Source: a virus | Strand: one strand, 5' to 3' | DNA length: 64,000 bases | IMG/VR virus record: IMGVR_UViG_3300007072_000007 | Coordinates: 1 to 64,000 of that record | In this document: positions 1 to 64,000 of the stretch, piece after piece | How positions within the stretch are numbered: the first letter of the stretch is position 1 | How the letters are laid out: each line of letters begins with the position of its first letter | Translations under genes and position numbers: made by a program | Notes under the pieces: generated by a model | What the model was told of the DNA's origin: nothing | The model's database searches: none | The model's input: the letters and a program-made list of their open reading frames with translations, nothing else

Positions 1-89
1 GGCGGCAGCGGACGGAGCCGCATGGCGGGTAAGCGACGAAAGCCCATACCGTTCGCTCCGCCTCGCGTCCGTCCCTTGAGGACTCGGAC

Positions 90-614
90 ATGGCACTCCA
101 GCGCACGCAGTTCTTCTGGCGGCTGACCGGCGGCGAGACGAAGGTCACGGGAGGGGCGACCATCTACTACCCCATCAACCGCTCCCTGACCCGCACGCTG
201 AACGACGGAACGGGCATCGGGGCCGCGCAGAAGGTTGTCACCATCATCGACAGCACGACCAGCGCGTATTCGGTAGTTACCGGAAGCGTCTCCGACATCA
301 ACCTGACCAGCCTGACCGGACCCTTCGGCACGGTGAATATGACGGCGGTGAAGGGCATCCTGCTGGTCAACAAGGCGGCGGCGACCAACACGACCCATAC
401 TATCACCATGTTCGGGGCTACCGCATCAGCGTTCGTCGGTCCGCTGGGCGGGAGCAACCAGACGCTCGTTGTCCAACCAGGGGCGGCGGTTCTTCTGCTC
501 AATGACCAGGCGGGCGGGTGGACGACCAGTTCGCAGAACAACCTGCGCCTGCGGGGCGGCGCGGGGACGAACTCGGTGTCCTACGACCTGCATATCATCG
601 GCCTCGGCTCGTAA
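90..614 (+). CDS. Hypothetical protein, probably virion structural (Gly/Thr/Ser-rich)
   Basis: 174-aa ORF, ATG after GAGGA; beta-rich composition. Confidence 0.55.
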   Translation: MALQRTQFFWRLTGGETKVTGGATIYYPINRSLTRTLNDGTGIGAAQKVVTIIDSTTSAYSVVTGSVSDINLTSLTGPFGTVNMTAVKGILLVNKAAATNTTHTITMFGATASAFVGPLGGSNQTLVVQPGAAVLLLNDQAGGWTTSSQNNLRLRGGAGTNSVSYDLHIIGLGS

Positions 615-626
615 CCGGAGGCGGTC

Positions 627-1115
627 GTGGCGACGTACGCGCAATCCAGGAATCCCACCCGCACCGATGACTACGCCGCAGGCGTCAATCCCGGCGACCT
701 GTGGACGAACACGGCGACGGGAGCGCAGTACGTCTGCATCGCCAACGGACGGGGCAACGCCGTGTTTCAGCGCGTGGCGGGAAGTACGACGGTCGAGGCT
801 CCGCTGGTGTCGGGGAACGTGGCGACGGACGCAGCCGTTGCGACTACATTCACGGTGAATCTGACGGGCAACGCGACGCTGCTGGCCCCGTCCAATCCGT
901 CTCCCGGCCGCGCTCTGGTGTGGGTGATCCGGCAGGGGTCCGGCGGACCGTACACGCTGACGTTGGCTACCGGCGCTGGCGGGTTCAGGGCGGGGGTGAA
1001 CATCCCCTTGCCGCTATCGCTGTCCACGGGTGTCGGGGACGTGGATTACCTCGCTGCGAAGTACGACGCCATCGACGGATACTGGGACGTGGTGGCGTTT
1101 ATGAAAGGGTACTGA
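627..1115 (+). CDS. Hypothetical virion/tail-fibre-associated protein
   Basis: GTG start after GGAGG; 'VNLTGNATLLAPSNP...VIRQGSGGPYTLT...DVDYLAAKYD' resembles C-terminal modules of phage fibre-type proteins. Confidence 0.55.
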   Translation: MATYAQSRNPTRTDDYAAGVNPGDLWTNTATGAQYVCIANGRGNAVFQRVAGSTTVEAPLVSGNVATDAAVATTFTVNLTGNATLLAPSNPSPGRALVWVIRQGSGGPYTLTLATGAGGFRAGVNIPLPLSLSTGVGDVDYLAAKYDAIDGYWDVVAFMKGY

Positions 1116-1116
1116 T

Positions 1117-1587
1117 ATGGCGTTTCAGTCGGCATCCATGACATTCGGGTTTACCGGGCTGGAAACGAAGTCCTACGGCGGGGTTTCGATTTCGTGGCGA
1201 CCCTCCATCGTCCAGACGTTTCGCTGGGGCTTCGGCAACACCGGGACGATGGCCGACACGCTCGCGGTGATCGAGAAGATAGATGTGGGGTCCGGTACGC
1301 AGGTCTCCTTCCGTGCAGACTCGGTACAGCCCTTGAACCCAGGCTACCCCATAACGGCGGTGAAGATATACGCTTTTCTTCTGGAAAATACCGGGGTGGT
1401 TCAGTTGTACACCTTCGGCGCGGGTTTCACGGAATCGATTTTTCACACTACGTCCGCGGTTCCCGTAGGCGGTTTGGTGCAGGCGTATAACCCAGTCGGA
1501 TGGGATATAGACGGTTTTTCAACGATCCAGTTTGAAGGGGAAGGCAACGCGCATGTGTCCTTCCGGCTCTGGTGGGTCGGACGATGA
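1117..1587 (+). CDS. Hypothetical protein, possibly structural
   Basis: 156-aa ORF tightly coupled to the upstream gene. Confidence 0.5.
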   Translation: MAFQSASMTFGFTGLETKSYGGVSISWRPSIVQTFRWGFGNTGTMADTLAVIEKIDVGSGTQVSFRADSVQPLNPGYPITAVKIYAFLLENTGVVQLYTFGAGFTESIFHTTSAVPVGGLVQAYNPVGWDIDGFSTIQFEGEGNAHVSFRLWWVGR

Positions 1588-1907
1588 TTCGGGCACGGGC
1601 GATTTCGTCTCGTCAGTCGGTCAGGGTCATGCGAGAGGTGGCTGACTACTACGACTTCCGCGTTTACGGCCTGGGAAGGACCAGAGCCGAACGGGGATGG
1701 GTCGTCAGCGAATCCCCCCTGCGCGTCGAGATAAACGGCGCGGTGGCGGAGATTCCCGGCGTCGATGGACCCCGACCCGTCGGAATCGTGTTTCAGCGGG
1801 AAGGAGATGGCTGGCGGTTGTACGGAGTTCGATATCGGGACACCTACTGTCGTGCCAAGTTGTTGTGCTGGGCCGTGGATCAGCACAAGGTTCTTTCGGG
1901 TCAGTAA
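1584..1907 (+). CDS. Hypothetical protein
   Basis: ATGA overlap with the upstream stop; abuts the HTH gene. Confidence 0.5.
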   Translation: MIRARAISSRQSVRVMREVADYYDFRVYGLGRTRAERGWVVSESPLRVEINGAVAEIPGVDGPRPVGIVFQREGDGWRLYGVRYRDTYCRAKLLCWAVDQHKVLSGQ

Positions 1908-2132
1908 ATGGACTTGCGGAACATCATCATCCGCGAGGCTGAAAGGCAGGGTGTCTCGCTATGGGACTTGGCGAAGCGGGCTACGGCATCCCACCGGACG
2001 ACCGTTTTCCGTTACCTCAAAGGCGAAACAGACGCGCGCTCGCGCGTGGTCGAGGAACTGTTGACGGTGCTGGGCCTGCGGATTGAATCATCGAGTCGGA
2101 AATCAGGCGGGGAAACCCCCCGCCATAAGTAG
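1908..2132 (+). CDS. XRE/Cro-type helix-turn-helix protein
   Basis: 74 aa; 'GVSLWDLAKRATASHRTTVFRYLKGETD' HTH pattern. Confidence 0.8.
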   Translation: MDLRNIIIREAERQGVSLWDLAKRATASHRTTVFRYLKGETDARSRVVEELLTVLGLRIESSSRKSGGETPRHK

Positions 2133-2163
2133 GGCCTTTCGTTGGTCTGGTCGGCCAGGTAGT

Positions 2164-2180
2164 ATTTACGCTGCGTAGAA
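2164..2180. promoter_or_regulatory. Degenerate copy of 17-bp palindrome (ATTTACGCTGCGTAGAA)
   Basis: 2 mismatches; just upstream of the RBS of the 2192 gene. Confidence 0.7.
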
Positions 2181-2191
2181 ACGAGGTGTCT

Positions 2192-5100
2192 ATGCCCATC
2201 CGTGAAATGCTTTCGTCCCTGTTCGGTCTTCCGGTGGTTCGCGTCCGCGAGGCTTCGCGGCTGGACGAATCCGACGACTCGCCGGAGTTCATCGCGCGCG
2301 AGGTCGCGTCCGCGACGCTCGACCGGCATAACGACACCGCGAAGTCGGTCGCCGTGCTCGAAGGCGACGCCTACGCCGTGGTCGGCGACCGTATCGCTGT
2401 CCTCATCGAGCCGGACGGGAACATGGTCGCCCAGCGCATCCCCCGTTTCGGTGGCGACTCCGGTTCCGCGCGGGTCGTGTCGGAAGCGTTCACGCGAGAT
2501 GACGCTTACAGCATCGCTTCCGAGTTGGGCAGCATGGCCTCGTTGCGCCGTCCGGTCCGTGTCCAGGTCGTATCCCTTCTGGCGGACTACTTCTCCTATG
2601 CCAGCCTGCCCGGATTCGACCGAAACCAGTTCTTTCGGGACGCGGGTGTTACGCCGTCCCAAGTGGACCGCGCTTCTCACGACGAGGAAGCGGCTGAGGA
2701 AGCGGCTGAGGAAGCGGCCGAAATCTACCGGATGGAGCGCGTCATCCTCGAAACCTGCGACCCGGCGAAGATTCCGCAGGATGCCGCTCAGGAGTTCGAC
2801 GACGCGAAGGCCGCTACCGACGTGGACGGCGCGCTTGCGGCGTTCGCCCGCATCGTGACCGAGGCGGGAAGCATCACCGAAGCGGCGGCCAAGCGGTTTC
2901 TCAACCGCAGCCAGCGGAAGATGCTGGCACGGAACCGCTCTCGGCGCACGGGGGCTGAGCGGGTTCGGGCGCGGGAGCGCAAGCGAAACCGGATTCAACT
3001 CAACCGGCAGGCCCGCATCTACTACCGGAAGCATCGGAATCTCATCAAACGTCGCCGTCGTCGCTATGCCGCGATGGAGGGGGCGCTGGACTCCATCACC
3101 GGCCCCTTGGAGTTCACTCAGGCCCTCTCCGCTTTGCTGGAAGCGGCGCGAATCCCCTACGCCTCGGTCGCCGAGGGAGAGACGGGGGAAGTGCTGGTCC
3201 CGGAGCGGGTTTCGGACACGCTGCTGGAAAACCTCGATGGAACCGCGACGTGGGCCGACGTGCTGCTGGAGTTCGAGAAGCGGTATGACGAAGACGACTA
3301 CCGTGGCGCGCAGGCGGGGGCGGTTCAGGCGGCTGCCAAAACGGGCAAGCCGCATTTCCTGTACGTCACCGTGGACTCGATGGGCCGTGAATCGTTCTAC
3401 GCAAGCGACGAAGACCCCAATACGTTTTCGGCTGGAGGGGAAACGGTCTATCCCATCGCCAAGTTCCTGCCTGACGGTCTTTCCGTGTCCTTCAAGCGGG
3501 TCGGAAACAAGTGGGTCGAGTTCAGTGACGGGTCGAACCAGGCGCGGCGGTTGGCCGCAAGCGTCGGCTTGGAGGAGCAGTACGACGACGATGACGACAG
3601 CGACGACGAGGACAGTGAGGACTACGAAGGGGATGATGACGCAGAAGAAGACGACGAGGAGGATGAACAGGACGAGGCGTTGATCGAGAAGGTCGCGCAG
3701 ATGTACGACGACGGCGTGGATGAGGACGAGATCGCTGAGGTAGTGCGTCGTGCTTACCACGCGGCAGGTTTTGTGTCCGGTAATAATCGTGGGTCCGCAA
3801 CCCGGCGTAATGTCGTGTCGCTGACGGAGGTGTCCGCCCCGAAGTTCACGAAGGTCCACTTCACGGCGGTCGCCAAGATCATCGCCGACCTCGACCTGCC
3901 AATCGAAAAGAAACTCGCGGTCGCCTATGCGTTCGCGGACTACTTCGAGTCCCAGTCTTCGCTGTTCAAGCGCGATCTGTTCGTCAATGCCGTCCGAACC
4001 GGCAGCAAGCCTCGCAAGGATGATCCCCCGACGGACGAGTCCGCCGAGGTGGAGGAGGCGAAGAAAGCCGCCCGGCGCAGGCGCGCTGTGATCGACTACT
4101 GGCGCACCACGGACGGCGGGCACAGGGTCGGGTTCAAGGGTCGTCCGCCCAGGGGCATCCCTACGGCGGGTAATCCGATTGTGCTGGACCTGCTCAACAA
4201 AGGCGGTCGGGCCAAGGGAAAGAGGCGGCGTCGGGACGAGGCGCTCGGTACGCGATTCGACGATGAGGGCGGCGCGGGCAGCGGGCCTATCGGCGAAGCC
4301 CGCCGGACCAAGAATCCCGCCGAGATGTCGAGCGATGAAGTGGACAGCGATACTCGGATGCCGATGAGTGGTCGTGAGATCATCGACACACTGGATTGGG
4401 TACGGACCCGCAGGGCACTGAAGGGGTTTCCCGACACAGTGCATGCGCTGTTCGTAGCGAACGCGATGCGGCTGAAGAGACCGTATAGCAAGAAAGCCGC
4501 CGCCGAATACGGGCTTACCCAAACGCGGGCTGAGTGGGACAAGCAGCAGCACGAGCCTACCGACGAAGCCAAGCGCATCCCGCACGGCATGGTTCCGTGC
4601 AGCGTGAAGACCCACCACTCCGCGTGGCTGGTGACATTCGGCAACGGTAAGGACTTGTTGCTACCGTCCGACTTCGACCAAGCGGCCTTCGCTGCCAACG
4701 CGCTGGGCGGCCTGAAGGCTCCGCGTGACTGGGATGGCACGCCAAGCACCCTCCCCGGCTTTGACGACTTCGACCCCGGAGACATCTACGCCTGCCCGGA
4801 CGAATATCAGGGCATGGCCGAGTCGTCAGGTGGTGTGGTAGTGACCTCCGGTATGAAGGTCCGCGAGGCACAGGACGAAACCGGATGCGCCGAGGATGAG
4901 CAATACATCCACGGTCGGGACATCTGGACCCCCGACTACGAGAACTGGTACATCGGCGACGAGAAGATTCACGAAGGCCCGGCCAGCGGCATCCGTGACG
5001 TGATGGAGAAGCACCTGGCTGACGCCGCCGACAAGGACTTCCACGTTTTCCTGCGCTTCGAGGACGGGACGCACCAGTTGCTCTACGACTTCATCGACGA

Positions 5101-5419
5101 TTCCGTGCAGAACGGAAACGGCAAGCGGCAGGACAACGACGAGGAGGATGACGATGCCCGCGCGTCGAACATCGCGCGCCTACGGCGAGAACGCCCGTGG
5201 CTCGCCCACCTTTCCGACGCCGACCTGCTGGCGGTCGAGTGCGTTCGGTTTCCGAAGGACCGTTTGACGGAGTTCAACGAGGTCGCCAAGCGCGCCGGAG
5301 CGGACGCCGAACAGACCTACGCGACGGTGGAAGGCGACGAAATGGTGGTCGCGTTGCCGAGGCCGGTCCTGAGAAAAGTCCGCGCGTTCTTCAACGGAAA
5401 CGGGGTCGTGTACGGATGA
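2192..5419 (+). CDS. Large multi-segment protein, probable internal head/prohead-core protein
   Basis: ~1075 aa; RBS GAGGTG; alternating acidic and Arg-rich tracts, EEAA x3 repeat at 2684-2719; upstream of protease and capsid genes. Confidence 0.55.
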   Translation: MPIREMLSSLFGLPVVRVREASRLDESDDSPEFIAREVASATLDRHNDTAKSVAVLEGDAYAVVGDRIAVLIEPDGNMVAQRIPRFGGDSGSARVVSEAFTRDDAYSIASELGSMASLRRPVRVQVVSLLADYFSYASLPGFDRNQFFRDAGVTPSQVDRASHDEEAAEEAAEEAAEIYRMERVILETCDPAKIPQDAAQEFDDAKAATDVDGALAAFARIVTEAGSITEAAAKRFLNRSQRKMLARNRSRRTGAERVRARERKRNRIQLNRQARIYYRKHRNLIKRRRRRYAAMEGALDSITGPLEFTQALSALLEAARIPYASVAEGETGEVLVPERVSDTLLENLDGTATWADVLLEFEKRYDEDDYRGAQAGAVQAAAKTGKPHFLYVTVDSMGRESFYASDEDPNTFSAGGETVYPIAKFLPDGLSVSFKRVGNKWVEFSDGSNQARRLAASVGLEEQYDDDDDSDDEDSEDYEGDDDAEEDDEEDEQDEALIEKVAQMYDDGVDEDEIAEVVRRAYHAAGFVSGNNRGSATRRNVVSLTEVSAPKFTKVHFTAVAKIIADLDLPIEKKLAVAYAFADYFESQSSLFKRDLFVNAVRTGSKPRKDDPPTDESAEVEEAKKAARRRRAVIDYWRTTDGGHRVGFKGRPPRGIPTAGNPIVLDLLNKGGRAKGKRRRRDEALGTRFDDEGGAGSGPIGEARRTKNPAEMSSDEVDSDTRMPMSGREIIDTLDWVRTRRALKGFPDTVHALFVANAMRLKRPYSKKAAAEYGLTQTRAEWDKQQHEPTDEAKRIPHGMVPCSVKTHHSAWLVTFGNGKDLLLPSDFDQAAFAANALGGLKAPRDWDGTPSTLPGFDDFDPGDIYACPDEYQGMAESSGGVVVTSGMKVREAQDETGCAEDEQYIHGRDIWTPDYENWYIGDEKIHEGPASGIRDVMEKHLADAADKDFHVFLRFEDGTHQLLYDFIDDSVQNGNGKRQDNDEEDDDARASNIARLRRERPWLAHLSDADLLAVECVRFPKDRLTEFNEVAKRAGADAEQTYATVEGDEMVVALPRPVLRKVRAFFNGNGVVYG

Positions 5420-5432
5420 ACGCTGCGTAAAT
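5416..5432. promoter_or_regulatory. Degenerate palindrome copy (ATGAACGCTGCGTAAAT)
   Basis: 2 mismatches; overlaps the stop codon of the upstream gene. Confidence 0.65.
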
Positions 5433-5494
5433 GGGGTGGACGTTCTCCCCTCGCTGCGGTTATCATGTTCCGGTAGTCGAAACAGGAGTCAAAC

Positions 5495-6520
5495 ATGCCC
5501 ATCGTGATTGAGCACGTCAGCGACGACATTGAGCAGGCCGATGTCGATTCCCTTTACACGCCGGACGGGAACCTGACCGTCGAAGGTCAACTCATCGAGG
5601 ACTTCCTGAACTGGGTGGACTGGTCGCCCATCTTCGAGGATGCCTACTTCGACGCCATCAAGTACCGCACGACTGTTCCTGCCGACGCCATCGACGAGGA
5701 CGGCGAACCGGCGTTCTGGTCCCTGGACGAGAACGACGACGGCGACGGGCTGGTTACGATTGAGAGCATCGTCGGCGAGGACTTGGGCGACTACATCGAC
5801 GAGGACGACCTGTTCGAGTCGTTCTGCTACTACATCGAGAACCTGCCGGAGGACACGCTGGAAGAAAAGACCCGCAAGGCGGTCGGCCTTGCGATGGTCG
5901 GTCTGGAAGAGTCGAAGCGGTTCGGCCCCCGCGCAGTCAAAGAAATCATCGGTGGCGTCACCAAGGTCCGGCCCGCGTCGGCCGGGCCGTACCCCGGCAA
6001 GTTCAAGAACCTGCTGCGCAGGAAGAATCAAGCACCGCTCGCCAAGCGGCAGTTGAAGGCGATGTATTACAAGGGCGTGTACGACTACCGGACCAGGAAA
6101 GACGGTAACAAGCGCGTTGCGGTCGTCACCTACAAGTCGAGCGGCGTTCCGGCGGCGGTGAAGAAGTACAACAAGGTGAAAGCGATGATGCGGCAGAGTT
6201 CCAGCCTGCGGACGGCCCGGAAACTCGCTGGGAAGGACGCGAGCGGGGAGACCAAGGCCAAGGCTGTCGCCGGAAAGGCTACACCGAAGGTCAAGGCTGT
6301 CGCCGGAAAGGCTACACCGAAGGTCAAGAAAACGGCGGTGAAGCCGGTCAAGAAGGTTGCGAAGAAGGGCAAGTCGGTTCGACTGGCCGCGAGCGTCGGC
6401 GGTGAGGGCGGCGCGTACGCGCCTTCGGCTGGCCTGACGGAAGGCGCGTCGCTGGTGGCGGGTGTGTTCGCCCACCGCGCGAGCCAGACCGTGAATCTCC
6501 GCATCGACGAGAATCAGTAG
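5495..6520 (+). CDS. Hypothetical protein with acidic N-half and Lys/Ala-rich histone-H1-like C-half
   Basis: RBS AGGAG; KAVAGKATPKV repeated twice; KKTAVKPVKKVAKKGK. Confidence 0.65.
   Translation: MPIVIEHVSDDIEQADVDSLYTPDGNLTVEGQLIEDFLNWVDWSPIFEDAYFDAIKYRTTVPADAIDEDGEPAFWSLDENDDGDGLVTIESIVGEDLGDYIDEDDLFESFCYYIENLPEDTLEEKTRKAVGLAMVGLEESKRFGPRAVKEIIGGVTKVRPASAGPYPGKFKNLLRRKNQAPLAKRQLKAMYYKGVYDYRTRKDGNKRVAVVTYKSSGVPAAVKKYNKVKAMMRQSSSLRTARKLAGKDASGETKAKAVAGKATPKVKAVAGKATPKVKKTAVKPVKKVAKKGKSVRLAASVGGEGGAYAPSAGLTEGASLVAGVFAHRASQTVNLRIDENQ
6259..6328 (+). repeat. 33-bp perfect tandem duplication encoding KAVAGKATPKV
   Basis: caaggctgtcgccggaaaggctacaccgaaggt x2. Confidence 0.9.
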
Positions 6521-6535
6521 TATGCGAGGCAGTTC

Positions 6536-6874
6536 ATGCCAGACGGTCCCGACATACGCCCCGTCGAGGGTCTGACAGAATCCGCCGAGCAAGCCCTGCG
6601 AACATCCTCAATCTCCTCGGGATTAGCCGCCGTAGCCGCCAGAGCGAAAACCGCTCGGCCTGCGGCGGCTGTTCTTTCCGCCCGCCCGCAGCATCCCCCG
6701 TCCCGACCGCGCACGCTGGCGGATTTCGTCCGTGAGGTTTCAGACGGCTCGGACGATATCCTGGACGGCAGCACGCGCCCCGTTCCGGTGCGCTTCGGCG
6801 ATTCCGGTACGGCGGGCCGTCCGTCGTCCGGTGCGGGCATGGCGGCTGCTGCGCTGCGCAGGTTGCGGACATAG
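6536..6874 (+). CDS. Hypothetical protein
   Basis: 112-aa ORF in operon position with GAGG RBS. Confidence 0.5.
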   Translation: MPDGPDIRPVEGLTESAEQALRTSSISSGLAAVAARAKTARPAAAVLSARPQHPPSRPRTLADFVREVSDGSDDILDGSTRPVPVRFGDSGTAGRPSSGAGMAAAALRRLRT

Positions 6875-6888
6875 AAACGGGAACGAGG

Positions 6889-7317
6889 ATGCCTCTTCTG
6901 GCGGTCGTTGTCGGAAACGTCGATGCCGAAGCGATGGCTCGTCGGCATGGATGCGAGGTCGGGAAGCCCGGCTACCTGAAATATGTTCTCGAATCGAATA
7001 CCATCGTCGCCGTGCGCGATCTGAAGGACGTGGTGAAGGTCGCGGACGAAGCAAGGCGTTGTGGATTCACGTTGGGCGTGTTCGGGGCTGGTACGTTCCT
7101 TCAGGAGCAACTACGTTCGTTCTTCGCAACCCCGGCCGGTCCGGGCGAACGTCGAAAGAACAGGACTCTGCCGTCGGGGTCTGCGGCCCGCCGCAGACCT
7201 GATGACCGGGCGGATAATCGACATGAGGCTCACGGTTCCCCAGCCAGTCCGAATCGTCGCTTCCGGCGCGGTCGCTCTCCATTCGACCAGCCCGCTCCCC
7301 GGCACGGTCGGGGTTAG
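6889..7317 (+). CDS. Hypothetical protein
   Basis: 142-aa ORF; 3' end overlaps the next gene. Confidence 0.4.
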   Translation: MPLLAVVVGNVDAEAMARRHGCEVGKPGYLKYVLESNTIVAVRDLKDVVKVADEARRCGFTLGVFGAGTFLQEQLRSFFATPAGPGERRKNRTLPSGSAARRRPDDRADNRHEAHGSPASPNRRFRRGRSPFDQPAPRHGRG

Positions 7318-8347
7318 CCTCGCCCGTCGGCTGGAGCGCGGGTCCATCGGCCTCGCCCAACTGGTTCGCGGGGCCGAGTACGTCGCCTGCCGGTTCCGGC
7401 GTGTGCAGGAAGCCCGAAACCTTCTCTACACGCCGGAAACGTCGGCTCTGCTTCGGTCGTGGGCGATGCACGGCGGGGACGCTGGCGCGGACTGGTTCCT
7501 GCGGGAGCGGAAAGCCGCGTCCGACGCCGGGGTGCTTCCCCCTGCCCCCCTGCTTTCCGTGTTCACGCTTCAACCGGAGGACATCTACAAGCGGTTCAAT
7601 CTCGGCGCGTGGAGGTTCGAGTATGGCCTGACTCCAGCCAAAGCGGCGCGTTTCGTCGAGGATTATGCGGAGGCGACAGGGAGGCAACTCGACTACCGCC
7701 GCGCTTTCGGGGACGCCGCTCCGGCCGTCATCAACGCCGTCTATCGCAGGACGGTCGGGATGTCGCCCATTCAGGCGGCCTATCACGCCATGCTGAGGCG
7801 GGGGTACGGTCAAGGGATGGACAGCGCGCTGCGAAACGGCTGGAGGACTCAGGAGGACGGGCTGGGGGACTTCCGCTGGCCCGACGTGGTAGCGTACTTC
7901 GCCGTCGCGTCGGAACAGCCGGGTTTTCTCAACGACCTGCACCAGCGCATGCCGCCGATTCCCGACGACGGGGATGGGGTCGGCCGCACGTCCCGCTGGC
8001 CCGCGCCCGTCCGTGCGATCCTTTCGAGATTCCACCCGTCCGGCGCGCTGTATGACCGCTACGCGAGCGTCGCTCCGCCCGTGATGGCCCTGCTGCGGAA
8101 GGTCGTGGATGGCGAGCGTGTTTCGTGGGCCGAGGCGGACGCGGTTCTCGCCCGCATCGCCGCGTATCAGCGGGAGAAGACCGTGGACGCAGGATTCGGG
8201 TCTTATCGCATCCTCGCCGAGTTCGTAGCCGCCGGGGACTGGTTTTCGCTCCATGCGTCCATCCCTCTCGATTCGGAGATGCGGGTCGCTTTCCTGCGGT
8301 TCGCGCAGTACCTCGACCGGATGATGCCATTTACGCAGCGTAAATAG
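7223..8347 (+). CDS. Hypothetical head-region protein
   Basis: N-terminal 'GTVGVSLARRL...SWAMHGGDAGADW' resembles a 'WGGDAG' module of phage head-associated proteins; start may be 7202. Confidence 0.55.
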   Translation: MRLTVPQPVRIVASGAVALHSTSPLPGTVGVSLARRLERGSIGLAQLVRGAEYVACRFRRVQEARNLLYTPETSALLRSWAMHGGDAGADWFLRERKAASDAGVLPPAPLLSVFTLQPEDIYKRFNLGAWRFEYGLTPAKAARFVEDYAEATGRQLDYRRAFGDAAPAVINAVYRRTVGMSPIQAAYHAMLRRGYGQGMDSALRNGWRTQEDGLGDFRWPDVVAYFAVASEQPGFLNDLHQRMPPIPDDGDGVGRTSRWPAPVRAILSRFHPSGALYDRYASVAPPVMALLRKVVDGERVSWAEADAVLARIAAYQREKTVDAGFGSYRILAEFVAAGDWFSLHASIPLDSEMRVAFLRFAQYLDRMMPFTQRK

Positions 8348-8373
8348 GGTCGCGGGATTTACGCAGCGTAAAT
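8329..8373. repeat. Two perfect copies of ATTTACGCAGCGTAAAT (8329-8345, 8357-8373)
   Basis: Read directly from sequence. Confidence 0.95.
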
Positions 8374-8455
8374 CCGTGTTGTAAGGCACCCAGCGCGTCG
8401 GGTATATTCACGTTGCCCGCACTACGGTTGCTGGGTGTCTTTACAGGAGTCAGTC

Positions 8456-8800
8456 ATGCCGTTGCAAACCGCACAGGTCGATGCGTTTCCGTTGACCGCT
8501 TCTCCCGCTCCGGTCTTCGAGATTCGGAGAAACGAGAAGGTCGATTTCGTCTTCGAGAATCCGTCCGAGACGGACTTCACCGTTACGGTGCAGTTCGGGA
8601 CCAACTCGACTACGTTCTCGAACAGCACGTCGGCGAACGGGACGGCTGTTGTCAATCAGACAGTCGTTGCCAAAGGTCGGTACAACGTGACGCTTGTGCC
8701 GATGAAAGACCAGACGCACATCAAAATCGTCGTCTCGTCCGGCGGCTATGGGCGTTTCACGGTGCGACCCGGCAGCGCGTTGATTCCGCTGAAGTTCTAA
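8456..8800 (+). CDS. Small beta-rich protein, possible head decoration/structural
   Basis: RBS AGGAG at 8445; ATG at 8456. Confidence 0.6.
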   Translation: MPLQTAQVDAFPLTASPAPVFEIRRNEKVDFVFENPSETDFTVTVQFGTNSTTFSNSTSANGTAVVNQTVVAKGRYNVTLVPMKDQTHIKIVVSSGGYGRFTVRPGSALIPLKF

Positions 8801-8828
8801 GCGTCCCCGCAGTCGGCAGGAGGATGCC

Positions 8829-9260
8829 ATGAATCGCGGAACTTACCGTGTTCTCACGCACTACTTCGCCATCGAGAAAATCCCGCAGCAGGCTGACGAT
8901 ACCTTCGCCATCATCAAGCGGGACGGGTTCACCAACCACGTCGGGATTCTGTACGGGGCGGTGTTCAACGACGGGTCCGGTGCGTTCACGTTCTCAGTGC
9001 AGGAATCAAGCGATAATGGCAATGCCGACCCCTACGCGAACGTGACCATCCGAAGCGGAGGGGCTGGCGTTTCCTCGGTTGCCGTGGTCGGCGGCGGTAT
9101 CGTCGAGTTCGTCGTCGAGTGGGTGGCGTTGTTCCAAACGTCGAACTACCTGCGATTCCGTGCCGTGCCCGCGAGCGGAGCGGGCGGGCCGAAGGGGGTT
9201 CTGGCCTTGTCCCACGCCGTCGGCGCGGTGGAGTTCAGAACCGTGTTGGGGAACCCATGA
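8829..9260 (+). CDS. Small beta-rich protein, possible structural
   Basis: RBS AGGAGG; 'FTFSVQESSDNG' pattern. Confidence 0.6.
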   Translation: MNRGTYRVLTHYFAIEKIPQQADDTFAIIKRDGFTNHVGILYGAVFNDGSGAFTFSVQESSDNGNADPYANVTIRSGGAGVSSVAVVGGGIVEFVVEWVALFQTSNYLRFRAVPASGAGGPKGVLALSHAVGAVEFRTVLGNP

Positions 9261-9814
9261 GGATCGACGAAGCCATCACGCCGGGACTCATCAAGGCCGT
9301 TTCCCGAAACGGCCTGCGCCGTCTTTGCGATTGCGGGTTTCCGCTTCCGAAGTATCCCGGACGCTACCCGAAGTCCTGCCCCGTCTGCGGTGAGCCTTTC
9401 GAGCCGCACGACCGCCCTCCGCCAGAAACCGACGACACGGAGCCTAACGTCGAGGAACCTGACGCCGCGCCCGTCGGCGAGTCGTTCGACGAGGCGGCGC
9501 GTAGCCGGTTCGGAAAGCCGCTGGACAAGGACAAGAGGCGGAAGTTCATCGCCGTCGCCAGTCGGCTCGGTCTGGATGGCAACGGAAGGTTCGAGACGGT
9601 CGGGCATGTGATGGCAAGTCTCAACTCCGCCCTGAAGGAAATCGGTTTCTACCCCGACCTGACGCTGTACGCGAGCACGGCGAACAAGGAGGAGGCGGTC
9701 CTGAGCGTTCCGATTCGGTCGGACGAGGAGCCTGAGACGGACTGGAAATCGGACGTGCGGCTGTCCTGGGCCAAGTTGGGCGACAAGTACGAGGCGGTCG
9801 CCTACCTGACATGA
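9257..9814 (+). CDS. Hypothetical protein with N-terminal Zn ribbon
   Basis: CDCG...CPVCG; ATGA overlap. Confidence 0.6.
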   Translation: MRIDEAITPGLIKAVSRNGLRRLCDCGFPLPKYPGRYPKSCPVCGEPFEPHDRPPPETDDTEPNVEEPDAAPVGESFDEAARSRFGKPLDKDKRRKFIAVASRLGLDGNGRFETVGHVMASLNSALKEIGFYPDLTLYASTANKEEAVLSVPIRSDEEPETDWKSDVRLSWAKLGDKYEAVAYLT

Positions 9815-10137
9815 CAACACGACGGAACAATCCTCCCCTGCCTGCCGTGCTGCCGGGCCGGTTCTTCGTGCTGGAATACGAGCCGGAGTCCGAGTGCTAC
9901 TACCTGACGGTCGATGACGACGACCGTTCAAGTTTTCGGCTGGGGCATGACGTGCAGGCCGTCATGGACCGGATGAGAGGGTGGGGGGTGTATCGGATCG
10001 GGTGCGAGGGACTGGACAAGGCCAAGGCGTTCGGGGTGGTGCAGGTCATACCGGAGGAGAATCGCGTCGTGCTCATCAATCCGCCGAACCCGACGCCTGC
10101 GTATGTTTTCGATGACGAGGAAAACGGCGATGACTGA
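9811..10137 (+). CDS. Hypothetical protein
   Basis: ATGA coupling; 108 aa. Confidence 0.55.
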   Translation: MTTRRNNPPLPAVLPGRFFVLEYEPESECYYLTVDDDDRSSFRLGHDVQAVMDRMRGWGVYRIGCEGLDKAKAFGVVQVIPEENRVVLINPPNPTPAYVFDDEENGDD

Positions 10138-19259: not shown

Positions 19260-22200
19260 TTGAGCGACTTCGCCGCCAACGCCATCGGGTTCTACCTCGA
19301 AGTCGAGGACCGTCTGACTCCCAAGTTGCGGGCGGCGGCGAGGGAGTACCGCTCCTTCACGAAACTCCTCGACCGGCTGAACACGTCTGCCTTCCGCGCG
19401 GCAAGCAAAGGTCTGGCGCAACTGGCGAAACTGGCGGACTCCTTCGAGAACATGCCCAGGCGGGCCGTCGCCGCCTACCGCGACGTGCGCAAGGCTCTCC
19501 AGAAGGAGATGAAGCCGCTCAAGCAGGAGATCGAGGTGTCGGTCGCCGGGGCCAAAGGCGGGCGGGGGGGTCTTGCCAGAGCGATTTCCGAAGTGCTGGC
19601 GAAAGCGGTCCTGCGGCTCTCCCCAGCCGCGCCGTCCCGAAAGTCGCCCCTGTTCAAGTCCGGCTCCCCGCGACGAGCCTACCGAGGCGAGGTCCAGCCT
19701 CCTGACTACACGGGGCGCATCAGGGGGCTTCCGCGCTTCGCCGAAGGCGGCGTCGTTGGCGGGGCCGACGCGGGGGAGGACAGGATTCTCGCCTACCTGA
19801 CGAAGGGCGAAATGGTCCTGACTGAGAAGATGCAGGAGGGGCTGAAGGCCATTGTCGGCGCAATCGGCAATACGGTGAACCTGCGCGGCTCCGGCGGCGG
19901 TTTCCTCGCAGGCGGCTCCAGCGAGATTGTGCAGGCGATGACGGACTTCGAGAACGTGGTCCGCGCTCTACCGAAGATGGAAAAGGCCGCCGCAGAAATG
20001 CGGATTCCGTTGCAGGACTTCGAGGACTTCGGAGTCGCGGTCGGAGTCGTAGAGCAGGCCGTCAAGACGCTGACGAATCGGATGGTCGTCATGGACACCG
20101 CGAGCCGGAAGAAGATGCTGCCGACGCTCAAGGCGATGACGAAGCAGTTGGACCGCATGAAGGGAGTCATGGAAGGTCGGAAGGGTCTGGAGGCTATTTT
20201 CGCTCGCTTCATGCGGTTGCCGGCCATAGCCGCGGTAGCAAACCTGCTCGGCAAGGCCCAGGAGGGCGTCAGTGCGATCATGGGGGTTGTTACATCGGGG
20301 ATGCAGTTGCCGGGGGCTGAGGAAATCGGCAGTTTCATCGACAACCTGAACCGCCTACCCCGCACAATCAGGATGACCCGCGACGAACTGACCGGGTTGA
20401 AGCAGGCGGGCGCTGCGATGGCGAAGGACTTGGGCGTCCCGCTCGACATCGTGGGTGAGGCGTTCGAGTCGTTGAGCCAGGCGGGCGTCAAGGACGTGGA
20501 ACTGATGAAGCGGCTGGCGGGCGCGGTGTCCCTGCTGACCACCACGACCACCGCCTCCGGCGACGAGGTGGGGAAACTCGCCTACAAACTCGCCGCCGTC
20601 GGGAAACTGACCGAGCAGCAGATCGGCGACTTCTTCGGCATGGTCAGCGCGCTCTCGAAGCACAAGGACTTCTCCGGCGTCATCGACGCGAGCGCGATGA
20701 TTCAGGGGGCGCGGGAGTCGTTCGAGGAGATGGGGGCCGTCATCCAGGATATGACGGCGGACCAGCAGAAGGCCGTCATGGACAACCTCCTGTCGATGGG
20801 CGCGGCCATCTCGACCCAGTTCGCGGGTCAGGGGGACGAGTTTATGAAACTCGTTGCTACGATGGCTTCCGGCACGCAGGAGGGGATGCAGAAGGCGGCG
20901 ACGGTGCTGGGGATGACTTCGCAGGAGGTTGCCGAATCGCTCAAGACCGCAGACGGCACGCGCAGGGTGATGGACGCCCTGCTCGGCAGGCTGGCGAACG
21001 CGACCGACCCGATGCAGATGCGCGCTCTGGCCGAAGCCCTCGGCATCGAAGCGACCAACGAAGCCTTGGGCCGCCTCACGCGAAACGCGCAGAACATCCG
21101 CGATTCTCTGAGCACCGCCGGAGCAGCGGCCTACGGGATGGGAAAGGGTATTCAGGCGATGCAGGCGGACGTGGAGAACGTCCTGACGCCCTTCCAGAAG
21201 TTTATGAACGAGGTGATGAACCGAGCCGCCAACTTTCAGGTGTTTGGCGTCAGCGGCGCGGAAGCCCTCAACTTCCTCAAGGAGTTCAACATCACGGCGG
21301 CCTACTCCTCCGTCATGCTCGTCAAGGAGTTCGGCTCGGCCCTGCTGCAAGTCGGCATGTGGCTGGGGAATCTCGTCGTCAGCGGACTTCGTTGGGTCGG
21401 TGTGATGAAGAAGGTTTCGACCGTAGCCGGGGGTGTCGGCGCACCTGGGGTTGGGGGTGCGGGCGGCGGAATCGCGGGGGCGGTCACGCGGGTCGGCGAC
21501 GTGCTGAAGGGTGCGGTTACGGCTGTGTGGGACGCGCTGAAAACCGTCCTGACCGGCGTGTGGGATTTCGTCGTCAAACTCGCCAAGGGGTTCGGCGAGA
21601 TTCTAGGGTCCATCGGCAAGGGTGTCGGAGAAGCCCTACGCTGGATTCTGACGGGAATCGGGCAAGGGTTGAGCGCGCTTGCTCCGGGCCTCGTCGCTCT
21701 GACCCCGGCGATTCCCGTCATGCTCGTCCTGTCTGTCGCCGTCGTCGCTCTGGGAGCCGCCCTGCGTCTGGCCGCCCCAGCGTTCGAGATGCTCCGCGAC
21801 GTGATTATCTACGCGATGGACAGGGCGATGGAGACATTCTACGCGCTGATAAACCTGGACGTGGGAAAACTGCTCGCCGTCGGTCCAGCCATGATCGCCG
21901 TCGGGCTGGGTTTCTCGGCGCTCGGGTCCGGTATCCTCGTCGGTTCGGTGGCCCTCATGGCCGCCGCGCCGGGCCTGCTGGCGTTCGCCGCCGCGGTGAG
22001 CGCGATGCGCGGCATTTCCGGTTCCCAGTCGGGCGGATTCGGCGACGTGGTGACGCAACTCGCCAGGTCGTTCGACATCGACAGCCGCGTGCTGAAGCGG
22101 GCTACCGTGGCCGCGCTGGCGACGGCTCCGTTCATGGCATCGCTGGTCGTGGCGGGCGGCGCGATCACGGCGGCGGGTGTGCTGGCGACGCTGGCGGAAC

Positions 22201-22985
22201 TCGGAACGAGGATGAGCGAGTTGGTGGGGCTGGGCAACCCGCTGACCAACCTCGCCGCCTACTCCGGCCAGATGGTTTCCGCCGTCGTGTCGGTCGCGCA
22301 GGCGTTTGCGGGCATCGACGCCGCCCTGCTGGCCAGCGCGGTCGTGTCCTTCAGCGCCGTCGTGGACTTCCTGACGAAGTACGCCGAAGTGGCGGAGCGG
22401 TTCGACAGCGTGACCGGCTCGGCTTTATCGCGCGCGGTCGATGCGGTCGGGTCGTGGGTCGGCGGAGACCAGATCAAGGATTGGCTCGCCGGCGCGTTCG
22501 GGCTGTCCGACGCCATCGGTCGCATCGCCTACTCGTTCAGCCAGTTGCGTCTGGAAGGAAACGCTCCGATGCAGCAGGCCCGCGATTTCTTCGAGGGGTA
22601 TATCCGCATGGCGGAGACGGCGCAGACGGCCATGTGGGTCGCCGGGGAGCGCCTCAAGCCCCAGTGGATTGAGGGATTCGTCGCTACGTCGCTCACGCTC
22701 GCGGCCGGACTCGGAAAGGCCGCCGAAGCGTTCGGGGAAACCGCGAAGAACGTCCGGCAGAAACTAGCCGTCCAGCCGATGACATCCGCCGAGATTGCGA
22801 CGCTGGTTTCCGTTCGGATCGAAGGGATGGTCAGTAGCGAGGACGAAGGGACGCACGAGCGTCTGGACCGTCTCATTGAGGTCATGCAGGGGCTTTCGGA
22901 AAAGTCTCCGGTCGCGTCCGCAGCGCGCCGCCCTGCGGTCCCCATTCCCGTCGGGGACGACGTGGCCGGGCTAGCGCGAGGTTGA
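19260..22985 (+). CDS. Tape measure protein
   Basis: 1241 aa, Ala/Gly-rich helical with hydrophobic segments; follows chaperone and tube genes. Confidence 0.88.
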   Translation: MSDFAANAIGFYLEVEDRLTPKLRAAAREYRSFTKLLDRLNTSAFRAASKGLAQLAKLADSFENMPRRAVAAYRDVRKALQKEMKPLKQEIEVSVAGAKGGRGGLARAISEVLAKAVLRLSPAAPSRKSPLFKSGSPRRAYRGEVQPPDYTGRIRGLPRFAEGGVVGGADAGEDRILAYLTKGEMVLTEKMQEGLKAIVGAIGNTVNLRGSGGGFLAGGSSEIVQAMTDFENVVRALPKMEKAAAEMRIPLQDFEDFGVAVGVVEQAVKTLTNRMVVMDTASRKKMLPTLKAMTKQLDRMKGVMEGRKGLEAIFARFMRLPAIAAVANLLGKAQEGVSAIMGVVTSGMQLPGAEEIGSFIDNLNRLPRTIRMTRDELTGLKQAGAAMAKDLGVPLDIVGEAFESLSQAGVKDVELMKRLAGAVSLLTTTTTASGDEVGKLAYKLAAVGKLTEQQIGDFFGMVSALSKHKDFSGVIDASAMIQGARESFEEMGAVIQDMTADQQKAVMDNLLSMGAAISTQFAGQGDEFMKLVATMASGTQEGMQKAATVLGMTSQEVAESLKTADGTRRVMDALLGRLANATDPMQMRALAEALGIEATNEALGRLTRNAQNIRDSLSTAGAAAYGMGKGIQAMQADVENVLTPFQKFMNEVMNRAANFQVFGVSGAEALNFLKEFNITAAYSSVMLVKEFGSALLQVGMWLGNLVVSGLRWVGVMKKVSTVAGGVGAPGVGGAGGGIAGAVTRVGDVLKGAVTAVWDALKTVLTGVWDFVVKLAKGFGEILGSIGKGVGEALRWILTGIGQGLSALAPGLVALTPAIPVMLVLSVAVVALGAALRLAAPAFEMLRDVIIYAMDRAMETFYALINLDVGKLLAVGPAMIAVGLGFSALGSGILVGSVALMAAAPGLLAFAAAVSAMRGISGSQSGGFGDVVTQLARSFDIDSRVLKRATVAALATAPFMASLVVAGGAITAAGVLATLAELGTRMSELVGLGNPLTNLAAYSGQMVSAVVSVAQAFAGIDAALLASAVVSFSAVVDFLTKYAEVAERFDSVTGSALSRAVDAVGSWVGGDQIKDWLAGAFGLSDAIGRIAYSFSQLRLEGNAPMQQARDFFEGYIRMAETAQTAMWVAGERLKPQWIEGFVATSLTLAAGLGKAAEAFGETAKNVRQKLAVQPMTSAEIATLVSVRIEGMVSSEDEGTHERLDRLIEVMQGLSEKSPVASAARRPAVPIPVGDDVAGLARG

Positions 22986-22986
22986 T

Positions 22987-23808
22987 ATGCCTGCCGGAGA
23001 AACGCCGTATCCGAACACCGACTACATGGATGTTCGCATCGTCCTCGACCCGTTCTGGCTGGCGAAAACGTACAGTGCGCACACCTATCAATCGCTCTGG
23101 GAAAACAGGTTCGGGGACGATTTCGGAGTCAGCGGATTCAGCCGGTTTCCGAACTCCATGAACACGTATAACTCATCCGACAACGCCATCCCGGTCGAGT
23201 TCATCGCTACCTACTGCAACATCACGGAAGAAGGGTTCGAGGAGCAGCAGGGCGTCGCGTATTCGCCAACGGATGTGGCGGGTCGGGAGGAGGCGTATCA
23301 GACCTACCAATCCGGCGAGAACCGACAGGTCTCGCTCACGTTCAAGTTTCAGGCGTTGGCGAAAGACCCGCTCGGTCCGCGCGACGAAGAGGCGGCGTCG
23401 CTCGGCGAGGACGTGCAATCGCCGTTTCAAGTCATGTTCTGGGCGCGGTGGCTTGGGCTTCTCAAGGAGAGGGTTTACTACCAGACGGAGGGAACCTATT
23501 TCACGTTCGGTCCCCCGCCTGTGCTGCTGAAAATCGGGTCTCTGCTGGTCATGCGGGCCGTCTGTACGGGGGCTGATATCACATGGCAACCCCCGTTCGA
23601 GTTGCCCTACATGCTTCCGCATGGGGCGGACGTGGCCTGCACGTTCGTTTCCGTGATGGCTCCGCCGCCATACGGAACCCCGGAAGACCCCGATACTTAT
23701 GTGCCGGAGTATCGTCTGCATCCGACGGTAGCGAACCTCCTGCAAGGAGTGCCCCGGTACAACCAGCGCGTGCAGTTCTTCGGCGGATTCGGCTGGAGGA
23801 GCGCGTGA
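22987..23808 (+). CDS. Baseplate/tube-initiator protein
   Basis: 'DVAGREE...Y.SGENRQVSLTFKF', 'PPPVLLKIG'; follows the tape measure gene. Confidence 0.65.
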   Translation: MPAGETPYPNTDYMDVRIVLDPFWLAKTYSAHTYQSLWENRFGDDFGVSGFSRFPNSMNTYNSSDNAIPVEFIATYCNITEEGFEEQQGVAYSPTDVAGREEAYQTYQSGENRQVSLTFKFQALAKDPLGPRDEEAASLGEDVQSPFQVMFWARWLGLLKERVYYQTEGTYFTFGPPPVLLKIGSLLVMRAVCTGADITWQPPFELPYMLPHGADVACTFVSVMAPPPYGTPEDPDTYVPEYRLHPTVANLLQGVPRYNQRVQFFGGFGWRSA

Positions 23809-25175
23809 ACGCCTATCGGACGAGAAGGAAGGACGGGTTTGCGCCTGTCTTCTTCAGCGGTTACATCGCGGGGCCGGACGGGGCGGTGCTGTTTCATCTC
23901 CAGACCGAGCATTTCGTCAGCCTGTCCGTCAGCACGACGGGAAAGTCGGCGTGGACGGGGACGCTCTCGCTGGTGGACCGCTACGGTGTCGGCATGTCCA
24001 GGGCCGTTTACACGCCGGGGCAGTGTACCGTGGTGATGAGATGGAGGTTCGACGATCCGTGGAGCGACGATGATACCGACGCCCTGACCTACAAGGGTCT
24101 CATCGCCAGGCCGTCTCTCAGGTTTACGGCGGAAGGCATCACCGCCGACCTGGAACTGGTCGGTATCGAATCGGTCGATGCCCGTCTTGGCGCGGAGAGC
24201 GTACCCCGCGAGTTCGCGGGCAAGTCCGCCTCGGAAGTGGTCGAGGCCATCTGTACCGCGATGAGTTCGCTGCGCCCCGGAACCTTCTGGCATGAACCCG
24301 TCATTCAGGAGTCGGACGACTACCCGACCGACTGGGTGATTCCGTCAGGGCAGAGCCATTGGGATTTCATCAACTCGACGCTGTTGGAGTCGGCGTGCAA
24401 GGCGATGTTTCCGCCCGGCGAATCCGACCGCTGCGTGGGGTTCGACCCGTTCGTTTGCTACGTGGACCCCCGTCAGAACCGACTGCATTTCCACACCGCG
24501 AAGTATGACCCGGAATCGGGGTCCGATACGAGTTACCGCATGGAAACCGGCGAGTACGTCGTCTATGCCGACGGGGCCGGAGACGTGATTTCTTTCGACC
24601 CCGAAGATGCGGCAGTTCAGGCACTTCTGGCGGGGGGATTGAGTTATCGCGGAACTGGCGTGAACTCCGACGACGGGCGGCCGGTGGATTTGGCGTATTA
24701 CGCTACGGCAGGGGTCGAACGCAACCCCACGACGTTCGACGGGGCTGGAGTGCGCACGTCCCACGAGGAGGCGGTTCACGCCATCGACTACACCAAGCAG
24801 ACCGCAAACGCCAAGCCGGTCGCCGGGCGGACGGAACAGCACGTTCTCGGTGCGGCGCGCGCCGAGGGCGGCGCGGCGACGATGGGGCTGCTGAAGGCCG
24901 ACCTGACGGTGAAGGGAACGCACGACCATTCGTTCTTCGACATCATCTACGTTCGGTACTTCGACCACACGGGAGCAAAGAACTATCTGTCCGGGTTCTA
25001 CTCCATCGTCGGAATCGAGCATGAGGTGAGCGGAAACGGCTGGACGACGAGACTTTCGCTGGTCCGGTCGGGGTTCCGGCGGACGACGGGGGCGACGCAG
25101 CAGGTCGGTTCGACCCCAGGCGGGGCAGGAAGTGCCGAGTTCTACGCTTACGAGCCTGGGGATCAGGAATCCTGA
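23805..25175 (+). CDS. Baseplate hub protein (gp27/gpD-like)
   Basis: GTG after GGAGG; C-terminal 'LSGFYSIVGIEHEVSGNGWTTRLSLVR'. Confidence 0.75.
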   Translation: MNAYRTRRKDGFAPVFFSGYIAGPDGAVLFHLQTEHFVSLSVSTTGKSAWTGTLSLVDRYGVGMSRAVYTPGQCTVVMRWRFDDPWSDDDTDALTYKGLIARPSLRFTAEGITADLELVGIESVDARLGAESVPREFAGKSASEVVEAICTAMSSLRPGTFWHEPVIQESDDYPTDWVIPSGQSHWDFINSTLLESACKAMFPPGESDRCVGFDPFVCYVDPRQNRLHFHTAKYDPESGSDTSYRMETGEYVVYADGAGDVISFDPEDAAVQALLAGGLSYRGTGVNSDDGRPVDLAYYATAGVERNPTTFDGAGVRTSHEEAVHAIDYTKQTANAKPVAGRTEQHVLGAARAEGGAATMGLLKADLTVKGTHDHSFFDIIYVRYFDHTGAKNYLSGFYSIVGIEHEVSGNGWTTRLSLVRSGFRRTTGATQQVGSTPGGAGSAEFYAYEPGDQES

Positions 25176-27079
25176 TGAAGCGATACGACGGCATTTACCG
25201 TGGCATCGTCCTCGGCGTTCACGACGAGGAGGGCCGTGGGCGCGTGCAGGTAGCCGTTTACGGGGTGCATTACCCTGAACTGACGACGTGGGAATGGACC
25301 GCATCGGGGGAGCAGCAGGTGGTCAGGCGGGCTGCGCCGTCGTGGGAACACGCCGAGGTTCAGATTCTCCCGGATTCGAGTACGACCGAATCTCCGTTCG
25401 AGTGCTACCCCTGGGCCGAAGTCATCTCACCGAGTTCGTGTCTCGCCGGTCTCCATGTAACCCTGCGCGAAGGCGACCTCGTGTTCGTCGTGTTCGAGCG
25501 TGGCGATGTCCGCTACCCCCTGGTTCTGGGCGGGTGGATTAGTTGCCGAGGCGGTCTGCGCGACCATCCGCCCGAAGCGGACGGGTTCGAGTCGGAAACC
25601 CAGGGCGGACTCCGGCACACGCTGGAAGCCCCGTCCGGCGCGCTGTTCGACGCATCCGGCGCTAGCGCCGAAGGGGTGGCGCGCGTCGCTGTCCCAGGAA
25701 CCGAGTTCGTCTCGGAAGCCGCTACCGGCAGTATTGACGTGTCCGTGCTGGGGATGTTTCGCGTTCGAGGCGGGGCGGCATCGTTCTTCAACGAGGCGTT
25801 CTTCGTGGCCTCGAAGGACGTGATTCTGGATGCCTGCGACAAAGCCCCTTACGACATCGAGGACCACCGGCCCCTGCTCGGCCTCTATTCGACGTGGGAA
25901 GCCGATTTCTACGCGGCCGACGCCATCCACATCGGGCAAATCCTTCGGCGGAGGTTCGCCGAAATCCCGCCTTCCGATTACGAGCGAAACGATTTCCAGC
26001 AGTCCCGCCTGACGTGGGTTGCGCCGAAACTGCTGGCGTTGGGGTGTGTCAGGGGCGAGTCCGGCGTCCTGGAGTGGTCCACCTTCCCCGAATCGGCGGT
26101 CGATATGCACTCTACGGAGCGCGTCGCGGTGCAGGCGACCGACAGCGTTTCCGTCATCGTGCGCGGCTCGGAGAGCGTCGGGATGAACTACGGCCTGCTG
26201 GGGCTTTACTCCGATTTCTCGGCGGAGATTCACGCGACCCAGCGGGTCTGGCTGGGGCAGTATGTGGACTTGGGCGAGGGGCGAGTCTATCCCGTGCGCC
26301 AAAGCAACGTGGTCTTGGCGAACGGAGCGCGCACGGTGATCGGGGGGTTGAGGGCAGACTGCTTTCAGCACGCGGACTGGCTCAACGGATTCGTGTCTGG
26401 TGCGGACGCATCCGTCTCTCCGCGGGACTACCCCCTCAAGATTCACGCCGACGACAGGGTGGCGGAGTCCGTCAGTACGCCTTACTCCGAGATGTGGGCG
26501 TCTGTCCTCATTCAGATTCGCACCGAAACCGAAGAACCGTCCACCTACGAACAGACGTGCCCTCCCATCACCACGGACGACCTGCGCGGCGGCGACGTTT
26601 TCATCTGGGGTCGGCGGGTCATCGTGCAGGGGACCGAGGATGTTCTTTTCTACCCAGGCGTGCTGACCGTGTGGGATTCGGACAGCGCGGGGGGCCGTGT
26701 GAACGTGCTGAAGTTCACGGACTGGAACGTGGATGTAACCATCAACGAGTGCGTCGCCGAGGTGTCCGTCAGGTCGGCAGTCACCGTGAAAATCACCGGA
26801 AATGCTACAGGGGGAGGAAAGTATTTCGGCCGGGTGTTGACTGGTCCTTCGACGGCTGGGGAGGCGACCGACCTTTCCATGCCGGAAGGTCGCGGCGTTC
26901 CGACGGCGGACAACGCGCTCGTCCTCAATCTCGTCGAGAACGGCAGCGGCGGGCATGAGTTGGCGTCGGGGACGTTTCACATCGGCCTCATCGTCGGGCG
27001 TGTCGTGGACGGGGCATACGACGGCTACTTCATCGTTGAAATCGAAGCCCTGGCTGGCGAAGACTGCTCGGAGGCGTGA
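25175..27079 (+). CDS. Baseplate spike protein (gp5/gpV N-terminal OB fold) with long C-terminus
   Basis: 'YRGIVLGVHDEEGRGRVQV', 'PWA', 'GDLVFVVFERGDVRYPLVLG'. Confidence 0.82.
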   Translation: MKRYDGIYRGIVLGVHDEEGRGRVQVAVYGVHYPELTTWEWTASGEQQVVRRAAPSWEHAEVQILPDSSTTESPFECYPWAEVISPSSCLAGLHVTLREGDLVFVVFERGDVRYPLVLGGWISCRGGLRDHPPEADGFESETQGGLRHTLEAPSGALFDASGASAEGVARVAVPGTEFVSEAATGSIDVSVLGMFRVRGGAASFFNEAFFVASKDVILDACDKAPYDIEDHRPLLGLYSTWEADFYAADAIHIGQILRRRFAEIPPSDYERNDFQQSRLTWVAPKLLALGCVRGESGVLEWSTFPESAVDMHSTERVAVQATDSVSVIVRGSESVGMNYGLLGLYSDFSAEIHATQRVWLGQYVDLGEGRVYPVRQSNVVLANGARTVIGGLRADCFQHADWLNGFVSGADASVSPRDYPLKIHADDRVAESVSTPYSEMWASVLIQIRTETEEPSTYEQTCPPITTDDLRGGDVFIWGRRVIVQGTEDVLFYPGVLTVWDSDSAGGRVNVLKFTDWNVDVTINECVAEVSVRSAVTVKITGNATGGGKYFGRVLTGPSTAGEATDLSMPEGRGVPTADNALVLNLVENGSGGHELASGTFHIGLIVGRVVDGAYDGYFIVEIEALAGEDCSEA

Positions 27080-27765
27080 TGGCTTACCAGCGTCCTCGAA
27101 CTGGCGTTTACAAACGGCTCGCGGGCCGAAAGGCGACGTATCTGCGCCCGCAGGAGGGTGGCCGGTGCTGCTGTGCGTCCGACTGTGATTGCGACCATGC
27201 TACCGTCGAACTGGTCCTCTCCGGCGTTACGGTGTGCGGGTACTGCTCGTCATATACCAGCCATGCCGACCTGAACGACTATTCATTCGAGATATCCTCG
27301 GCCCCGAACGGAACGCTCACGTTGCAGAGGTGCTATGGCGTCTGCGCCTACGCATGGCAGGAGCGGGACGGGATTCCCGACGCAGGAGCGGCAACCTTCT
27401 ACGACTCCACAAACTGCAATGAGAGCGGAGACCTCTATGTGTGTTCGGGGTACAACCGCGCTCTGGTCTGGGAGGTTGCGGCTGGGTTCTACCTGTGCCT
27501 TCTCGTCCTGGTCATCACCGACAAGGGGGGCGCTCCGGCGCGGATGGGAGTTCCTGATTACATCGTCCAAGCCATATCGCAGGTGACGTACACGTCCTGC
27601 ACGGAGGACAGTACGGTGGAGAGCAATACTTATACGTCGAGCGGCGATTGCGGGACTTACCTCGCGGTCGAGCCGCTGGACCCCTGGATTGGCGACGGAG
27701 CGTGCCAGTTCAATAGCGTAGCGATGGTCGGCGGGTGGGGAGGTACGCTTCAGGTGAGGCAGTGA
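27079..27765 (+). CDS. Cys-rich hypothetical protein, tail-tip region
   Basis: 'CCCASDCDC' and many further Cys. Confidence 0.55.
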   Translation: MAYQRPRTGVYKRLAGRKATYLRPQEGGRCCCASDCDCDHATVELVLSGVTVCGYCSSYTSHADLNDYSFEISSAPNGTLTLQRCYGVCAYAWQERDGIPDAGAATFYDSTNCNESGDLYVCSGYNRALVWEVAAGFYLCLLVLVITDKGGAPARMGVPDYIVQAISQVTYTSCTEDSTVESNTYTSSGDCGTYLAVEPLDPWIGDGACQFNSVAMVGGWGGTLQVRQ

Positions 27766-27986
27766 TGGCGTGCTGTCGAAAAGTCATTCATGGCGTGGTC
27801 GGCTTGGCGAAGGCGGCGGCCGGCATCGACCGGACCGACGAACAGACACGAAACGTCAGGCGTGAAACGTGCAAGGCGTGTCCGCACTACCGCCCAGGAC
27901 CGACCGCGCGGTGTGGCGTATGCGGGTGTGTGCTGTGGGCGAAGGTTTCGCTTCAGTCGGAGACGTGCCCGGAAGGAAGGTGGTAG
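27765..27986 (+). CDS. Small Cys-rich protein (DUF6171-like pattern)
   Basis: R...CKACP...CGVCGC.L.AK...CPEGRW. Confidence 0.6.
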   Translation: MACCRKVIHGVVGLAKAAAGIDRTDEQTRNVRRETCKACPHYRPGPTARCGVCGCVLWAKVSLQSETCPEGRW

Positions 27987-27989
27987 TCG

Positions 27990-29018
27990 ATGCCCTCCAA
28001 CAGTTTCGTTCGCAAAGGAGTGCAGGCGCGGTTGACGCGCGCGTACCTCCGGTTGAAGGCGGCTAAATCCCTGCTGGTCGAGGCGGACCGGATGCTCTAT
28101 CAGCGCGCCCAGTTTGTCGCCAAAGGGTCGTCCTTCGCCGGGATGGAATCGCTCTACGCGACTCTGACCCGGACGGCGGCGGACAAGCATACCGTATCGG
28201 TCGAAACGGCCGATGAGCACCACCTGCGCGAACGGAGCCTCTTTTGGGTCGAGGCCGATTCGTCGCCGACGCTGTTCAACGGGAAGTTCACGGTAGCCCG
28301 TCGTTCCGGGAGCACGAACTTCTCCTATCGTTTCACCGTTCCCGCAGGGGACGTGTCCGCATCGGGAACGATTTACAGGCTGAACGTCGATAACGTGTTT
28401 TTCAACGCGCGCTCCTACTTCACCGCGCCGGAGCCGCGATACGACCCGTCGTGGCTCGTTGATTCCGTATCGGGCGTTATGGGTTCTCTGATGCGGTTGG
28501 GGTATCCGACTTCCGATGACGCTCCCCTCTACTCCGAAGGGATACAGGATTTCATCGACACGGCTTCCGACCCGACGCTCCTGAACTGGTGTCGGGGGGC
28601 CGAACTCCTGCCGAGGCTGGCGGAATATCGCCAGCGGCAGGACTACGACGAGCGCCCCGACCGAATCCTGCTTATCGGCGCGATGTCCGTCCTTGCGCGC
28701 CTGTACCGGCTGGGGATGTATCGGGACAGGGTGGAGCACATCTCGACGATGCAGGACAAACTGGACAATGAGGAGACGCCGGAGTTCGACTTCAAGGGCC
28801 TGGCGACTACTCTGACGTTTGACTCAGGCGGCGATTCGTTCCTGTTTCAGACAACCGTCGATGGGGTGCCGACGCCCGGTTCTGGGGTTATTGATTTGCT
28901 CCGCGACGCCGACGTGCGCCTTCGGGAGAACGCGAAGGTCGTCGGTTCTCCCCTGCCCAACACGATTTTCGCGGAACCCGTGCCGGACGAATACAATCCC
29001 CGTCCGACATCGGATTGA
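27990..29018 (+). CDS. Hypothetical protein
   Basis: 342-aa ORF in operon. Confidence 0.6.
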   Translation: MPSNSFVRKGVQARLTRAYLRLKAAKSLLVEADRMLYQRAQFVAKGSSFAGMESLYATLTRTAADKHTVSVETADEHHLRERSLFWVEADSSPTLFNGKFTVARRSGSTNFSYRFTVPAGDVSASGTIYRLNVDNVFFNARSYFTAPEPRYDPSWLVDSVSGVMGSLMRLGYPTSDDAPLYSEGIQDFIDTASDPTLLNWCRGAELLPRLAEYRQRQDYDERPDRILLIGAMSVLARLYRLGMYRDRVEHISTMQDKLDNEETPEFDFKGLATTLTFDSGGDSFLFQTTVDGVPTPGSGVIDLLRDADVRLRENAKVVGSPLPNTIFAEPVPDEYNPRPTSD

Positions 29019-29070
29019 CGCCGATACGTTCAACTAGCGATAATGCGATTGACTACCTAAAGGAGGTTCG

Positions 29071-29643
29071 ATGTTTTCGTTCGCCGAAGCCGCCCCGTCG
29101 TTCTCGTGGACAGAACTCATCACGTCTGTCGTGATGCTCGTCATCACGGCTTTTCTCGTCCCGTTCCTGCGGCGGCGCGCGGCGGCGGCGAAGGCGGAGG
29201 CCGACAAACTCGCTGCCGAGACGACGAATACGGACATCCGCACGATGGAGGTGCTGGTCCACCGGCTCAAGCAATACCTGTGGGGTAGCGCGGAGGCGAT
29301 TGCCGAGCGGGAGTTCCCGAAACTGGCCGCGCGAATCAACAGTGGCGAACTCAAGTCGGTAACTGATGTGAAGGCGGTTCTCCACGGCTGGGGGGCGGTC
29401 CTGAAACAGCAGGCCATCGACTACTTCCAGACGCAGGGCGTGGACCTGATTGCGGCGGTCGGGGACAAGGCTCTCGACAGGCTCATCGAACGAGCCGCCA
29501 ACGCCGTCAGCCCGTTCCCCGGCAAGGATACGGCAGTCGCGCTGCTGCGCGACAACGTAACGGATGCGCTCATCGGGAAGGGCGTGGAATGGGTCCGGCG
29601 ACGCTACCTGTCCGAACCCACCGGCGAGAACGCGCCGACCTAG
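29071..29643 (+). CDS. Holin-like membrane protein
   Basis: RBS AAGGAGG; single N-terminal TM helix followed by RRR; lies after the tail genes. Confidence 0.55.
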   Translation: MFSFAEAAPSFSWTELITSVVMLVITAFLVPFLRRRAAAAKAEADKLAAETTNTDIRTMEVLVHRLKQYLWGSAEAIAEREFPKLAARINSGELKSVTDVKAVLHGWGAVLKQQAIDYFQTQGVDLIAAVGDKALDRLIERAANAVSPFPGKDTAVALLRDNVTDALIGKGVEWVRRRYLSEPTGENAPT

Positions 29644-29650
29644 GTTTGGC

Positions 29651-29667
29651 ATTTACGCAGCGTAAAT
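29651..29667. repeat. Perfect palindrome ATTTACGCAGCGTAAAT
   Basis: Intergenic between the two lysis-type genes. Confidence 0.95.
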
Positions 29668-29678
29668 CGGAGCAGGGT

Positions 29679-30152
29679 ATGGCGTGGGTCGCAACCATCA
29701 TCGGGTCGGTTGTCCGGTCAGTTCTCGCGTGGTTCGGCGAGTACCTACGGCTGTGGTACACCGAGCAGAAGTCGCGGGAGAACGAATGGGCGGCGGAGAC
29801 CCGCAAAGCGATGCTGGAGTCGTTCAAGACTTCGCTCAAGGTAGAGCAAGCCATCTCCAAAGCGGGCGCAACGCATCCCCGTAGTCCTGCGGAGTGGAAC
29901 GTCGGGCGGTCGGTTCTGGTCCTGGCGGTCGTCTGGTGGGCCGGTGCAGGATGCTTCACTCGGTACGTTTACGTCGAGTCCCGCTACCCCATCATCGAGA
30001 TTCCCCAGCGGCCTGCGGTCCCGACGCAGCCCGTCGCGTGGACGGCGAGAGAGGAAATCCTTGTCGGTTACGCCGCCTCGCTGGAGGCCGCCATCGACCG
30101 TTACAACGAGGCGGCGAAAGAGCACAACCGCAAGCACGGGTACGGCCAATGA
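29679..30152 (+). CDS. Putative spanin-like membrane/lipoprotein
   Basis: N-terminal hydrophobic helix, helical linker, internal 'VLVLAVVWWAGAGC' lipobox-like segment, Pro-rich region. Confidence 0.45.
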   Translation: MAWVATIIGSVVRSVLAWFGEYLRLWYTEQKSRENEWAAETRKAMLESFKTSLKVEQAISKAGATHPRSPAEWNVGRSVLVLAVVWWAGAGCFTRYVYVESRYPIIEIPQRPAVPTQPVAWTAREEILVGYAASLEAAIDRYNEAAKEHNRKHGYGQ

Positions 30153-30619
30153 CCATATCGGAAGCCCTCAATCTGCTTCGAGCGCTGGAAAGCCCCATCT
30201 TGAAGAACGTCGTCGCCGGTGCGCCGTTTCACTACGCGGTGGCACGGAACAGGCGTCTGTTGGGGGACGTGAGGGATGCGGTTCGGAAGGCGGTCGAGAA
30301 CGACGTGAGACTGGCGGAGCCATACGACCGCAAGCGGATGGCCCTGGCCGCCCAGTGCGCCGTGCTGCGAAGCGGAGAGCCTGCCGTCGATGCGTCCGGC
30401 AGGTTGATCATCGGAAACACCGCCGCCTACGCCGAAGGTTTGGCGAAACTGCGGGCGGAGATGCCGGAGGCGGCCCAGGCGTCGGACCGTGTGGAGGCGG
30501 CGCTGGCGGACATGGGGGGCGACGATGCGGGCGTATCGCTGGTGACGGTATGCACCGAGGACGTGCCCGACCTGCCGGGGGCGGTATTCGACGCCCTCCT
30601 CCCGATGATCTCCGGCTAG
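30149..30619 (+). CDS. Hypothetical protein
   Basis: ATGA coupling. Confidence 0.55.
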   Translation: MTISEALNLLRALESPILKNVVAGAPFHYAVARNRRLLGDVRDAVRKAVENDVRLAEPYDRKRMALAAQCAVLRSGEPAVDASGRLIIGNTAAYAEGLAKLRAEMPEAAQASDRVEAALADMGGDDAGVSLVTVCTEDVPDLPGAVFDALLPMISG

Positions 30620-30624
30620 TATGC

Positions 30625-30653
30625 TTGACAACGCATAAATACGATGCTATGCT
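30625..30653 (+). promoter_or_regulatory. Sigma70-type promoter, probably leaderless transcript
   Basis: TTGACA-17-TATGCT with TGn extension; ATG 6 nt after the -10 box. Confidence 0.75.
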
Positions 30654-30659
30654 GCCGGT

Positions 30660-31040
30660 ATGGCGGCATATGCTCGCATAGACCTCGCGGAGATGGACGA
30701 GTTCCTGGGCCAGTTCGCGCCCGCTGGGTTTGTTTTCGTGCGGGTTACGCCGCCGGGCTGTAACGAGGTAGTGTACGACTGCCCCTTCCCGTTCGATTCC
30801 ACCGCAAAGATTCGCATTTATACGAGCATCGACCCGACTACGGGTGTCGGGCGAGGTGTCGGGGCCGACGCGATCCGTGTGACGGTCCTGCACACGCGGG
30901 ACGACCGGCCGCTGCTCCAGAGGCAGCAGCGCGTCCACCGCGTCGCCGGATGGCGCGCGAACCTGCGGGCGCGCCTGCGGTCGATCACGGTTGCACGGCT
31001 GGAGCGCGTCCGTGCGTGGCGCGGAAATCCGGTCGCATAA
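30660..31040 (+). CDS. Hypothetical phage protein
   Basis: 'IRIYTSID...GRGVGADAIRV'; no SD, start at predicted TSS. Confidence 0.6.
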   Translation: MAAYARIDLAEMDEFLGQFAPAGFVFVRVTPPGCNEVVYDCPFPFDSTAKIRIYTSIDPTTGVGRGVGADAIRVTVLHTRDDRPLLQRQQRVHRVAGWRANLRARLRSITVARLERVRAWRGNPVA

Positions 31041-31083
31041 CCTATGGCGGCGTAACGATTTACGTTGACACTAGATTTTGTCG

Positions 31084-31111
31084 TTGACAACGTGAAAAGC
31101 GGCGATATACT
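31084..31111 (+). promoter_or_regulatory. Sigma70-type promoter
   Basis: TTGACA-16-TATACT; second TTGACA at 31065. Confidence 0.75.
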
Positions 31112-31151
31112 GTCTGGTGTTGTGGTTCGGTAGTCTTTACAGGAGGTCAGT

Positions 31152-31220
31152 ATGGTCAGGTTTTCCGATGCCGCGAAGGCGGCGGTGAGGGTTGCGACTC
31201 ACGCCGAGTTGGGATCGTGA
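31152..31220 (+). CDS. 22-aa small ORF MVRFSDAAKAAVRVATHAELGS
   Basis: Own promoter, AGGAGG RBS at 31141 and own terminator. Confidence 0.6.
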   Translation: MVRFSDAAKAAVRVATHAELGS

Positions 31221-31229
31221 TACCATACG

Positions 31230-31265
31230 GCGGGCGGCGCGCAAGCGCCGCCCGCTTTTCTTTTC
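31230..31265 (+). terminator. Intrinsic terminator
   Basis: gcgggcggcgc-GCAA-gcgccgcccgc followed by ttttcttttc. Confidence 0.9.
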
Positions 31266-31338
31266 ATAGTACGACTACGCGGGATACGGTGGTCGGGCGT
31301 GTCGCTCGACCGGGCACCCGAAGCAACGGAGGTACATC

Positions 31339-33813
31339 ATGCGGTTCACGCTAGAGAACGCGCGTAGCGCGCTTCAGCGGCATTGGGGGCACGCCGACTT
31401 TCGGCGGAGTCAGGTTCCCGTCATCGAGGCCGTCGCGGCAGGGAGCGACGTGCTCGCCGTCCTCCCGACCGGCGAGGGCAAGTCGGCCTGTTTTCAGATT
31501 CCGGCTCTACTCGACACCGAGCGCACCGCGCTGGTGGTCTCTCCGCTTATCGCGCTGATGAAGGATCAGTGCGATGATGCGGAACGACGCGGCATCGCCG
31601 CGTCGTTCGTCAACTCGCACATCGACGAGGCAGAAGCCGACGCTCGCCTGCGGCGTCTGGCCGACGGGGAGTTCCGGCTGTTCTACGTCTCGCCGGAGAC
31701 CCTGAAGACCCGCCGGTTCCGCGCCGCGCTCCAGCAAACCCGCGTCAGTTACTTGGTCGTTGACGAGGCGCATTGTCATCCGGCGGGAACCCGGATTAGC
31801 ACACCGACGGGGGATGTACCCATCGAAACCATCCAAGCCGGAGACGCGGTGTACGCCTACGACGGTCAGCGTGTTGTTGTGCGTCGCGTCACGGAGACGC
31901 AGGTAAAGTTCGTGGGTTGTCGCCGCCTGTTGCGGCTGGTGGCCCCATCGGGTAGCGTATTGCTCACGGACGACCATCCGGTGTTCGTGATCGGCAAAGG
32001 ATATGTCGCAGCGGGTCAGGTCAACACGGGCGACGAAGTGCTGCTTCTGCGGTCGGGTATTTCCCGACAGGCATTGGGAGCGGACGGGGGCGAGGGGGAG
32101 GCGTGTTCACTGACGTTCGCACAGCGGAGCGCGTCGGTCGCTGGACCTGAGGCGGGATGCGCGGTTGTCCGCTGCCGGGTGGACCGTGTTGAGGTTGTCG
32201 AACGACCTGATTACGACGAAACCGGACCGCGCGCGTGGGATGATCGAGTCGTGTTTGCGCTCACGGTCGCTGGCGAGCACAACTACTTCGCCGAAGGAAT
32301 CCTGACGCATAACTGTGCGTCACGCTGGGGGCACGACTTCCGGCCCGCCTACCTCCAGATTGCCGACTGTCTGCGGTACATCTCGCAAGTCTGCCCGGAG
32401 TGCGACGGCGACGCCGCAACCGTGGACGCCGAGGGCAACACCGTCGCCACCTGCGCCGCCTGTGGGGGGCGCGGCGGCACCCGACCGCAGATCATCGCCG
32501 TAACCGCAACGGCCACCGGCGACATCGAAGCGGACATCATGCGGTCGCTGGGCGTCACGGGCGATTACACGCGCATCGTCGCCGACCCGATCCGCCCCAA
32601 CCTCGATTATCGAGTTGTGTTCGCCGACAACGACTTGGAGACCTTCAAGCGCGTCGTCGGCCAGTGGGACATCGTGAACGGTCGGCACATCGTCTATGTC
32701 GGCACACGGAAGATGGCCGAACTACTCACGAAGATCATCGCCGAGCAGATCGGGTTCCGCACGTTGGGACCGGAGGCGAAGGCGTTGTCGTGGCAGGACC
32801 GTTGCCGTGCCGCGTATGCGGCCGGAGCCGAGCGCGTCGCGTTCTACCATGCGGGCATGAAGCGCGACGATTCGGTGGAGCGCGACGAGGACGGGCGCAC
32901 GCGGAAGGTGCTGGGGCGTGTGACCGTGCAGGAAAACTTCAAGTCGGGTCGCACGCCGGTCGTGGTGGCGACCTGCGCGTTCGGCATGGGCATCGACGTG
33001 CCGAACATCCGTAACGTCCTCCATTTCGGCGTGCCGGGCTGTCTGGAGGATTACGCGCAGGAAGCCGGGCGTGCCGGTCGGGATGGACAGCCCAGTGCGG
33101 TAACGATCATCTACTCCGAAAAGAGCGTATCGCTTCGGAAGTGGTTCATCGACCAGTCCAATCCGCGCCGGGAACTGTATGACCTTGTGTGGTCGTACCT
33201 GCTGGACCAGACCAAGCGGGTGCGTGTTCTGCGCAAGTCGGCGGCGTCCATCGCCTACGAGTTATGTGCGGAGCACGGCCCCAACACCATCACCGACGCG
33301 CAGGTACACTCCATCCTGTCCGCGTTGGAACTGCGCCGGGTCATCCGCCGCGCTCCCGCCGCCAGCGGCAGCGAGATCAAAGTCAACGTGGCGAAACTGC
33401 GGGCGGCGGCGAGCAACCCCGAACTGAACCGGACCGAGCGGGAGGTTGCCGACTACCTGCTGAATACCGTGGTTGAGCCGACGTTGGGCGGCACGGACCT
33501 GAAGACCCTGGACGTGGTTCTGGACCGCGAGGACATCGCCAACGCCGTGTCGCGGTCGGAAGCCACCGTCAAGCGTGCCCTGGACACGCTGGAGGAGGAC
33601 TATGGCGCGATCACGGTGTCGCCCACGTTCAACGGCAAGTCCACCGAACTGCTGTCGCGCCCCGACGTGCTGGACGACGTGCTTCCGTGGGATGAGATCG
33701 AAGCCAAGCGCGCCCGCGAAATCGCGCGGTTGGAGCGCATGCTGTCGTATTGCCGGTCCAGCGACAAGCGGCAGGCCATCCGAGACTACTTCCTGAAGGG
33801 TCCGGTCAGGTGA
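31339..33813 (+). CDS. recQ: RecQ-family DNA helicase containing an intein
   Basis: LPTGEGKS, VVSPLIALMKDQ, DEAH|C..WGHDFRP, TATAT, YHAGM, ATCAFGMGID, QEAGRAGRDG. Confidence 0.92.
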   Translation: MRFTLENARSALQRHWGHADFRRSQVPVIEAVAAGSDVLAVLPTGEGKSACFQIPALLDTERTALVVSPLIALMKDQCDDAERRGIAASFVNSHIDEAEADARLRRLADGEFRLFYVSPETLKTRRFRAALQQTRVSYLVVDEAHCHPAGTRISTPTGDVPIETIQAGDAVYAYDGQRVVVRRVTETQVKFVGCRRLLRLVAPSGSVLLTDDHPVFVIGKGYVAAGQVNTGDEVLLLRSGISRQALGADGGEGEACSLTFAQRSASVAGPEAGCAVVRCRVDRVEVVERPDYDETGPRAWDDRVVFALTVAGEHNYFAEGILTHNCASRWGHDFRPAYLQIADCLRYISQVCPECDGDAATVDAEGNTVATCAACGGRGGTRPQIIAVTATATGDIEADIMRSLGVTGDYTRIVADPIRPNLDYRVVFADNDLETFKRVVGQWDIVNGRHIVYVGTRKMAELLTKIIAEQIGFRTLGPEAKALSWQDRCRAAYAAGAERVAFYHAGMKRDDSVERDEDGRTRKVLGRVTVQENFKSGRTPVVVATCAFGMGIDVPNIRNVLHFGVPGCLEDYAQEAGRAGRDGQPSAVTIIYSEKSVSLRKWFIDQSNPRRELYDLVWSYLLDQTKRVRVLRKSAASIAYELCAEHGPNTITDAQVHSILSALELRRVIRRAPAASGSEIKVNVAKLRAAASNPELNRTEREVADYLLNTVVEPTLGGTDLKTLDVVLDREDIANAVSRSEATVKRALDTLEEDYGAITVSPTFNGKSTELLSRPDVLDDVLPWDEIEAKRAREIARLERMLSYCRSSDKRQAIRDYFLKGPVR
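31774..32313 (+). mobile_element. Mini-intein (180 aa) in RecQ motif II
   Basis: Starts CHPAGTRI, block B LTDDHPV, ends HNYFAEGILTHN followed by Cys; removal restores DEAHCASRWGHDFRP; no LAGLIDADG domain. Confidence 0.92.
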
Positions 33814-33829
33814 TTTACGCTGCGTAAAT
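33813..33829. repeat. Perfect palindrome ATTTACGCTGCGTAAAT
   Basis: Between the recQ stop and the next start codon. Confidence 0.95.
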
Positions 33830-33832
33830 ACC

Positions 33833-34282
33833 GTGAGCAAACCACGGCTTCGATATCCCGCCCCGCTCAAGCCGAAGTTGCGGCAACGGCTCGCGCAGGT
33901 CGCCAGTCCACCGTCGGGGTGGACTGGCGACCCCGCGCTGTACGGGTGCGTCCTGTTCTACTCCGTGAGCGTGTATGATCGCCTCGACCGGATGACGTTC
34001 GACGAAGCAAAGGCCGCCGCCGACGCCGCCGGAGAAGCCAGTGCGCACGCGCCCCTGTGGATGCGCAACGCGAAGGGTCAGTTCGGCCAGTACGACATCC
34101 CCGGATTCGGGAGCCGGAGCGGGCCTTATTGCATCGCCCTGCTGGCGGCGTTCCTGGTCTGGACGCAGCGGCAACTACAGGACTTCCCGCTCCCGACCAG
34201 CCCCTTGCTATCGGCGGCGCAGGACGGTCTGACGCTCTGGTGGGCCAGCCATCCCGACCGCAAGCCGTCGTGGGTTTCCTGA
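33833..34282 (+). CDS. Hypothetical protein
   Basis: 149-aa ORF filling the gap. Confidence 0.5.
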   Translation: MSKPRLRYPAPLKPKLRQRLAQVASPPSGWTGDPALYGCVLFYSVSVYDRLDRMTFDEAKAAADAAGEASAHAPLWMRNAKGQFGQYDIPGFGSRSGPYCIALLAAFLVWTQRQLQDFPLPTSPLLSAAQDGLTLWWASHPDRKPSWVS

Positions 34283-34317
34283 CACCGCTGGGTACAATCC
34301 CGCGAGAGGGATGAGCG

Positions 34318-34989
34318 ATGAGCCGATACGACTTTGTGCCGACGGTCCAGATGGACCCGTCCATCGCCGACCGGCTGTTTCGTTACGCTTTCGGGTACAC
34401 CGATGACGGCCACTTCGTCGAAGTCGGGGCCTACGACGGGATAACCTACTCGTTCACGAGGCGGCTGGCCGAGTCCGGCTGGAACGGGCTTCTGATTGAG
34501 CCGGAACCGTCAAACTATGCCGCCTGCGCCGCTCTCTATTCGCCGGACACGACCGAGTATCGGTTTGGCCAGCGGGTCATCGTCGAGAACGTGGCTTGTT
34601 CCGACGCCGAGCGGATGCTGACCCTCTACTCCGCTGGTGCATTGTCCACGACGTGTCCCGCACAAGTGCCGGTTCTCCAGCCGAATGTCAATGTTCGCGC
34701 GGTAGCACTCGAAACCCTGCTGGGCGCGTATCGGTGGCCGGAGCGGTATCAACTGCTCGTGGTGGATACGGAAGGGTCTGAACTGGACGTGTTGCGAGGA
34801 GCGGGGCTGTCGCGGTACGTCCCGCAACTCATCATCGTTGAACTACACGAACTGATGGACTTCCCCCATTCGGACGAGGCCGAACAGGAGCGGGCCAAAG
34901 CCGTCGCAGTCCACGACCTGCTTTCGAGAGCGGGCTACAAGCCAGCCTATCGGGACGCCATCAACACCGCGTTTGTTCTGGCAAGGTGA
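34318..34989 (+). CDS. FkbM-family SAM methyltransferase
   Basis: FVEVGAYDG, WNGLLIEP, VDTEGSELDVLRG. Confidence 0.88.
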   Translation: MSRYDFVPTVQMDPSIADRLFRYAFGYTDDGHFVEVGAYDGITYSFTRRLAESGWNGLLIEPEPSNYAACAALYSPDTTEYRFGQRVIVENVACSDAERMLTLYSAGALSTTCPAQVPVLQPNVNVRAVALETLLGAYRWPERYQLLVVDTEGSELDVLRGAGLSRYVPQLIIVELHELMDFPHSDEAEQERAKAVAVHDLLSRAGYKPAYRDAINTAFVLAR

Positions 34990-34992
34990 GGC

Positions 34993-35346
34993 ATGTCTGA
35001 GCGCGAGAGGATGCCGACGGATAGATACGGGATAACCCGCAAGGGAGCCGCCTGCGGGTTCGAGTATTACGTTACGGTGAACGCCTACCCCGACGGACGC
35101 CCAGGCGAGGTGTTCGTCAAGGTCGCCAAGAGCGGGACAGAACTTTCGGGGTGGGTCAATGCGTGGGCGACGACCCTATCTATCGCGCTCCAGTACGGCG
35201 TTCCGTGGTCGATCCTACGGGACAAGTATATGGGCCAACGCTTCGGGATGGGCGATGCCATCAATCCGTCTCTCCTGCACGGCATATCTCGGTCGGTTGA
35301 CGAGATTGTGGCGGAGTTTTCTCGAAAACAACGAGATTTTCGTTGA
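34993..35346 (+). CDS. Stand-alone TSCPD-type domain (class II ribonucleotide reductase C-terminal-like)
   Basis: 'YVTVNAYPDGRPGEVFVKVAKSGT...SIALQYGVP'. Confidence 0.75.
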   Translation: MSERERMPTDRYGITRKGAACGFEYYVTVNAYPDGRPGEVFVKVAKSGTELSGWVNAWATTLSIALQYGVPWSILRDKYMGQRFGMGDAINPSLLHGISRSVDEIVAEFSRKQRDFR

Positions 35347-35377
35347 CTTTTCCGAACCGCCGTGTAACATCTTGACA
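35343..35377 (+). promoter_or_regulatory. Possible sigma70 promoter(s)
   Basis: TTGACT-16-TAACAT, plus TTGACA at 35372. Confidence 0.45.
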
Positions 35378-35514
35378 AAGGTGATAACTGTTGCTATCGC
35401 GCGTGCGCGCACGCGCGCCTTGGCCCCCTATGTGACTACAGATTAGAGTTTGGAGAACTAGGTACTTAGGCAACCCCTTTGGGACAGCGCGTAAATCGAA
35501 CCGCTGCCGGAACA

Positions 35515-37092
35515 ATGCGTCGAGCCGTCATCAGCATCCGAGGCGCGTGGGCCTTCCTGCAGGGAGGCGAGGCGGTCATGGAGCGCGCCCTGGCTCTGGA
35601 CGACCCGAAGCGGTTCTTCAACTCCGCCTACCGTGAGCGCAGGTGGGACGGGAAGATTCGCCTGAACATCGGGCGGAAGTTTCCTGCCGGATTGACCGAT
35701 TACATTTCGAGCGAACTGAGGAAAGCGGGCTACGCGGTTTCGGTACTCACGGAAGCGCGCAGCGCGCCCTTGGACTTGAGCCGTTTCGACAGGAAGTATC
35801 TCGCGGGCATCACGCTTTGGGACCATCAGTACGAGGCCGTCCTGGCAATGCTCACGCACGAAAGGGGCGTCGTGAAAAGCGCGACGGGAAGCGGCAAGAC
35901 GGCGATTGCCGCAGCCGTATCGCGCTATCTGTGGGAGGAGTGTGGCTTGAAATCGCTGGTCATCACCAGCCGTCGGGGTCTTGCGAGACAGACCGCGAGG
36001 GTGTTTCGCCAATACTACGGGGACGACATCGAGGTCGGGCAGTTCGGGGACGGCGAAAAGACGGCGGGGACTGTTACGGTCGCCACCGCGCAATCGCTGG
36101 CGGCGTACTGGCCGAAGCGCATTTACAGCGCGAGAAATCGCCGGTATTCCCTCCGGCCCTGCGACCCGGCGGTTCGGCGGCTGGTTCGGGAAGCGGGCGT
36201 TCTCATCTACGACGAGTGCCATCATGCCGGTTCCTCAACGAGTTGGTTCGATGTCGGCATGGTCTGCCCTGCGGTTCGTCGGTATGGGATGTCCGGTACG
36301 CCGATCAAGGATGATGAGGTGGCGGACCTTCGGCTCATTGGTGCGACAGGTCCGGTCATCTACGACGCATCGGCCTCCGACATGATTTCGGTCGGGTTGG
36401 CGAGGCGTCCTCGCATCGTGGTGATCGCGTCGGCCAGCGCTAGCGGTCCTTCCCTGCCGTCTGTCGAGACGGTGCTGGACGAGGACGGGGATTCGGTTTC
36501 CGTTCCCATGCCCTACGCGACGGCGTACCGTCGCGGCGTCGTCGAGAGCGAGCATCACAACCGGACGGTTACGGCGGCTGTTCGCTGGCTGGTCGAGCGG
36601 GACCGGAGAGTGCTTGTTCCTTGCCGTAGGATGGACCATCTGGAACGCCTGCATCGCGCGTTTTCCGATGCGGGCATCGCGCACGCCAAACTGTCGGGGC
36701 GGACGGATACCCGGCTGCGGGACATGGCGAAGGCTGCGTTTACGGACCAGACGTTCAACGTCATCCTCGCTACCGTTATTTTCGACGAAGGCGAGGACGT
36801 GCCTGCCATCGACGCCATCGTGCTGGCCGAGGGAGTCAAGTCGGTCGTCCCGACCATCCAGCGAATCGGGCGCGGGATGCGGGTCCAGAGGGACGGCCCG
36901 ACCGACCTGTGGGTGGTGGACATCGCGCCTACGTCCAGCCCGGTGCTTTGGAGTCATGCCGTCCAGCGGGTTGAGGCGTATGAGCGGGAGGGGTATGACG
37001 TGACGCTGCTGACCGAGTGGCCTGCGAGCGTGGACCCGGCGAATCCCCCCGATAACCTTCTGCCATTCGAGGAGTTGGTCCGTGCGGATTGA
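35515..37092 (+). CDS. Superfamily 2 helicase (UvsW-like)
   Basis: SATGSGKT, DECHH, SGTP, DEGEDVP, QRIGRGMR. Confidence 0.88.
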   Translation: MRRAVISIRGAWAFLQGGEAVMERALALDDPKRFFNSAYRERRWDGKIRLNIGRKFPAGLTDYISSELRKAGYAVSVLTEARSAPLDLSRFDRKYLAGITLWDHQYEAVLAMLTHERGVVKSATGSGKTAIAAAVSRYLWEECGLKSLVITSRRGLARQTARVFRQYYGDDIEVGQFGDGEKTAGTVTVATAQSLAAYWPKRIYSARNRRYSLRPCDPAVRRLVREAGVLIYDECHHAGSSTSWFDVGMVCPAVRRYGMSGTPIKDDEVADLRLIGATGPVIYDASASDMISVGLARRPRIVVIASASASGPSLPSVETVLDEDGDSVSVPMPYATAYRRGVVESEHHNRTVTAAVRWLVERDRRVLVPCRRMDHLERLHRAFSDAGIAHAKLSGRTDTRLRDMAKAAFTDQTFNVILATVIFDEGEDVPAIDAIVLAEGVKSVVPTIQRIGRGMRVQRDGPTDLWVVDIAPTSSPVLWSHAVQRVEAYEREGYDVTLLTEWPASVDPANPPDNLLPFEELVRAD

Positions 37093-37984
37093 TCGAACAC
37101 CTGCACCTGCGCGCCGTCCGCTGTGCTACGGGCGGAGTTACGGACGCGAGGGCCTCTGCGCCTCCTGTCCGTTCGCTTCGGAGTGCCGCCGCGTCTGCGC
37201 CCAGTGGTCTGGCGTGTTGTCGCTGGCGGAAGCGTCCCAGCGCGCCCTGGATGCCTTCCGCAGTTCGCTCGCGGACCGGAAGCCGGACGGGACGCTTTAT
37301 GAGCGGGTCTATGCGGACGTGTACGGCCGCAGGCCGAACCCGAAGTCGAAGTGTGCCTACGACTACGCGATGTTCCAGGTCGTTGAACTGTGCGGACGGA
37401 AGGGAATCGACCCCGCTGTTTATGTTCGCGCTCAGATGGAATCCCTGCGTGATGCCGTGCAGCGAATCAAGGTTCGCGGCAGGAGTCTGGGCTTCCAGCC
37501 GAACATGCTGTTCGGATTACGGGCCATGTACCGCTACGAGGCTTTCCGCTCCGCTGCGGAGAAGCGGTACGGGGCGAAGTTCGCGTCGGCTTTCTCCGAG
37601 CGCGGAAAACTCGAAACGATGCTGGTCGAGTTGACCGAAGCGGAGACGGAGTACGGGGAATCGTTGTTGTCAGGCGCGCGCTTTTCCGGTCCGCCGTTGT
37701 GGTCTGCGCTGCGTCTGGAAGGGGCGAGTCCAGAGGGCCGAAGGATTCGGCGCGACTACGGTTCCGACGTGGTGGACAGGATGATTCGCGCCGCTTTCAT
37801 GGCTGCCGCCTGTGCCGTCGCCAACCGCCGTCGTGCCGGTTTGGCGAATCGCATCGGCATCACGACGCCCGACGACGTGGAGTGGGACGACATCATTGCC
37901 GCCGTTCGGCGGTACGCCCCCGATTGTCCGCGCGATTTACGCAGCGTAAATGTGGTCGGCGAGTGGCTTCCCGGTCAGGCTTGA
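37082..37984 (+). CDS. Hypothetical protein with N-terminal Cys cluster
   Basis: CYG...CASC...EC; precedes the replicative helicase. Confidence 0.6.
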   Translation: MRIDRTPAPARRPLCYGRSYGREGLCASCPFASECRRVCAQWSGVLSLAEASQRALDAFRSSLADRKPDGTLYERVYADVYGRRPNPKSKCAYDYAMFQVVELCGRKGIDPAVYVRAQMESLRDAVQRIKVRGRSLGFQPNMLFGLRAMYRYEAFRSAAEKRYGAKFASAFSERGKLETMLVELTEAETEYGESLLSGARFSGPPLWSALRLEGASPEGRRIRRDYGSDVVDRMIRAAFMAAACAVANRRRAGLANRIGITTPDDVEWDDIIAAVRRYAPDCPRDLRSVNVVGEWLPGQA

Positions 37985-38077
37985 TTTACGCAGCGTAAAT
38001 AGGGCCGCGCGTATCTCCTGTCGGCTTGATTTACGCAGCGTAAATAGGGCCGCGCGTGGCTTCCCGGTCAGGCTTGA
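37935..38077. repeat. Cluster of three perfect palindromes (37935, 37984, 38029) within interleaved direct repeats
   Basis: 35-bp ggcttgatttacgcagcgtaaatagggccgcgcgt x2 and 22-bp gtggcttcccggtcaggcttga x2. Confidence 0.95.
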
Positions 38078-38101
38078 CTTCTGTTGCGTTTGTGCTACTG
38101 T
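38074..38101 (+). promoter_or_regulatory. Possible promoter of the helicase-primase operon
   Basis: TTGACT-16-TACTGT with TGn extension. Confidence 0.5.
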
Positions 38102-38118
38102 ATCGGCGTTGCGGTGAA

Positions 38119-38226
38119 CGGGTGGCTTCCGTCGAGTGCCGGGTGCTTGGCGTCGTAAGGCGTCAACCCTCCTGCCGCAAACCAGCGGGTACACCACAAC
38201 CCCCGGCACTCGACGGAAGCCACTCG
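38119..38226 (+). other. Long stem with internal hairpins (structured leader RNA or cruciform)
   Basis: 22-bp perfect inverted repeat 38122-38143/38202-38223; internal GTAA-tetraloop hairpin. Confidence 0.75.
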
Positions 38227-38232
38227 TCCTAC

Positions 38233-39636
38233 ATGGAGGTTGTGGTGGACCACGGTGCGTACCGTGAGCGGTTCAGCGAGTCCTTCCAGCGTCATGCGCT
38301 GGCCGTCCTGTCTCGCTCGCCGTCATTGTCGTTGCGATTTCGTTCCGTTCTGGACCCGCAGTATTTCTCTACCGACGCGATGCGCTGCGTCGCATCGGCC
38401 CTGCTGCGCCATGTGGACTCCGAACGCGCCGTTCCCCATCGGGAAACGCTCGCGCAGACCGCGAGGGAGTTGGCGGGGGAAAAGGGCCGTGAGGGTGTCG
38501 ATAAACTGGTTTCTGCTCTCTACGCCGATGACGTGGGGGACGAGGCGGCGGTGGCGGCGAAACTGGTCGCCTTCGGGAAACAGCGCGCGATGGTCAATGC
38601 CGTGCTCAAGGCGGCGAGCCGTATCGACGCAGGGGATTCCGATGCGGTTCTTCCGCTGATTCAGGAGGCGCAGCAGGTCGGTGCGGACGTTCTGGACATC
38701 GGTATCTCCTATCACGTTTCCGACGAGCGAAAGACGTGGTACGAGTCGGACGGCGACGAGGAATACATCCCGACAGGCATCGTCCATCTCGACGAAGCGA
38801 TGGGAGGCGGTCTTGGGCGCGGGGAGTTGGGGTGCATTTTCTCGCCTCCGAAGCGCGGGAAAACATCCGCGCTCATCAACTTCGCCTTCGGGGCCATCAC
38901 GTCGCACATGGGGTACAACGTCGTTTACTACTCGTGCGAGATGGCGGACAGGAAGATAGCCCGGCGGTTGGACGCGCGACTGTCCGGCCCCTATTTCCAG
39001 TATCGGGGGACGGACCCCGAAAAGTACGTCGCGGGTCTGGCGGAGCGGGCGCGGTCCTTCGTTCGGGGACGCCTGGTGGTCAAGTCCTACCCGACGAGAA
39101 AACTCACGCCCACGATGATTCGTTCTCATCTGTCCGTTCTGGAAGGGCAGGGTTTTCGGCCCGACTTGCTCATTGTCGATTACGCCGACATCATGCGGGC
39201 CGAGCGGCGTCTGGGCGAGATGCGGAACGAGCAGGCGGGTATCTACGAGGATTTGCGCGAAATCGCGGGCGATTACAACGTCGCCGTATGGACTGGGAGC
39301 CAGGCGAAGCGGGATTCGCTGGACAAGGATATTCTGACCATCGCCGACCTCGCCGAATCATTCGAGAAGGCCGCCATCGTGGACGCGGCGGTGGCGTTCT
39401 GCCAGTCCGCTGATGAGGTCGTGGACCGGCGGTGTCGTCTGGTGCTGGCTGCCATGCGCGAGACGGAAAGCGGTTGCGTGGTCGTGTGCAGCATCGACCG
39501 AGCGAGGTGCAAGATTGTCTCTACCGACCTGCTGGACCCGTCGCAGTTGGAAATCCGGTCGGAGGGGGACGGCGGGGACAGGCGAAGGTTGCAGCGGAAG
39601 TTCAACCTGCGAAAGCCCAGGAGGCGGGATGAATGA
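38233..39636 (+). CDS. Replicative DNA helicase (DnaB/T4 gp41-like)
   Basis: IPTGIVHLD, SPPKRGKT, YSCEM, IVDYAD, WTGSQ; true start is 38233 or GTG 38245. Confidence 0.9.
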   Translation: MEVVVDHGAYRERFSESFQRHALAVLSRSPSLSLRFRSVLDPQYFSTDAMRCVASALLRHVDSERAVPHRETLAQTARELAGEKGREGVDKLVSALYADDVGDEAAVAAKLVAFGKQRAMVNAVLKAASRIDAGDSDAVLPLIQEAQQVGADVLDIGISYHVSDERKTWYESDGDEEYIPTGIVHLDEAMGGGLGRGELGCIFSPPKRGKTSALINFAFGAITSHMGYNVVYYSCEMADRKIARRLDARLSGPYFQYRGTDPEKYVAGLAERARSFVRGRLVVKSYPTRKLTPTMIRSHLSVLEGQGFRPDLLIVDYADIMRAERRLGEMRNEQAGIYEDLREIAGDYNVAVWTGSQAKRDSLDKDILTIADLAESFEKAAIVDAAVAFCQSADEVVDRRCRLVLAAMRETESGCVVVCSIDRARCKIVSTDLLDPSQLEIRSEGDGGDRRRLQRKFNLRKPRRRDE

Positions 39637-40630
39637 AGGCCGCCTGTTAGCCTACCTCGATGATCGGCTCGGCGGGCATACCGGCTCAGGGCCGGAATAT
39701 CAGTATCATTGTCCGTTCTGTATCGACAGGGTGGGCGACGAGTCCACCAAGCGGAAACTGTGGGTCAACGTCGCAAAGGGAAAGGCGTTCTGCTACCGAT
39801 GCGGGTTCTCGGCCGCAACGGTGCGGTATCTCTTGACGGCCGCGTGCGGCGGCGAGTTGGACGCGGCGGCTCAGGCGGTGCTGGATGAATCCCCGCTGTC
39901 GGTGGAAGCCGGGCGGCTGGAGGAAGCGTTGCGGTCGCGGTCCGTCTCTACGGTCGAAACGCCTCCGAAGCCGGTTCCCCTGCCGCCGGAGTTTCGGCAT
40001 TTATCGCGCTGTAAATCCGGTCCGTACCGGAGAGGCCCGGACTATCTGTTTCGCCAGCGCGGGGTGTCGCCGGAGCGGGCGCGCGATTTCGGGGTCGGGT
40101 ATTGTGCCTACGGGAAGTACGCCCAGCGCGTCGTCTTTCCGGTCTGGCAGGGCGGGCGTCAGGTGTATTTCACGACTCGGACGGTTTTGAGTTCTGATCG
40201 TGTTCCGAAAACGCTGAACCCGCCAAACGAGGACGGGCACTACCGCCGGACGGACTGCCTGCTGGGGTTCGACCGATGCGTTGGCGCGCCGCTGGTTGCG
40301 GTGGTCGAGGGGCCGCTGGACTGCATGGCGTTCGATTATGCGGTCGCGTTGATGGGGTCCACGATTGCCCGTCCGCAGGTGGACTTGCTGGTGCGCCTTG
40401 CGGAAAGCGGAATGACCGAGTGTGTCGTCGCCCTGGACGCTGACGCGGCGGAGAAGGCTGCCGCTATCTACGCGGTGCTGGCCGACGCTCTGCCGTGCCG
40501 TGTTTCCGTTCTGTCGCTGGACTGGGGCGACCCCCACGACCGGAGGAATGAGTTGCCCCGCTTGCTTGCGGCTCGTTCCCAGGGTGTTCCGCTGTTGGCG
40601 CGCGTAGCAAGATTGTCGAGCGGTAGATAA
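39629..40630 (+). CDS. DNA primase
   Basis: CPFC...CYRC zinc finger; TOPRIM motifs VVEGPLD and LDADA. Confidence 0.88.
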   Translation: MNEGRLLAYLDDRLGGHTGSGPEYQYHCPFCIDRVGDESTKRKLWVNVAKGKAFCYRCGFSAATVRYLLTAACGGELDAAAQAVLDESPLSVEAGRLEEALRSRSVSTVETPPKPVPLPPEFRHLSRCKSGPYRRGPDYLFRQRGVSPERARDFGVGYCAYGKYAQRVVFPVWQGGRQVYFTTRTVLSSDRVPKTLNPPNEDGHYRRTDCLLGFDRCVGAPLVAVVEGPLDCMAFDYAVALMGSTIARPQVDLLVRLAESGMTECVVALDADAAEKAAAIYAVLADALPCRVSVLSLDWGDPHDRRNELPRLLAARSQGVPLLARVARLSSGR

Positions 40631-40637
40631 ATGACGC

Positions 40638-40666
40638 TTGACATGCGTTGGAGTGTTCGGTAATAT
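40638..40666 (+). promoter_or_regulatory. Sigma70-type promoter
   Basis: TTGACA-17-TAATAT. Confidence 0.8.
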
Positions 40667-40757
40667 CTTCTCGGCGTCGATGGTTCATCGGGGCGGCCCG
40701 GTGGGTCGATGGTCAACCTGCGAATCGTCCGGGGTGCGTGCCCGGAAAGGAGTAGTT

Positions 40758-41828
40758 ATGTCGTTCGCGTCGAAAGTCAAGGTAGGGGCGGTTCAAGCCG
40801 ATCCCGTCTCGCCGGGGTTTGTCCTGCCAGCCCCCGATGTGGTCCACTATCCTGCCAACGCCGTCGATGAGTTTCGGCGCGCCCTGACCGAGCAGGAGGC
40901 CGCCGTCGAGTATGTGGACGGTTCCGCTCTCGGTGAGTTCGACTTGACGGGTCAGACCGAAAACGGTCTGGTCGTGTCGCAAGCGGCTTTCAGCGACCTC
41001 TGTCACGTCTGCAACGTCCCCTCCTCCTTCGTTCGCCGTGTCGCTCAGTTCGACGAGGACGTGGCGAGGACTCTGGTTGGTAGCGTCATCCGCAACGTCT
41101 GGCAGGCGGAGTTCGCCTCGTCCCGCCGTCTGGTGGTGGACCGCCGCAACAACCGTATCGAGGGCATCGTCGGTGTGGACTCGTATTCTCCCTTGTCGAA
41201 CGCCCGCGCGGTGAACTACATCATGTCGTCGATGCCGGGTCTGGAGATTTCCGGCGGGTGGATTGTCGGACCGTCCATCCGTGTCACCGCCCTGACGCCA
41301 AGGCGGGTCGAGGTCCGCAAAGGCGACATCGTGCGCATCGGGACCGACGCGCAGAACTCCATCGCGGGGGACCGTTCGTTCCTGTCGTCGCTCTACATGG
41401 AGCGGCTGGTTTGCATCAACGGGTTGACCAGCCGTTCCGATGAGTCCGTCGTCCGCGTGGTGCATCGCGGGGACGTGCATGATGCGGTGCAGGGGTCGTT
41501 GGTTCGTTCGGTTCACCGCGCTGAACGCCTCATCGAGTGGTCGTCGGTAGCGGCCAATCAGTTCGTCAGTCCCGATGAAATCGTCAGCATCCGCAGGTTC
41601 ATCGCGGAGTCGTCCAACGGCGGGGGGGCCAAGGTGGACCTGGCCGTGACACGACTGGCCCAGGACGAGGCGATGAGCGAGGGGCGCGCGCCGGAGGAGT
41701 TGACCCTGTGGAACTGGGTCAACGGACTGACTGCGCATGCTCGGTCGATTTCGGCTCCGAATCGTCGCGTGGTGGTGGAGGACTTGGCCTACCGGACTCT
41801 GGCGCGGTTCGTGGCGGAACTGAACTGA
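40758..41828 (+). CDS. DUF932-like protein
   Basis: 'NS..G', 'RLVCINGL', 'TLWNWVNGLT'; RBS AAGGAG. Confidence 0.65.
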   Translation: MSFASKVKVGAVQADPVSPGFVLPAPDVVHYPANAVDEFRRALTEQEAAVEYVDGSALGEFDLTGQTENGLVVSQAAFSDLCHVCNVPSSFVRRVAQFDEDVARTLVGSVIRNVWQAEFASSRRLVVDRRNNRIEGIVGVDSYSPLSNARAVNYIMSSMPGLEISGGWIVGPSIRVTALTPRRVEVRKGDIVRIGTDAQNSIAGDRSFLSSLYMERLVCINGLTSRSDESVVRVVHRGDVHDAVQGSLVRSVHRAERLIEWSSVAANQFVSPDEIVSIRRFIAESSNGGGAKVDLAVTRLAQDEAMSEGRAPEELTLWNWVNGLTAHARSISAPNRRVVVEDLAYRTLARFVAELN

Positions 41829-41836
41829 AGCGTCTC

Positions 41837-41875
41837 GCGGGGGCGGTGCGGAAACGTGCCGTCCCCGTTTTTTTC
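41837..41875 (+). terminator. Intrinsic terminator
   Basis: GC-rich stem with GAAA loop and T7 tract. Confidence 0.85.
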
Positions 41876-41881
41876 TCAAGT

Positions 41882-42085
41882 ATGACCTTCCGATTGCCGA
41901 CGTGTTACGGGGAGCCTGCGGTGTGCCGTGCCTGCGAGGAGTGCGGTGTGCGGGCCGAGTGTCTCGCCGAGCATCGGCGGGGCCGAAGCGTGTTTCTACT
42001 GCCGAGGAGTTATGAGCGTACCCGAACGAAACGAGAGGTTGCGGTGGCTGCTGCACGTTCTGCTGACTCCGAACGGGATGAGTGA
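41882..42085 (+). CDS. Small Cys-cluster protein
   Basis: LPTCYGEPAVCRACEECGVRAEC. Confidence 0.5.
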   Translation: MTFRLPTCYGEPAVCRACEECGVRAECLAEHRRGRSVFLLPRSYERTRTKREVAVAAARSADSERDE

Positions 42086-42224
42086 GGTAACGCCGTGGGT
42101 GCTGGCGGACGAGAACGGAACGCGATACGGCATGATGACGGCGGAGCAGGCGTTGGCCGAAAACCAGCGGCTCGCAGACCAGAATGCGCCGGGCGGGCGG
42201 TGGGAGCCGCGCATCGACTCGTAG
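42078..42224 (+). CDS. Small hypothetical protein
   Basis: 48-aa ORF coupled to its neighbours. Confidence 0.35.
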   Translation: MSEVTPWVLADENGTRYGMMTAEQALAENQRLADQNAPGGRWEPRIDS

Positions 42225-45082
42225 CCCCGTCGTCGGAGAATCCGCGCACGGGGTGCAACTACTGCCCGTTGTCGCCCCTGTGCGCGGATTTCAGGTTGCC
42301 CTTGCCGGACGGTTCTGTTCCGCAGGCGACGTTCGCGCGCGACGCCGCCAAGATTGTCGCGCGGTTGCACGACCCGCACACCATACGGACCCGCAACGTA
42401 TCGCAGGACTGGACGCCGGTGGACATCCTGTTTGTCGGGGAGGCTCCTGGGGCTGACGAGGACAAGCGGGGCGAGCCGTTCGTCGGCAGGTCTGGAAAAC
42501 TGCTGCGCGACGTGGTGGCCGACGTGGTGCTGAAGCATCATCCAGACGTTCGGGTCGGCTACTCCAATCTGGTTCGATGCCGGCCGCCCCGCAACCGAGA
42601 GCCGAGCCGGACCGAAATCGCGTCCTGCGCCCCCGAACTGCTGCGGGAGATAGCCGCGCGGAAGCCGAAAGTCCTGGTTCCTCTTGGCAACGCCAGTCTC
42701 GGCTACCTGACCGGCATGACGGGCATCACGACCGTCTGTGGTTGCGTGGTTCCGTGTACGGTGCGGGGTCTGGAGGACATGCGGGTCGTTCCTTGCGTTC
42801 ACCCGGCCTACGTTCTGCGGGCCGACCACGAGATAGACCGATTCGCCGACGCCATCGGAAAGGCGGGGGAGGTGGCGTGCGGGGGGTATCGGCCTCGGAA
42901 AGGAGCCGGGCGGTACGTTACGCTCACGTCAGCCGATGATGTGGAGGCGTTGGTGGACGCGCTGCTGGAGGACGGGCGGAGGGGCGTAGTTACGGCCTTC
43001 GATACCGAGACAGGCTCCCTGACGCCGTTTCAGGACCGATTCCCGCGACTTCTGTGCTTCTCATTCTCAAACGAAGAAGGGACCGGGTATGTCGTTCCGT
43101 TCGACCATCCCGAAAGCCCCTATTTACGCGACGTAAATGCCAGGGAGCGCGTCAAGGCCGCGCTGGTGCGGTTCTTTTCGGCGGACGTTCCTCGTGTAGG
43201 GCAGAACGAGAAGTTCGACAGGCAGCACATCCAGCACGCGCTGGGGGTGGAAATCGCTGGGCTGGTCTATGACACGATGACGATGCACATGCTGATTGAC
43301 GAGCGGCGGGGGACGCATGGCCTAGACCGCTTGGCGGTCCACTATACGGGCATGGGAGGCTACCACAAGCCGCTCGACGATTACGTTCGATCCCACAAGG
43401 ACGCCGACCCTTCGAGGGGCGGGAGTTACGCCCACATCCCGGCCGACCTGCTGTTCGCCTATGCCGCCGCCGATGCTGACGTAACGCTTCGGGTGTTCCA
43501 CCGCTTGAGGTCGTTGCCGGAATACAAGGAGAACGAGCGTTTTCAGGTTATCGCCGAGAAGTATCTACCTCGGTTGAGCCGGACGTTGGCGCGCATGGAG
43601 TATGCGGGGGCGCGTCGTGATGAGAAGGTGGTCCTGCGGTTGCGGGACGAGTGGGAGTCGAAACGCGCTGGAGCGGAATCCGCAATACGGGCGGATGCGC
43701 AGGTCCAGCGGTACGAGGCCGACCGAAAAGCCGAGAATCCGAAGTTCGTGTTCAACCCAGGCTCGGATGCACAGGTCGGGAAGGTGCTGTGGGACTACTA
43801 CCGACTTTTGCCGGGAGAGTTCACGGATACCGGATTCGATGTCGCCGCCGCTCGCCTGACTCGCGCTGTCAAGCACAATCCTTCCGCGACTCTTTCCGAC
43901 ATCGCGGCGGAGATGGTGCGCCGCAAGGAGTGGTCCATGTTCAGCACGAAGAGCGATGTGCTGAACGGCTACGCGAGGGAGGGGAACGTGCTCGCTCCCC
44001 TGATTCTCGCCTACCGTGAGGCCAGCAAACTGCTTGGGACTTACATCGAACCGATGCTGCACCAGGCTGTGGACGGGATGATTCACGGCTCGTTTCACAT
44101 GGGCGGGGCGGCGACGGGTCGGCTGTCGTCGTCCGACCCGAACCTTCAGAACATCCCCCTGTCGATGCGGAAGGCGTATTGCTCAAGATTCGACGACGGG
44201 TACATCCTGTCGGCGGACTACTCGCAGATCGAACTGCGGGTCGCGGCGTCCCTCTTCCGCGACCGCCCGATGATTCAGACGTATCGCAAGGGAGACGACC
44301 TGCATCTGCGGACGTGTCTCGAAGTGTTCGGCATGACCGAGCAGGAGTACCGCGCGTTGCCGAAGGAAGTTCAGAAGGAGCGGCGGACCTGCGCCAAGGC
44401 CGTCAACTTCGGGATCATTTACAGCATCGGTCCTGAAGGACTCCAGACCGCTCTACGGCGGAACGGGGTGTTCGTGTCCGTTTCGCGGTGCGAACGCATG
44501 ATTCGGGCGTTCGAGAACGCCCACCAGGACTTGGTGGGCAACATGGAGAGGTTATGGAGGCAGGTGCGGAGGACCGGACAGGTTGTGTCCTACACCGGAC
44601 GGGTTCGGCGTCTGCCGGAGGTGTTTTCGTCGTTGCCTGAGTTGGTGGGTCGGGCGAGGCGGCAGGCGATCAACTTCCCCGTGCAGTACGGCGCGGCGGA
44701 GATGACTCTGATGGCGCTGGTGCTCATCGACGAGGAAATCCGGCGGCGGGGGTGGCGGTCGGTTCCCATCGTTACGGTACACGATTCCATCGTGGTCGAT
44801 TGTCCCGCGAAGGAGGTCGTTCCGGTGGCGAAGATGATGAAGCGCATCATGGAGCATCTGCCGGACTACGCCGACGCTGTGCTGCCCGGCATCGACTGGT
44901 CTTGGCTGCGGGTTCCGATTGTCGCCGAGTTCGATGTCGGGAAGTCGTGGGGCGGCGTCGAGTTCGACCCGGACGCCATCACGTCGCGTCGGCCGGACTC
45001 CCCGTTGTACGGCCAGGACGGAAAACTGGCCCGTCGCCCCGCGACTGAGCGGGAGTTGTTTGAGTGTGCGGTGGCAGCGTAA
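42200..45082 (+). CDS. Family A DNA polymerase with N-terminal family-4 uracil-DNA glycosylase domain and 3'-5' exonuclease
   Basis: UDG: FVGEAPG.DED..GEPFVG.SG, CRPP.NR.P, HPAY; exonuclease: FDTETG, N.KFD, YAAAD; polymerase: TGRLSS, DYSQIELR, KAVNFGIIY, VHDS; start uncertain (42095-42200). Confidence 0.93.
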   Translation: MGAAHRLVAPSSENPRTGCNYCPLSPLCADFRLPLPDGSVPQATFARDAAKIVARLHDPHTIRTRNVSQDWTPVDILFVGEAPGADEDKRGEPFVGRSGKLLRDVVADVVLKHHPDVRVGYSNLVRCRPPRNREPSRTEIASCAPELLREIAARKPKVLVPLGNASLGYLTGMTGITTVCGCVVPCTVRGLEDMRVVPCVHPAYVLRADHEIDRFADAIGKAGEVACGGYRPRKGAGRYVTLTSADDVEALVDALLEDGRRGVVTAFDTETGSLTPFQDRFPRLLCFSFSNEEGTGYVVPFDHPESPYLRDVNARERVKAALVRFFSADVPRVGQNEKFDRQHIQHALGVEIAGLVYDTMTMHMLIDERRGTHGLDRLAVHYTGMGGYHKPLDDYVRSHKDADPSRGGSYAHIPADLLFAYAAADADVTLRVFHRLRSLPEYKENERFQVIAEKYLPRLSRTLARMEYAGARRDEKVVLRLRDEWESKRAGAESAIRADAQVQRYEADRKAENPKFVFNPGSDAQVGKVLWDYYRLLPGEFTDTGFDVAAARLTRAVKHNPSATLSDIAAEMVRRKEWSMFSTKSDVLNGYAREGNVLAPLILAYREASKLLGTYIEPMLHQAVDGMIHGSFHMGGAATGRLSSSDPNLQNIPLSMRKAYCSRFDDGYILSADYSQIELRVAASLFRDRPMIQTYRKGDDLHLRTCLEVFGMTEQEYRALPKEVQKERRTCAKAVNFGIIYSIGPEGLQTALRRNGVFVSVSRCERMIRAFENAHQDLVGNMERLWRQVRRTGQVVSYTGRVRRLPEVFSSLPELVGRARRQAINFPVQYGAAEMTLMALVLIDEEIRRRGWRSVPIVTVHDSIVVDCPAKEVVPVAKMMKRIMEHLPDYADAVLPGIDWSWLRVPIVAEFDVGKSWGGVEFDPDAITSRRPDSPLYGQDGKLARRPATERELFECAVAA
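43122..43138. repeat. Variant palindrome ATTTACGCGACGTAAAT inside the polymerase gene
   Basis: Outer arms perfect; centre differs. Confidence 0.75.
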
Positions 45083-45099
45083 ATATGCCTACTAATCGC

Positions 45100-45128
45100 T
45101 TGACACAGCCGAAGGGTCGTGGTAGTAT
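45100..45128 (+). promoter_or_regulatory. Sigma70-type promoter
   Basis: TTGACA-17-TAGTAT with TGn; palindrome half-site at 45074-45084. Confidence 0.75.
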
Positions 45129-45171
45129 TCGTCGTCGTGGAGCATTTCACGGCGAAAGTTGTCTTGCGGGC

Positions 45172-45606
45172 GTGGTGTTGACGCTGATTCTGGAAAACGG
45201 CGAGAAGGCGGAGTTTTCCGTGGCTGACGAAGTTGCGATTGATGCGGCGAGGGCGGTTGAGCAGGCGTCGGAAGCGCCGGCGCGCCTCGCGTTCTGGAAC
45301 TGGCAGGCCGCGCGTGCTGCGGCTGCTGTTCGTCGCCAGCAGGACCGGCTGACGCGGCTGGTCGCCATGTCGCGCCGCGTCTATCGGAAATGGATTGACG
45401 AGGAGACGGATCGTAGCAGTTCCGAGTTCGGTTTGGTCGGGGAGTACGTCGATACCGACCGGGACGTGGTGGCCGCGCGGAAGCGGCTGTCCGAGTTGCA
45501 GGAACAGGACGAGTTGGTTCAATCGGTGCGCGATGCGGTGGAGCATCGCGCTTTTGTTCTACGCCGCCTGATGGCGAACGAGTCCAATCAGGTCGATGAC
45601 CGCTAA
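45172..45606 (+). CDS. Helical protein, possible UvsY-like recombination mediator
   Basis: Size, coiled-coil character and position next to SSB and RecA; start uncertain. Confidence 0.4.
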   Translation: MVLTLILENGEKAEFSVADEVAIDAARAVEQASEAPARLAFWNWQAARAAAAVRRQQDRLTRLVAMSRRVYRKWIDEETDRSSSEFGLVGEYVDTDRDVVAARKRLSELQEQDELVQSVRDAVEHRAFVLRRLMANESNQVDDR

Positions 45607-45651
45607 TGACTCTATGCCCTGTGCGGCTGGTTTCTTTCAGGAGAGGGTGTC

Positions 45652-46896
45652 ATGCCCAAACTTTCCCCGGAAGTTCGCGCGAGGCTGATGGCGGATTCCG
45701 CCTCGATGCGAAGGTCGGTGCTCATCCGCTGCAACGCTTCCTTCACGAAGGGCCGCTACCGAATCCTTCCCCGCAAGGAGGGCGACCCGACGACCGCCGT
45801 TCGGGTCGTTACGCTGTGGAGCGACGCTTGCAAGGCGCACACGGTGTCGGTCGAGACGTTCGGGTTTCGTTGCCCCGTGATGGATTACCTGGCGAAGGCC
45901 AACAAGAAGGCCCGTCAGAAGGCTCGGAGCGTCGTCAACCCCAGCACCGAGTTCTACGCGGCTGTGCATGACCGTCTGGACCCTGGAAGCCCCGACGCCC
46001 CCAACATTCGGGTTCTGCCGCTCAAGCCCATCGCGTTCACGCAGATCAGCGACTACATGCGCGAGAGCGAGGACGACACGAGTGAGGGCGGGGACGACAT
46101 CCTCGATCCCAACGGCGGGCGGGACATCATCCTGCGGCGCAAGTCGCAGGGCGACCGGGTTACATGGACGGTCAAGTTCTGCGACCCGTCTCCGCTCGGC
46201 GCGCTTCGGCCGGGCGACGAGAAAGACCCCGCGTGGCATAAGGGGTTGCTCAAGGCCGCCGCCGACTTCAACGTGCGCGACCACATCTACCTCACGGATT
46301 GGTCGGTCGTTGAGTCGATTTACGAGGCGTTGACCGGCGAGCCGGTTCCTTCGAGTTATCGGAAGCAGGACGGTCTGGACGACGTTCTCTACGTCGATGA
46401 TGACGCCGGCGATGATGACGATGAGGACGACAGCGACGAGGACGCGCCCCCCCGCCGCGCGCCGAAGGCGAAGTCCGTCGATGACGACGAGGACACTGAC
46501 GATGATGATGACGCCAGCGACGACGAGGACGCCAGCGACGACGAGGATGCGCCCCCACGGCGTGCGCCGAAGGCGCAGGATGCCGACGGACCGGCGGCTA
46601 AGTACAAGCCGGACGACCGTGTTCGCTACCGGACTGAGGATGACGGTCCCGTACTGTTGTCCGGCAAGGTGCTCGACGTGAACCGTTCTGGAGGAGAGTA
46701 CGTTTACGGCGTGGAGTCCGATGCGGACGGTGCGGTGTACGACGTGCCGGAGAACTACATCGTGGGCTTCGCCGACAGTCCGAAGTCGGGCAGGAAGGTC
46801 AAGGGCGACTCAGGAGAAGCCCCCCCGTCGGTCGAGAGCGTTTCTCCCAACAAGCCGCTTGCGTCGGCGGCGATGAAGCGGCGGTTCAGCAAGTAG
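45652..46896 (+). CDS. Single-stranded DNA-binding protein (T4 gp32-like)
   Basis: 'YRILP', 'CPV', 'DILDPNGGRDIILRRK'; long acidic linker. Confidence 0.7.
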   Translation: MPKLSPEVRARLMADSASMRRSVLIRCNASFTKGRYRILPRKEGDPTTAVRVVTLWSDACKAHTVSVETFGFRCPVMDYLAKANKKARQKARSVVNPSTEFYAAVHDRLDPGSPDAPNIRVLPLKPIAFTQISDYMRESEDDTSEGGDDILDPNGGRDIILRRKSQGDRVTWTVKFCDPSPLGALRPGDEKDPAWHKGLLKAAADFNVRDHIYLTDWSVVESIYEALTGEPVPSSYRKQDGLDDVLYVDDDAGDDDDEDDSDEDAPPRRAPKAKSVDDDEDTDDDDDASDDEDASDDEDAPPRRAPKAQDADGPAAKYKPDDRVRYRTEDDGPVLLSGKVLDVNRSGGEYVYGVESDADGAVYDVPENYIVGFADSPKSGRKVKGDSGEAPPSVESVSPNKPLASAAMKRRFSK

Positions 46897-46913
46897 ATTT
46901 ACGCAGCGTAAAT
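46897..46913. repeat. Perfect palindrome ATTTACGCAGCGTAAAT
   Basis: Immediately after the SSB stop codon. Confidence 0.95.
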
Positions 46914-46942
46914 CGGTCCGGCATCGTGCCGGACCGATTTAC
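46908..46942 (+). terminator. 16-bp hairpin overlapping the palindrome (terminator-like)
   Basis: gtaaatcggtccggca-TCG-tgccggaccgatttac. Confidence 0.6.
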
Positions 46943-46959
46943 TGCTATCCGGGGGCATC

Positions 46960-47304
46960 ATGTTCAAGGCTGGAGATTCCGTTACGATTTCGGCGTCAAC
47001 GCCCATTTCCATCAGTAGGTTCGTGAACCTGAAGCCGCTGGTGTCGCTCACCAGAGTTGTCGGCGATGACGCCGAAGTGGACGCGATGCGGCGCGAGGTG
47101 GACGCTTTGTACGCGCAAGCCGTTCTGGACGAGTTGGACCGCTACGTGGCGTTCGCGTCGTGCGAGTCCACTGAGGACATAGCGAGAATCTGTCAGGAGA
47201 GAATCCGTGTTTTCCAAACGAGTGTCAGCCGCGTTGCGCCCGCCCGCCCCTCCGCTCGAAAAGGTCCGCATGGAGCGGGCGAAAGCCCATCGCAGGCCCG
47301 CTAA
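46960..47304 (+). CDS. Hypothetical protein
   Basis: 114-aa ORF. Confidence 0.5.
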   Translation: MFKAGDSVTISASTPISISRFVNLKPLVSLTRVVGDDAEVDAMRREVDALYAQAVLDELDRYVAFASCESTEDIARICQERIRVFQTSVSRVAPARPSARKGPHGAGESPSQAR

Positions 47305-48343
47305 CCGGGCCGCAGCCAAAGACGATATCGACGGCGTGGTGCGCGGTGTCGTGGCCGGTTTGAGGGCGACGAAAATCGGCAAGGAGTCGAGCGTCCAGTT
47401 GTTCGGGGAGGACACCGAAGCCGACGTGCGCGAGTGGATTTCTACGGGGTTTCCGAACATCGACGCGATATTCGGCGGGGGCTGGCCCGTAGGGCGCATC
47501 TCCGAACTGAGCGGTGCGGAAGCCAGCGGTAAGTCCGCGCTGGCCGATTTCAGCATCGTGCAGGTGCAGAAGATGGGCGGCTACGCCGTGGTTCTAGATT
47601 TCGAGAACACGAGGACGAAGGATCGCCTTGTTCAATGTGGGGCCGACCTGAATCGAATCGTGTTCCCCCGTCCGCAGACCGCCGAGCAGGGCTGGGAAAT
47701 CGTCTGGCGTCTGATGGATGAGATTGTTGGTCAGAAGAACAAACCGCCGGTCCTGTTCGTGTGGGACTCCCTGGGCGGTACGGATATCGAGGATGCCGAC
47801 CAGCCCGGCGGGCTGGCCCGCGTCATGTCGAAGCACCTGCGCCGTCTTTATCATCGCGCCCCTTCCGTTCGGGCGCATTTTCTGTTCGTGAATCAGGAGC
47901 GGGACAAGTTCGGCGGTAGGTCGTTCATCAGGGAGACGGATACGCCTGGCGGTCGTGCTCTCAAGTTCGCCTGCACGATACGCGCCCAGTGCCGAGCGTG
48001 GTATCTACCTCGCAAGGGCGTTCCCAAGACGGGTTTGTGTTGCTCGGTCAGGACCATCAAGAACAAGGTGGTCGCACCGAACCAATCGACTCAATGGGTG
48101 CTGGACTTCGCGCACGGTCCGTCTCCTGAGTTGACGGCGTTGCATCACGGTCTCGAAACACGGTGGGTCAAGACCGTTTCCGGCCTCTACACCTGCCCGC
48201 TTCTGGGCAGGGTGAGTCGCGCAGAGTGGGTCGCCCGCCTGCGGGGGGATTCCGACCTTGCGAGGCAGGTTTGGGATGAGTTGCGCCGGCGTTCGGCTGG
48301 TCCCGCAGGCGATGATGACGACGATGACGATGACGAATGTTAG
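47270..48343 (+). CDS. recA: RecA/UvsX-like recombinase
   Basis: ISTG, GGGWPVGRISELSGAEASGKS, VWDS, FVNQ.R, TPGGRALKFA, KNKV. Confidence 0.9.
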   Translation: MERAKAHRRPANRAAAKDDIDGVVRGVVAGLRATKIGKESSVQLFGEDTEADVREWISTGFPNIDAIFGGGWPVGRISELSGAEASGKSALADFSIVQVQKMGGYAVVLDFENTRTKDRLVQCGADLNRIVFPRPQTAEQGWEIVWRLMDEIVGQKNKPPVLFVWDSLGGTDIEDADQPGGLARVMSKHLRRLYHRAPSVRAHFLFVNQERDKFGGRSFIRETDTPGGRALKFACTIRAQCRAWYLPRKGVPKTGLCCSVRTIKNKVVAPNQSTQWVLDFAHGPSPELTALHHGLETRWVKTVSGLYTCPLLGRVSRAEWVARLRGDSDLARQVWDELRRRSAGPAGDDDDDDDDEC

Positions 48344-48373
48344 CGGCATTTACGGACTGCTCGTACTTTTCGC

Positions 48374-48414
48374 TTGACATGCCGTAAATGCTGGGGTATT
48401 ATCGCAGCGTAAAT
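48374..48414 (+). promoter_or_regulatory. Promoter of the parB-like gene overlapped by degenerate palindrome copies
   Basis: TTGACA(48374)-17-TATTAT(48397); ATTATCGCAGCGTAAAT at 48398-48414 and CTTGACATGCCGTAAAT at 48373-48389. Confidence 0.85.
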
Positions 48415-48453
48415 CGAACCCCGACGGGTTCGTAGGTCATTACGAGGTGTTCC

Positions 48454-49527
48454 ATGTCCGAGACGTTTTCACTGGGTAAGCGGAAGAACAACGCCGCGCT
48501 CGCCGTCGTTCCCATCTCGTCCGTCGAGATCAAGGAAGGCTACAACCCCCGCGCCGACCTCGGCGACCTGACCGAACTTTCGGCCAGCATCGCAAAGGAG
48601 GGGATTATCGAACCCCTCATCGTGCGCCCGCAGTCAGGGAAGGGGGCCAAAGAGGGGCACTACTGGATCGTCGCGGGGGAGCGCAGGTACAGGGCGGCGA
48701 AGAAGGCGGGTGTCGAGTCTGTGCCGTGCGTCGTTCGCACTGACCTGTCCGATGACACGGACGCCTTGTGCGTCAGTGTCGCCGAGAACAGCGAGGAGGG
48801 GCGCACGCCGTTGACGGCCATCGAACTCGGTAGGACGTTCGCGCGGCTGGCCAAGACCGGCTTGAGTCCGAACGCCATTGCCGCGCGGACGGCGACCAAT
48901 CATCAGAAGGTCCGCCGCGCCCTGGCCATCGTTACCGCGTCTCAGGAGGTCCAGCAGCGCGTCGCGTCGGGCGACCTGGGCATCATGGCCGCGAGCGAAC
49001 TCGCTACGCTGAAGCCGAAGGAGCAGGCGAAGGTCGTGTCCGCGTTGCCGAGCGGCGCGACGGCTCAGGACGTGAAGCGGGCCGTGCGCGAGGTGCTGGA
49101 TTCGACGCCATCGGCCCGCCGCCCGTCGAAGGCGGGCCGGGCCAAGACCGTCGCCAGCCCGGTATGGCGGGGGGCGCGCGAGAAGCAGCGGCTCATCAAC
49201 GCGCTGTCCTACTCCTTCCTTCACCCGGACCCCGACGAGAACTTCGACACGCTTTCCGGTGCGCTGGGCGTCCTGCTTTGGGAGCGCCAGAACCTCGATA
49301 CGCCTGTTTTCCCGCTCCTGGTTGGGAAGGACGGTCGCGTGATTGCCGACCCGCCCGAAGACGCGACGGCGGCCGAGAAGAAGGTCTATAAGGCGACCTA
49401 CTACCTCGTCGCCAAGTTCGCCGAGGACCATGCGAAGTCGGTCAACGCGGACGCCTCCAAGGACGCGACGGACGATTCCGATGAGGCTCTTTCGGACGAC
49501 GGTGCGGACGAAGGCGCGGACGAGTAG
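48454..49527 (+). CDS. parB: ParB/Spo0J/KorB-family protein
   Basis: NPR, LSASIAKEGIIEPLIVR, IVAGERRYRAAK (box II), AEN..R, central HTH 'LSPNAIAARTATNHQKVRRAL'. Confidence 0.9.
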   Translation: MSETFSLGKRKNNAALAVVPISSVEIKEGYNPRADLGDLTELSASIAKEGIIEPLIVRPQSGKGAKEGHYWIVAGERRYRAAKKAGVESVPCVVRTDLSDDTDALCVSVAENSEEGRTPLTAIELGRTFARLAKTGLSPNAIAARTATNHQKVRRALAIVTASQEVQQRVASGDLGIMAASELATLKPKEQAKVVSALPSGATAQDVKRAVREVLDSTPSARRPSKAGRAKTVASPVWRGAREKQRLINALSYSFLHPDPDENFDTLSGALGVLLWERQNLDTPVFPLLVGKDGRVIADPPEDATAAEKKVYKATYYLVAKFAEDHAKSVNADASKDATDDSDEALSDDGADEGADE

Positions 49528-49537
49528 GCTTCGGTAC

Positions 49538-49567
49538 GGCCCAGACGGGTTCCACGTCTGGGCCTTT
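49538..49567 (+). terminator. Terminator-like hairpin after parB
   Basis: ggcccagacg-7nt-cgtctgggcc followed by ttt. Confidence 0.6.
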
Positions 49568-49581
49568 CCCTTCGGTGTGTT

Positions 49582-50382
49582 ATGGCTGCTATCTGGGTCG
49601 AGGATTGCGCAACGACCATGCGCACTAGGCTGGAGCCGGATTCGGTGGACCTGTTGTTTGCCGACCCCCCGTTCAACCTCGGTCAGGACTACCTTGGGTA
49701 TGACGATAACAGGGAGGACTTTTCGGCGTATCTGGCGGAGCGCATCCGGTTGTGCCCCCGCGTTGTTCGCCCCGGCGGTGCGGTTGTATGGCACGTTCCA
49801 GACCGTTGGGCGGCACTGACCTACACGGTCCTGGCCGAGACGTTGGAGCCGGTCAACTGGATTATTCTGCATCAGGAGTTCGGCCAGTTTTCCGACGGGC
49901 GCTTTATCGTGTCGAAGGTGCATTGCCTGTATTTCGCAAAGCCAGGCGGGAAGCGCACCTTCAACGTGGAGGAGGTATTGGAGCCGTCGGCCCGCCTGCT
50001 CAGCGGCGACAAGCGCGTTTCGGAGAGCCGCTACGGGGGGATGCGGCCTTTTCTCGACGTGTGGTACGGCCCGTATCTCGGACGGGTGCAGGGTAACAGC
50101 GCGGAGCGTTGCAAGGCCCATCCCAACCAACTGCCGGAGATGTATCTGGCTCGCATCGCCCGCGCGCTGTCGAACTCCGGCGACGTGGTGTACGACCCGT
50201 TCGTCGGGAGCGGGACTACGCTGGTGGTCGCCGAGGCGTTGGGTCGGCGCGCCTGCGGGAGCGAGATTTCCCCGGACGCAGCGAAGTCGGCCCGCGAGCG
50301 CGTTCGGCGCGGTCCCGTGCGGAACGTTTCGGGTTCGTTGGTTACTCGTTCGGACGCGTCGGGGCCGGTGAGTGATGAGTAG
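49582..50382 (+). CDS. DNA N6-adenine/N4-cytosine methyltransferase (beta class)
   Basis: DPPF motif precedes DPFVGSGTT. Confidence 0.9.
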   Translation: MAAIWVEDCATTMRTRLEPDSVDLLFADPPFNLGQDYLGYDDNREDFSAYLAERIRLCPRVVRPGGAVVWHVPDRWAALTYTVLAETLEPVNWIILHQEFGQFSDGRFIVSKVHCLYFAKPGGKRTFNVEEVLEPSARLLSGDKRVSESRYGGMRPFLDVWYGPYLGRVQGNSAERCKAHPNQLPEMYLARIARALSNSGDVVYDPFVGSGTTLVVAEALGRRACGSEISPDAAKSARERVRRGPVRNVSGSLVTRSDASGPVSDE

Positions 50383-51451
50383 CGTAACGCTGACTCCAGA
50401 ACAGCAGGTCGCGGCCGACGGAGCCGTTGATTTCCTGATGTCCCGCGCGGCTGGGTTCCGCTCCATCGGAGGTTACGCGGGAACTGGAAAGACTACGGTG
50501 ATTTCCGATGTTTGCCGCAGGACGGGGGAGGCGGGTCTGGCAACCGCTGTCTGTGCCTTCACGGGGAAGGCGGCGAGTGTCTTGAGGAAGAAGGGGGTTT
50601 CGGCCGGAACGATTCATTCGCTCATCTACGTTCCAACGCCCGACCCTCGCGGTCGCGTTTCCTTCGTTTTGAAGGCCGACATCCCCTATGACTGCATCAT
50701 CGTGGATGAGGCGTCGATGGTCAGCGCCCAGTTGTGGTCTGACCTTCTTTCGTTTCGCAAACCGATTCTCCTGGTCGGCGATATCGGCCAGTTGGAGCCG
50801 ATAGGCGACAATCCCAAACTGTTGGCGAAACCGACGTGGCGGCTCGAACAGGTCCACCGGCAGGCGGAGTCCTCTCCCATCATCAGGTTTGCTACGGCGG
50901 CGCGTCGGGGGAGTCGCCTTCCCCGCAGTTGCCCGCCTGAGTTGCTGGTGGGTCGTCGAGGCGATTTCATCGACGCGATGCTGGACGTGGACCAGTGCGT
51001 TTGCGGATACAACGCTACGCGCCACCGATTCAACTCCGCTTTTCGGGACCATTACGGATACCGAAACGTCTTGAACGTCGGGGATAAGGTCATCTGCCTG
51101 CGGAACAACCGGAAACTCGGATTGTTCAACGGAATGATGGGTCGGATTACGGGTGTGGGCGACGTGTATCGTGATATGGTGGTCGCGTCCGTATTGGGGG
51201 ACGATGGCGTAGAGCGGTCGCGGCTGCCGATGGCTCTCTGCGCGTTCGGGGGGGAGGTTCCCGATACCCCGCAGCCTGGGATGACGTATTGGGATTACGG
51301 GTATGTCGTAACGTGCCACAAGGCGCAGGGGTCCGAGTGGGATTCCGTTGCGGTGCTGGAGGAGATTTCCTCAAGTTGGGATGCCCGCAGGTGGGTTTAC
51401 ACCGCCGCTACGCGGGCGTCGGAGCGTCTGGTCTATTGTCATGGAGGATGA
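50375..51451 (+). CDS. RecD/Dda-like SF1 helicase
   Basis: GYAGTGKT, AFTGKAA, VDEASM, GD.GQL, HKAQGSEW, YTAATRA. Confidence 0.9.
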   Translation: MSSVTLTPEQQVAADGAVDFLMSRAAGFRSIGGYAGTGKTTVISDVCRRTGEAGLATAVCAFTGKAASVLRKKGVSAGTIHSLIYVPTPDPRGRVSFVLKADIPYDCIIVDEASMVSAQLWSDLLSFRKPILLVGDIGQLEPIGDNPKLLAKPTWRLEQVHRQAESSPIIRFATAARRGSRLPRSCPPELLVGRRGDFIDAMLDVDQCVCGYNATRHRFNSAFRDHYGYRNVLNVGDKVICLRNNRKLGLFNGMMGRITGVGDVYRDMVVASVLGDDGVERSRLPMALCAFGGEVPDTPQPGMTYWDYGYVVTCHKAQGSEWDSVAVLEEISSSWDARRWVYTAATRASERLVYCHGG

Positions 51452-51454
51452 ACG

Positions 51455-52441
51455 ATGTCGCCGTGTCCGGTGATTGTGGACGCTCCCAGCGTCATCAAGC
51501 GGGCCATATTCGCGTCCGTTATGGACGACTTTCGCGCCGGGATATGGACGGGGGGTATTTACGGGGCTACGGCTATGCTTGCGAGCGTGCTGTCGCATGT
51601 GCCTCCCCCGCGATGCACGGCCGGTCCCGTGGTGGCCATGTTCGACGGGGGTATCCCGCCGCACAGGAAGGCGGCGATACCGGGCTACAAGTCGGGCCGC
51701 GAGGAGCGGCGTCGCTTGCTGACGGAGGACCAGCATGAAAAGGCGATGGCGCAGGTGGGCGAGACCCGAAAGTTCTGGGAGACGCTGGGCGTCCAGTGTG
51801 CCGCCTACGGGGATTACGAGGCCGACGATGCGGTGGCGGCGATGGTCCGGCTTACGGTGTCGATGGGGTGTCGTCCGATTGTGGTCAGCGGGGACCGCGA
51901 CCTGTATCAGACGGTCAATATGGGCGCGTCGATGTGGGACGTGGCCGCGCGCCGGCTGGTGGATGCCGTGTCCTTCAAGTCTTTGGTCGGGGTGCTGCCG
52001 AACCAGTATGTCGTTTACCGTGCCCTCGTGGGCGACTCGTCGGATTCAATCCGGGGGGTTCGCGGTGTAGGCCCCAAGCGGGCCGTCGGTCTGGTCCAGG
52101 AGGCGGCCGGCACACATGGTTTGCCGTCTGTGATGCTTTCCCGCATCGTCAAGCATTTACGCAGCGTAAATCCACGTTTGGAGTGGCAGCAGGCTGTTAT
52201 CGACGACGAGGCGCGGTTGAATAAGGTTATTGTCGGCATCGACCTGTCCGGTTCGTTTTCGGACTACGTTTCACTGCGCCGTCTGGTCCTGTCGTCGTCG
52301 AAGCCAGCCCGAAGCGGGTACGAGTCGGCCTGTCGGAAGTACCGATTCTTTCGTTTTCTGGATGAGGCGTCGGTTTATCTGGAGCCGTTCGTTCGGGCGG
52401 CTACGGTTTCGATTCCGCTGGAGGAGGGTTTGCCATGCTGA
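51455..52441 (+). CDS. 5'-3' exonuclease/flap endonuclease (PolI 5' domain/T4 RNase H-like)
   Basis: YKSGR, EADD, SGDRDL, GDSSDSI.GV.GVGPK. Confidence 0.9.
   Translation: MSPCPVIVDAPSVIKRAIFASVMDDFRAGIWTGGIYGATAMLASVLSHVPPPRCTAGPVVAMFDGGIPPHRKAAIPGYKSGREERRRLLTEDQHEKAMAQVGETRKFWETLGVQCAAYGDYEADDAVAAMVRLTVSMGCRPIVVSGDRDLYQTVNMGASMWDVAARRLVDAVSFKSLVGVLPNQYVVYRALVGDSSDSIRGVRGVGPKRAVGLVQEAAGTHGLPSVMLSRIVKHLRSVNPRLEWQQAVIDDEARLNKVIVGIDLSGSFSDYVSLRRLVLSSSKPARSGYESACRKYRFFRFLDEASVYLEPFVRAATVSIPLEEGLPC
52155..52171. repeat. Perfect palindrome inside the exonuclease gene
   Basis: ATTTACGCAGCGTAAAT, read as HLRSVN. Confidence 0.95.
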
Positions 52442-52659
52442 CGGTGACACGGAACAGCGGGCAGTCGGTGGTGTTGGTGGACTCGCGGACGAACGACCTG
52501 ATTGCGGTCGTCATCGTGTTTCGGGCGAAGGGAAGTAACTGTATCTCCGTGTCGGTCGGCGCGCCGTCGTCCGTGCGCATCTCGCGCGAGGAGTTGTTGT
52601 CGCCGGTGGACGACAAGGGCGTCCTGGAACTCGTGCGCCGCCTGCGAGGAAAGGCTTAG
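52435..52659 (+). CDS. csrA: CsrA/RsmA-like RNA-binding translational regulator
   Basis: MLTVTRNSGQSVVL...VGAPSSVRISREEL; RBS GGAGG. Confidence 0.8.
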   Translation: MLTVTRNSGQSVVLVDSRTNDLIAVVIVFRAKGSNCISVSVGAPSSVRISREELLSPVDDKGVLELVRRLRGKA

Positions 52660-52660
52660 C

Positions 52661-53854
52661 ATGAAGATTGCCATTACAGCGGACCTTCAGATGGACATGC
52701 AGGCGTCTGTAGGGGTGGTTCAGCCGGACGGGTTGACAGACCGGCTGAACCACCGCATCGACTGCCTGCGATGGGTTGCGCAGGAGGCCGTCGAGCGGGG
52801 GTGCCCGTATCTGTTCGTTCTGGGCGATATCTTCGACAACCGTAGTGCCGTGGATGTCGGGGTGCTAGATGCCGTCTGCTCGGCGTTTGCCGGTATCGCG
52901 GGGTCGTTTCGAAGGATTGTGGTCCTTCCTGGGAATCACGACAGTTACCTGCGAAACGCCCGCATTACGTCGCTGCGCGCCCTGGTCGGGACGTGTCAGG
53001 TCGTGACCTCCAGCGTGCGCATGGAACTGGACGGCGTAACCGCCCTGCTGGTTCCGTGGCAGGAGCGGGTCGAGGACTACACGAATGAGATTGGTTCGGC
53101 CGGAATGAAGTCGATGGATTCGGCGGTGCTGATGACGCACGCTCTGCTGGAATCGGCGGTGCCCGGTAAGGGAATCCCTCTGTCGGCGCTGGAACCCCGC
53201 GGGAAGTTTCGGCGCGTGTTCCTCGGCGATGTGCATGAGCCGCAGGATGTAACGGGGGACGGGCGGGTTCAGTATGTCGGCGCGCCCATGCAGTACGACT
53301 ACGGGGACGCGGGAGGCCGCAGGGGGTTTGTCGTTTACGACACGAAGAAGGACAAAGTGGAGTTCGTCTCGAACGTTGTGTCCCCGAAGTTTGCCGTCGT
53401 CAAGGATCGCGGGACGGCGGAGGCGGCGAATCGGTCGATGGCGACCTACGTTCGGGTTTTGGGCGGGGCGGAGTTTGTCGGCAAGCCCGGCGTGGTCGTG
53501 GAGCGCATCGACCCGCCTCCGTCGATGGCTCCGTCGCGTTTGGGGGTGACGGCTGCGTCGTCTCCTCTGGCCGTGATTCGGTCCTACGTCGAGGCTGTGG
53601 CGAACGAAGCGGACAGGGAGAGGCTTGTCGAAGCGGGCGTGGCTTTGTTTGCTCGCGGGAACGGCATGGAGGTTTCGGATGTGGCAGGACAAGGTGAGGA
53701 AACTTCTCAGCACCGCCAAGCGGAAAGTCGAGTTGAGGGCGGAGGCGAAACTGGACGCGCTGTTGCGCCGAACCGTGTACGCCGACGTAGCGAAGCAGGC
53801 GCGCCAGCCCGTCGTGATTCGCAAAGCCCCGATTCCCGGCGACCCGTTCGATAG
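52661..53854 (+). CDS. SbcD/Mre11 (gp47-like) nuclease
   Basis: ADLQ, LGDIFD, GNHD, GDVH; upstream of the SbcC-like gene. Confidence 0.85.
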   Translation: MKIAITADLQMDMQASVGVVQPDGLTDRLNHRIDCLRWVAQEAVERGCPYLFVLGDIFDNRSAVDVGVLDAVCSAFAGIAGSFRRIVVLPGNHDSYLRNARITSLRALVGTCQVVTSSVRMELDGVTALLVPWQERVEDYTNEIGSAGMKSMDSAVLMTHALLESAVPGKGIPLSALEPRGKFRRVFLGDVHEPQDVTGDGRVQYVGAPMQYDYGDAGGRRGFVVYDTKKDKVEFVSNVVSPKFAVVKDRGTAEAANRSMATYVRVLGGAEFVGKPGVVVERIDPPPSMAPSRLGVTAASSPLAVIRSYVEAVANEADRERLVEAGVALFARGNGMEVSDVAGQGEETSQHRQAESRVEGGGETGRAVAPNRVRRRSEAGAPARRDSQSPDSRRPVR

Positions 53855-54080
53855 GCCGCGTCAGGTCGTCATCCTCGGTATCGCCATGCACGACGATTGC
53901 GCGGTTCGGCTGGACCGGAAGGCGGCCGACGTGCTACGCGGTCGTGGCGACAAGGTGTATGAGTTGCGGGTGGTGATGCGGTACGGAGGGGTGCAGGTCG
54001 TCCGTGCGTCCGCGTCGGAACTAGGCGGTATTGTGGACCGTATCGAGCGGTCCAGAAAGGCGGACTATGCGCATAGGTAA
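53679..54080 (+). CDS. Hypothetical protein overlapping the sbcD 3' end
   Basis: GGAGG RBS at 53668; 133 aa. Confidence 0.5.
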   Translation: MWQDKVRKLLSTAKRKVELRAEAKLDALLRRTVYADVAKQARQPVVIRKAPIPGDPFDRPRQVVILGIAMHDDCAVRLDRKAADVLRGRGDKVYELRVVMRYGGVQVVRASASELGGIVDRIERSRKADYAHR

Positions 54081-55920
54081 GGTGGAGTATCGCAACTTCG
54101 GTCCGTTCGAGTCTGCTACGGTCGATTTCGACCGTCCCGGTCTGACCGTCATCGAGGGGGTGATGCGAGGCCGGACCGGCGCATCGTCGAACGGGTCGGG
54201 CAAGTCTTTTCTGCTGGACGGCGTTGCATGGGCCTTGTTCGGTCGGTGTCTGCGCGAGCGGTATGCCGGGGATGACGTAGTGCGTCACGGTGCGGATGGG
54301 GCGAGGGTGGACGTGGTTCTGAAAACTCCGTCCGGTGATGTCGTGGTTTCCAGAACACGGGGGGGCAGGGGCGGCAACACAACGCGGGTTCTGGTGGGCG
54401 GGAAGGACGTGTCCCGCGGGACGGCGGCGGAAACGGATGCGATGCTGGTCCAGAGCGTCGTCGGGATGGATTACATCGGGTTCTGCAATACGACCGCGTT
54501 CGGGGCGCGGGAGGACGTGAGGGGGTTCTTCTCCGCTACGGATTCGCAGCGGAAGGAACTGCTCGATTCGCTGCTGGGGCTGGATGTGTGGGTGCGCGCC
54601 GAGGGTGCGGCTATCGAGGAGCGGAACAAGGTTCGTGAGCGGAAAACGCTGTTGGCGGCGTCGGTTCTCCGCTGTCGAGAGGCCGTCGGGCTGGCGCGGC
54701 AGGCGGTCCAGCAGGCCGAGGAGTCGGTCGAAACGCTACGGGCATCTGGAACCGACCTGCTTGAGGAGACCGCCAGGAAGGCGGAAAAGGCTGTCGCCAG
54801 GGCTACGGCCGATGAAAAGGAAGCGCGCGACGCGATGCAGCGTTGCGTCCAGGATGAGCAGGAGTCTGTGTGCCGTTACGAGGAGGCGGCGAAACGGTTT
54901 CAGCGCGAACAGGCCCGGCTGTCCGAAATCTACGCGCGCTTGCGGGGCGAGAGGGATGTGGCCAGAGCCAACGTCGAGTCGGTGCGGTCCCGCCTGAAGG
55001 CGGCGGAGTCGATGGGGGCGGTGTGCGACAAGTGCGGACAGCCGATTCGCGGGGAGCATCGGGAGTCGTCCGTAGCGGCGTTGCGGCGGGAACTGAAGTT
55101 GGCGACGGAAGCGGAGCATCGGGCGGAGGCTGCGCTGAAGGCGGCGGAGGCGGAACGGGATGCGCTGCGCCCCCCCGCCAGGCCGGTGTCCAACGTTCAG
55201 GCGTATTTACAGCGCGTAAATGCGGCACAGGCTGAGCGGGTGCGTGCCGAGCGGGTTCGCGCCGAGGCGGCCGACGCGCTACGGACGGCTCAGGCTCGTC
55301 TGGATGCTGCGGTCGGGCGTCTCGAAGCGGCGCGTCGTGAGTTGGAGAGCCGTCTGGACATGCTGGGGGAGGCCGAGCGGGACGAGGCCGCCGCTACGAG
55401 TGCCCTCGCAGTCGCGGACTTCTGGGTGGCTGGTTTCGGGGCGAAGGGCGTCAGGAGCCACATCATTGAGTCTGCGATGGCTGGAATAAACGAGGACGCG
55501 ACGCGATATGTTCAGCGTCTTGCGGGGGCGGGAGCCTACGTTCAGTTGCGGCCCACGACCGACCTGAAAACGAGGAGCGGGGCGGCGGAACGCATCAGCG
55601 TTGCCGCCCATATTCCGAACTGCACGGACACCTACTACGGCGCGAGCAAGGGTCAGAAAAAGCGGTTCGACATCGCTCTGTTGCTGGCGTTGCGGGATTA
55701 CGTCGTCCGCAGGACTCCCGCGTGCCTCGATCAGTTGTTTCTGGACGAGGCGTTCGACGGGCTGGACCGCGCCGGTTGCGAAGCCGTGGTTGACCTGCTT
55801 TCCGATATGTCGAAGCAGATTCCCGTTGTGCTGGTCACTCACGACGACGCGCTGCGGAGTGCCGGAGACAGGACGATTCGAGTGATTCACGACGGGACTA
55901 CGGCGAAAGTAGTTGCATGA
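54067..55920 (+). CDS. SbcC/Rad50 (gp46-like) ATPase
   Basis: NGSGKS, coiled coils with CDKC zinc hook, SKGQ signature, LDEAFDGLD. Confidence 0.9.
   Translation: MRIGKVEYRNFGPFESATVDFDRPGLTVIEGVMRGRTGASSNGSGKSFLLDGVAWALFGRCLRERYAGDDVVRHGADGARVDVVLKTPSGDVVVSRTRGGRGGNTTRVLVGGKDVSRGTAAETDAMLVQSVVGMDYIGFCNTTAFGAREDVRGFFSATDSQRKELLDSLLGLDVWVRAEGAAIEERNKVRERKTLLAASVLRCREAVGLARQAVQQAEESVETLRASGTDLLEETARKAEKAVARATADEKEARDAMQRCVQDEQESVCRYEEAAKRFQREQARLSEIYARLRGERDVARANVESVRSRLKAAESMGAVCDKCGQPIRGEHRESSVAALRRELKLATEAEHRAEAALKAAEAERDALRPPARPVSNVQAYLQRVNAAQAERVRAERVRAEAADALRTAQARLDAAVGRLEAARRELESRLDMLGEAERDEAAATSALAVADFWVAGFGAKGVRSHIIESAMAGINEDATRYVQRLAGAGAYVQLRPTTDLKTRSGAAERISVAAHIPNCTDTYYGASKGQKKRFDIALLLALRDYVVRRTPACLDQLFLDEAFDGLDRAGCEAVVDLLSDMSKQIPVVLVTHDDALRSAGDRTIRVIHDGTTAKVVA
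55205..55221. repeat. Variant palindrome ATTTACAGCGCGTAAAT inside sbcC
   Basis: Same variant core as the site at 11625. Confidence 0.8.
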
Positions 55921-56482
55921 TACCGACTTATTGCGTATTATTCGTCGGACCATGAAGGCAGGGAACGGTCGTATCAAGGGCAACGCTGCCGAAAACGAGG
56001 TGTGCCGGTTTTTGTCGTCGTGGGTCTGCGGAACTCCAGCCGGAACGCCCGTCCGGTTGTTGCCGTTTCGACGGAGGTTGACTACGGCGACAATGACCGG
56101 ATGGGACGGAGCCGGAGACGTATGCTGGTCCCCGTCCGTGGAGTTTCCGTTCTGCGTAGAAGTCAAGGCTGTCGAGGGGTGGTCTCTCGACGGGATGTTT
56201 GATCCTGCATGGAGGTTGCTGCGGTGGTGGAGCCAGGCGGAAAGGCAAGCGGACGAGGCGGGTCTGGAGCCGATGCTTTTCGCGCTGCGCAGCCGTCGCG
56301 TTCCGTTGGTCGTCTTATCTGAGGTGTTTTCCCAATGTCTGCTGCAACCACACGCAAGGCTGCTAAGAGCGCAACCGCACACGCTGCTCGTCGTTCCGGT
56401 AGATTCGCTGGCGAAGATTCCGTTCCGTCTGTTTTCGAGAGTGCTGAAATCAAAGGCGTCTCGAAGCGAACCCGCAAGTTGA
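55913..56482 (+). CDS. Holliday junction resolvase-like PD-(D/E)XK nuclease
   Basis: KGNAAENEV, GDV, VEVK. Confidence 0.75.
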   Translation: MHDTDLLRIIRRTMKAGNGRIKGNAAENEVCRFLSSWVCGTPAGTPVRLLPFRRRLTTATMTGWDGAGDVCWSPSVEFPFCVEVKAVEGWSLDGMFDPAWRLLRWWSQAERQADEAGLEPMLFALRSRRVPLVVLSEVFSQCLLQPHARLLRAQPHTLLVVPVDSLAKIPFRLFSRVLKSKASRSEPAS

Positions 56483-56775
56483 CCCCGGCTGGAATCGTCG
56501 AGAACGTTGTCGCGCTCTCCGGTCAGTTTGCGCATCCCATTTCGGAGGATGCCGTGCGGGATGCTTGCACCGCCCTGTTCGCGGTAGTCCGAAACGCGCT
56601 TCTCAGGGGTTACGGAGTCGCCCTTCCCGGTGTGGGGTCCATCGTGGTTTACCGGCGTCCGCCCATACGCAGGCGCGACCTGCACACGGGCGAGGTGTAT
56701 CAGTCCCCCCCGCGATACCGCACCCGGTTTGTCGTGTCGTCCAAACTGAGGACGACCCTGAAGGAGTTGGGATGA
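56335..56775 (+). CDS. HU/IHF-like DNA-binding protein
   Basis: 'VALPGVGSI...RRDLHTGE....P.....F..S..L'. Confidence 0.8.
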   Translation: MSAATTRKAAKSATAHAARRSGRFAGEDSVPSVFESAEIKGVSKRTRKLTPAGIVENVVALSGQFAHPISEDAVRDACTALFAVVRNALLRGYGVALPGVGSIVVYRRPPIRRRDLHTGEVYQSPPRYRTRFVVSSKLRTTLKELG

Positions 56776-57383
56776 CGCGGGAGGAGCGGGAACTTCTGCA
56801 CTACGCGATGGCGTATGGGCCGTACGCGCTGGTCGAGGACAGGGGGATGTCCGCGCCGGATGTCGATGCGTTCCTTTCCCGTCCTGATGTGCGGGACGAG
56901 CGGAAGAGGCTGGAGGACTTGCTGGCCGACGCTTCCGCTGCCGAGGCCCGCCGTCGCTACTTCGCCAGGCGCGCCGTCGGGCGGATGGTTCCGCAGGCGG
57001 TGCAGGTCATTTCCGATGCGCTGCGCGGGAACGAGTACGTCAGGGATTCGCACGGAAATCTGATGCTCGACCAGAACGGAAACTTCATCGTCCGCGAGCC
57101 GATGCCGACGAAGGTCCAGGTGGACGCCGCGAAGTTTGTTCTGTCCGACGCCGGAATCGGCGGAAAAGACGATGTGGGGCAGGTCGTGCTTGAGCATCGG
57201 GTTTCGATGCCGATTCAGATAACCTACCCGGAGGACGCCAGAAGCGACGAGGAGAAGGCCATGTCGCGGGAGCGCGTCCGCAACGCGATTATGCGCCTTG
57301 CCGCCCCTCTGCTGGAGGCGCATCGGGAGATTGACCGGCGGGTTGTGAGAAGGCGACATGGCCGCAAACCGAGGAAAGCGTAA
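56772..57383 (+). CDS. Possible terminase small subunit
   Basis: Directly upstream of and overlapping terL; helical. Confidence 0.45.
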   Translation: MTREERELLHYAMAYGPYALVEDRGMSAPDVDAFLSRPDVRDERKRLEDLLADASAAEARRRYFARRAVGRMVPQAVQVISDALRGNEYVRDSHGNLMLDQNGNFIVREPMPTKVQVDAAKFVLSDAGIGGKDDVGQVVLEHRVSMPIQITYPEDARSDEEKAMSRERVRNAIMRLAAPLLEAHREIDRRVVRRRHGRKPRKA

Positions 57384-59424
57384 CGCTACCGAAGAGTATC
57401 AGCGTTTGTTCGACCGTGTGGCCGAGGAGTTGGTTCACGGCCACCGCGACCTGTTCGATTCGCTCCGGCCGGCCGAGCGGAAACTGGTCATCGACTACAT
57501 GGCGGAAGTCCTTGCGGACGGGAGGCTGGACAACAGCATTTCCAGCGTTCTGTGGGAGTTGGATTACGTTCGCCGTCCGGTGGGGATCGAGGAGTTCATC
57601 CGTTCTGACGATTATCTGGGTCGGACTTGCGCCCAGTTCGATGCCCAATGGGTGCGCGACCTTCAGGCCGTATTCGCCCCAGGCAGTTCCATCTACGTCT
57701 GGGTGATGCGGGGGGCCATCGGCATCGGAAAGACCGTCGTGGCCATGGCCGCCATCGCGTACACGATTTACAGGATGTCGTGTCTGCGCGACCCGGCGAG
57801 GTATTACGGGCTGTTGGCGAACTCGCTCATCGTGTTCGGAATCTACTCGATCACGAAGCGGCAGGTTGCCGACGCCGGTTACTGGAAACTGAGGGAATAC
57901 ATCGACAACAGCCGGTACTTCCAGGACCACTACCCCCGCGATCAGAAACTAGAAACGAAGATTGTCTTTCAGCGGCAGCGGGTGCAGGTGGTTCCCGGTT
58001 CAAGGCAGTTGCACGTCCTCGGACTGGACTTGTTCAGCGTGGCGATGGACGAGGCGAACTTCATGTCGCATCGCGTGGACAAGGAAACCGGAAAGACCAT
58101 CGGGCAAGCCTACGAGTTGTTCAACGCCACCAGCGCGAGAATCATGTCGCGGTTCATGCGGCCCGGCGGGGTCATTCCGGGGCTGATGCTGCTCATGTCG
58201 TCCGAGCAGTCTCAGACCGACTTTCTGGCGAACTACCTCGCGTCCGCGTCGAAGAACCAGTACCGGCCCGGTCAGCGCGGTCAGGTCACGGAGCATCTTT
58301 ACGTTTCGCACTACGCACTGTGGGAGATTCGGTCCCACCGTTACTCCCGCCGGTATTTCACGGTCGAGGTGGGGGACCGCGTGTTCCCGTCGCGCATCCT
58401 GGGGGACTCGGATACGCCGCGCCCGGGCGCGCAGACGGTGCAGGTTCCGATGGACTTCTACTCCAGGTTTGTCGAGGACGTGGACCAGCACCTTCGGGAC
58501 ATCGCGGGCGTCGCCACCGTCAACGTGTCGCCGTTTATCCGCGACCCCCGCGTGGTTCACGATGCCGTTGACCGCAGGCTGTCGCATCCGTTCACGAAAA
58601 CCGAGATTACGCTTTCGACGGATGAAGCCACAACGCTCCCCGACTATTTCCTGTTGCGCAAGGTCGCCAAGGTCCACGGCGGCGCGTGGGTTCCGAAGCG
58701 TCATCCTGGGTCGTTTCGCTACGTTCATCTGGACCTGGCATTGACGGGGGACTGCCTCGGTATCGGCATGGTTCATCCGGCCGGGTGGCGCAGGGTGGAG
58801 ACGGCGCGGAGCGACGGGACGGTGATGGTCAGGGCCATGCCGCTCATCGAAGTCGATTTTGTGCTACGGGTCCGTCCCCCAGTGTCGGGGGAAATCGACA
58901 TCTCGAAGGCGACCGCGTTCGTCGAGTACCTCCGCAGCATCTTTCCCATCCGTGTCGTATCGTTCGACGAGTATCAGTCGCGCCACTCGATTCAGATATT
59001 GAGGAAGGCGGGGTTCGATGCGAAGGTTACGTCGGTGGACAGGGACGACAAGGCGTACCTGGGCCTGCGGTCGGCGTTCTACGAGCGTCGGATGGCGATG
59101 TACGCCTATGAGCCGTTGATTGACGAACTGCTGGACCTCCAGCGGGACGTGCGCTCGTCCAAGGTGGACCATCCTGAGCGGGCGTCCAAAGGCGGTAAGG
59201 GAAGCAAGGACGTAGCCGACGGTCTGTGCGGCGCTGTGTGGGACTGCATGGAGGACGAGGCGGCATGGCGCGAGGTCGTGCCCCTGCTCGACGGTGGGGA
59301 GGATTTACGCAGCGTAAATCGGGGAGGGGGACCGGAGCCTTCCGTGCCCGCATCGACGACGGTAACTCCGGCAGGGCGTCGCATTGACTGGGACCGCTTG
59401 GTGAGCAATCTGGGAAGAAGGTAG
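57358..59424 (+). CDS. Terminase large subunit
   Basis: GAIGIGKT Walker A, VAMDE Walker B, HLDLA, KVDHP, KDVADG; precedes the portal gene. Confidence 0.88.
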   Translation: MAANRGKRNATEEYQRLFDRVAEELVHGHRDLFDSLRPAERKLVIDYMAEVLADGRLDNSISSVLWELDYVRRPVGIEEFIRSDDYLGRTCAQFDAQWVRDLQAVFAPGSSIYVWVMRGAIGIGKTVVAMAAIAYTIYRMSCLRDPARYYGLLANSLIVFGIYSITKRQVADAGYWKLREYIDNSRYFQDHYPRDQKLETKIVFQRQRVQVVPGSRQLHVLGLDLFSVAMDEANFMSHRVDKETGKTIGQAYELFNATSARIMSRFMRPGGVIPGLMLLMSSEQSQTDFLANYLASASKNQYRPGQRGQVTEHLYVSHYALWEIRSHRYSRRYFTVEVGDRVFPSRILGDSDTPRPGAQTVQVPMDFYSRFVEDVDQHLRDIAGVATVNVSPFIRDPRVVHDAVDRRLSHPFTKTEITLSTDEATTLPDYFLLRKVAKVHGGAWVPKRHPGSFRYVHLDLALTGDCLGIGMVHPAGWRRVETARSDGTVMVRAMPLIEVDFVLRVRPPVSGEIDISKATAFVEYLRSIFPIRVVSFDEYQSRHSIQILRKAGFDAKVTSVDRDDKAYLGLRSAFYERRMAMYAYEPLIDELLDLQRDVRSSKVDHPERASKGGKGSKDVADGLCGAVWDCMEDEAAWREVVPLLDGGEDLRSVNRGGGPEPSVPASTTVTPAGRRIDWDRLVSNLGRR
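59303..59319. repeat. Perfect palindrome inside the terminase gene
   Basis: ATTTACGCAGCGTAAAT, read as DLRSVN. Confidence 0.95.
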
Positions 59425-59433
59425 GATTCAGGC

Positions 59434-61233
59434 ATGGACACGGATAAGCCTCTGTCTATCGGACCCCACAAGGCGGGGCTGTTCACGCGACTCCTGAGCC
59501 TGTTCCGTCGGGACCGGCGGCCTCTGCTGCCCGTCGAGGACGATTTCGACGACCTCGCGCGGTCCCTGGTTACGTCCCGCTACGTCCTGGGTCAGGACCG
59601 ACGCCACAGGTACATGATTTACAGCGAGATGGACCAGTTCGACATGGTTTCGTCGATTCTGGACCTCTACGCGGAGGAGGCGGCGCAGAAGGACGCGAGC
59701 ACGCAGCGGACGGTGTGGGTTGAGTCGAAGAACGAGAAACTTGTCCGTGCGGGGGACGAGTGCTTGCGCAACCTTCAGGTCGAGGACAGGATTTTCTCCA
59801 TCGCGCGCTCGATGTGCCTGTTCGGGGACCGATTCCAGCGGCTTATCTACCAGACCGGAAAGGGCGTCGTGGGGTGGAAATACGCCCCGCCGGACCTCGT
59901 GAAGAGGCGAGACGATAAGTACGACCGTCTCATCGGTTTCACGCAGGACGGAAAGAAGTTCCGACCGCCGCGAGACCATCCGGTGTCGTGGCCCTGGGAC
60001 TACATCCACTTCCGCCTGCTGGGGCGGGACGACTGGACGCAGTACGGGACCAGCCTGTGCTACCCCGCAGTCCGTCCGTGGCGGCAGTTGTTGCTCGCGG
60101 AGACGGCGGTGCTGATGTACCGACTGAAGCGCGCCCCCGACCGCAACCTGATTCTCGCGGACGTGGCTGGCATGGACCCGGTGGAGCGGGCGGCGTATCT
60201 CAACGCGCTGCGCAAGCGGCTGCGCAAGAGCGAGTTCGTGGACCCCGCCGCCGCGTCCTACCGCAATCAATACAATCCCATTACGGCGAACGAGGACATC
60301 TTCCTGCCGGTGGACAGCGATAATCAGACCCGCATCGAAACGCTGTCCGGGGCGGGGAACATGGACCAGTTGTTTGACCTCGACTACTTCCGCAACAAGT
60401 TCTTCGGCGCGTTTCGAGTGCCGAAGGCGTTTGCGGGGTTCGAGGGGGAGATCAACGCGCGCGCGACGCTGGTGCACCAGGACATCCGGTTTGCCCGGAC
60501 GGTCAAGCGGATTCAGCGGGCGCTGATTTACGGGTTGCGTTCGGTGCTGGAGTTGAACTACGCCCTTCTGTCGGAGAGTGAAGGCGGGTTTACGTCCGGG
60601 GACGAGTTTCGCGTGATGCTGCCGGTTCCGGTGTTCCTCGACGAACTGGAGCGGGTGGAACTGATGCAGGCGAGGGCGTCGCTCATTTCGTCGCTGGCGG
60701 AGTGGGGTCAGTCCCTTCAGATTGACGTGCGCGTCTGGGCGACCTATCTGTTGCTCAACTACGCCCACCTGCCGGAGGAGTTGGTTTTTCGGCTGGTGCA
60801 GAAGCCGCCGGTTCCGGTGTCTGCGGTCGGCGGCAACGAGGAAATCCCCGGTGCGGAGAGCGTGCTACTCCGCGCCAAGGCCCGCGAGAAGCAGTTGGCC
60901 GAACTCGAAGCGAGGCTGGGCGTTCCGAAGGGGTCCATCACGGGTTCGCTTGGGACGGCGGGTTACACGGAGTTGACGGACGCCGAGAAGGAGATGATTC
61001 GGCGCGCGGTCGATGTGAATCCGCAACTGCGCCAATCCCTGCGGAACATCGTCGCGCTGACTGAGGACTACGGAGCGAGCCAGGTGGACCCCAGCACCGT
61101 CGCCCCAAGATACTGGGACGAGAGCAGGGATGCGGTCATCGAACTGCGCGATACCTACGAGGACGACGAGGAAGCCCGTCTGCTGGTCGAACACATGGAG
61201 TCGTTGCGTGCGTCTGAAGTTTCCAAGCCGTAA
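59434..61233 (+). CDS. Portal protein (T4 gp20-like)
   Basis: 'HFRL', 'WRQLLLAE...YRLKRAPDR', 'EDIFLP', 'IETLSG', 'YFRNKFF..FRVPK', 'DIRFARTVKRIQ'. Confidence 0.92.
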   Translation: MDTDKPLSIGPHKAGLFTRLLSLFRRDRRPLLPVEDDFDDLARSLVTSRYVLGQDRRHRYMIYSEMDQFDMVSSILDLYAEEAAQKDASTQRTVWVESKNEKLVRAGDECLRNLQVEDRIFSIARSMCLFGDRFQRLIYQTGKGVVGWKYAPPDLVKRRDDKYDRLIGFTQDGKKFRPPRDHPVSWPWDYIHFRLLGRDDWTQYGTSLCYPAVRPWRQLLLAETAVLMYRLKRAPDRNLILADVAGMDPVERAAYLNALRKRLRKSEFVDPAAASYRNQYNPITANEDIFLPVDSDNQTRIETLSGAGNMDQLFDLDYFRNKFFGAFRVPKAFAGFEGEINARATLVHQDIRFARTVKRIQRALIYGLRSVLELNYALLSESEGGFTSGDEFRVMLPVPVFLDELERVELMQARASLISSLAEWGQSLQIDVRVWATYLLLNYAHLPEELVFRLVQKPPVPVSAVGGNEEIPGAESVLLRAKAREKQLAELEARLGVPKGSITGSLGTAGYTELTDAEKEMIRRAVDVNPQLRQSLRNIVALTEDYGASQVDPSTVAPRYWDESRDAVIELRDTYEDDEEARLLVEHMESLRASEVSKP

Positions 61234-61642
61234 ACTCTTCCCCAGCGCGGACGCCTTCGCCGAGGCAATCGAATCCGTCGCGCGGGACTGCGGCCAGAAT
61301 CCCTACGTTCTGGCCGATGCGGTCCTGCGCACGTTCGAGCAGATCGCCCTGCGGGTCGCAGCGGGCCGGAAGGTTCTGGTTCCCGGCTTCGGGCTGTTCA
61401 GTCCGCAGGTAGATTCCAGGAGGAAGCGAGTCTATCCTGCATTTTCGGGGGCGCGCGCCTTTCGGAACGAGGTGCGGTACGGTGTGTCCGTCAGTTCGCC
61501 GGTTGCTATCAGCGGGGTGCGTAGGCATCGGAAGAACCACCGATGGGCGCAGCCGCGCGCCGGTTGCGAGCCGACGACTCTACGCAAGACGTTCGCCCTG
61601 TCGTTGCAAACCCTCAAGTCGATGAATAGGGATATCGCATGA
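61208..61642 (+). CDS. Second, divergent HU/IHF-like protein
   Basis: 'GRKVLVPGFGLFS...VYPAFSGARAFRNEV'; start uncertain. Confidence 0.6.
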   Translation: MRLKFPSRKLFPSADAFAEAIESVARDCGQNPYVLADAVLRTFEQIALRVAAGRKVLVPGFGLFSPQVDSRRKRVYPAFSGARAFRNEVRYGVSVSSPVAISGVRRHRKNHRWAQPRAGCEPTTLRKTFALSLQTLKSMNRDIA

Positions 61643-62478
61643 CGGACGATGATGACATCTTCATTCTCGCGCCGTCGATGCTGCTTCCCATCGAGGAGGG
61701 CAAAGCCGTTGGAACGGCCCGGAAGTCCGAACTTCTGATGCTCAAGGACTTCTACACGAATCGAGCCTATCACCCGAACGTGCTGTCTCATGCTCGAAAG
61801 GTCGGGCAGACGGTGGGGCGGCGGAAACTGCTGGAGGTGCAGGACCGGACGCGGGACTCGCTCATCGGAATCATCAACGACTACCAGCGGGGGCGCATCG
61901 ACGAGAAGCGGTTGCGGGAGCGCATGACGAATACGATGCGCTCGGCGTGGAGGAACGTCTTTCTCGCCGGCGTTCGGGCTGGTGGGCATCCAGGGGAGGG
62001 GGCCGGCCCCGGCAAGACGCTGGTGGAGATAGACGTGGGGGATGACTACTGGTTCAAGACCGCCGTGGCGCATGAGATGCGGTTTCTGAACAAGTTTATC
62101 CAAGCGATTGTGGAAGGGACGTGGCGGATGCCGCTGGAGCGGAGGGCGCAGATGTACGTCGATACCCTTTCGTCCTTCTACGAGTCCGCCCGTGTCATCG
62201 CGCTCCCCGAAGGCGTCGTCATTCACTGGACGGGTCCGAATGACGACCGGACGTGTCCGGGGTGCAAGTATCTGTTCGACCATTCGCCCTACACCAAGTT
62301 CAACCTTCCGACGACCCCCCGTGCCGGGTTGACGCCGTGCCTGTCGAACTGCCGGGATAAACTGTTCATCCGGCGGGCGGTCGAGGACGAGGTGCGCGCG
62401 GTGGAGTCGGCGGCTCGTTACACGCGCGACCAGCACATCCGTCACCTGCGGCGGATAAAGCGCAGGGGAAAGCACTAG
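61639..62478 (+). CDS. Head morphogenesis protein (Mu gpF/SPP1 gp7-like C-terminus)
   Basis: 'W....DDRTCPGC...P.....CLSNCR'; follows the portal gene. Confidence 0.6.
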   Translation: MTDDDDIFILAPSMLLPIEEGKAVGTARKSELLMLKDFYTNRAYHPNVLSHARKVGQTVGRRKLLEVQDRTRDSLIGIINDYQRGRIDEKRLRERMTNTMRSAWRNVFLAGVRAGGHPGEGAGPGKTLVEIDVGDDYWFKTAVAHEMRFLNKFIQAIVEGTWRMPLERRAQMYVDTLSSFYESARVIALPEGVVIHWTGPNDDRTCPGCKYLFDHSPYTKFNLPTTPRAGLTPCLSNCRDKLFIRRAVEDEVRAVESAARYTRDQHIRHLRRIKRRGKH

Positions 62479-62504
62479 ACAACGGGATTTATCCATGCTA
62501 TCAT
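62476..62504 (+). promoter_or_regulatory. Promoter, probably leaderless transcript
   Basis: TAGACA-17-TATCAT with TGn; ATG 6 nt downstream. Confidence 0.65.
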
Positions 62505-62510
62505 TACGGC

Positions 62511-62897
62511 ATGGTCAATCGAATCGACGATGCGGCGGAACATCTGTTGCGGTGTCTGGACCACCTGCGTAGCCTAGTGGTCGAGGTCAGGTCGATGTCG
62601 CCTGGGCTGAAACGGGCGACGACGGCGGGATATCTCGGCGATGTGGCCGATCAGTTGTGGTCGGAGCATATCGACCGTTTGCTTCGCCTCATCGACGAGG
62701 AGGATGCTATGCTGCCAGAAGAGCGCGAGGGAGCCGGAAAGCCAGGCTTGCTGGTCGAAGATGCTACCGTTGTTGGTGGCAAGGACGTGAAAACGGGCGC
62801 GCCTGTGGTCCGTCCGAAAACGGTCGATGGGCGAGCCGATGAGTCCACCATCCCGACCGACCCCCGCGAGGCCAGTCGCCAGCGCGGGAAGGACTAA
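62511..62897 (+). CDS. Hypothetical protein
   Basis: 128-aa ORF starting at the predicted TSS. Confidence 0.55.
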   Translation: MVNRIDDAAEHLLRCLDHLRSLVVEVRSMSPGLKRATTAGYLGDVADQLWSEHIDRLLRLIDEEDAMLPEEREGAGKPGLLVEDATVVGGKDVKTGAPVVRPKTVDGRADESTIPTDPREASRQRGKD

Positions 62898-62911
62898 ATC
62901 TGATTATTCTC

Positions 62912-62940
62912 TTGACAACGCCGTTTTGCCGTGTTATCAT
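62912..62940 (+). promoter_or_regulatory. Sigma70-type promoter
   Basis: TTGACA-17-TATCAT with TGn. Confidence 0.8.
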
Positions 62941-62963
62941 GCTTTGAGCATCAGGAGGTTACG

Positions 62964-63524
62964 ATGACACAGGCACAGGTAACTAGCGCGGTAGTGTTGT
63001 TGGGCGAGGTCTATGACCGCGAGATTACGCGCGGCGACCTCATCACGCTTCTGTCCACGATTCGCGGGGCCGCTCCGGTGACGATTACGGCGGCGACCGA
63101 CCCGCGCTTGCGCAAGACCGGGCTGCCCGACGACCTGCGCGGCGCGCGTAAGATCAGTCGCGTCAACGGCGTCGTCAACTGGCACTACGAGGCGGCGGTC
63201 AATCGTCAGCAGGTCCGTGAGGGCGGCGACGGCACGTTCGAGGCTCAGCCGCGCAAGTGGGGTGTGCGCGTCGCGGGTACGCCCTTTGTCGAGCACAAAG
63301 GCGCGCTCTACCTCGAACTCAAGGTCGAGCGGACGCTGGGGCATGTGTACGTCGATGCCGCCGGTCAGCCCGTCGAGTACGAGCGCGTCGCACCGTTCTT
63401 GTCAGAGAAGCGGTCCAACGCCGAACATCAGGGCGTCGAGCGCGAGATTGTCCTGCGGGACTACGCCATTGAGTCGATTCAGGCCATCGCTATCGGTGGG
63501 GGCCGATATCGGGTGGTGGGCTAG
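62964..63524 (+). CDS. Hypothetical phage protein
   Basis: AGGAGG RBS, own promoter and terminator. Confidence 0.7.
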   Translation: MTQAQVTSAVVLLGEVYDREITRGDLITLLSTIRGAAPVTITAATDPRLRKTGLPDDLRGARKISRVNGVVNWHYEAAVNRQQVREGGDGTFEAQPRKWGVRVAGTPFVEHKGALYLELKVERTLGHVYVDAAGQPVEYERVAPFLSEKRSNAEHQGVEREIVLRDYAIESIQAIAIGGGRYRVVG

Positions 63525-63539
63525 GCTATCTGACCCCCG

Positions 63540-63577
63540 GCCCCCGTCGGACGTTGTTCCGGCGGGGGCTTATTTAT
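63540..63577 (+). terminator. Intrinsic terminator
   Basis: gcccccgtcgga-6nt-tccggcgggggc followed by ttatttat. Confidence 0.75.
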
Positions 63578-63623
63578 GTACCGGAAACCTCTACTCATCT
63601 TCGGGCTGACAGCGGCCGAAATC

Positions 63624-64000
63624 ATGCGCGTAGGGCCTCGATTTCGCCGTCCGTGCGATGTGTGCGGGGAGGTGCCCGACGAGTACCGCCTGGACGTGCG
63701 GCGCGGGTCGGGACGGTCTCAGACCGTCTATGTGCTGTGCGAGTCCTGTGCTGGGTTGTGGTGCGAGGCGATGGCGGGCCTGTGCTCGCGCGCACAGTCG
63801 CGCTGCTATCGGCGGGGGGAGTCGATCCGGCCTCCGTTGCGGGATGTCGGAAAGCGGGAGAGTCGGGTAGCCTATATCGCTTATGGGGTCGGGGATAACC
63901 CCCGCCCGAAGCGAGGTGAATATGCTGTTGACGAGTGTGCGCGGGGGGAAACCCCGCAGCGTCCTCGCGTCGCGCGACGCGGACGGGGCTTGCGTTTGCT
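63624..64000 (+). CDS. Partial CxxC...CxxC protein running off the window
   Basis: MRVGPRFRRPCDVCGE...VLCESC; frame open to the window end. Confidence 0.45.
   Translation, partial: MRVGPRFRRPCDVCGEVPDEYRLDVRRGSGRSQTVYVLCESCAGLWCEAMAGLCSRAQSRCYRRGESIRPPLRDVGKRESRVAYIAYGVGDNPRPKRGEYAVDECARGETPQRPRVARRGRGLRL

Follow-up and report, generated by a model that had tools for sequence, protein, structure and literature searches.

The stretch analysed here (the window) comprises the first 64,000 bp of a 74,244-bp virus record with a CheckV completeness of ~53%, a fragment of an uncultured myophage with a gp23-type (T4-type) capsid and with every gene on one strand. Its promoters are of the TTGACA/TAnnnT type and its GC content is high. 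Within the window lie an orphan ParB-family gene (48454..49527, + strand, 357 aa) and a dispersed palindrome, ATTTACGCWGCGTAAAT, of which there are 12 perfect copies, each at the coordinate given in the original prediction, against 0.00 from dinucleotide-preserving shuffles. When up to three mismatches to the 17-mer are allowed, the window holds 17 matches against 0.04 expected, and the half-site 7-mers CGTAAAT/ATTTACG occur 38 times against ~2.6 expected. The full record brings the perfect copies to 14, with the extra two at 65110 and 69452 and a further variant at 71848.

The perfect copies are found in gaps between genes, across stop codons and, in some cases, inside reading frames. The copy at 8329..8345 covers the final codons and stop of gene 7202-8347 and forms a pair, 28 bp apart, with the intergenic copy at 8357..8373, which is followed 5 bp downstream by a weak sigma70-like promoter (TTGTAA-18-TATATT, 8379-8408). 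A second pair, 27 bp apart and with a central T in both members, consists of the intergenic copy at 17453..17469, behind the tail-tube gene (16811-17443), and the copy at 17480..17496, upstream of a baseplate-hub-like gene (17543-18388) and next to a GC-rich hairpin. Genes 29071-29643 and 29679-30152 are separated by 35 bp, most of which the copy at 29651..29667 takes up, and the copy at 33813..33829 (centre T) takes as its first base the last stop-codon base of gene 31339-33813, a DEAD helicase bearing an intein. A triple cluster with spacings of 49 and 45 bp opens at 37935..37951, within the 3' end of gene 37214-37984 (read as DLRSVN), continues at 37984..38000, preceded by ggcttg, which is part of a direct repeat, and closes at 38029..38045, 28 bp upstream of TTGACT-16-TACTGT and the DnaB-like helicase gene. 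This cluster sits in direct repeats of 22-35 bp; outside it, the copies have only the 17 bp in common and not their flanks. Directly behind the stop of the SSB-like gene (45652-46896) is the copy at 46897..46913, whose right arm, together with a GC hairpin and an ATTTAC half-site (46937), makes one long hairpin. The remaining two copies are at 52155..52171, in the FEN (5'-3' exonuclease) gene (51455-52441; read as HLRSVN), and at 59303..59319, in the 3' part of a terminase-large-subunit-like gene (57358-59424; read as DLRSVN), with the portal gene starting 117 nt further on.

The variants proposed in the original prediction were a mixed group. Near-full sites are present at 2164..2180 (ATTTACGCTGCGTAGAA, two mismatches), between an XRE-HTH ORF (1908-2132) and gene 2192-5419; at 5416..5432 (two mismatches), over the stop of that gene and upstream of gene 5495-6520, with a weak promoter-like site (5437-5466) beginning 5 bp downstream; at 43122..43138 (ATTTACGCGACGTAAAT), within the UDG-PolA gene and read as YLRDVN; at 55205..55221 (ATTTACAGCGCGTAAAT), within a Rad50-like gene; and at 48398, discussed below. 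The variant at 11625..11641 is TTTTACAGCGCGTAAAA and adjoins the Shine-Dalgarno sequence of the major capsid gene (11652-13199). Those at 35480, 36121, 39999, 45074 and 48373 proved to be merely half-sites or weak variants. Altogether, seven palindrome copies lie in genes, and the in-gene copies are kept in a single reading frame.

The source record (G000) was compared with 13 related IMG/VR records (labelled G001 and so on) that have the same one-strand gene layout and syntenic modules. The clade consists of virulent-looking gp23-capsid myophages with genomes of 74-156 kb and capsid identities of only ~50%; several of its conserved core proteins lack any assignment in Pfam or PHROG. Homing endonucleases of the HNH/NUMOD type are present in relatives. 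Each of the 13 records has its own version of the palindrome, of the design NNAC-N5-GTNN (for example, TTGACGCWGCGTCAA in 26 copies and TGACAnnnTGTCA in 51), and both arms and flanks are constant inside one genome and different between genomes, which points to a co-evolving, phage-encoded dimeric binder of double-stranded DNA. Across the clade the sites are strongly intergenic, often directly at a stop codon. Copies of the 17-bp palindrome recur every 3-9 kb in replication and structural modules alike. Site clusters are spaced more evenly than chance would give in G000, G001, G002, G006 and G011, which fits distributed loading sites; in G005 and G010 the evenness is not significant. Asymmetric centres occur in both orientations relative to transcription (24 vs 15 in G001, 10 vs 7 in G006, 5 vs 5 in G005), and hence the site is read as symmetric duplex DNA rather than as RNA or a promoter element. 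Dispersed parS-like palindromes are also found on unrelated ParB-bearing viral contigs, one of which (L056) carries GTTTCGCATGCGAAAC five times, once ~130 bp upstream of its ParB. Some ParB-positive fragments (L003/L253, L257 and L002) showed no clear motif within ~20 kb of each. What is new is the series of lineage-specific palindromes across the 13 related records.

The ParB protein has a CTPase-fold domain, an HTH and a helical C-terminal domain. Its original assignment, made from a GERRxRA box and an HTH, was borne out by profile searches (ParB_N, PF02195, 7.7e-19 for the N-terminal domain; HTH_ParB, PF17762, 4e-5). An alignment of 22 sequences shows no variation in GERRYRA, NPR or E111/N112, nor in the predicted CTP-motif residues R33, G75, R77, R78, E111 and N112. 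Sequence similarity is highest to Spo0J (1vz0, E 4e-18) and weaker to KorB (E 4e-6), with the nearest named relatives in actinobacteria and Gordonia phages. The AF2 model has a pLDDT of 85 overall and above 90 in the HTH domain, which aligns to the HTH of Spo0J and of Caulobacter ParB; the top Foldseek matches are ParB, Noc and KorB, and the best rigid-body overlay is with the KorB-KorA complex (8qa9_B, TM 0.73). Residues ~237-340 form a clade-specific three-helix C-terminal domain (modelled pLDDT ~77-94) with no match to any Pfam family or solved chain. All nine records that contain the interval from the RecA-like to the FEN gene have parB within it. Every relative that allowed a test has ParB, and co-occurrence of motif and parB, a check named in the original prediction, cannot discriminate, as there is no ParB-less relative for contrast. 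HU-like protein aside, ParB is the only recognisable DNA-binding protein common to the clade. A DNA methylase adjoins parB in G000 and G002, and most relatives are without it. The XRE-HTH ORF at 1908-2132, named earlier as an alternative binder, has no counterpart in relatives.

ParA families PF13614 and PF01656 are absent from the source record, incomplete as it is, and from three complete or near-complete relatives (G001, G004 and G006), which also lack a tyrosine integrase; the orphan status claimed for ParB is thus upheld. The ParA-activating N-terminal motif, defined as (L/F/I)G(K/R)G(L/F/I) (PMC12704722), occurs in 0 of 17 clade ParBs. A role in segregation in a carrier state, also proposed in the original prediction, found no support, since no ParA, integrase or plasmid replication functions were found. 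Long-range gene silencing, a further role suggested there, may apply, with the parB promoter the only one in the window that a site overlaps. Genome-wide, evenly spaced sites with no ParA point to a function other than partition.

Gene and motif also meet at parB itself. A sigma70-like promoter matching at 11 of 12 positions (TTGACA-17-TATTAT, 48374..48402, + strand) precedes the gene, flanked by the half-sites ATTTAC (48348) and GTAAAT (48384), and a degenerate copy of the palindrome (ATTATCGCAGCGTAAAT, 48398..48414) overlaps its -10 box and start region, making this copy a candidate autoregulatory operator. Among seven sigma70-like promoter matches in the 29-49 kb stretch, only that of parB is overlapped by a motif copy. 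With mismatch thresholds set per genome, parB is the only one of 37 core orthologue groups with a site no more than 130 nt upstream in 5/5 large genomes. A threshold-free PWM ranking that left out parB's own site placed its upstream region 9/74, 10/80, 6/175, 11/126 and 9/156 (Fisher P = 0.004), in tests that are not independent because the genomes are related. An upstream site also precedes gene 5495-6520 and its orthologues in 4/4 genomes, which means that parB does not stand alone in keeping a site at a conserved position, and in G006 parB is without an upstream site and has one 65 bp downstream instead. The residue equivalent to R173, a specificity position of Caulobacter ParB (PMC7383237), is His in two genomes with the motif ACGC-W-GCGT, and Pro, Ile, Val or Asp in genomes with an ACAC/ACAY motif. 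The ParB tree does not group these His genomes as sisters (weak support), and it is through these two that the specificity residue appears to track the motif.

Comparison with relatives therefore points to the phage's partner-less ParB as the binder, without proving it, and on balance the palindromes are probably ParB loading or operator sites of a KorB- or Noc-like kind (parS-, OB- or NBS-like). The link claimed originally between ParB and palindrome is strengthened by a whole clade in which an orphan ParB is retained together with a lineage-specific palindrome of one design, by the upstream site at parB and by the specificity residue, all of which is comparative evidence. In this reading, a dimer of ParB would use its HTH domain to read the symmetric duplex. 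It would then probably close into a CTP-dependent clamp and slide off the site, a step made probable by the intact CTP-binding motifs. Sites every 3-9 kb over both modules suggest loading along the whole genome and not at one centromere, and ParB would repress its own gene from the weakened copy that covers the -10 box of the parB promoter. The output of loading may be KorB-like control of transcription, or the coating and organising of replicating phage DNA.

A host factor must be weighed against ParB. The original prediction did not include the fit of the motif to the BldD box, which makes a host or other HTH factor a live rival, although we give a low probability to the sites being operators of a non-ParB dimeric regulator of the XRE/BldD type. 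Such a regulator would most plausibly be a host protein and, if the hosts are actinomycetes, BldD with c-di-GMP, in which case the phage genome might be read, silenced or timed by the developmental or second-messenger state of the host, or might titrate the factor. The published box, 5'-TNAC(N)5GTNA-3', is a 13-bp pseudo-palindrome, crystallised in its canonical form as TCACGCTGCGTGA (PMC4151990), from which the core of the window motif, TTACGCTGCGTAA, differs at two N positions only. The core in the source record, TTACGCWGCGTAA, meets the consensus, as do the motifs of most relatives (TGAC-N5-GTCA, TAAC-N5-GTTA), and variation between phages falls mostly at the N positions; the GC content, promoter type and nearest named ParB relatives noted above are compatible with actinomycete hosts. 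Yet the N positions and the 2-4 bases flanking the 13-bp box are invariant in each phage and different between phages, a pattern not expected of a shared, conserved host protein that reads a degenerate box, and the T1/A13 rule is broken by G009 (GGAC..GTCC) and by G008 and G014 (CAAC..GTTG). Across 596 Gb of prokaryote genomes the exact 17-mer turned up only as 33 single matches, with no repeated occurrence and no match in actinobacteria. WhiB-family genes, which are common in actinophages, are found in 0/9 records. No XRE-type protein conserved in the clade was found, the 74-aa XRE ORF of the window has no similarity to BldD, and a BldD-type factor leaves the sole constant upstream site of parB unexplained.

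The binder might instead be another, unrecognised phage DNA-binding protein, with ParB in an unrelated role such as activator of a DNA-modifying enzyme, which we regard as improbable. Candidates are the 256-aa protein of gene 37214-37984, the 341-aa acidic/lysine-rich protein of gene 5495-6520 and the proteins at 45172 and 62511; the core proteins without family assignment, the site kept upstream of gene 5495 and the methylase beside parB in two genomes lend this idea some weight. Published phage ParB homologues include some whose role is not site binding, one of which activates a thymine dioxygenase (PMC13229309). That modification-linked ParB has no obvious DNA-binding domain (PMC13229309), whereas the clade ParB has a confident ParB-type HTH, no candidate has an HTH or other specific DNA-binding domain (the AF2 model of protein 5495, at pLDDT 46, is unusable), and the methylase neighbour is missing in most relatives. 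A stand-alone transcription signal, whether promoter element, terminator, or hairpin for RNA processing or stability, would suit sites in intergenic gaps and at stop codons, and paired copies are able to fold together. In G010 the left arm TTGACA is the -35 box of good promoters (TTGACA-17-TATAAT/TATACT), and in G001 it is likewise a -35 box, with a fixed -10-like box and a conserved 5' UTR hairpin. This is nevertheless very improbable: the window sites have no -10 box at a fixed distance, sigma70-like promoters and canonical terminators of the genome map elsewhere, and a single copy folds no better than shuffled sequence (z = -0.29) with no U-tract behind it. Moreover, the arms are invariant in sequence per genome with no compensatory changes, both centre orientations are in use, copies lie within genes, and an Rfam search was without matches. 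Spread of a selfish or recombination-related repeat, for instance a mobile palindrome of miniature type or a sequence targeted by homing endonucleases, would account for identical copies and for the direct repeats around the triple cluster, and the homing endonucleases in relatives could be added in its favour, but we find it scarcely credible. The copies outside that cluster share no flanks, and the persistence of the architecture with diverged sequence across genomes at ~50% capsid identity, the even spacing and the single reading frame of in-gene copies all argue for selection on function and not for recent spread.

Taking ParB, then, as the preferred binder, a fuller scenario can be offered, more doubtfully. 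The clade may have taken an orphan ParB-CTP clamp into its replication module, loading at evenly spaced, lineage-specific palindromes genome-wide. There it would organise replicating DNA or coat it, and it would also set the timing of transcription: rising ParB levels would switch off early promoters whose -35 box falls inside a site, of the kind seen in G010 and G001. Phages would thereby have their own equivalent of KorB or Noc, which might also be analogous in function to the coupling of T4 late transcription to the sliding clamp. ParB-CTP clamps are familiar from the partition of chromosomes and plasmids, and their action as regulators (KorB, Noc, VirB and BisD) has come to light more recently. 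A recent survey found many orphan ParBs in phages, with roles largely unknown (PMC12704722), and the present clade offers a concrete, testable pairing of one orphan ParB with a defined 17-mer and natural specificity variants in a dozen related genomes. If ParB is the binder, a virulent-looking phage would possess a plasmid-style DNA clamp system, a lytic phage would be seen to organise or schedule its genome by clamp loading, and a ready set of orthogonal ParB/site pairs would be available for DNA labelling. If a BldD-type factor is the binder, the phage would be an unusual case, its genome dotted with sites at which a developmental regulator of the host binds.

Several known systems resemble this arrangement in part. 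The stoperators of mycobacteriophage L5 are dozens of short repressor sites in small intergenic gaps phage-wide, late operons included; they are asymmetric 13-mers in one orientation, bound by the integration-linked immunity repressor of a temperate phage. The clade sites are instead palindromic and in both orientations, and no repressor or integrase module was found. The BldD box of Streptomyces has the same 9-bp centre, ACGCTGCGT, in its canonical form, but BldD is a host XRE-type protein dimerised by c-di-GMP, and BldD boxes are shorter than the phage sites (17-21 bp) and much less uniform; two of the phage lineages break the consensus. Phage N15 also encodes a ParB-family protein, SopB, with several separate palindromic sites (IR1-4) on the phage genome, but N15 is a temperate plasmid-prophage with SopA that needs partition and has four sites (PMC7205306), whereas members of the clade carry 14 to 51 sites, lack ParA and give no indication of lysogeny. 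Chromosomal ParB/Spo0J is the closest family by sequence, with GERRxRA, EN box and HTH all there, and parS (TGTTTCAC-GTGAAACA) has the half-site outline TTT.C.C in common. The phage differs in having neither ParA nor the ParA-binding LG(K/R)GL motif, a new C-terminal domain, and a site that is one central bp longer and genome-wide rather than origin-clustered. Noc of Bacillus, among the top sequence and fold matches, is likewise an orphan ParB paralogue without ParA that has many palindromic sites (NBS) genome-wide; it tethers DNA to the membrane and blocks division, its site sequence differs and its C-terminal domain is unrelated. KorB of the IncP-1 plasmid RK2 binds an odd-length palindromic site with the core TTTAGCGGCTAAA (PMC11790492). 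The original prediction of an OB-like architecture stands for the TTTA...TAAA outline, with a differing length (17 bp) and sequence, while the protein itself is nearer to chromosomal ParB and Noc, its similarity to KorB being weak. The phage also lacks an IncC/ParA partner, a non-exhaustive search identified no KorA- or TrbA-like clamp-locking partner, and the setting is a virulent-looking phage rather than a plasmid, with window sites off promoters except that of parB. In common with KorB are a ParB-family protein with an HTH and predicted CTPase activity, many copies of the site dispersed over the replicon, and a degenerate copy on the parB promoter through which, as in RK2, the protein is predicted to regulate its own operon.

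The record from which the window takes the first 64 kb is a single viral record of 74,244 bp, with a GC content of 63% and a completeness of only ~53% as estimated by CheckV; 74 of its 75 genes lie on the + strand in our gene model. It encodes a gp23-type major capsid protein, a T4-type prohead protease and a gp20-type portal, together with tail tube, baseplate and tape-measure proteins. Its replication and recombination genes comprise an intein-bearing DEAD helicase, UvsW-like, DnaB-like and RecD-like helicases, a primase, a gp32-like SSB, a UDG-PolA fusion, a RecA/UvsX-like protein, ParB, an N6/N4 DNA methylase, FEN, Mre11/Rad50 and an HU-like protein. None of 50,697 cultured or deposited phage records gave a nucleotide or close protein match. 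An intein insertion is indicated in the DEAD/DEAH helicase gene (31339-33813) by Hint and intein-splicing domains at about residues 146-325, between the helicase motifs, and the family A DNA polymerase (42095-45082) carries an N-terminal uracil-DNA-glycosylase-superfamily domain (residues 109-246), a fusion kept in relatives. The small gene at 62511-62897 sits between two strong extended -10 promoters (62476-62504 and 62912-62940; TAGACA/TTGACA-17-TGnTATCAT), and its product has a 44-residue core that is 58-75% identical in relatives, with no usable match in an Atlas search.

The 12 perfect copies of the palindrome ATTTACGCWGCGTAAAT that the original prediction had reported were recovered at exactly the same positions, where shuffled sequences lead one to expect 0.00, and the full record holds 14. 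With up to three mismatches allowed, the window contains 17 matches against 0.04 expected. The weaker entries of that prediction stand as half-sites or as a second variant, ATTTAC-AGCGC-GTAAAT. Nine of 15 sites with perfect arms are intergenic, in a record of which only ~6-7% is non-coding (binomial P = 6e-8), and many begin at the preceding stop codon or a few bases from it. Copies within genes are all read in a single frame and translated as (D/H/Y)LRSVN. One perfect copy, at 69452, falls in the gene for a 1373-aa protein beyond the window (66862-70983; L001:3862-7983 on the contig piece), which joins an S-adenosylmethionine-lyase-like segment to a C-terminus resembling a zeta-toxin/AAA_33 kinase. 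The exact 17-mer had no match in an IMG/VR search. Three perfect copies within 111 bp form a cluster at 37935-38101, interleaved with direct repeats (ggcttg..., agggccgcgcg..., gtggcttcccggtcaggcttg) and followed by TTGACT-16-TACTGT and then the DnaB-like helicase gene; this cluster could mark an origin or the place where nucleation mainly occurs. After the SSB-like gene, the right arm of the 46897 copy joins a 10-bp GC stem and an extra ATTTAC half-site in a long hairpin (46905-46942; -33.5 kcal/mol, z = -4.2).

Relatives were found only by alignment-based IMG/VR searches with ParB and the capsid protein. A single-protein capsid query had no match, nor did the capsid alignment against contigs of prokaryote genomes; ~120 capsid homologues were found on long metagenome contigs, and the ParB alignment against metagenome contigs returned generic ParBs only, among the matches listed. 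Thirteen clade records, each of 22-156 kb, were taken in full; capsid identity is ~46-53% where records were compared directly. They have in common a one-strand gene layout and a syntenic module of UvsW, DnaB, primase, DUF932, PolA, SSB, RecA, ParB, FEN, Mre11, Rad50, TerL and portal. The records carry their own over-represented palindromes, alike in design: TTGACGCWGCGTCAA in G002 (26 copies in 98 kb), (A/C)TTGACAYSRTGTCAAT in G001 (51 copies in 150 kb), CCAGTGACAnnnTGTCACTGG in G006 (17 copies), TTGAC-N5-GTCAA in G010 (20 copies), TGAC-N5-GTCA in G011 (24 copies in 28 kb), GGTGAC-N5-GTCACC in G007 (10 copies), CTGGAC-N5-GTCCAG in G009 (7 copies), TAACACWGTGTTA in G004 and CCAACAAWTTGTTGG in G008 (5 copies each), TGACAnnnTGTCA in G005 and G003 (12 and 7 copies), and TTGACACWGTGTCAA on the viral contig L006 (5 copies in 7.5 kb). 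In some ParB-positive fragments no clear motif was seen over the ~20 kb covered.

Across the clade the great majority of sites are intergenic (P down to 3e-29), and the upstream stop codon is often the TGA of TGAC. Asymmetric centres use both orientations, though the genes all run one way. The gaps between site clusters are more even than chance, measured against both random positions and random gene boundaries (CV of 0.40-0.50 vs ~0.9-1.0 expected; P = 0.004-0.006 in the window's genome and <2e-4 in G001 and G002), with no significant evenness in G005 and G010. Since the arms are invariant within a genome and diverge symmetrically between genomes, and both orientations are used, the site appears to be read on duplex DNA, and the same pattern argues that its reader is a dimeric phage-encoded protein co-evolving with it.

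The best candidate for this putative binder is the genome's own ParB (48454-49527). ParB and the HU-like protein are the only recognisable DNA-binding proteins common to the clade, and the order RecA-like/ParB/FEN is kept in 9 of 9 records that include the interval. With ParB in every record that includes it, co-occurrence of gene and palindrome does not tell ParB apart from other candidate binders. Among 37 core orthologue groups, with mismatch thresholds chosen genome by genome, parB alone is preceded by a site, no more than 130 nt away, in each of the five large genomes, despite the changed site sequence. When upstream regions are ranked by a threshold-free PWM, trained with parB's own site left out, that of parB comes within the top 3-12% of genes in each genome (Fisher P = 0.004); G006 has no site upstream of parB. 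In the window the parB-upstream copy is degenerate and overlaps the -10 box of a TTGACA-17-TATTAT promoter, close to consensus, whose -35 box is surrounded by half-sites, a classic layout for negative autoregulation. The AF2 model of the protein (pLDDT 85) matches ParB, Noc and KorB, and the CTP-motif residues are invariant; C-terminal domain sequences are too divergent for an alignment-based locus search. In Caulobacter ParB, positions 173, 179, 184 and 201 determine specificity for parS vs NBS (PMC7383237). Aligned to it, the recognition helix of the window ParB reads T-N-H-Q-K-V-R-R, and the R173-equivalent is His where the core is ACGC-W-GCGT, a covariation resting on n=2 genomes (the window's and G002, not sisters in the ParB tree, with weak support), and Pro, Ile, Val or Asp where cores are ACAC/ACAY.

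Two further features of the clade ParBs deserve mention. About 25 residues before box I, their N-termini contain a conserved peptide, hGVxhxGD(V/I)KKGGT (e.g. P0123-P0128, G005, G015), often preceded by a lysine/alanine/proline-rich tail and shortened to SLGKRKNN in the window's ParB. It is similar to the ParA-activating LG(K/R)GL motif but no match to it, and could serve for docking a partner. In the related record G014 (IMGVR_UViG_3300008516_000402; original 8990-11134) there are two tandem ParB-family matches with one in-frame TAG each, which could reflect duplication and pseudogenisation or stop-codon reassignment.

Other readers of the palindrome have to be weighed against ParB. A host BldD-like factor, which the original prediction had not raised, is possible because the Streptomyces BldD box, 5'-TNAC(N)5GTNA-3' (PMC4151990), accommodates the motif family, and the only differences between the window core TTACGCTGCGTAA and the canonical box TCACGCTGCGTGA used for crystallisation are at the two N positions (PMC4151990). 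However, the N positions and flanks are fixed within each phage and different between phages, the T1/A13 rule is broken in two lineages, no WhiB gene was found and the clade has no conserved XRE protein. Moreover, among ~186,000 species genomes of prokaryotes the exact 17-mer had 33 single scattered matches and was repeated in none, and we consider such a factor unlikely. Still less probable is a phage protein that escaped recognition. The product of 5495-6520, with an acidic N-terminal and a lysine-rich C-terminal half, has a palindrome within ~100 nt upstream of its orthologues in 4 of 4 genomes with the gene, the only gene besides parB so conserved; as a binder it had no match in PHROGs or Pfam, and its AF2 model (pLDDT 46) is too poor for reading. 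The XRE-HTH protein at 1908-2132 was rejected as a clade-wide binder, having no homologue in relatives and no BldD similarity; the XRE-type matches that relatives gave belong to unrelated ORFs or to HNH homing endonucleases. Three relatives have an HNH/NUMOD-like homing endonuclease with an HTH at its C-terminus, each inserted at a different place (G005, 30760-31398; G007, 30678-31349; G009, 10806-11357; oriented coordinates).

A bare transcription or RNA signal with no dedicated binder is very improbable, and a selfish repeat is the least credible reading of all. Seven sigma70-like promoter matches lie in the 29-49 kb stretch, every one on the + strand, and two textbook terminators start at or near 31229 and 41837; a motif copy touches only the parB promoter of these seven. 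The structural region has no strong promoters, and two weak ones start 5 bp past sites 5416 and 8357. A single palindrome copy folds no better than shuffled sequence, and no Rfam family was found in the window. With no -10 box at a constant distance, a promoter element was rejected here; in the window's genome the palindrome is not a promoter, terminator or RNA element.

With ParB as the favoured binder, its dimers would recognise the palindromes, form a closed clamp with CTP and slide, and loading points every 3-9 kb would allow the genome to be covered. In G010 and G001 the left arm doubles as the -35 hexamer of promoters that are strong and probably early, and ParB made from the replication module would shut these promoters off. 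One G001 site class (IMGVR_UViG_3300029922_000014; e.g. oriented 32, 37436, 38925, 42421, 48329, 142311, 147348) has a TAYGMT -10-like box always 7 nt downstream, with a Shine-Dalgarno sequence beyond a conserved ggtcc...ggacc hairpin after it, and looks like an early promoter family with a shared 5' UTR and the -35 box inside the palindrome. The window's genome has arms that drifted to TTTACG, and of its TTGACA promoters only that of parB coincides with a site; ParB there is as likely to coat or organise the DNA, to act as a roadblock or to work at a distance as it is to repress directly. Neither a ParA family nor a tyrosine integrase was found in the record or in three relatives whose genomes are complete or nearly so, and no clade ParB has a ParA-binding peptide. 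The segregation role first suggested is unlikely because no ParA was found.

Judged by its domains and motifs, the window protein is of the ParB/Spo0J family, with putative CTPase activity and C-terminal dimerisation; because no ParA was found, it does not belong to a ParABS system. Viral contigs that are unrelated but encode a ParB carry repeated palindromes of their own too (GTTTCGCATGCGAAAC five times over 7 kb in L056, 2747-9503; GTTTCTACAGAAAC in L072 and L075; four clustered copies of GTCCAACCCATTGGAC in L036, 1171-1260), and phage ParBs may often come with dispersed parS-like sites. The likeness to KorB/OB and Noc/NBS lies in many dispersed sites with no centromere role, although the window ParB is not a KorB orthologue. 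The nearest phage precedent is N15 SopB with its IR1-4 sites, which differs in belonging to a temperate plasmid-prophage and in having SopA.

What the first reader, a model, noticed from the sequence alone, without database searches (positions are those of the whole stretch)
48346..49567. parB is a self-contained unit with palindrome copies over its -35 and -10 boxes (autoregulation)
Seen: a near-consensus promoter TTGACA-17-TATTAT. ATTATCGCAGCGTAAAT overlaps the -10/+1 region and CTTGACATGCCGTAAAT overlaps the -35. An inverted half-site pair gcatttacgg/ccgtaaatgc (48346-48355/48382-48391) flanks the -35, and a hairpin follows the gene. Inference: weaker degenerate sites over its own promoter would repress parB only after the perfect sites are filled. 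This is the strongest in-sequence link between the motif and ParB.
Basis: partly seen in the sequence, partly recalled or inferred. Interest (0 to 1): 0.8.

Follow-up and report, generated by a model that had tools for sequence, protein, structure and literature searches.

The report
Phage ParB promoter carrying its own operators
A large uncultured phage scatters one 17-letter DNA palindrome along its genome, and weakened copies sit on the promoter of its lone ParB gene, so ParB probably switches itself off much as the plasmid regulator KorB does, though binding is untested.

Summary
TTGACA-17-TATTAT (48374-48402) precedes a genuine ParB gene (48454-49527). A 15/17 copy of the palindrome ATTTACGC-W-GCGTAAAT covers the -10 and start region. 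Two 9/10 extended half-sites form a perfect 10-bp inverted pair around the -35. A hairpin follows the gene.

The record has 15 perfect palindromes in 74 kb, against 0.04 expected by chance. parB's is the only sigma70-like promoter with copies inside its core.

Syntenic relatives (PolA-SSB-RecA-ParB-FEN) carry a related palindrome, TTGACAC-N-GTGTCAA, 17 to 57 times per genome. In five separate lineages one copy starts exactly at the -35 of the parB promoter. The window's own -35 site looks like a decayed hybrid of that ancestral operator.

For it: ParB is the only recognisable sequence-specific DNA-binding protein conserved across the group, no ParA was found in four records, two of them near-complete genomes, and its N-terminal and DNA-binding domains match ParB/Noc/KorB. 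Against it: two ParB-bearing relatives show no motif, and residue-to-base covariation is weak.

"Self-contained unit" is not supported. No terminator lies upstream, and the methylase gene starts 17 nt after a weak hairpin.

Unchecked notes from this scan report orphan phage ParBs with palindrome lattices on other DNA. Verdict: a new variant of the KorB kind, of moderate interest.

The parts
48346..48355 (.). Upstream half-site GCATTTACGG, 9/10 to the extended half-site GCATTTACGC. Left arm of a 10-bp inverted pair, roughly 55-60 bp upstream of the inferred start.
   Evidence: The GC flank recurs at other sites.
48374..48379 (+). -35 hexamer TTGACA of the parB promoter
   Evidence: 11/12 match with TATTAT at 17-nt spacing
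48373..48389 (.). Hybrid, decayed operator CTTGACATGCCGTAAAT. The left half resembles the relatives' half-site TTGACAC and the right half resembles the window's GCGTAAAT. It sits where relatives have a full palindrome.
   Evidence: 11/17 to the window consensus by my count.
48382..48391 (.). Half-site CCGTAAATGC in the -35/-10 spacer. Right arm of the 10-bp inverted pair.
48397..48402 (+). -10 hexamer TATTAT
48398..48414 (.). 15/17 copy of the palindrome (ATTATCGCAGCGTAAAT) over the -10 and inferred start. Its two mismatches are the bases that turn ATTTAC into the -10 TATTAT.
48415..48432 (+). Small 7-bp-stem hairpin in the 5' leader (CGAACCC-CGAC-GGGTTCG). Role unknown.
   Evidence: not better than shuffles
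48444..48449 (+). Shine-Dalgarno-like GAGGTG, 4 nt before the ATG
48454..49527 (+). parB, 357 aa: ParB_N plus ParB HTH plus a family-specific helical C-terminal domain. It has no ParA partner.
49538..49564 (+). GC-rich hairpin (10-bp stem, 7-nt loop) followed by TTTCCCTT. A weak or leaky terminator candidate.
49582..50382 (+). N6/N4 DNA methyltransferase gene starting 17 nt after the hairpin. Probably read through from the parB promoter.

Best explanation
The parB promoter is a negatively controlled member of a phage-wide operator network.

A dimeric protein recognises ATTTACGC-W-GCGTAAAT. This is most likely the phage's own partner-less, CTP-clamp-type ParB. At parB it would occupy the 15/17 copy over the -10 and start, and the two half-sites around the -35. 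That would block RNA polymerase, so ParB limits its own synthesis, and probably that of read-through genes downstream.

Shown: the sites, their statistics, the promoter geometry, the ParB fold and motifs, the lack of ParA, and conservation of an operator on the parB promoter across relatives.

Inferred: that ParB is the binder, that binding represses, and that weak promoter sites fill after the perfect sites.

Evolutionary reading (inferred): the ancestral operator (TTGACAC-N-GTGTCAA) coincided with the -35. When specificity drifted to TTTACGC in this lineage, the -35 copy decayed and a new copy was built over the -10.
For: - Site statistics and positions.
- parB's is the only one of 15 sigma70-like promoters with motif copies inside the core. 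At the other promoters, sites or half-sites lie upstream of the -35.
- Fifteen perfect sites in the 74-kb record. Ten are intergenic or abut stop codons. Five are intragenic, all in one reading frame (xLRSVN), which points to selection on the DNA.
- The relatives are syntenic.
- The related palindrome occurs 17, 57 and 33 or more times in G001, G002 and G003.
- It starts exactly at the parB -35 in L009, L010, L011, L012 and L115, 77-97 nt before the first in-frame start codon in the four where I could fix one.
- In G001 only 5 of 12 strong promoters carry it, so it marks a regulon and is not simply part of every promoter.
- ParB has ParB_N (7.7e-19) plus HTH_ParB. GERRxRA, N31-P32-R33 and E111-N112 are kept. 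The AF2 model has pLDDT 89 and matches ParB, Noc and KorB (8qa9_B TM 0.72).
- No ParA in four records, including two near-complete genomes.
- XRE-type HTH proteins are present but are not orthologous between genomes.
- Pfam and PHROG scans of about 50 other ORFs found no other sequence-specific regulator that is conserved.
- A contig whose end matches the end of this record (78.6% identity over 70 nt) keeps the identical 17-mer. It includes a 5 x 27-bp tandem array resembling a plasmid centromere.
- KorB precedent: PMC11790492, PMC13768133.
Against: - No binding or expression data exist. No RNA run was listed.
- Two syntenic relatives (L005, with two tandem ParBs, and L007) have the ParB but no detectable dispersed palindrome in about 20 kb.
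- The ParB recognition helix varies widely among relatives that share one motif. The only covariation hint is His to Asn in the two lineages with altered inner bases.
- All motif-bearing relatives except the end-matching contig (L146/L153) were found through ParB or its neighbour RecA, so the ParB-motif link is confounded by shared descent.
- Many ORFs have no annotation, and one could encode the true reader.
- CTP-closed ParB clamps leave their loading site, so steady occlusion of a promoter is not guaranteed.
- Most sites are not at promoters.
Confidence: 0.55

Rival explanations
1. Another regulator, not ParB, reads the palindrome. This would be an unannotated phage protein, or the small XRE-type HTH at 1908-2132. 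parB would then be just one repressed member of that regulon, with no autoregulation.
For: - The ParB link is purely inferential.
- A 17-bp site with a central base is also typical of Cro/CI-type operators (my own knowledge).
- A weak HTH_3 ORF lies 32 nt upstream of a 2-mismatch site.
- ParB-bearing relatives L005 and L007 lack the motif.
- There is little clean covariation in the ParB recognition helix.
Against: - The XRE proteins of G000, G001 and G002 are not orthologous, whereas the motif family is clearly homologous across these phages.
- No other recognisable DNA-binding protein is conserved.
- An operator on the parB promoter is retained in six lineages.
Confidence: 0.25
2. The copies at the promoter are ParB loading or nucleation sites like the others, or act positively. 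They do not repress parB. The overlap with the -10 and -35 would then have little regulatory effect, because CTP-bound clamps slide away.
For: - KorB alone is a poor repressor and needs clamp-locking partners (PMC11790492, PMC13768133).
- VirB and BisD are ParB-family activators.
- Elsewhere in the record, full sites end 4-5 nt upstream of a -35, which is a geometry compatible with activation.
Against: - A dimer sitting on -10/+1 and on the spacer is the classic geometry for steric repression.
- The position over the -35 is conserved in five relatives.
- No KorA-like partner was found, but none was excluded either.
Confidence: 0.12
3. Classical ParABS partition of a plasmid prophage. The palindromes would be centromeres, and parB autoregulation would be of the P1 or F type.
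For: - ParB fold and tandem arrays of sites (27-bp spacing) resemble plasmid centromeres.
- P1 and F autoregulate their partition operons (PMC11790492).
Against: - No ParA (PF13614) in four records, including a complete genome with terminal repeats.
- No (L/F/I)G(K/R)G(L/F/I) ParA-contact motif at the N-terminus (motif from PMC12704722).
- Sites are spread over the whole genome, not clustered beside parB.
- parB sits in a replication and recombination module.
Confidence: 0.04
4. The promoter-proximal half-sites are chance matches with no function.
For: The -35 'copy' is only 11/17, and half of it is simply the -35 consensus.
Against: - Three half-sites fall within 67 bp, about 3e-4 after correction even against the raised background.
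- There is a perfect 10-bp inverted pair.
- The position is conserved in relatives.
Confidence: 0.02

Closest known systems
KorB and its OB operators on IncP-1 plasmid RK2 (PMC11790492, PMC13768133; structures 8QA8, 8QA9, 1R71)
   Same: - A ParB-family protein with a CTP-type N-domain and an HTH.
- One short odd-length palindrome (OB core TTTAGCSGCTAAA) dispersed over the replicon, some copies at promoters and some far from them.
- An operator on the promoter of its own operon.
- The structural match of the model to 8qa9_B is TM 0.72.
   Different: - KorB has the ParA partner IncC and the clamp-locking partners KorA and TrbA. None was found here.
- The host here is a phage of roughly 100-150 kb (by CheckV's completeness estimate and its relatives) with terminal repeats in a relative, not a plasmid.
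- There are 15-57 sites rather than about 12.
- By sequence this protein is nearer chromosomal ParB/Noc (1e-25) than KorB (8e-12).
- The C-terminal domain is different.
Noc and its NBS sites (Bacillus; 7NFU, 7OL9)
   Same: - The best sequence and fold matches.
- An orphan ParB paralogue without ParA.
- Many palindromic sites dispersed over a genome.
- The palindrome has ATTT...AAAT ends.
   Different: - Noc acts in division-site control through a membrane-targeting N-terminal helix, and no such role can be inferred here.
- The spacing between the TTT and AAA blocks differs: 9 bp here against 6 bp (my own comparison).
Autoregulated partition operons of P1 (ParB/parS) and F (SopB/sopC)
   Same: A ParB-family protein represses its own promoter, and phage P1 is a precedent in a phage.
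   Different: Those systems need ParA or SopA as the operator-binding co-repressor and have one clustered centromere. Here there is no ParA, and the sites themselves lie on the core promoter.
Cluster O mycobacteriophages (Corndog): more than 30 copies of the 17-bp palindrome TGTTCGG-NNN-CCGAACA (PMC4351075)
   Same: - A non-temperate-looking phage with a 17-bp dyad-symmetric repeat dispersed genome-wide, partly intergenic and partly inside genes, mostly not at promoters.
- A ParB-like domain protein is encoded and there is no parA.
   Different: - The authors left the binder unknown and did not link it to the ParB-like protein.
- No copy on that gene's promoter was reported.
- The phage group and the motif are unrelated.
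VirB (Shigella pINV) and BisD (ICEclc), ParB-family transcription regulators
   Same: ParB-fold CTP-binding proteins that have been redeployed from partition to gene control on mobile elements.
   Different: Both activate or counter silencing from a few sites. They are not known to use a genome-wide lattice or core-promoter operators on their own gene.

Membership tests
ParB/Noc/KorB superfamily (CTP-switch DNA clamps) | ParB N-terminal (CTPase-fold) domain with GERRxRA and the NPR and EN motifs | tested here: met
   PF02195 at 7.7e-19. G75-E76-R77-R78, N31-P32-R33 and E111-N112 are invariant or nearly so in the family alignments.
ParB/Noc/KorB superfamily (CTP-switch DNA clamps) | Helix-turn-helix DNA-binding domain following the N-domain | tested here: met
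   PF17762 at 4.1e-5, above its cut-off. The profile matches Noc, Spo0J, ParB and KorB across both domains. Foldseek gives TM up to 0.72.
ParB/Noc/KorB superfamily (CTP-switch DNA clamps) | CTP binding and hydrolysis, with clamp closure at the cognate site | not testable with these tools
   Only motif conservation can be shown.
ParB/Noc/KorB superfamily (CTP-switch DNA clamps) | Canonical C-terminal dimerisation domain (PF23552) | tested here: not met
   No PF23552 hit. Residues 235-345 form a family-specific helical domain with a long helix at 306-341. Dimerisation is plausible but not shown.
KorB-type global operator network | One palindromic operator repeated at dispersed positions over the replicon | tested here: met
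   15 perfect copies in 74 kb against 0.04 expected. Relatives have 17-57 copies.
KorB-type global operator network | An operator on or next to the promoter of the regulator's own gene | tested here: met
   for the window. for five relatives. This is sequence-level evidence only.
KorB-type global operator network | The ParB-family protein is the operator reader | not testable with these tools
   Inference from conservation and the lack of alternatives.
KorB-type global operator network | ParA partner (IncC) and a clamp-locking co-repressor (KorA/TrbA) | tested here: not met
   No PF13614 match in G000-G003. No KorA-like protein was recognised, but small unannotated ORFs remain.
ParABS partition system | Adjacent or genome-encoded ParA ATPase, and a ParA-contact motif in the ParB N-terminus | tested here: not met
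   The N-terminus reads SLGKRK and does not fit (L/F/I)G(K/R)G(L/F/I) (motif from PMC12704722).
Sigma70-type promoter | -35 and -10 hexamers at 16-18 nt spacing, upstream of the gene | tested here: met
   11/12 match with a 17-nt spacer, 52 nt before the ATG. The start site is not mapped, and no RNA run was listed.
Intrinsic terminator | GC-rich hairpin followed directly by a U-tract | tested here: inconclusive
   The 10-bp stem folds at about -24 kcal/mol, but z = -1.5 against shuffles and the tail is UUUCCCUU. The next ORF starts 17 nt later.

The most novel reading that the evidence does not exclude
A whole family of large (about 95-150 kb), virulent-looking phages uses a partner-less CTP-clamp ParB as a chromosome-wide organiser or regulator. 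It would be loaded at 15-57 palindromes tiled along the genome and held in check by an operator on its own promoter. Operator specificity has drifted within the family (TTGACAC, TTTACAC, TTTACGC). In this lineage the drift made the operator incompatible with a consensus -35 and forced the feedback operator to move to the -10. If so, this is a traceable case of a regulator, its operators and its promoter evolving together.
Probability: 0.4. Interest if true: 0.8.

Novelty: new variant of a known kind. Interest (0 to 1): 0.55.

Why it matters
Orphan ParB proteins are common in phages, and their function is an acknowledged open question (PMC12704722). Genome-wide palindromes in phages such as Corndog have had no known reader since 2015 (PMC4351075).

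This locus offers a compact, directly testable pair:
- one 357-aa protein
- one 17-bp site
- one 80-bp sigma70-type promoter that should work in E. coli

It also comes with natural variants of both the site and the protein in relatives. It would also show how a feedback operator tracks a change in binding specificity.

Tried and rejected
Relatives came from the search for related loci instead.
- The exact 17-mer was not found in viral contigs.
- Single-protein searches for ParB and RecA relatives found nothing useful. Alignment queries worked.
- No RNA holder was listed for the region, so there is no expression or start-site evidence.
- I tested whether the palindrome is itself a promoter (TTTACG as a -35). 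No -10 lies at the right distance at any perfect site (by eye), so I rejected this.
- I considered the palindrome as a terminator and rejected it. The stem is too short and no U-tract follows. Only the copy at 46897 is part of a larger hairpin.
- I considered a methyltransferase target, since the core holds GCWGC. I rejected this because relatives have other cores.
- I considered a host-factor site. It is unlikely because the motif differs between related phages.
- De novo searches for a dispersed palindrome in L005 and L007 gave nothing convincing. The only lead is two copies of CCAACAA-W-TTGTTGG in L005.
- The more distant ParB-less clade (L123-L136) has no motif of this family. This is confounded by phylogeny and by the short loci. 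My exact-repeat test also misses imperfect motifs.
- Covariation between the ParB recognition helix and half-site bases gave only a two-lineage hint.

Full report
**What is at the coordinates**

The window is the first 64 kb of a 74,244-bp IMG/VR virus record. CheckV rates it about 53% complete. GC content is 63% and every convincing gene is on the + strand.

At 48374-48402 lies TTGACA, a 17-nt spacer and TATTAT. This is an 11/12 match and one of two promoter-like hits in 44-54 kb. A GAGGTG ribosome-binding site follows, then an ATG at 48454 that opens a 357-aa ORF.

- ATTATCGCAGCGTAAAT (48398-48414) matches the palindrome at 15/17 and covers the -10 and the inferred start.
- GCATTTACGG (48346-48355) and CCGTAAATGC (48382-48391) form a perfect 10-bp inverted pair with 26 bp between the arms, bracketing the -35.
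- CTTGACATGCCGTAAAT (48373-48389) matches at only 11/17.
- A 10-bp-stem hairpin sits at 49538-49564.

The two mismatches of the 15/17 copy are exactly the bases that turn ATTTAC into the -10 hexamer TATTAT. The site looks shaped by two constraints at once.

**The palindrome is real and genome-wide**

ATTTACGC-W-GCGTAAAT occurs 13 times perfectly in the window and 15 times in the record. Four further copies have 2-3 mismatches. Chance would give 0.04.

Ten of the perfect copies are intergenic or abut stop codons. The five intragenic copies all lie in one reading frame and encode xLRSVN. That argues for selection on the DNA rather than on the protein.

Pairs and triplets occur at 27-28 bp and 45-49 bp spacing.

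Twelve half-sites lie outside perfect copies, and three of them are at the parB promoter. My Poisson estimate for that clustering is about 3e-4 after correction.

Of 15 sigma70-like promoters on the coding strand, only parB's has motif copies inside the core. At 5437 and 8379, full sites end 4-5 nt upstream of the -35. At 31084, 45100 and 71877, single half-sites lie 12-19 nt upstream.

**The protein**

Pfam finds ParB_N (7.7e-19) and HTH_ParB.

About 170 clusters at 50% identity share the full-length architecture, including a family-specific C-terminal domain. The GERRxRA motif, NPR and E111-N112 are conserved.

The family profile hits Noc, Spo0J and ParB at about 1e-25 and KorB at 8e-12. An AlphaFold model (pLDDT 89) superposes on ParB, Noc and KorB over roughly the first 210 residues, with TM 0.72 to 8qa9_B.

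The canonical C-terminal dimerisation domain is absent. Helices at 241-341 replace it.

No ParA (PF13614) exists in this record or in three relatives, two of which are 98-100% complete. The N-terminus lacks the ParA-contact motif. This is therefore an orphan ParB, a class noted as widespread in phages with unknown function (PMC12704722).

Loci found through ParB and, separately, through RecA share the order PolA, SSB-like, RecA, ParB, (methylase), FEN, SbcD, SbcC.

They carry a related palindrome, TTGACAC-N-GTGTCAA, whose half-site matches the window's TTTACGC at 5 of 7 positions. L006 has the intermediate TTTACAC.

Counts per record, allowing up to 2 mismatches to TTGACAC-N-GTGTCAA (for G002's 57, to its TTGACA-NNN-TGTCAA form):

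| Record | Sites | Length | Note |
|---|---|---|---|
| G001 | 17 | 143 kb | 98% complete |
| G002 | 57 | 150 kb | terminal repeats, complete |
| G003 | at least 33 | 95 kb | |

Reversed-pattern controls gave zero in each.

In L009, L010 (G001), L011 (G002), L012 (G003) and L115, one copy begins exactly at the -35 hexamer of the promoter in front of parB. In the four where I could fix a start codon, it lies 77-97 nt before the first in-frame start; the window's distance is 80 nt. L006 has two direct half-sites there.

In G001 only 5 of 12 strong promoters carry the palindrome, so it marks a regulon and is not part of every promoter.

The window's 11/17 '-35 copy' occupies the same position. Its left half is TTGACAT, the ancestral type, and its right half is CCGTAAAT, the window's type. 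I read it as a decayed ancestral operator. Once the half-site became TTTACGC it could no longer coincide with a consensus -35, and a fresh copy was built over the -10. That history is inference.

**Who reads the sites**

ParB is the only recognisable sequence-specific DNA-binding protein conserved across these phages.
- XRE-type HTH proteins exist in each genome but are not orthologous.
- Pfam and PHROG scans of about 50 other ORFs gave replication, recombination and structural functions or nothing.
- A more distant clade has RecA directly followed by FEN with no ParB there, and shows no motif of this family. This is only weak support because it is confounded by phylogeny.
- A contig whose first 70 nt match the last 70 nt of this record at 78.6% keeps the identical 17-mer 8 times. 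It includes five copies at exact 27-bp spacing, an arrangement reminiscent of plasmid centromeres.

- L005 (two tandem ParB paralogues) and L007 show no convincing dispersed palindrome in about 20 kb.
- The recognition helix varies among relatives that share a motif. The only covariation hint is Asn in place of a near-invariant His in the two lineages (the window and G002) whose inner half-site bases differ.
- There are no binding or RNA data.

**How it most likely works**

Site-bound ParB dimers on -10/+1 and on the spacer and upstream half-sites would block RNA polymerase. That would give negative feedback on parB.

A caveat comes from KorB: CTP-closed clamps slide off their loading site and repress poorly without a locking partner. 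No such partner was found here.

**'Self-contained unit' is not supported**

recA ends at 48343 with no terminator before the promoter. The methylase ORF starts at 49582, 17 nt after a hairpin that has a broken U-tract and z = -1.5 against shuffles. My scans list no promoter-like sequence (at least 9 of 12) between 48402 and 62476.

The parB promoter may therefore also feed the methylase, a RecD-like helicase, FEN and further genes.

**Comparison and novelty**

The system works most like KorB with its OB operators on RK2 (PMC11790492, PMC13768133). By sequence the protein is nearer ParB and Noc.

It fails the membership tests for a ParABS partition system (no ParA, no contact motif). It also lacks KorB's partners.

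The nearest phage observation is the unexplained 17-bp palindrome of Cluster O mycobacteriophages, which also encode a ParB-like protein (PMC4351075). I found no paper describing a ParB-read palindrome lattice in a phage.

Notes from this scan report the same pairing on other phage DNA, including a motif, TTGACGC-W-GCGTCAA, that falls between the variants seen here. Those notes are unchecked leads, not support.

I class the finding as a new variant of a known kind, of moderate interest. The promoter evidence is solid at the sequence level. The ParB link is the best-supported inference, and I put it at about 0.55.

Noticed in passing
window 52435-52659 (+): A 74-aa ORF matches CsrA (PF02599, 4.6e-6, just under the cut-off). 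This would be a phage-encoded RNA-binding global regulator, sitting right after the FEN gene.
   Followed up: no
window 31339-33813 (+): A DEAD-box/Helicase_C protein is interrupted by a Hint/intein-like segment (about residues 146-325). A perfect palindrome overlaps its stop codon.
   Followed up: no
window 37935-38227: Three perfect palindromes lie 49 and 45 bp apart. A TTGACT promoter-like site follows, then a 26-nt inverted repeat (96% complementary, 58-nt loop) just upstream of the DnaB-like helicase and primase genes. This is a candidate origin or main loading cluster.
   Followed up: partly
window 46897-46945: The right half of the perfect site after the SSB-like gene pairs with a downstream ATTTACTGC across an inner hairpin. 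Together they form a stem of about 19 bp (-33.5 kcal/mol, z = -4.8).
   Followed up: partly
L146 7184-7308 and L153 (contig Ga0101944_10003471); L156 306-376: A contig whose first 70 nt match the last 70 nt of this record (78.6% identity) carries the identical 17-mer 8 times. Five copies are at exact 27-bp spacing, upstream of an HNH endonuclease and several DNA methylases, one of them with an intein. A third contig has three sites at 27-bp spacing upstream of an NAD-dependent DNA ligase.
   Followed up: partly
G002 (L085-L092), e.g. 108017, 62593, 8127: About 15 of the 57 sites in this complete 150-kb relative belong to a composite promoter. Each has a second palindrome (TTTCCGCGTCATGCGGAAA-like) about 7 nt upstream, then TTGACA-NNN-TGTCAR, then a TAC/TAT -10-like element, then a conserved GGTCC...GGACC leader hairpin. 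parB is driven by one of these.
   Followed up: partly
L005 8792-9913 and 9971-10942: This relative has two tandem ParB paralogues between RecA and FEN and none of the family's palindrome. Two copies of CCAACAA-W-TTGTTGG sit at gene junctions (3259, 11293).
   Followed up: partly
window 2159-2180: A 2-mismatch copy (ATTTACGCTGCGTAGAA) starts at the last base of a TAGTAT -10-like hexamer, 5 nt before the first start codon (GTG 2186) of the 1077-aa ORF. It lies 32 nt after a weak XRE-type HTH ORF (1908-2132). This is a possible second case of a degenerate site over a start region, but the -35 is poor.
   Followed up: no
window 28371, 36121, 40009, 44417, 55205, 57766, 59617: The variant half-site ATTTACAG/CTGTAAAT is also over-represented: 5 copies in 40-60 kb against 0.16 expected. 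Most copies are inside genes.
   Followed up: no
ParB N-termini in alignment A1: All relatives have a 40-70-aa Lys/Ala/Pro-rich N-terminal tail that the window's ParB lacks. Its ORF can extend only 6 codons upstream.
   Followed up: no
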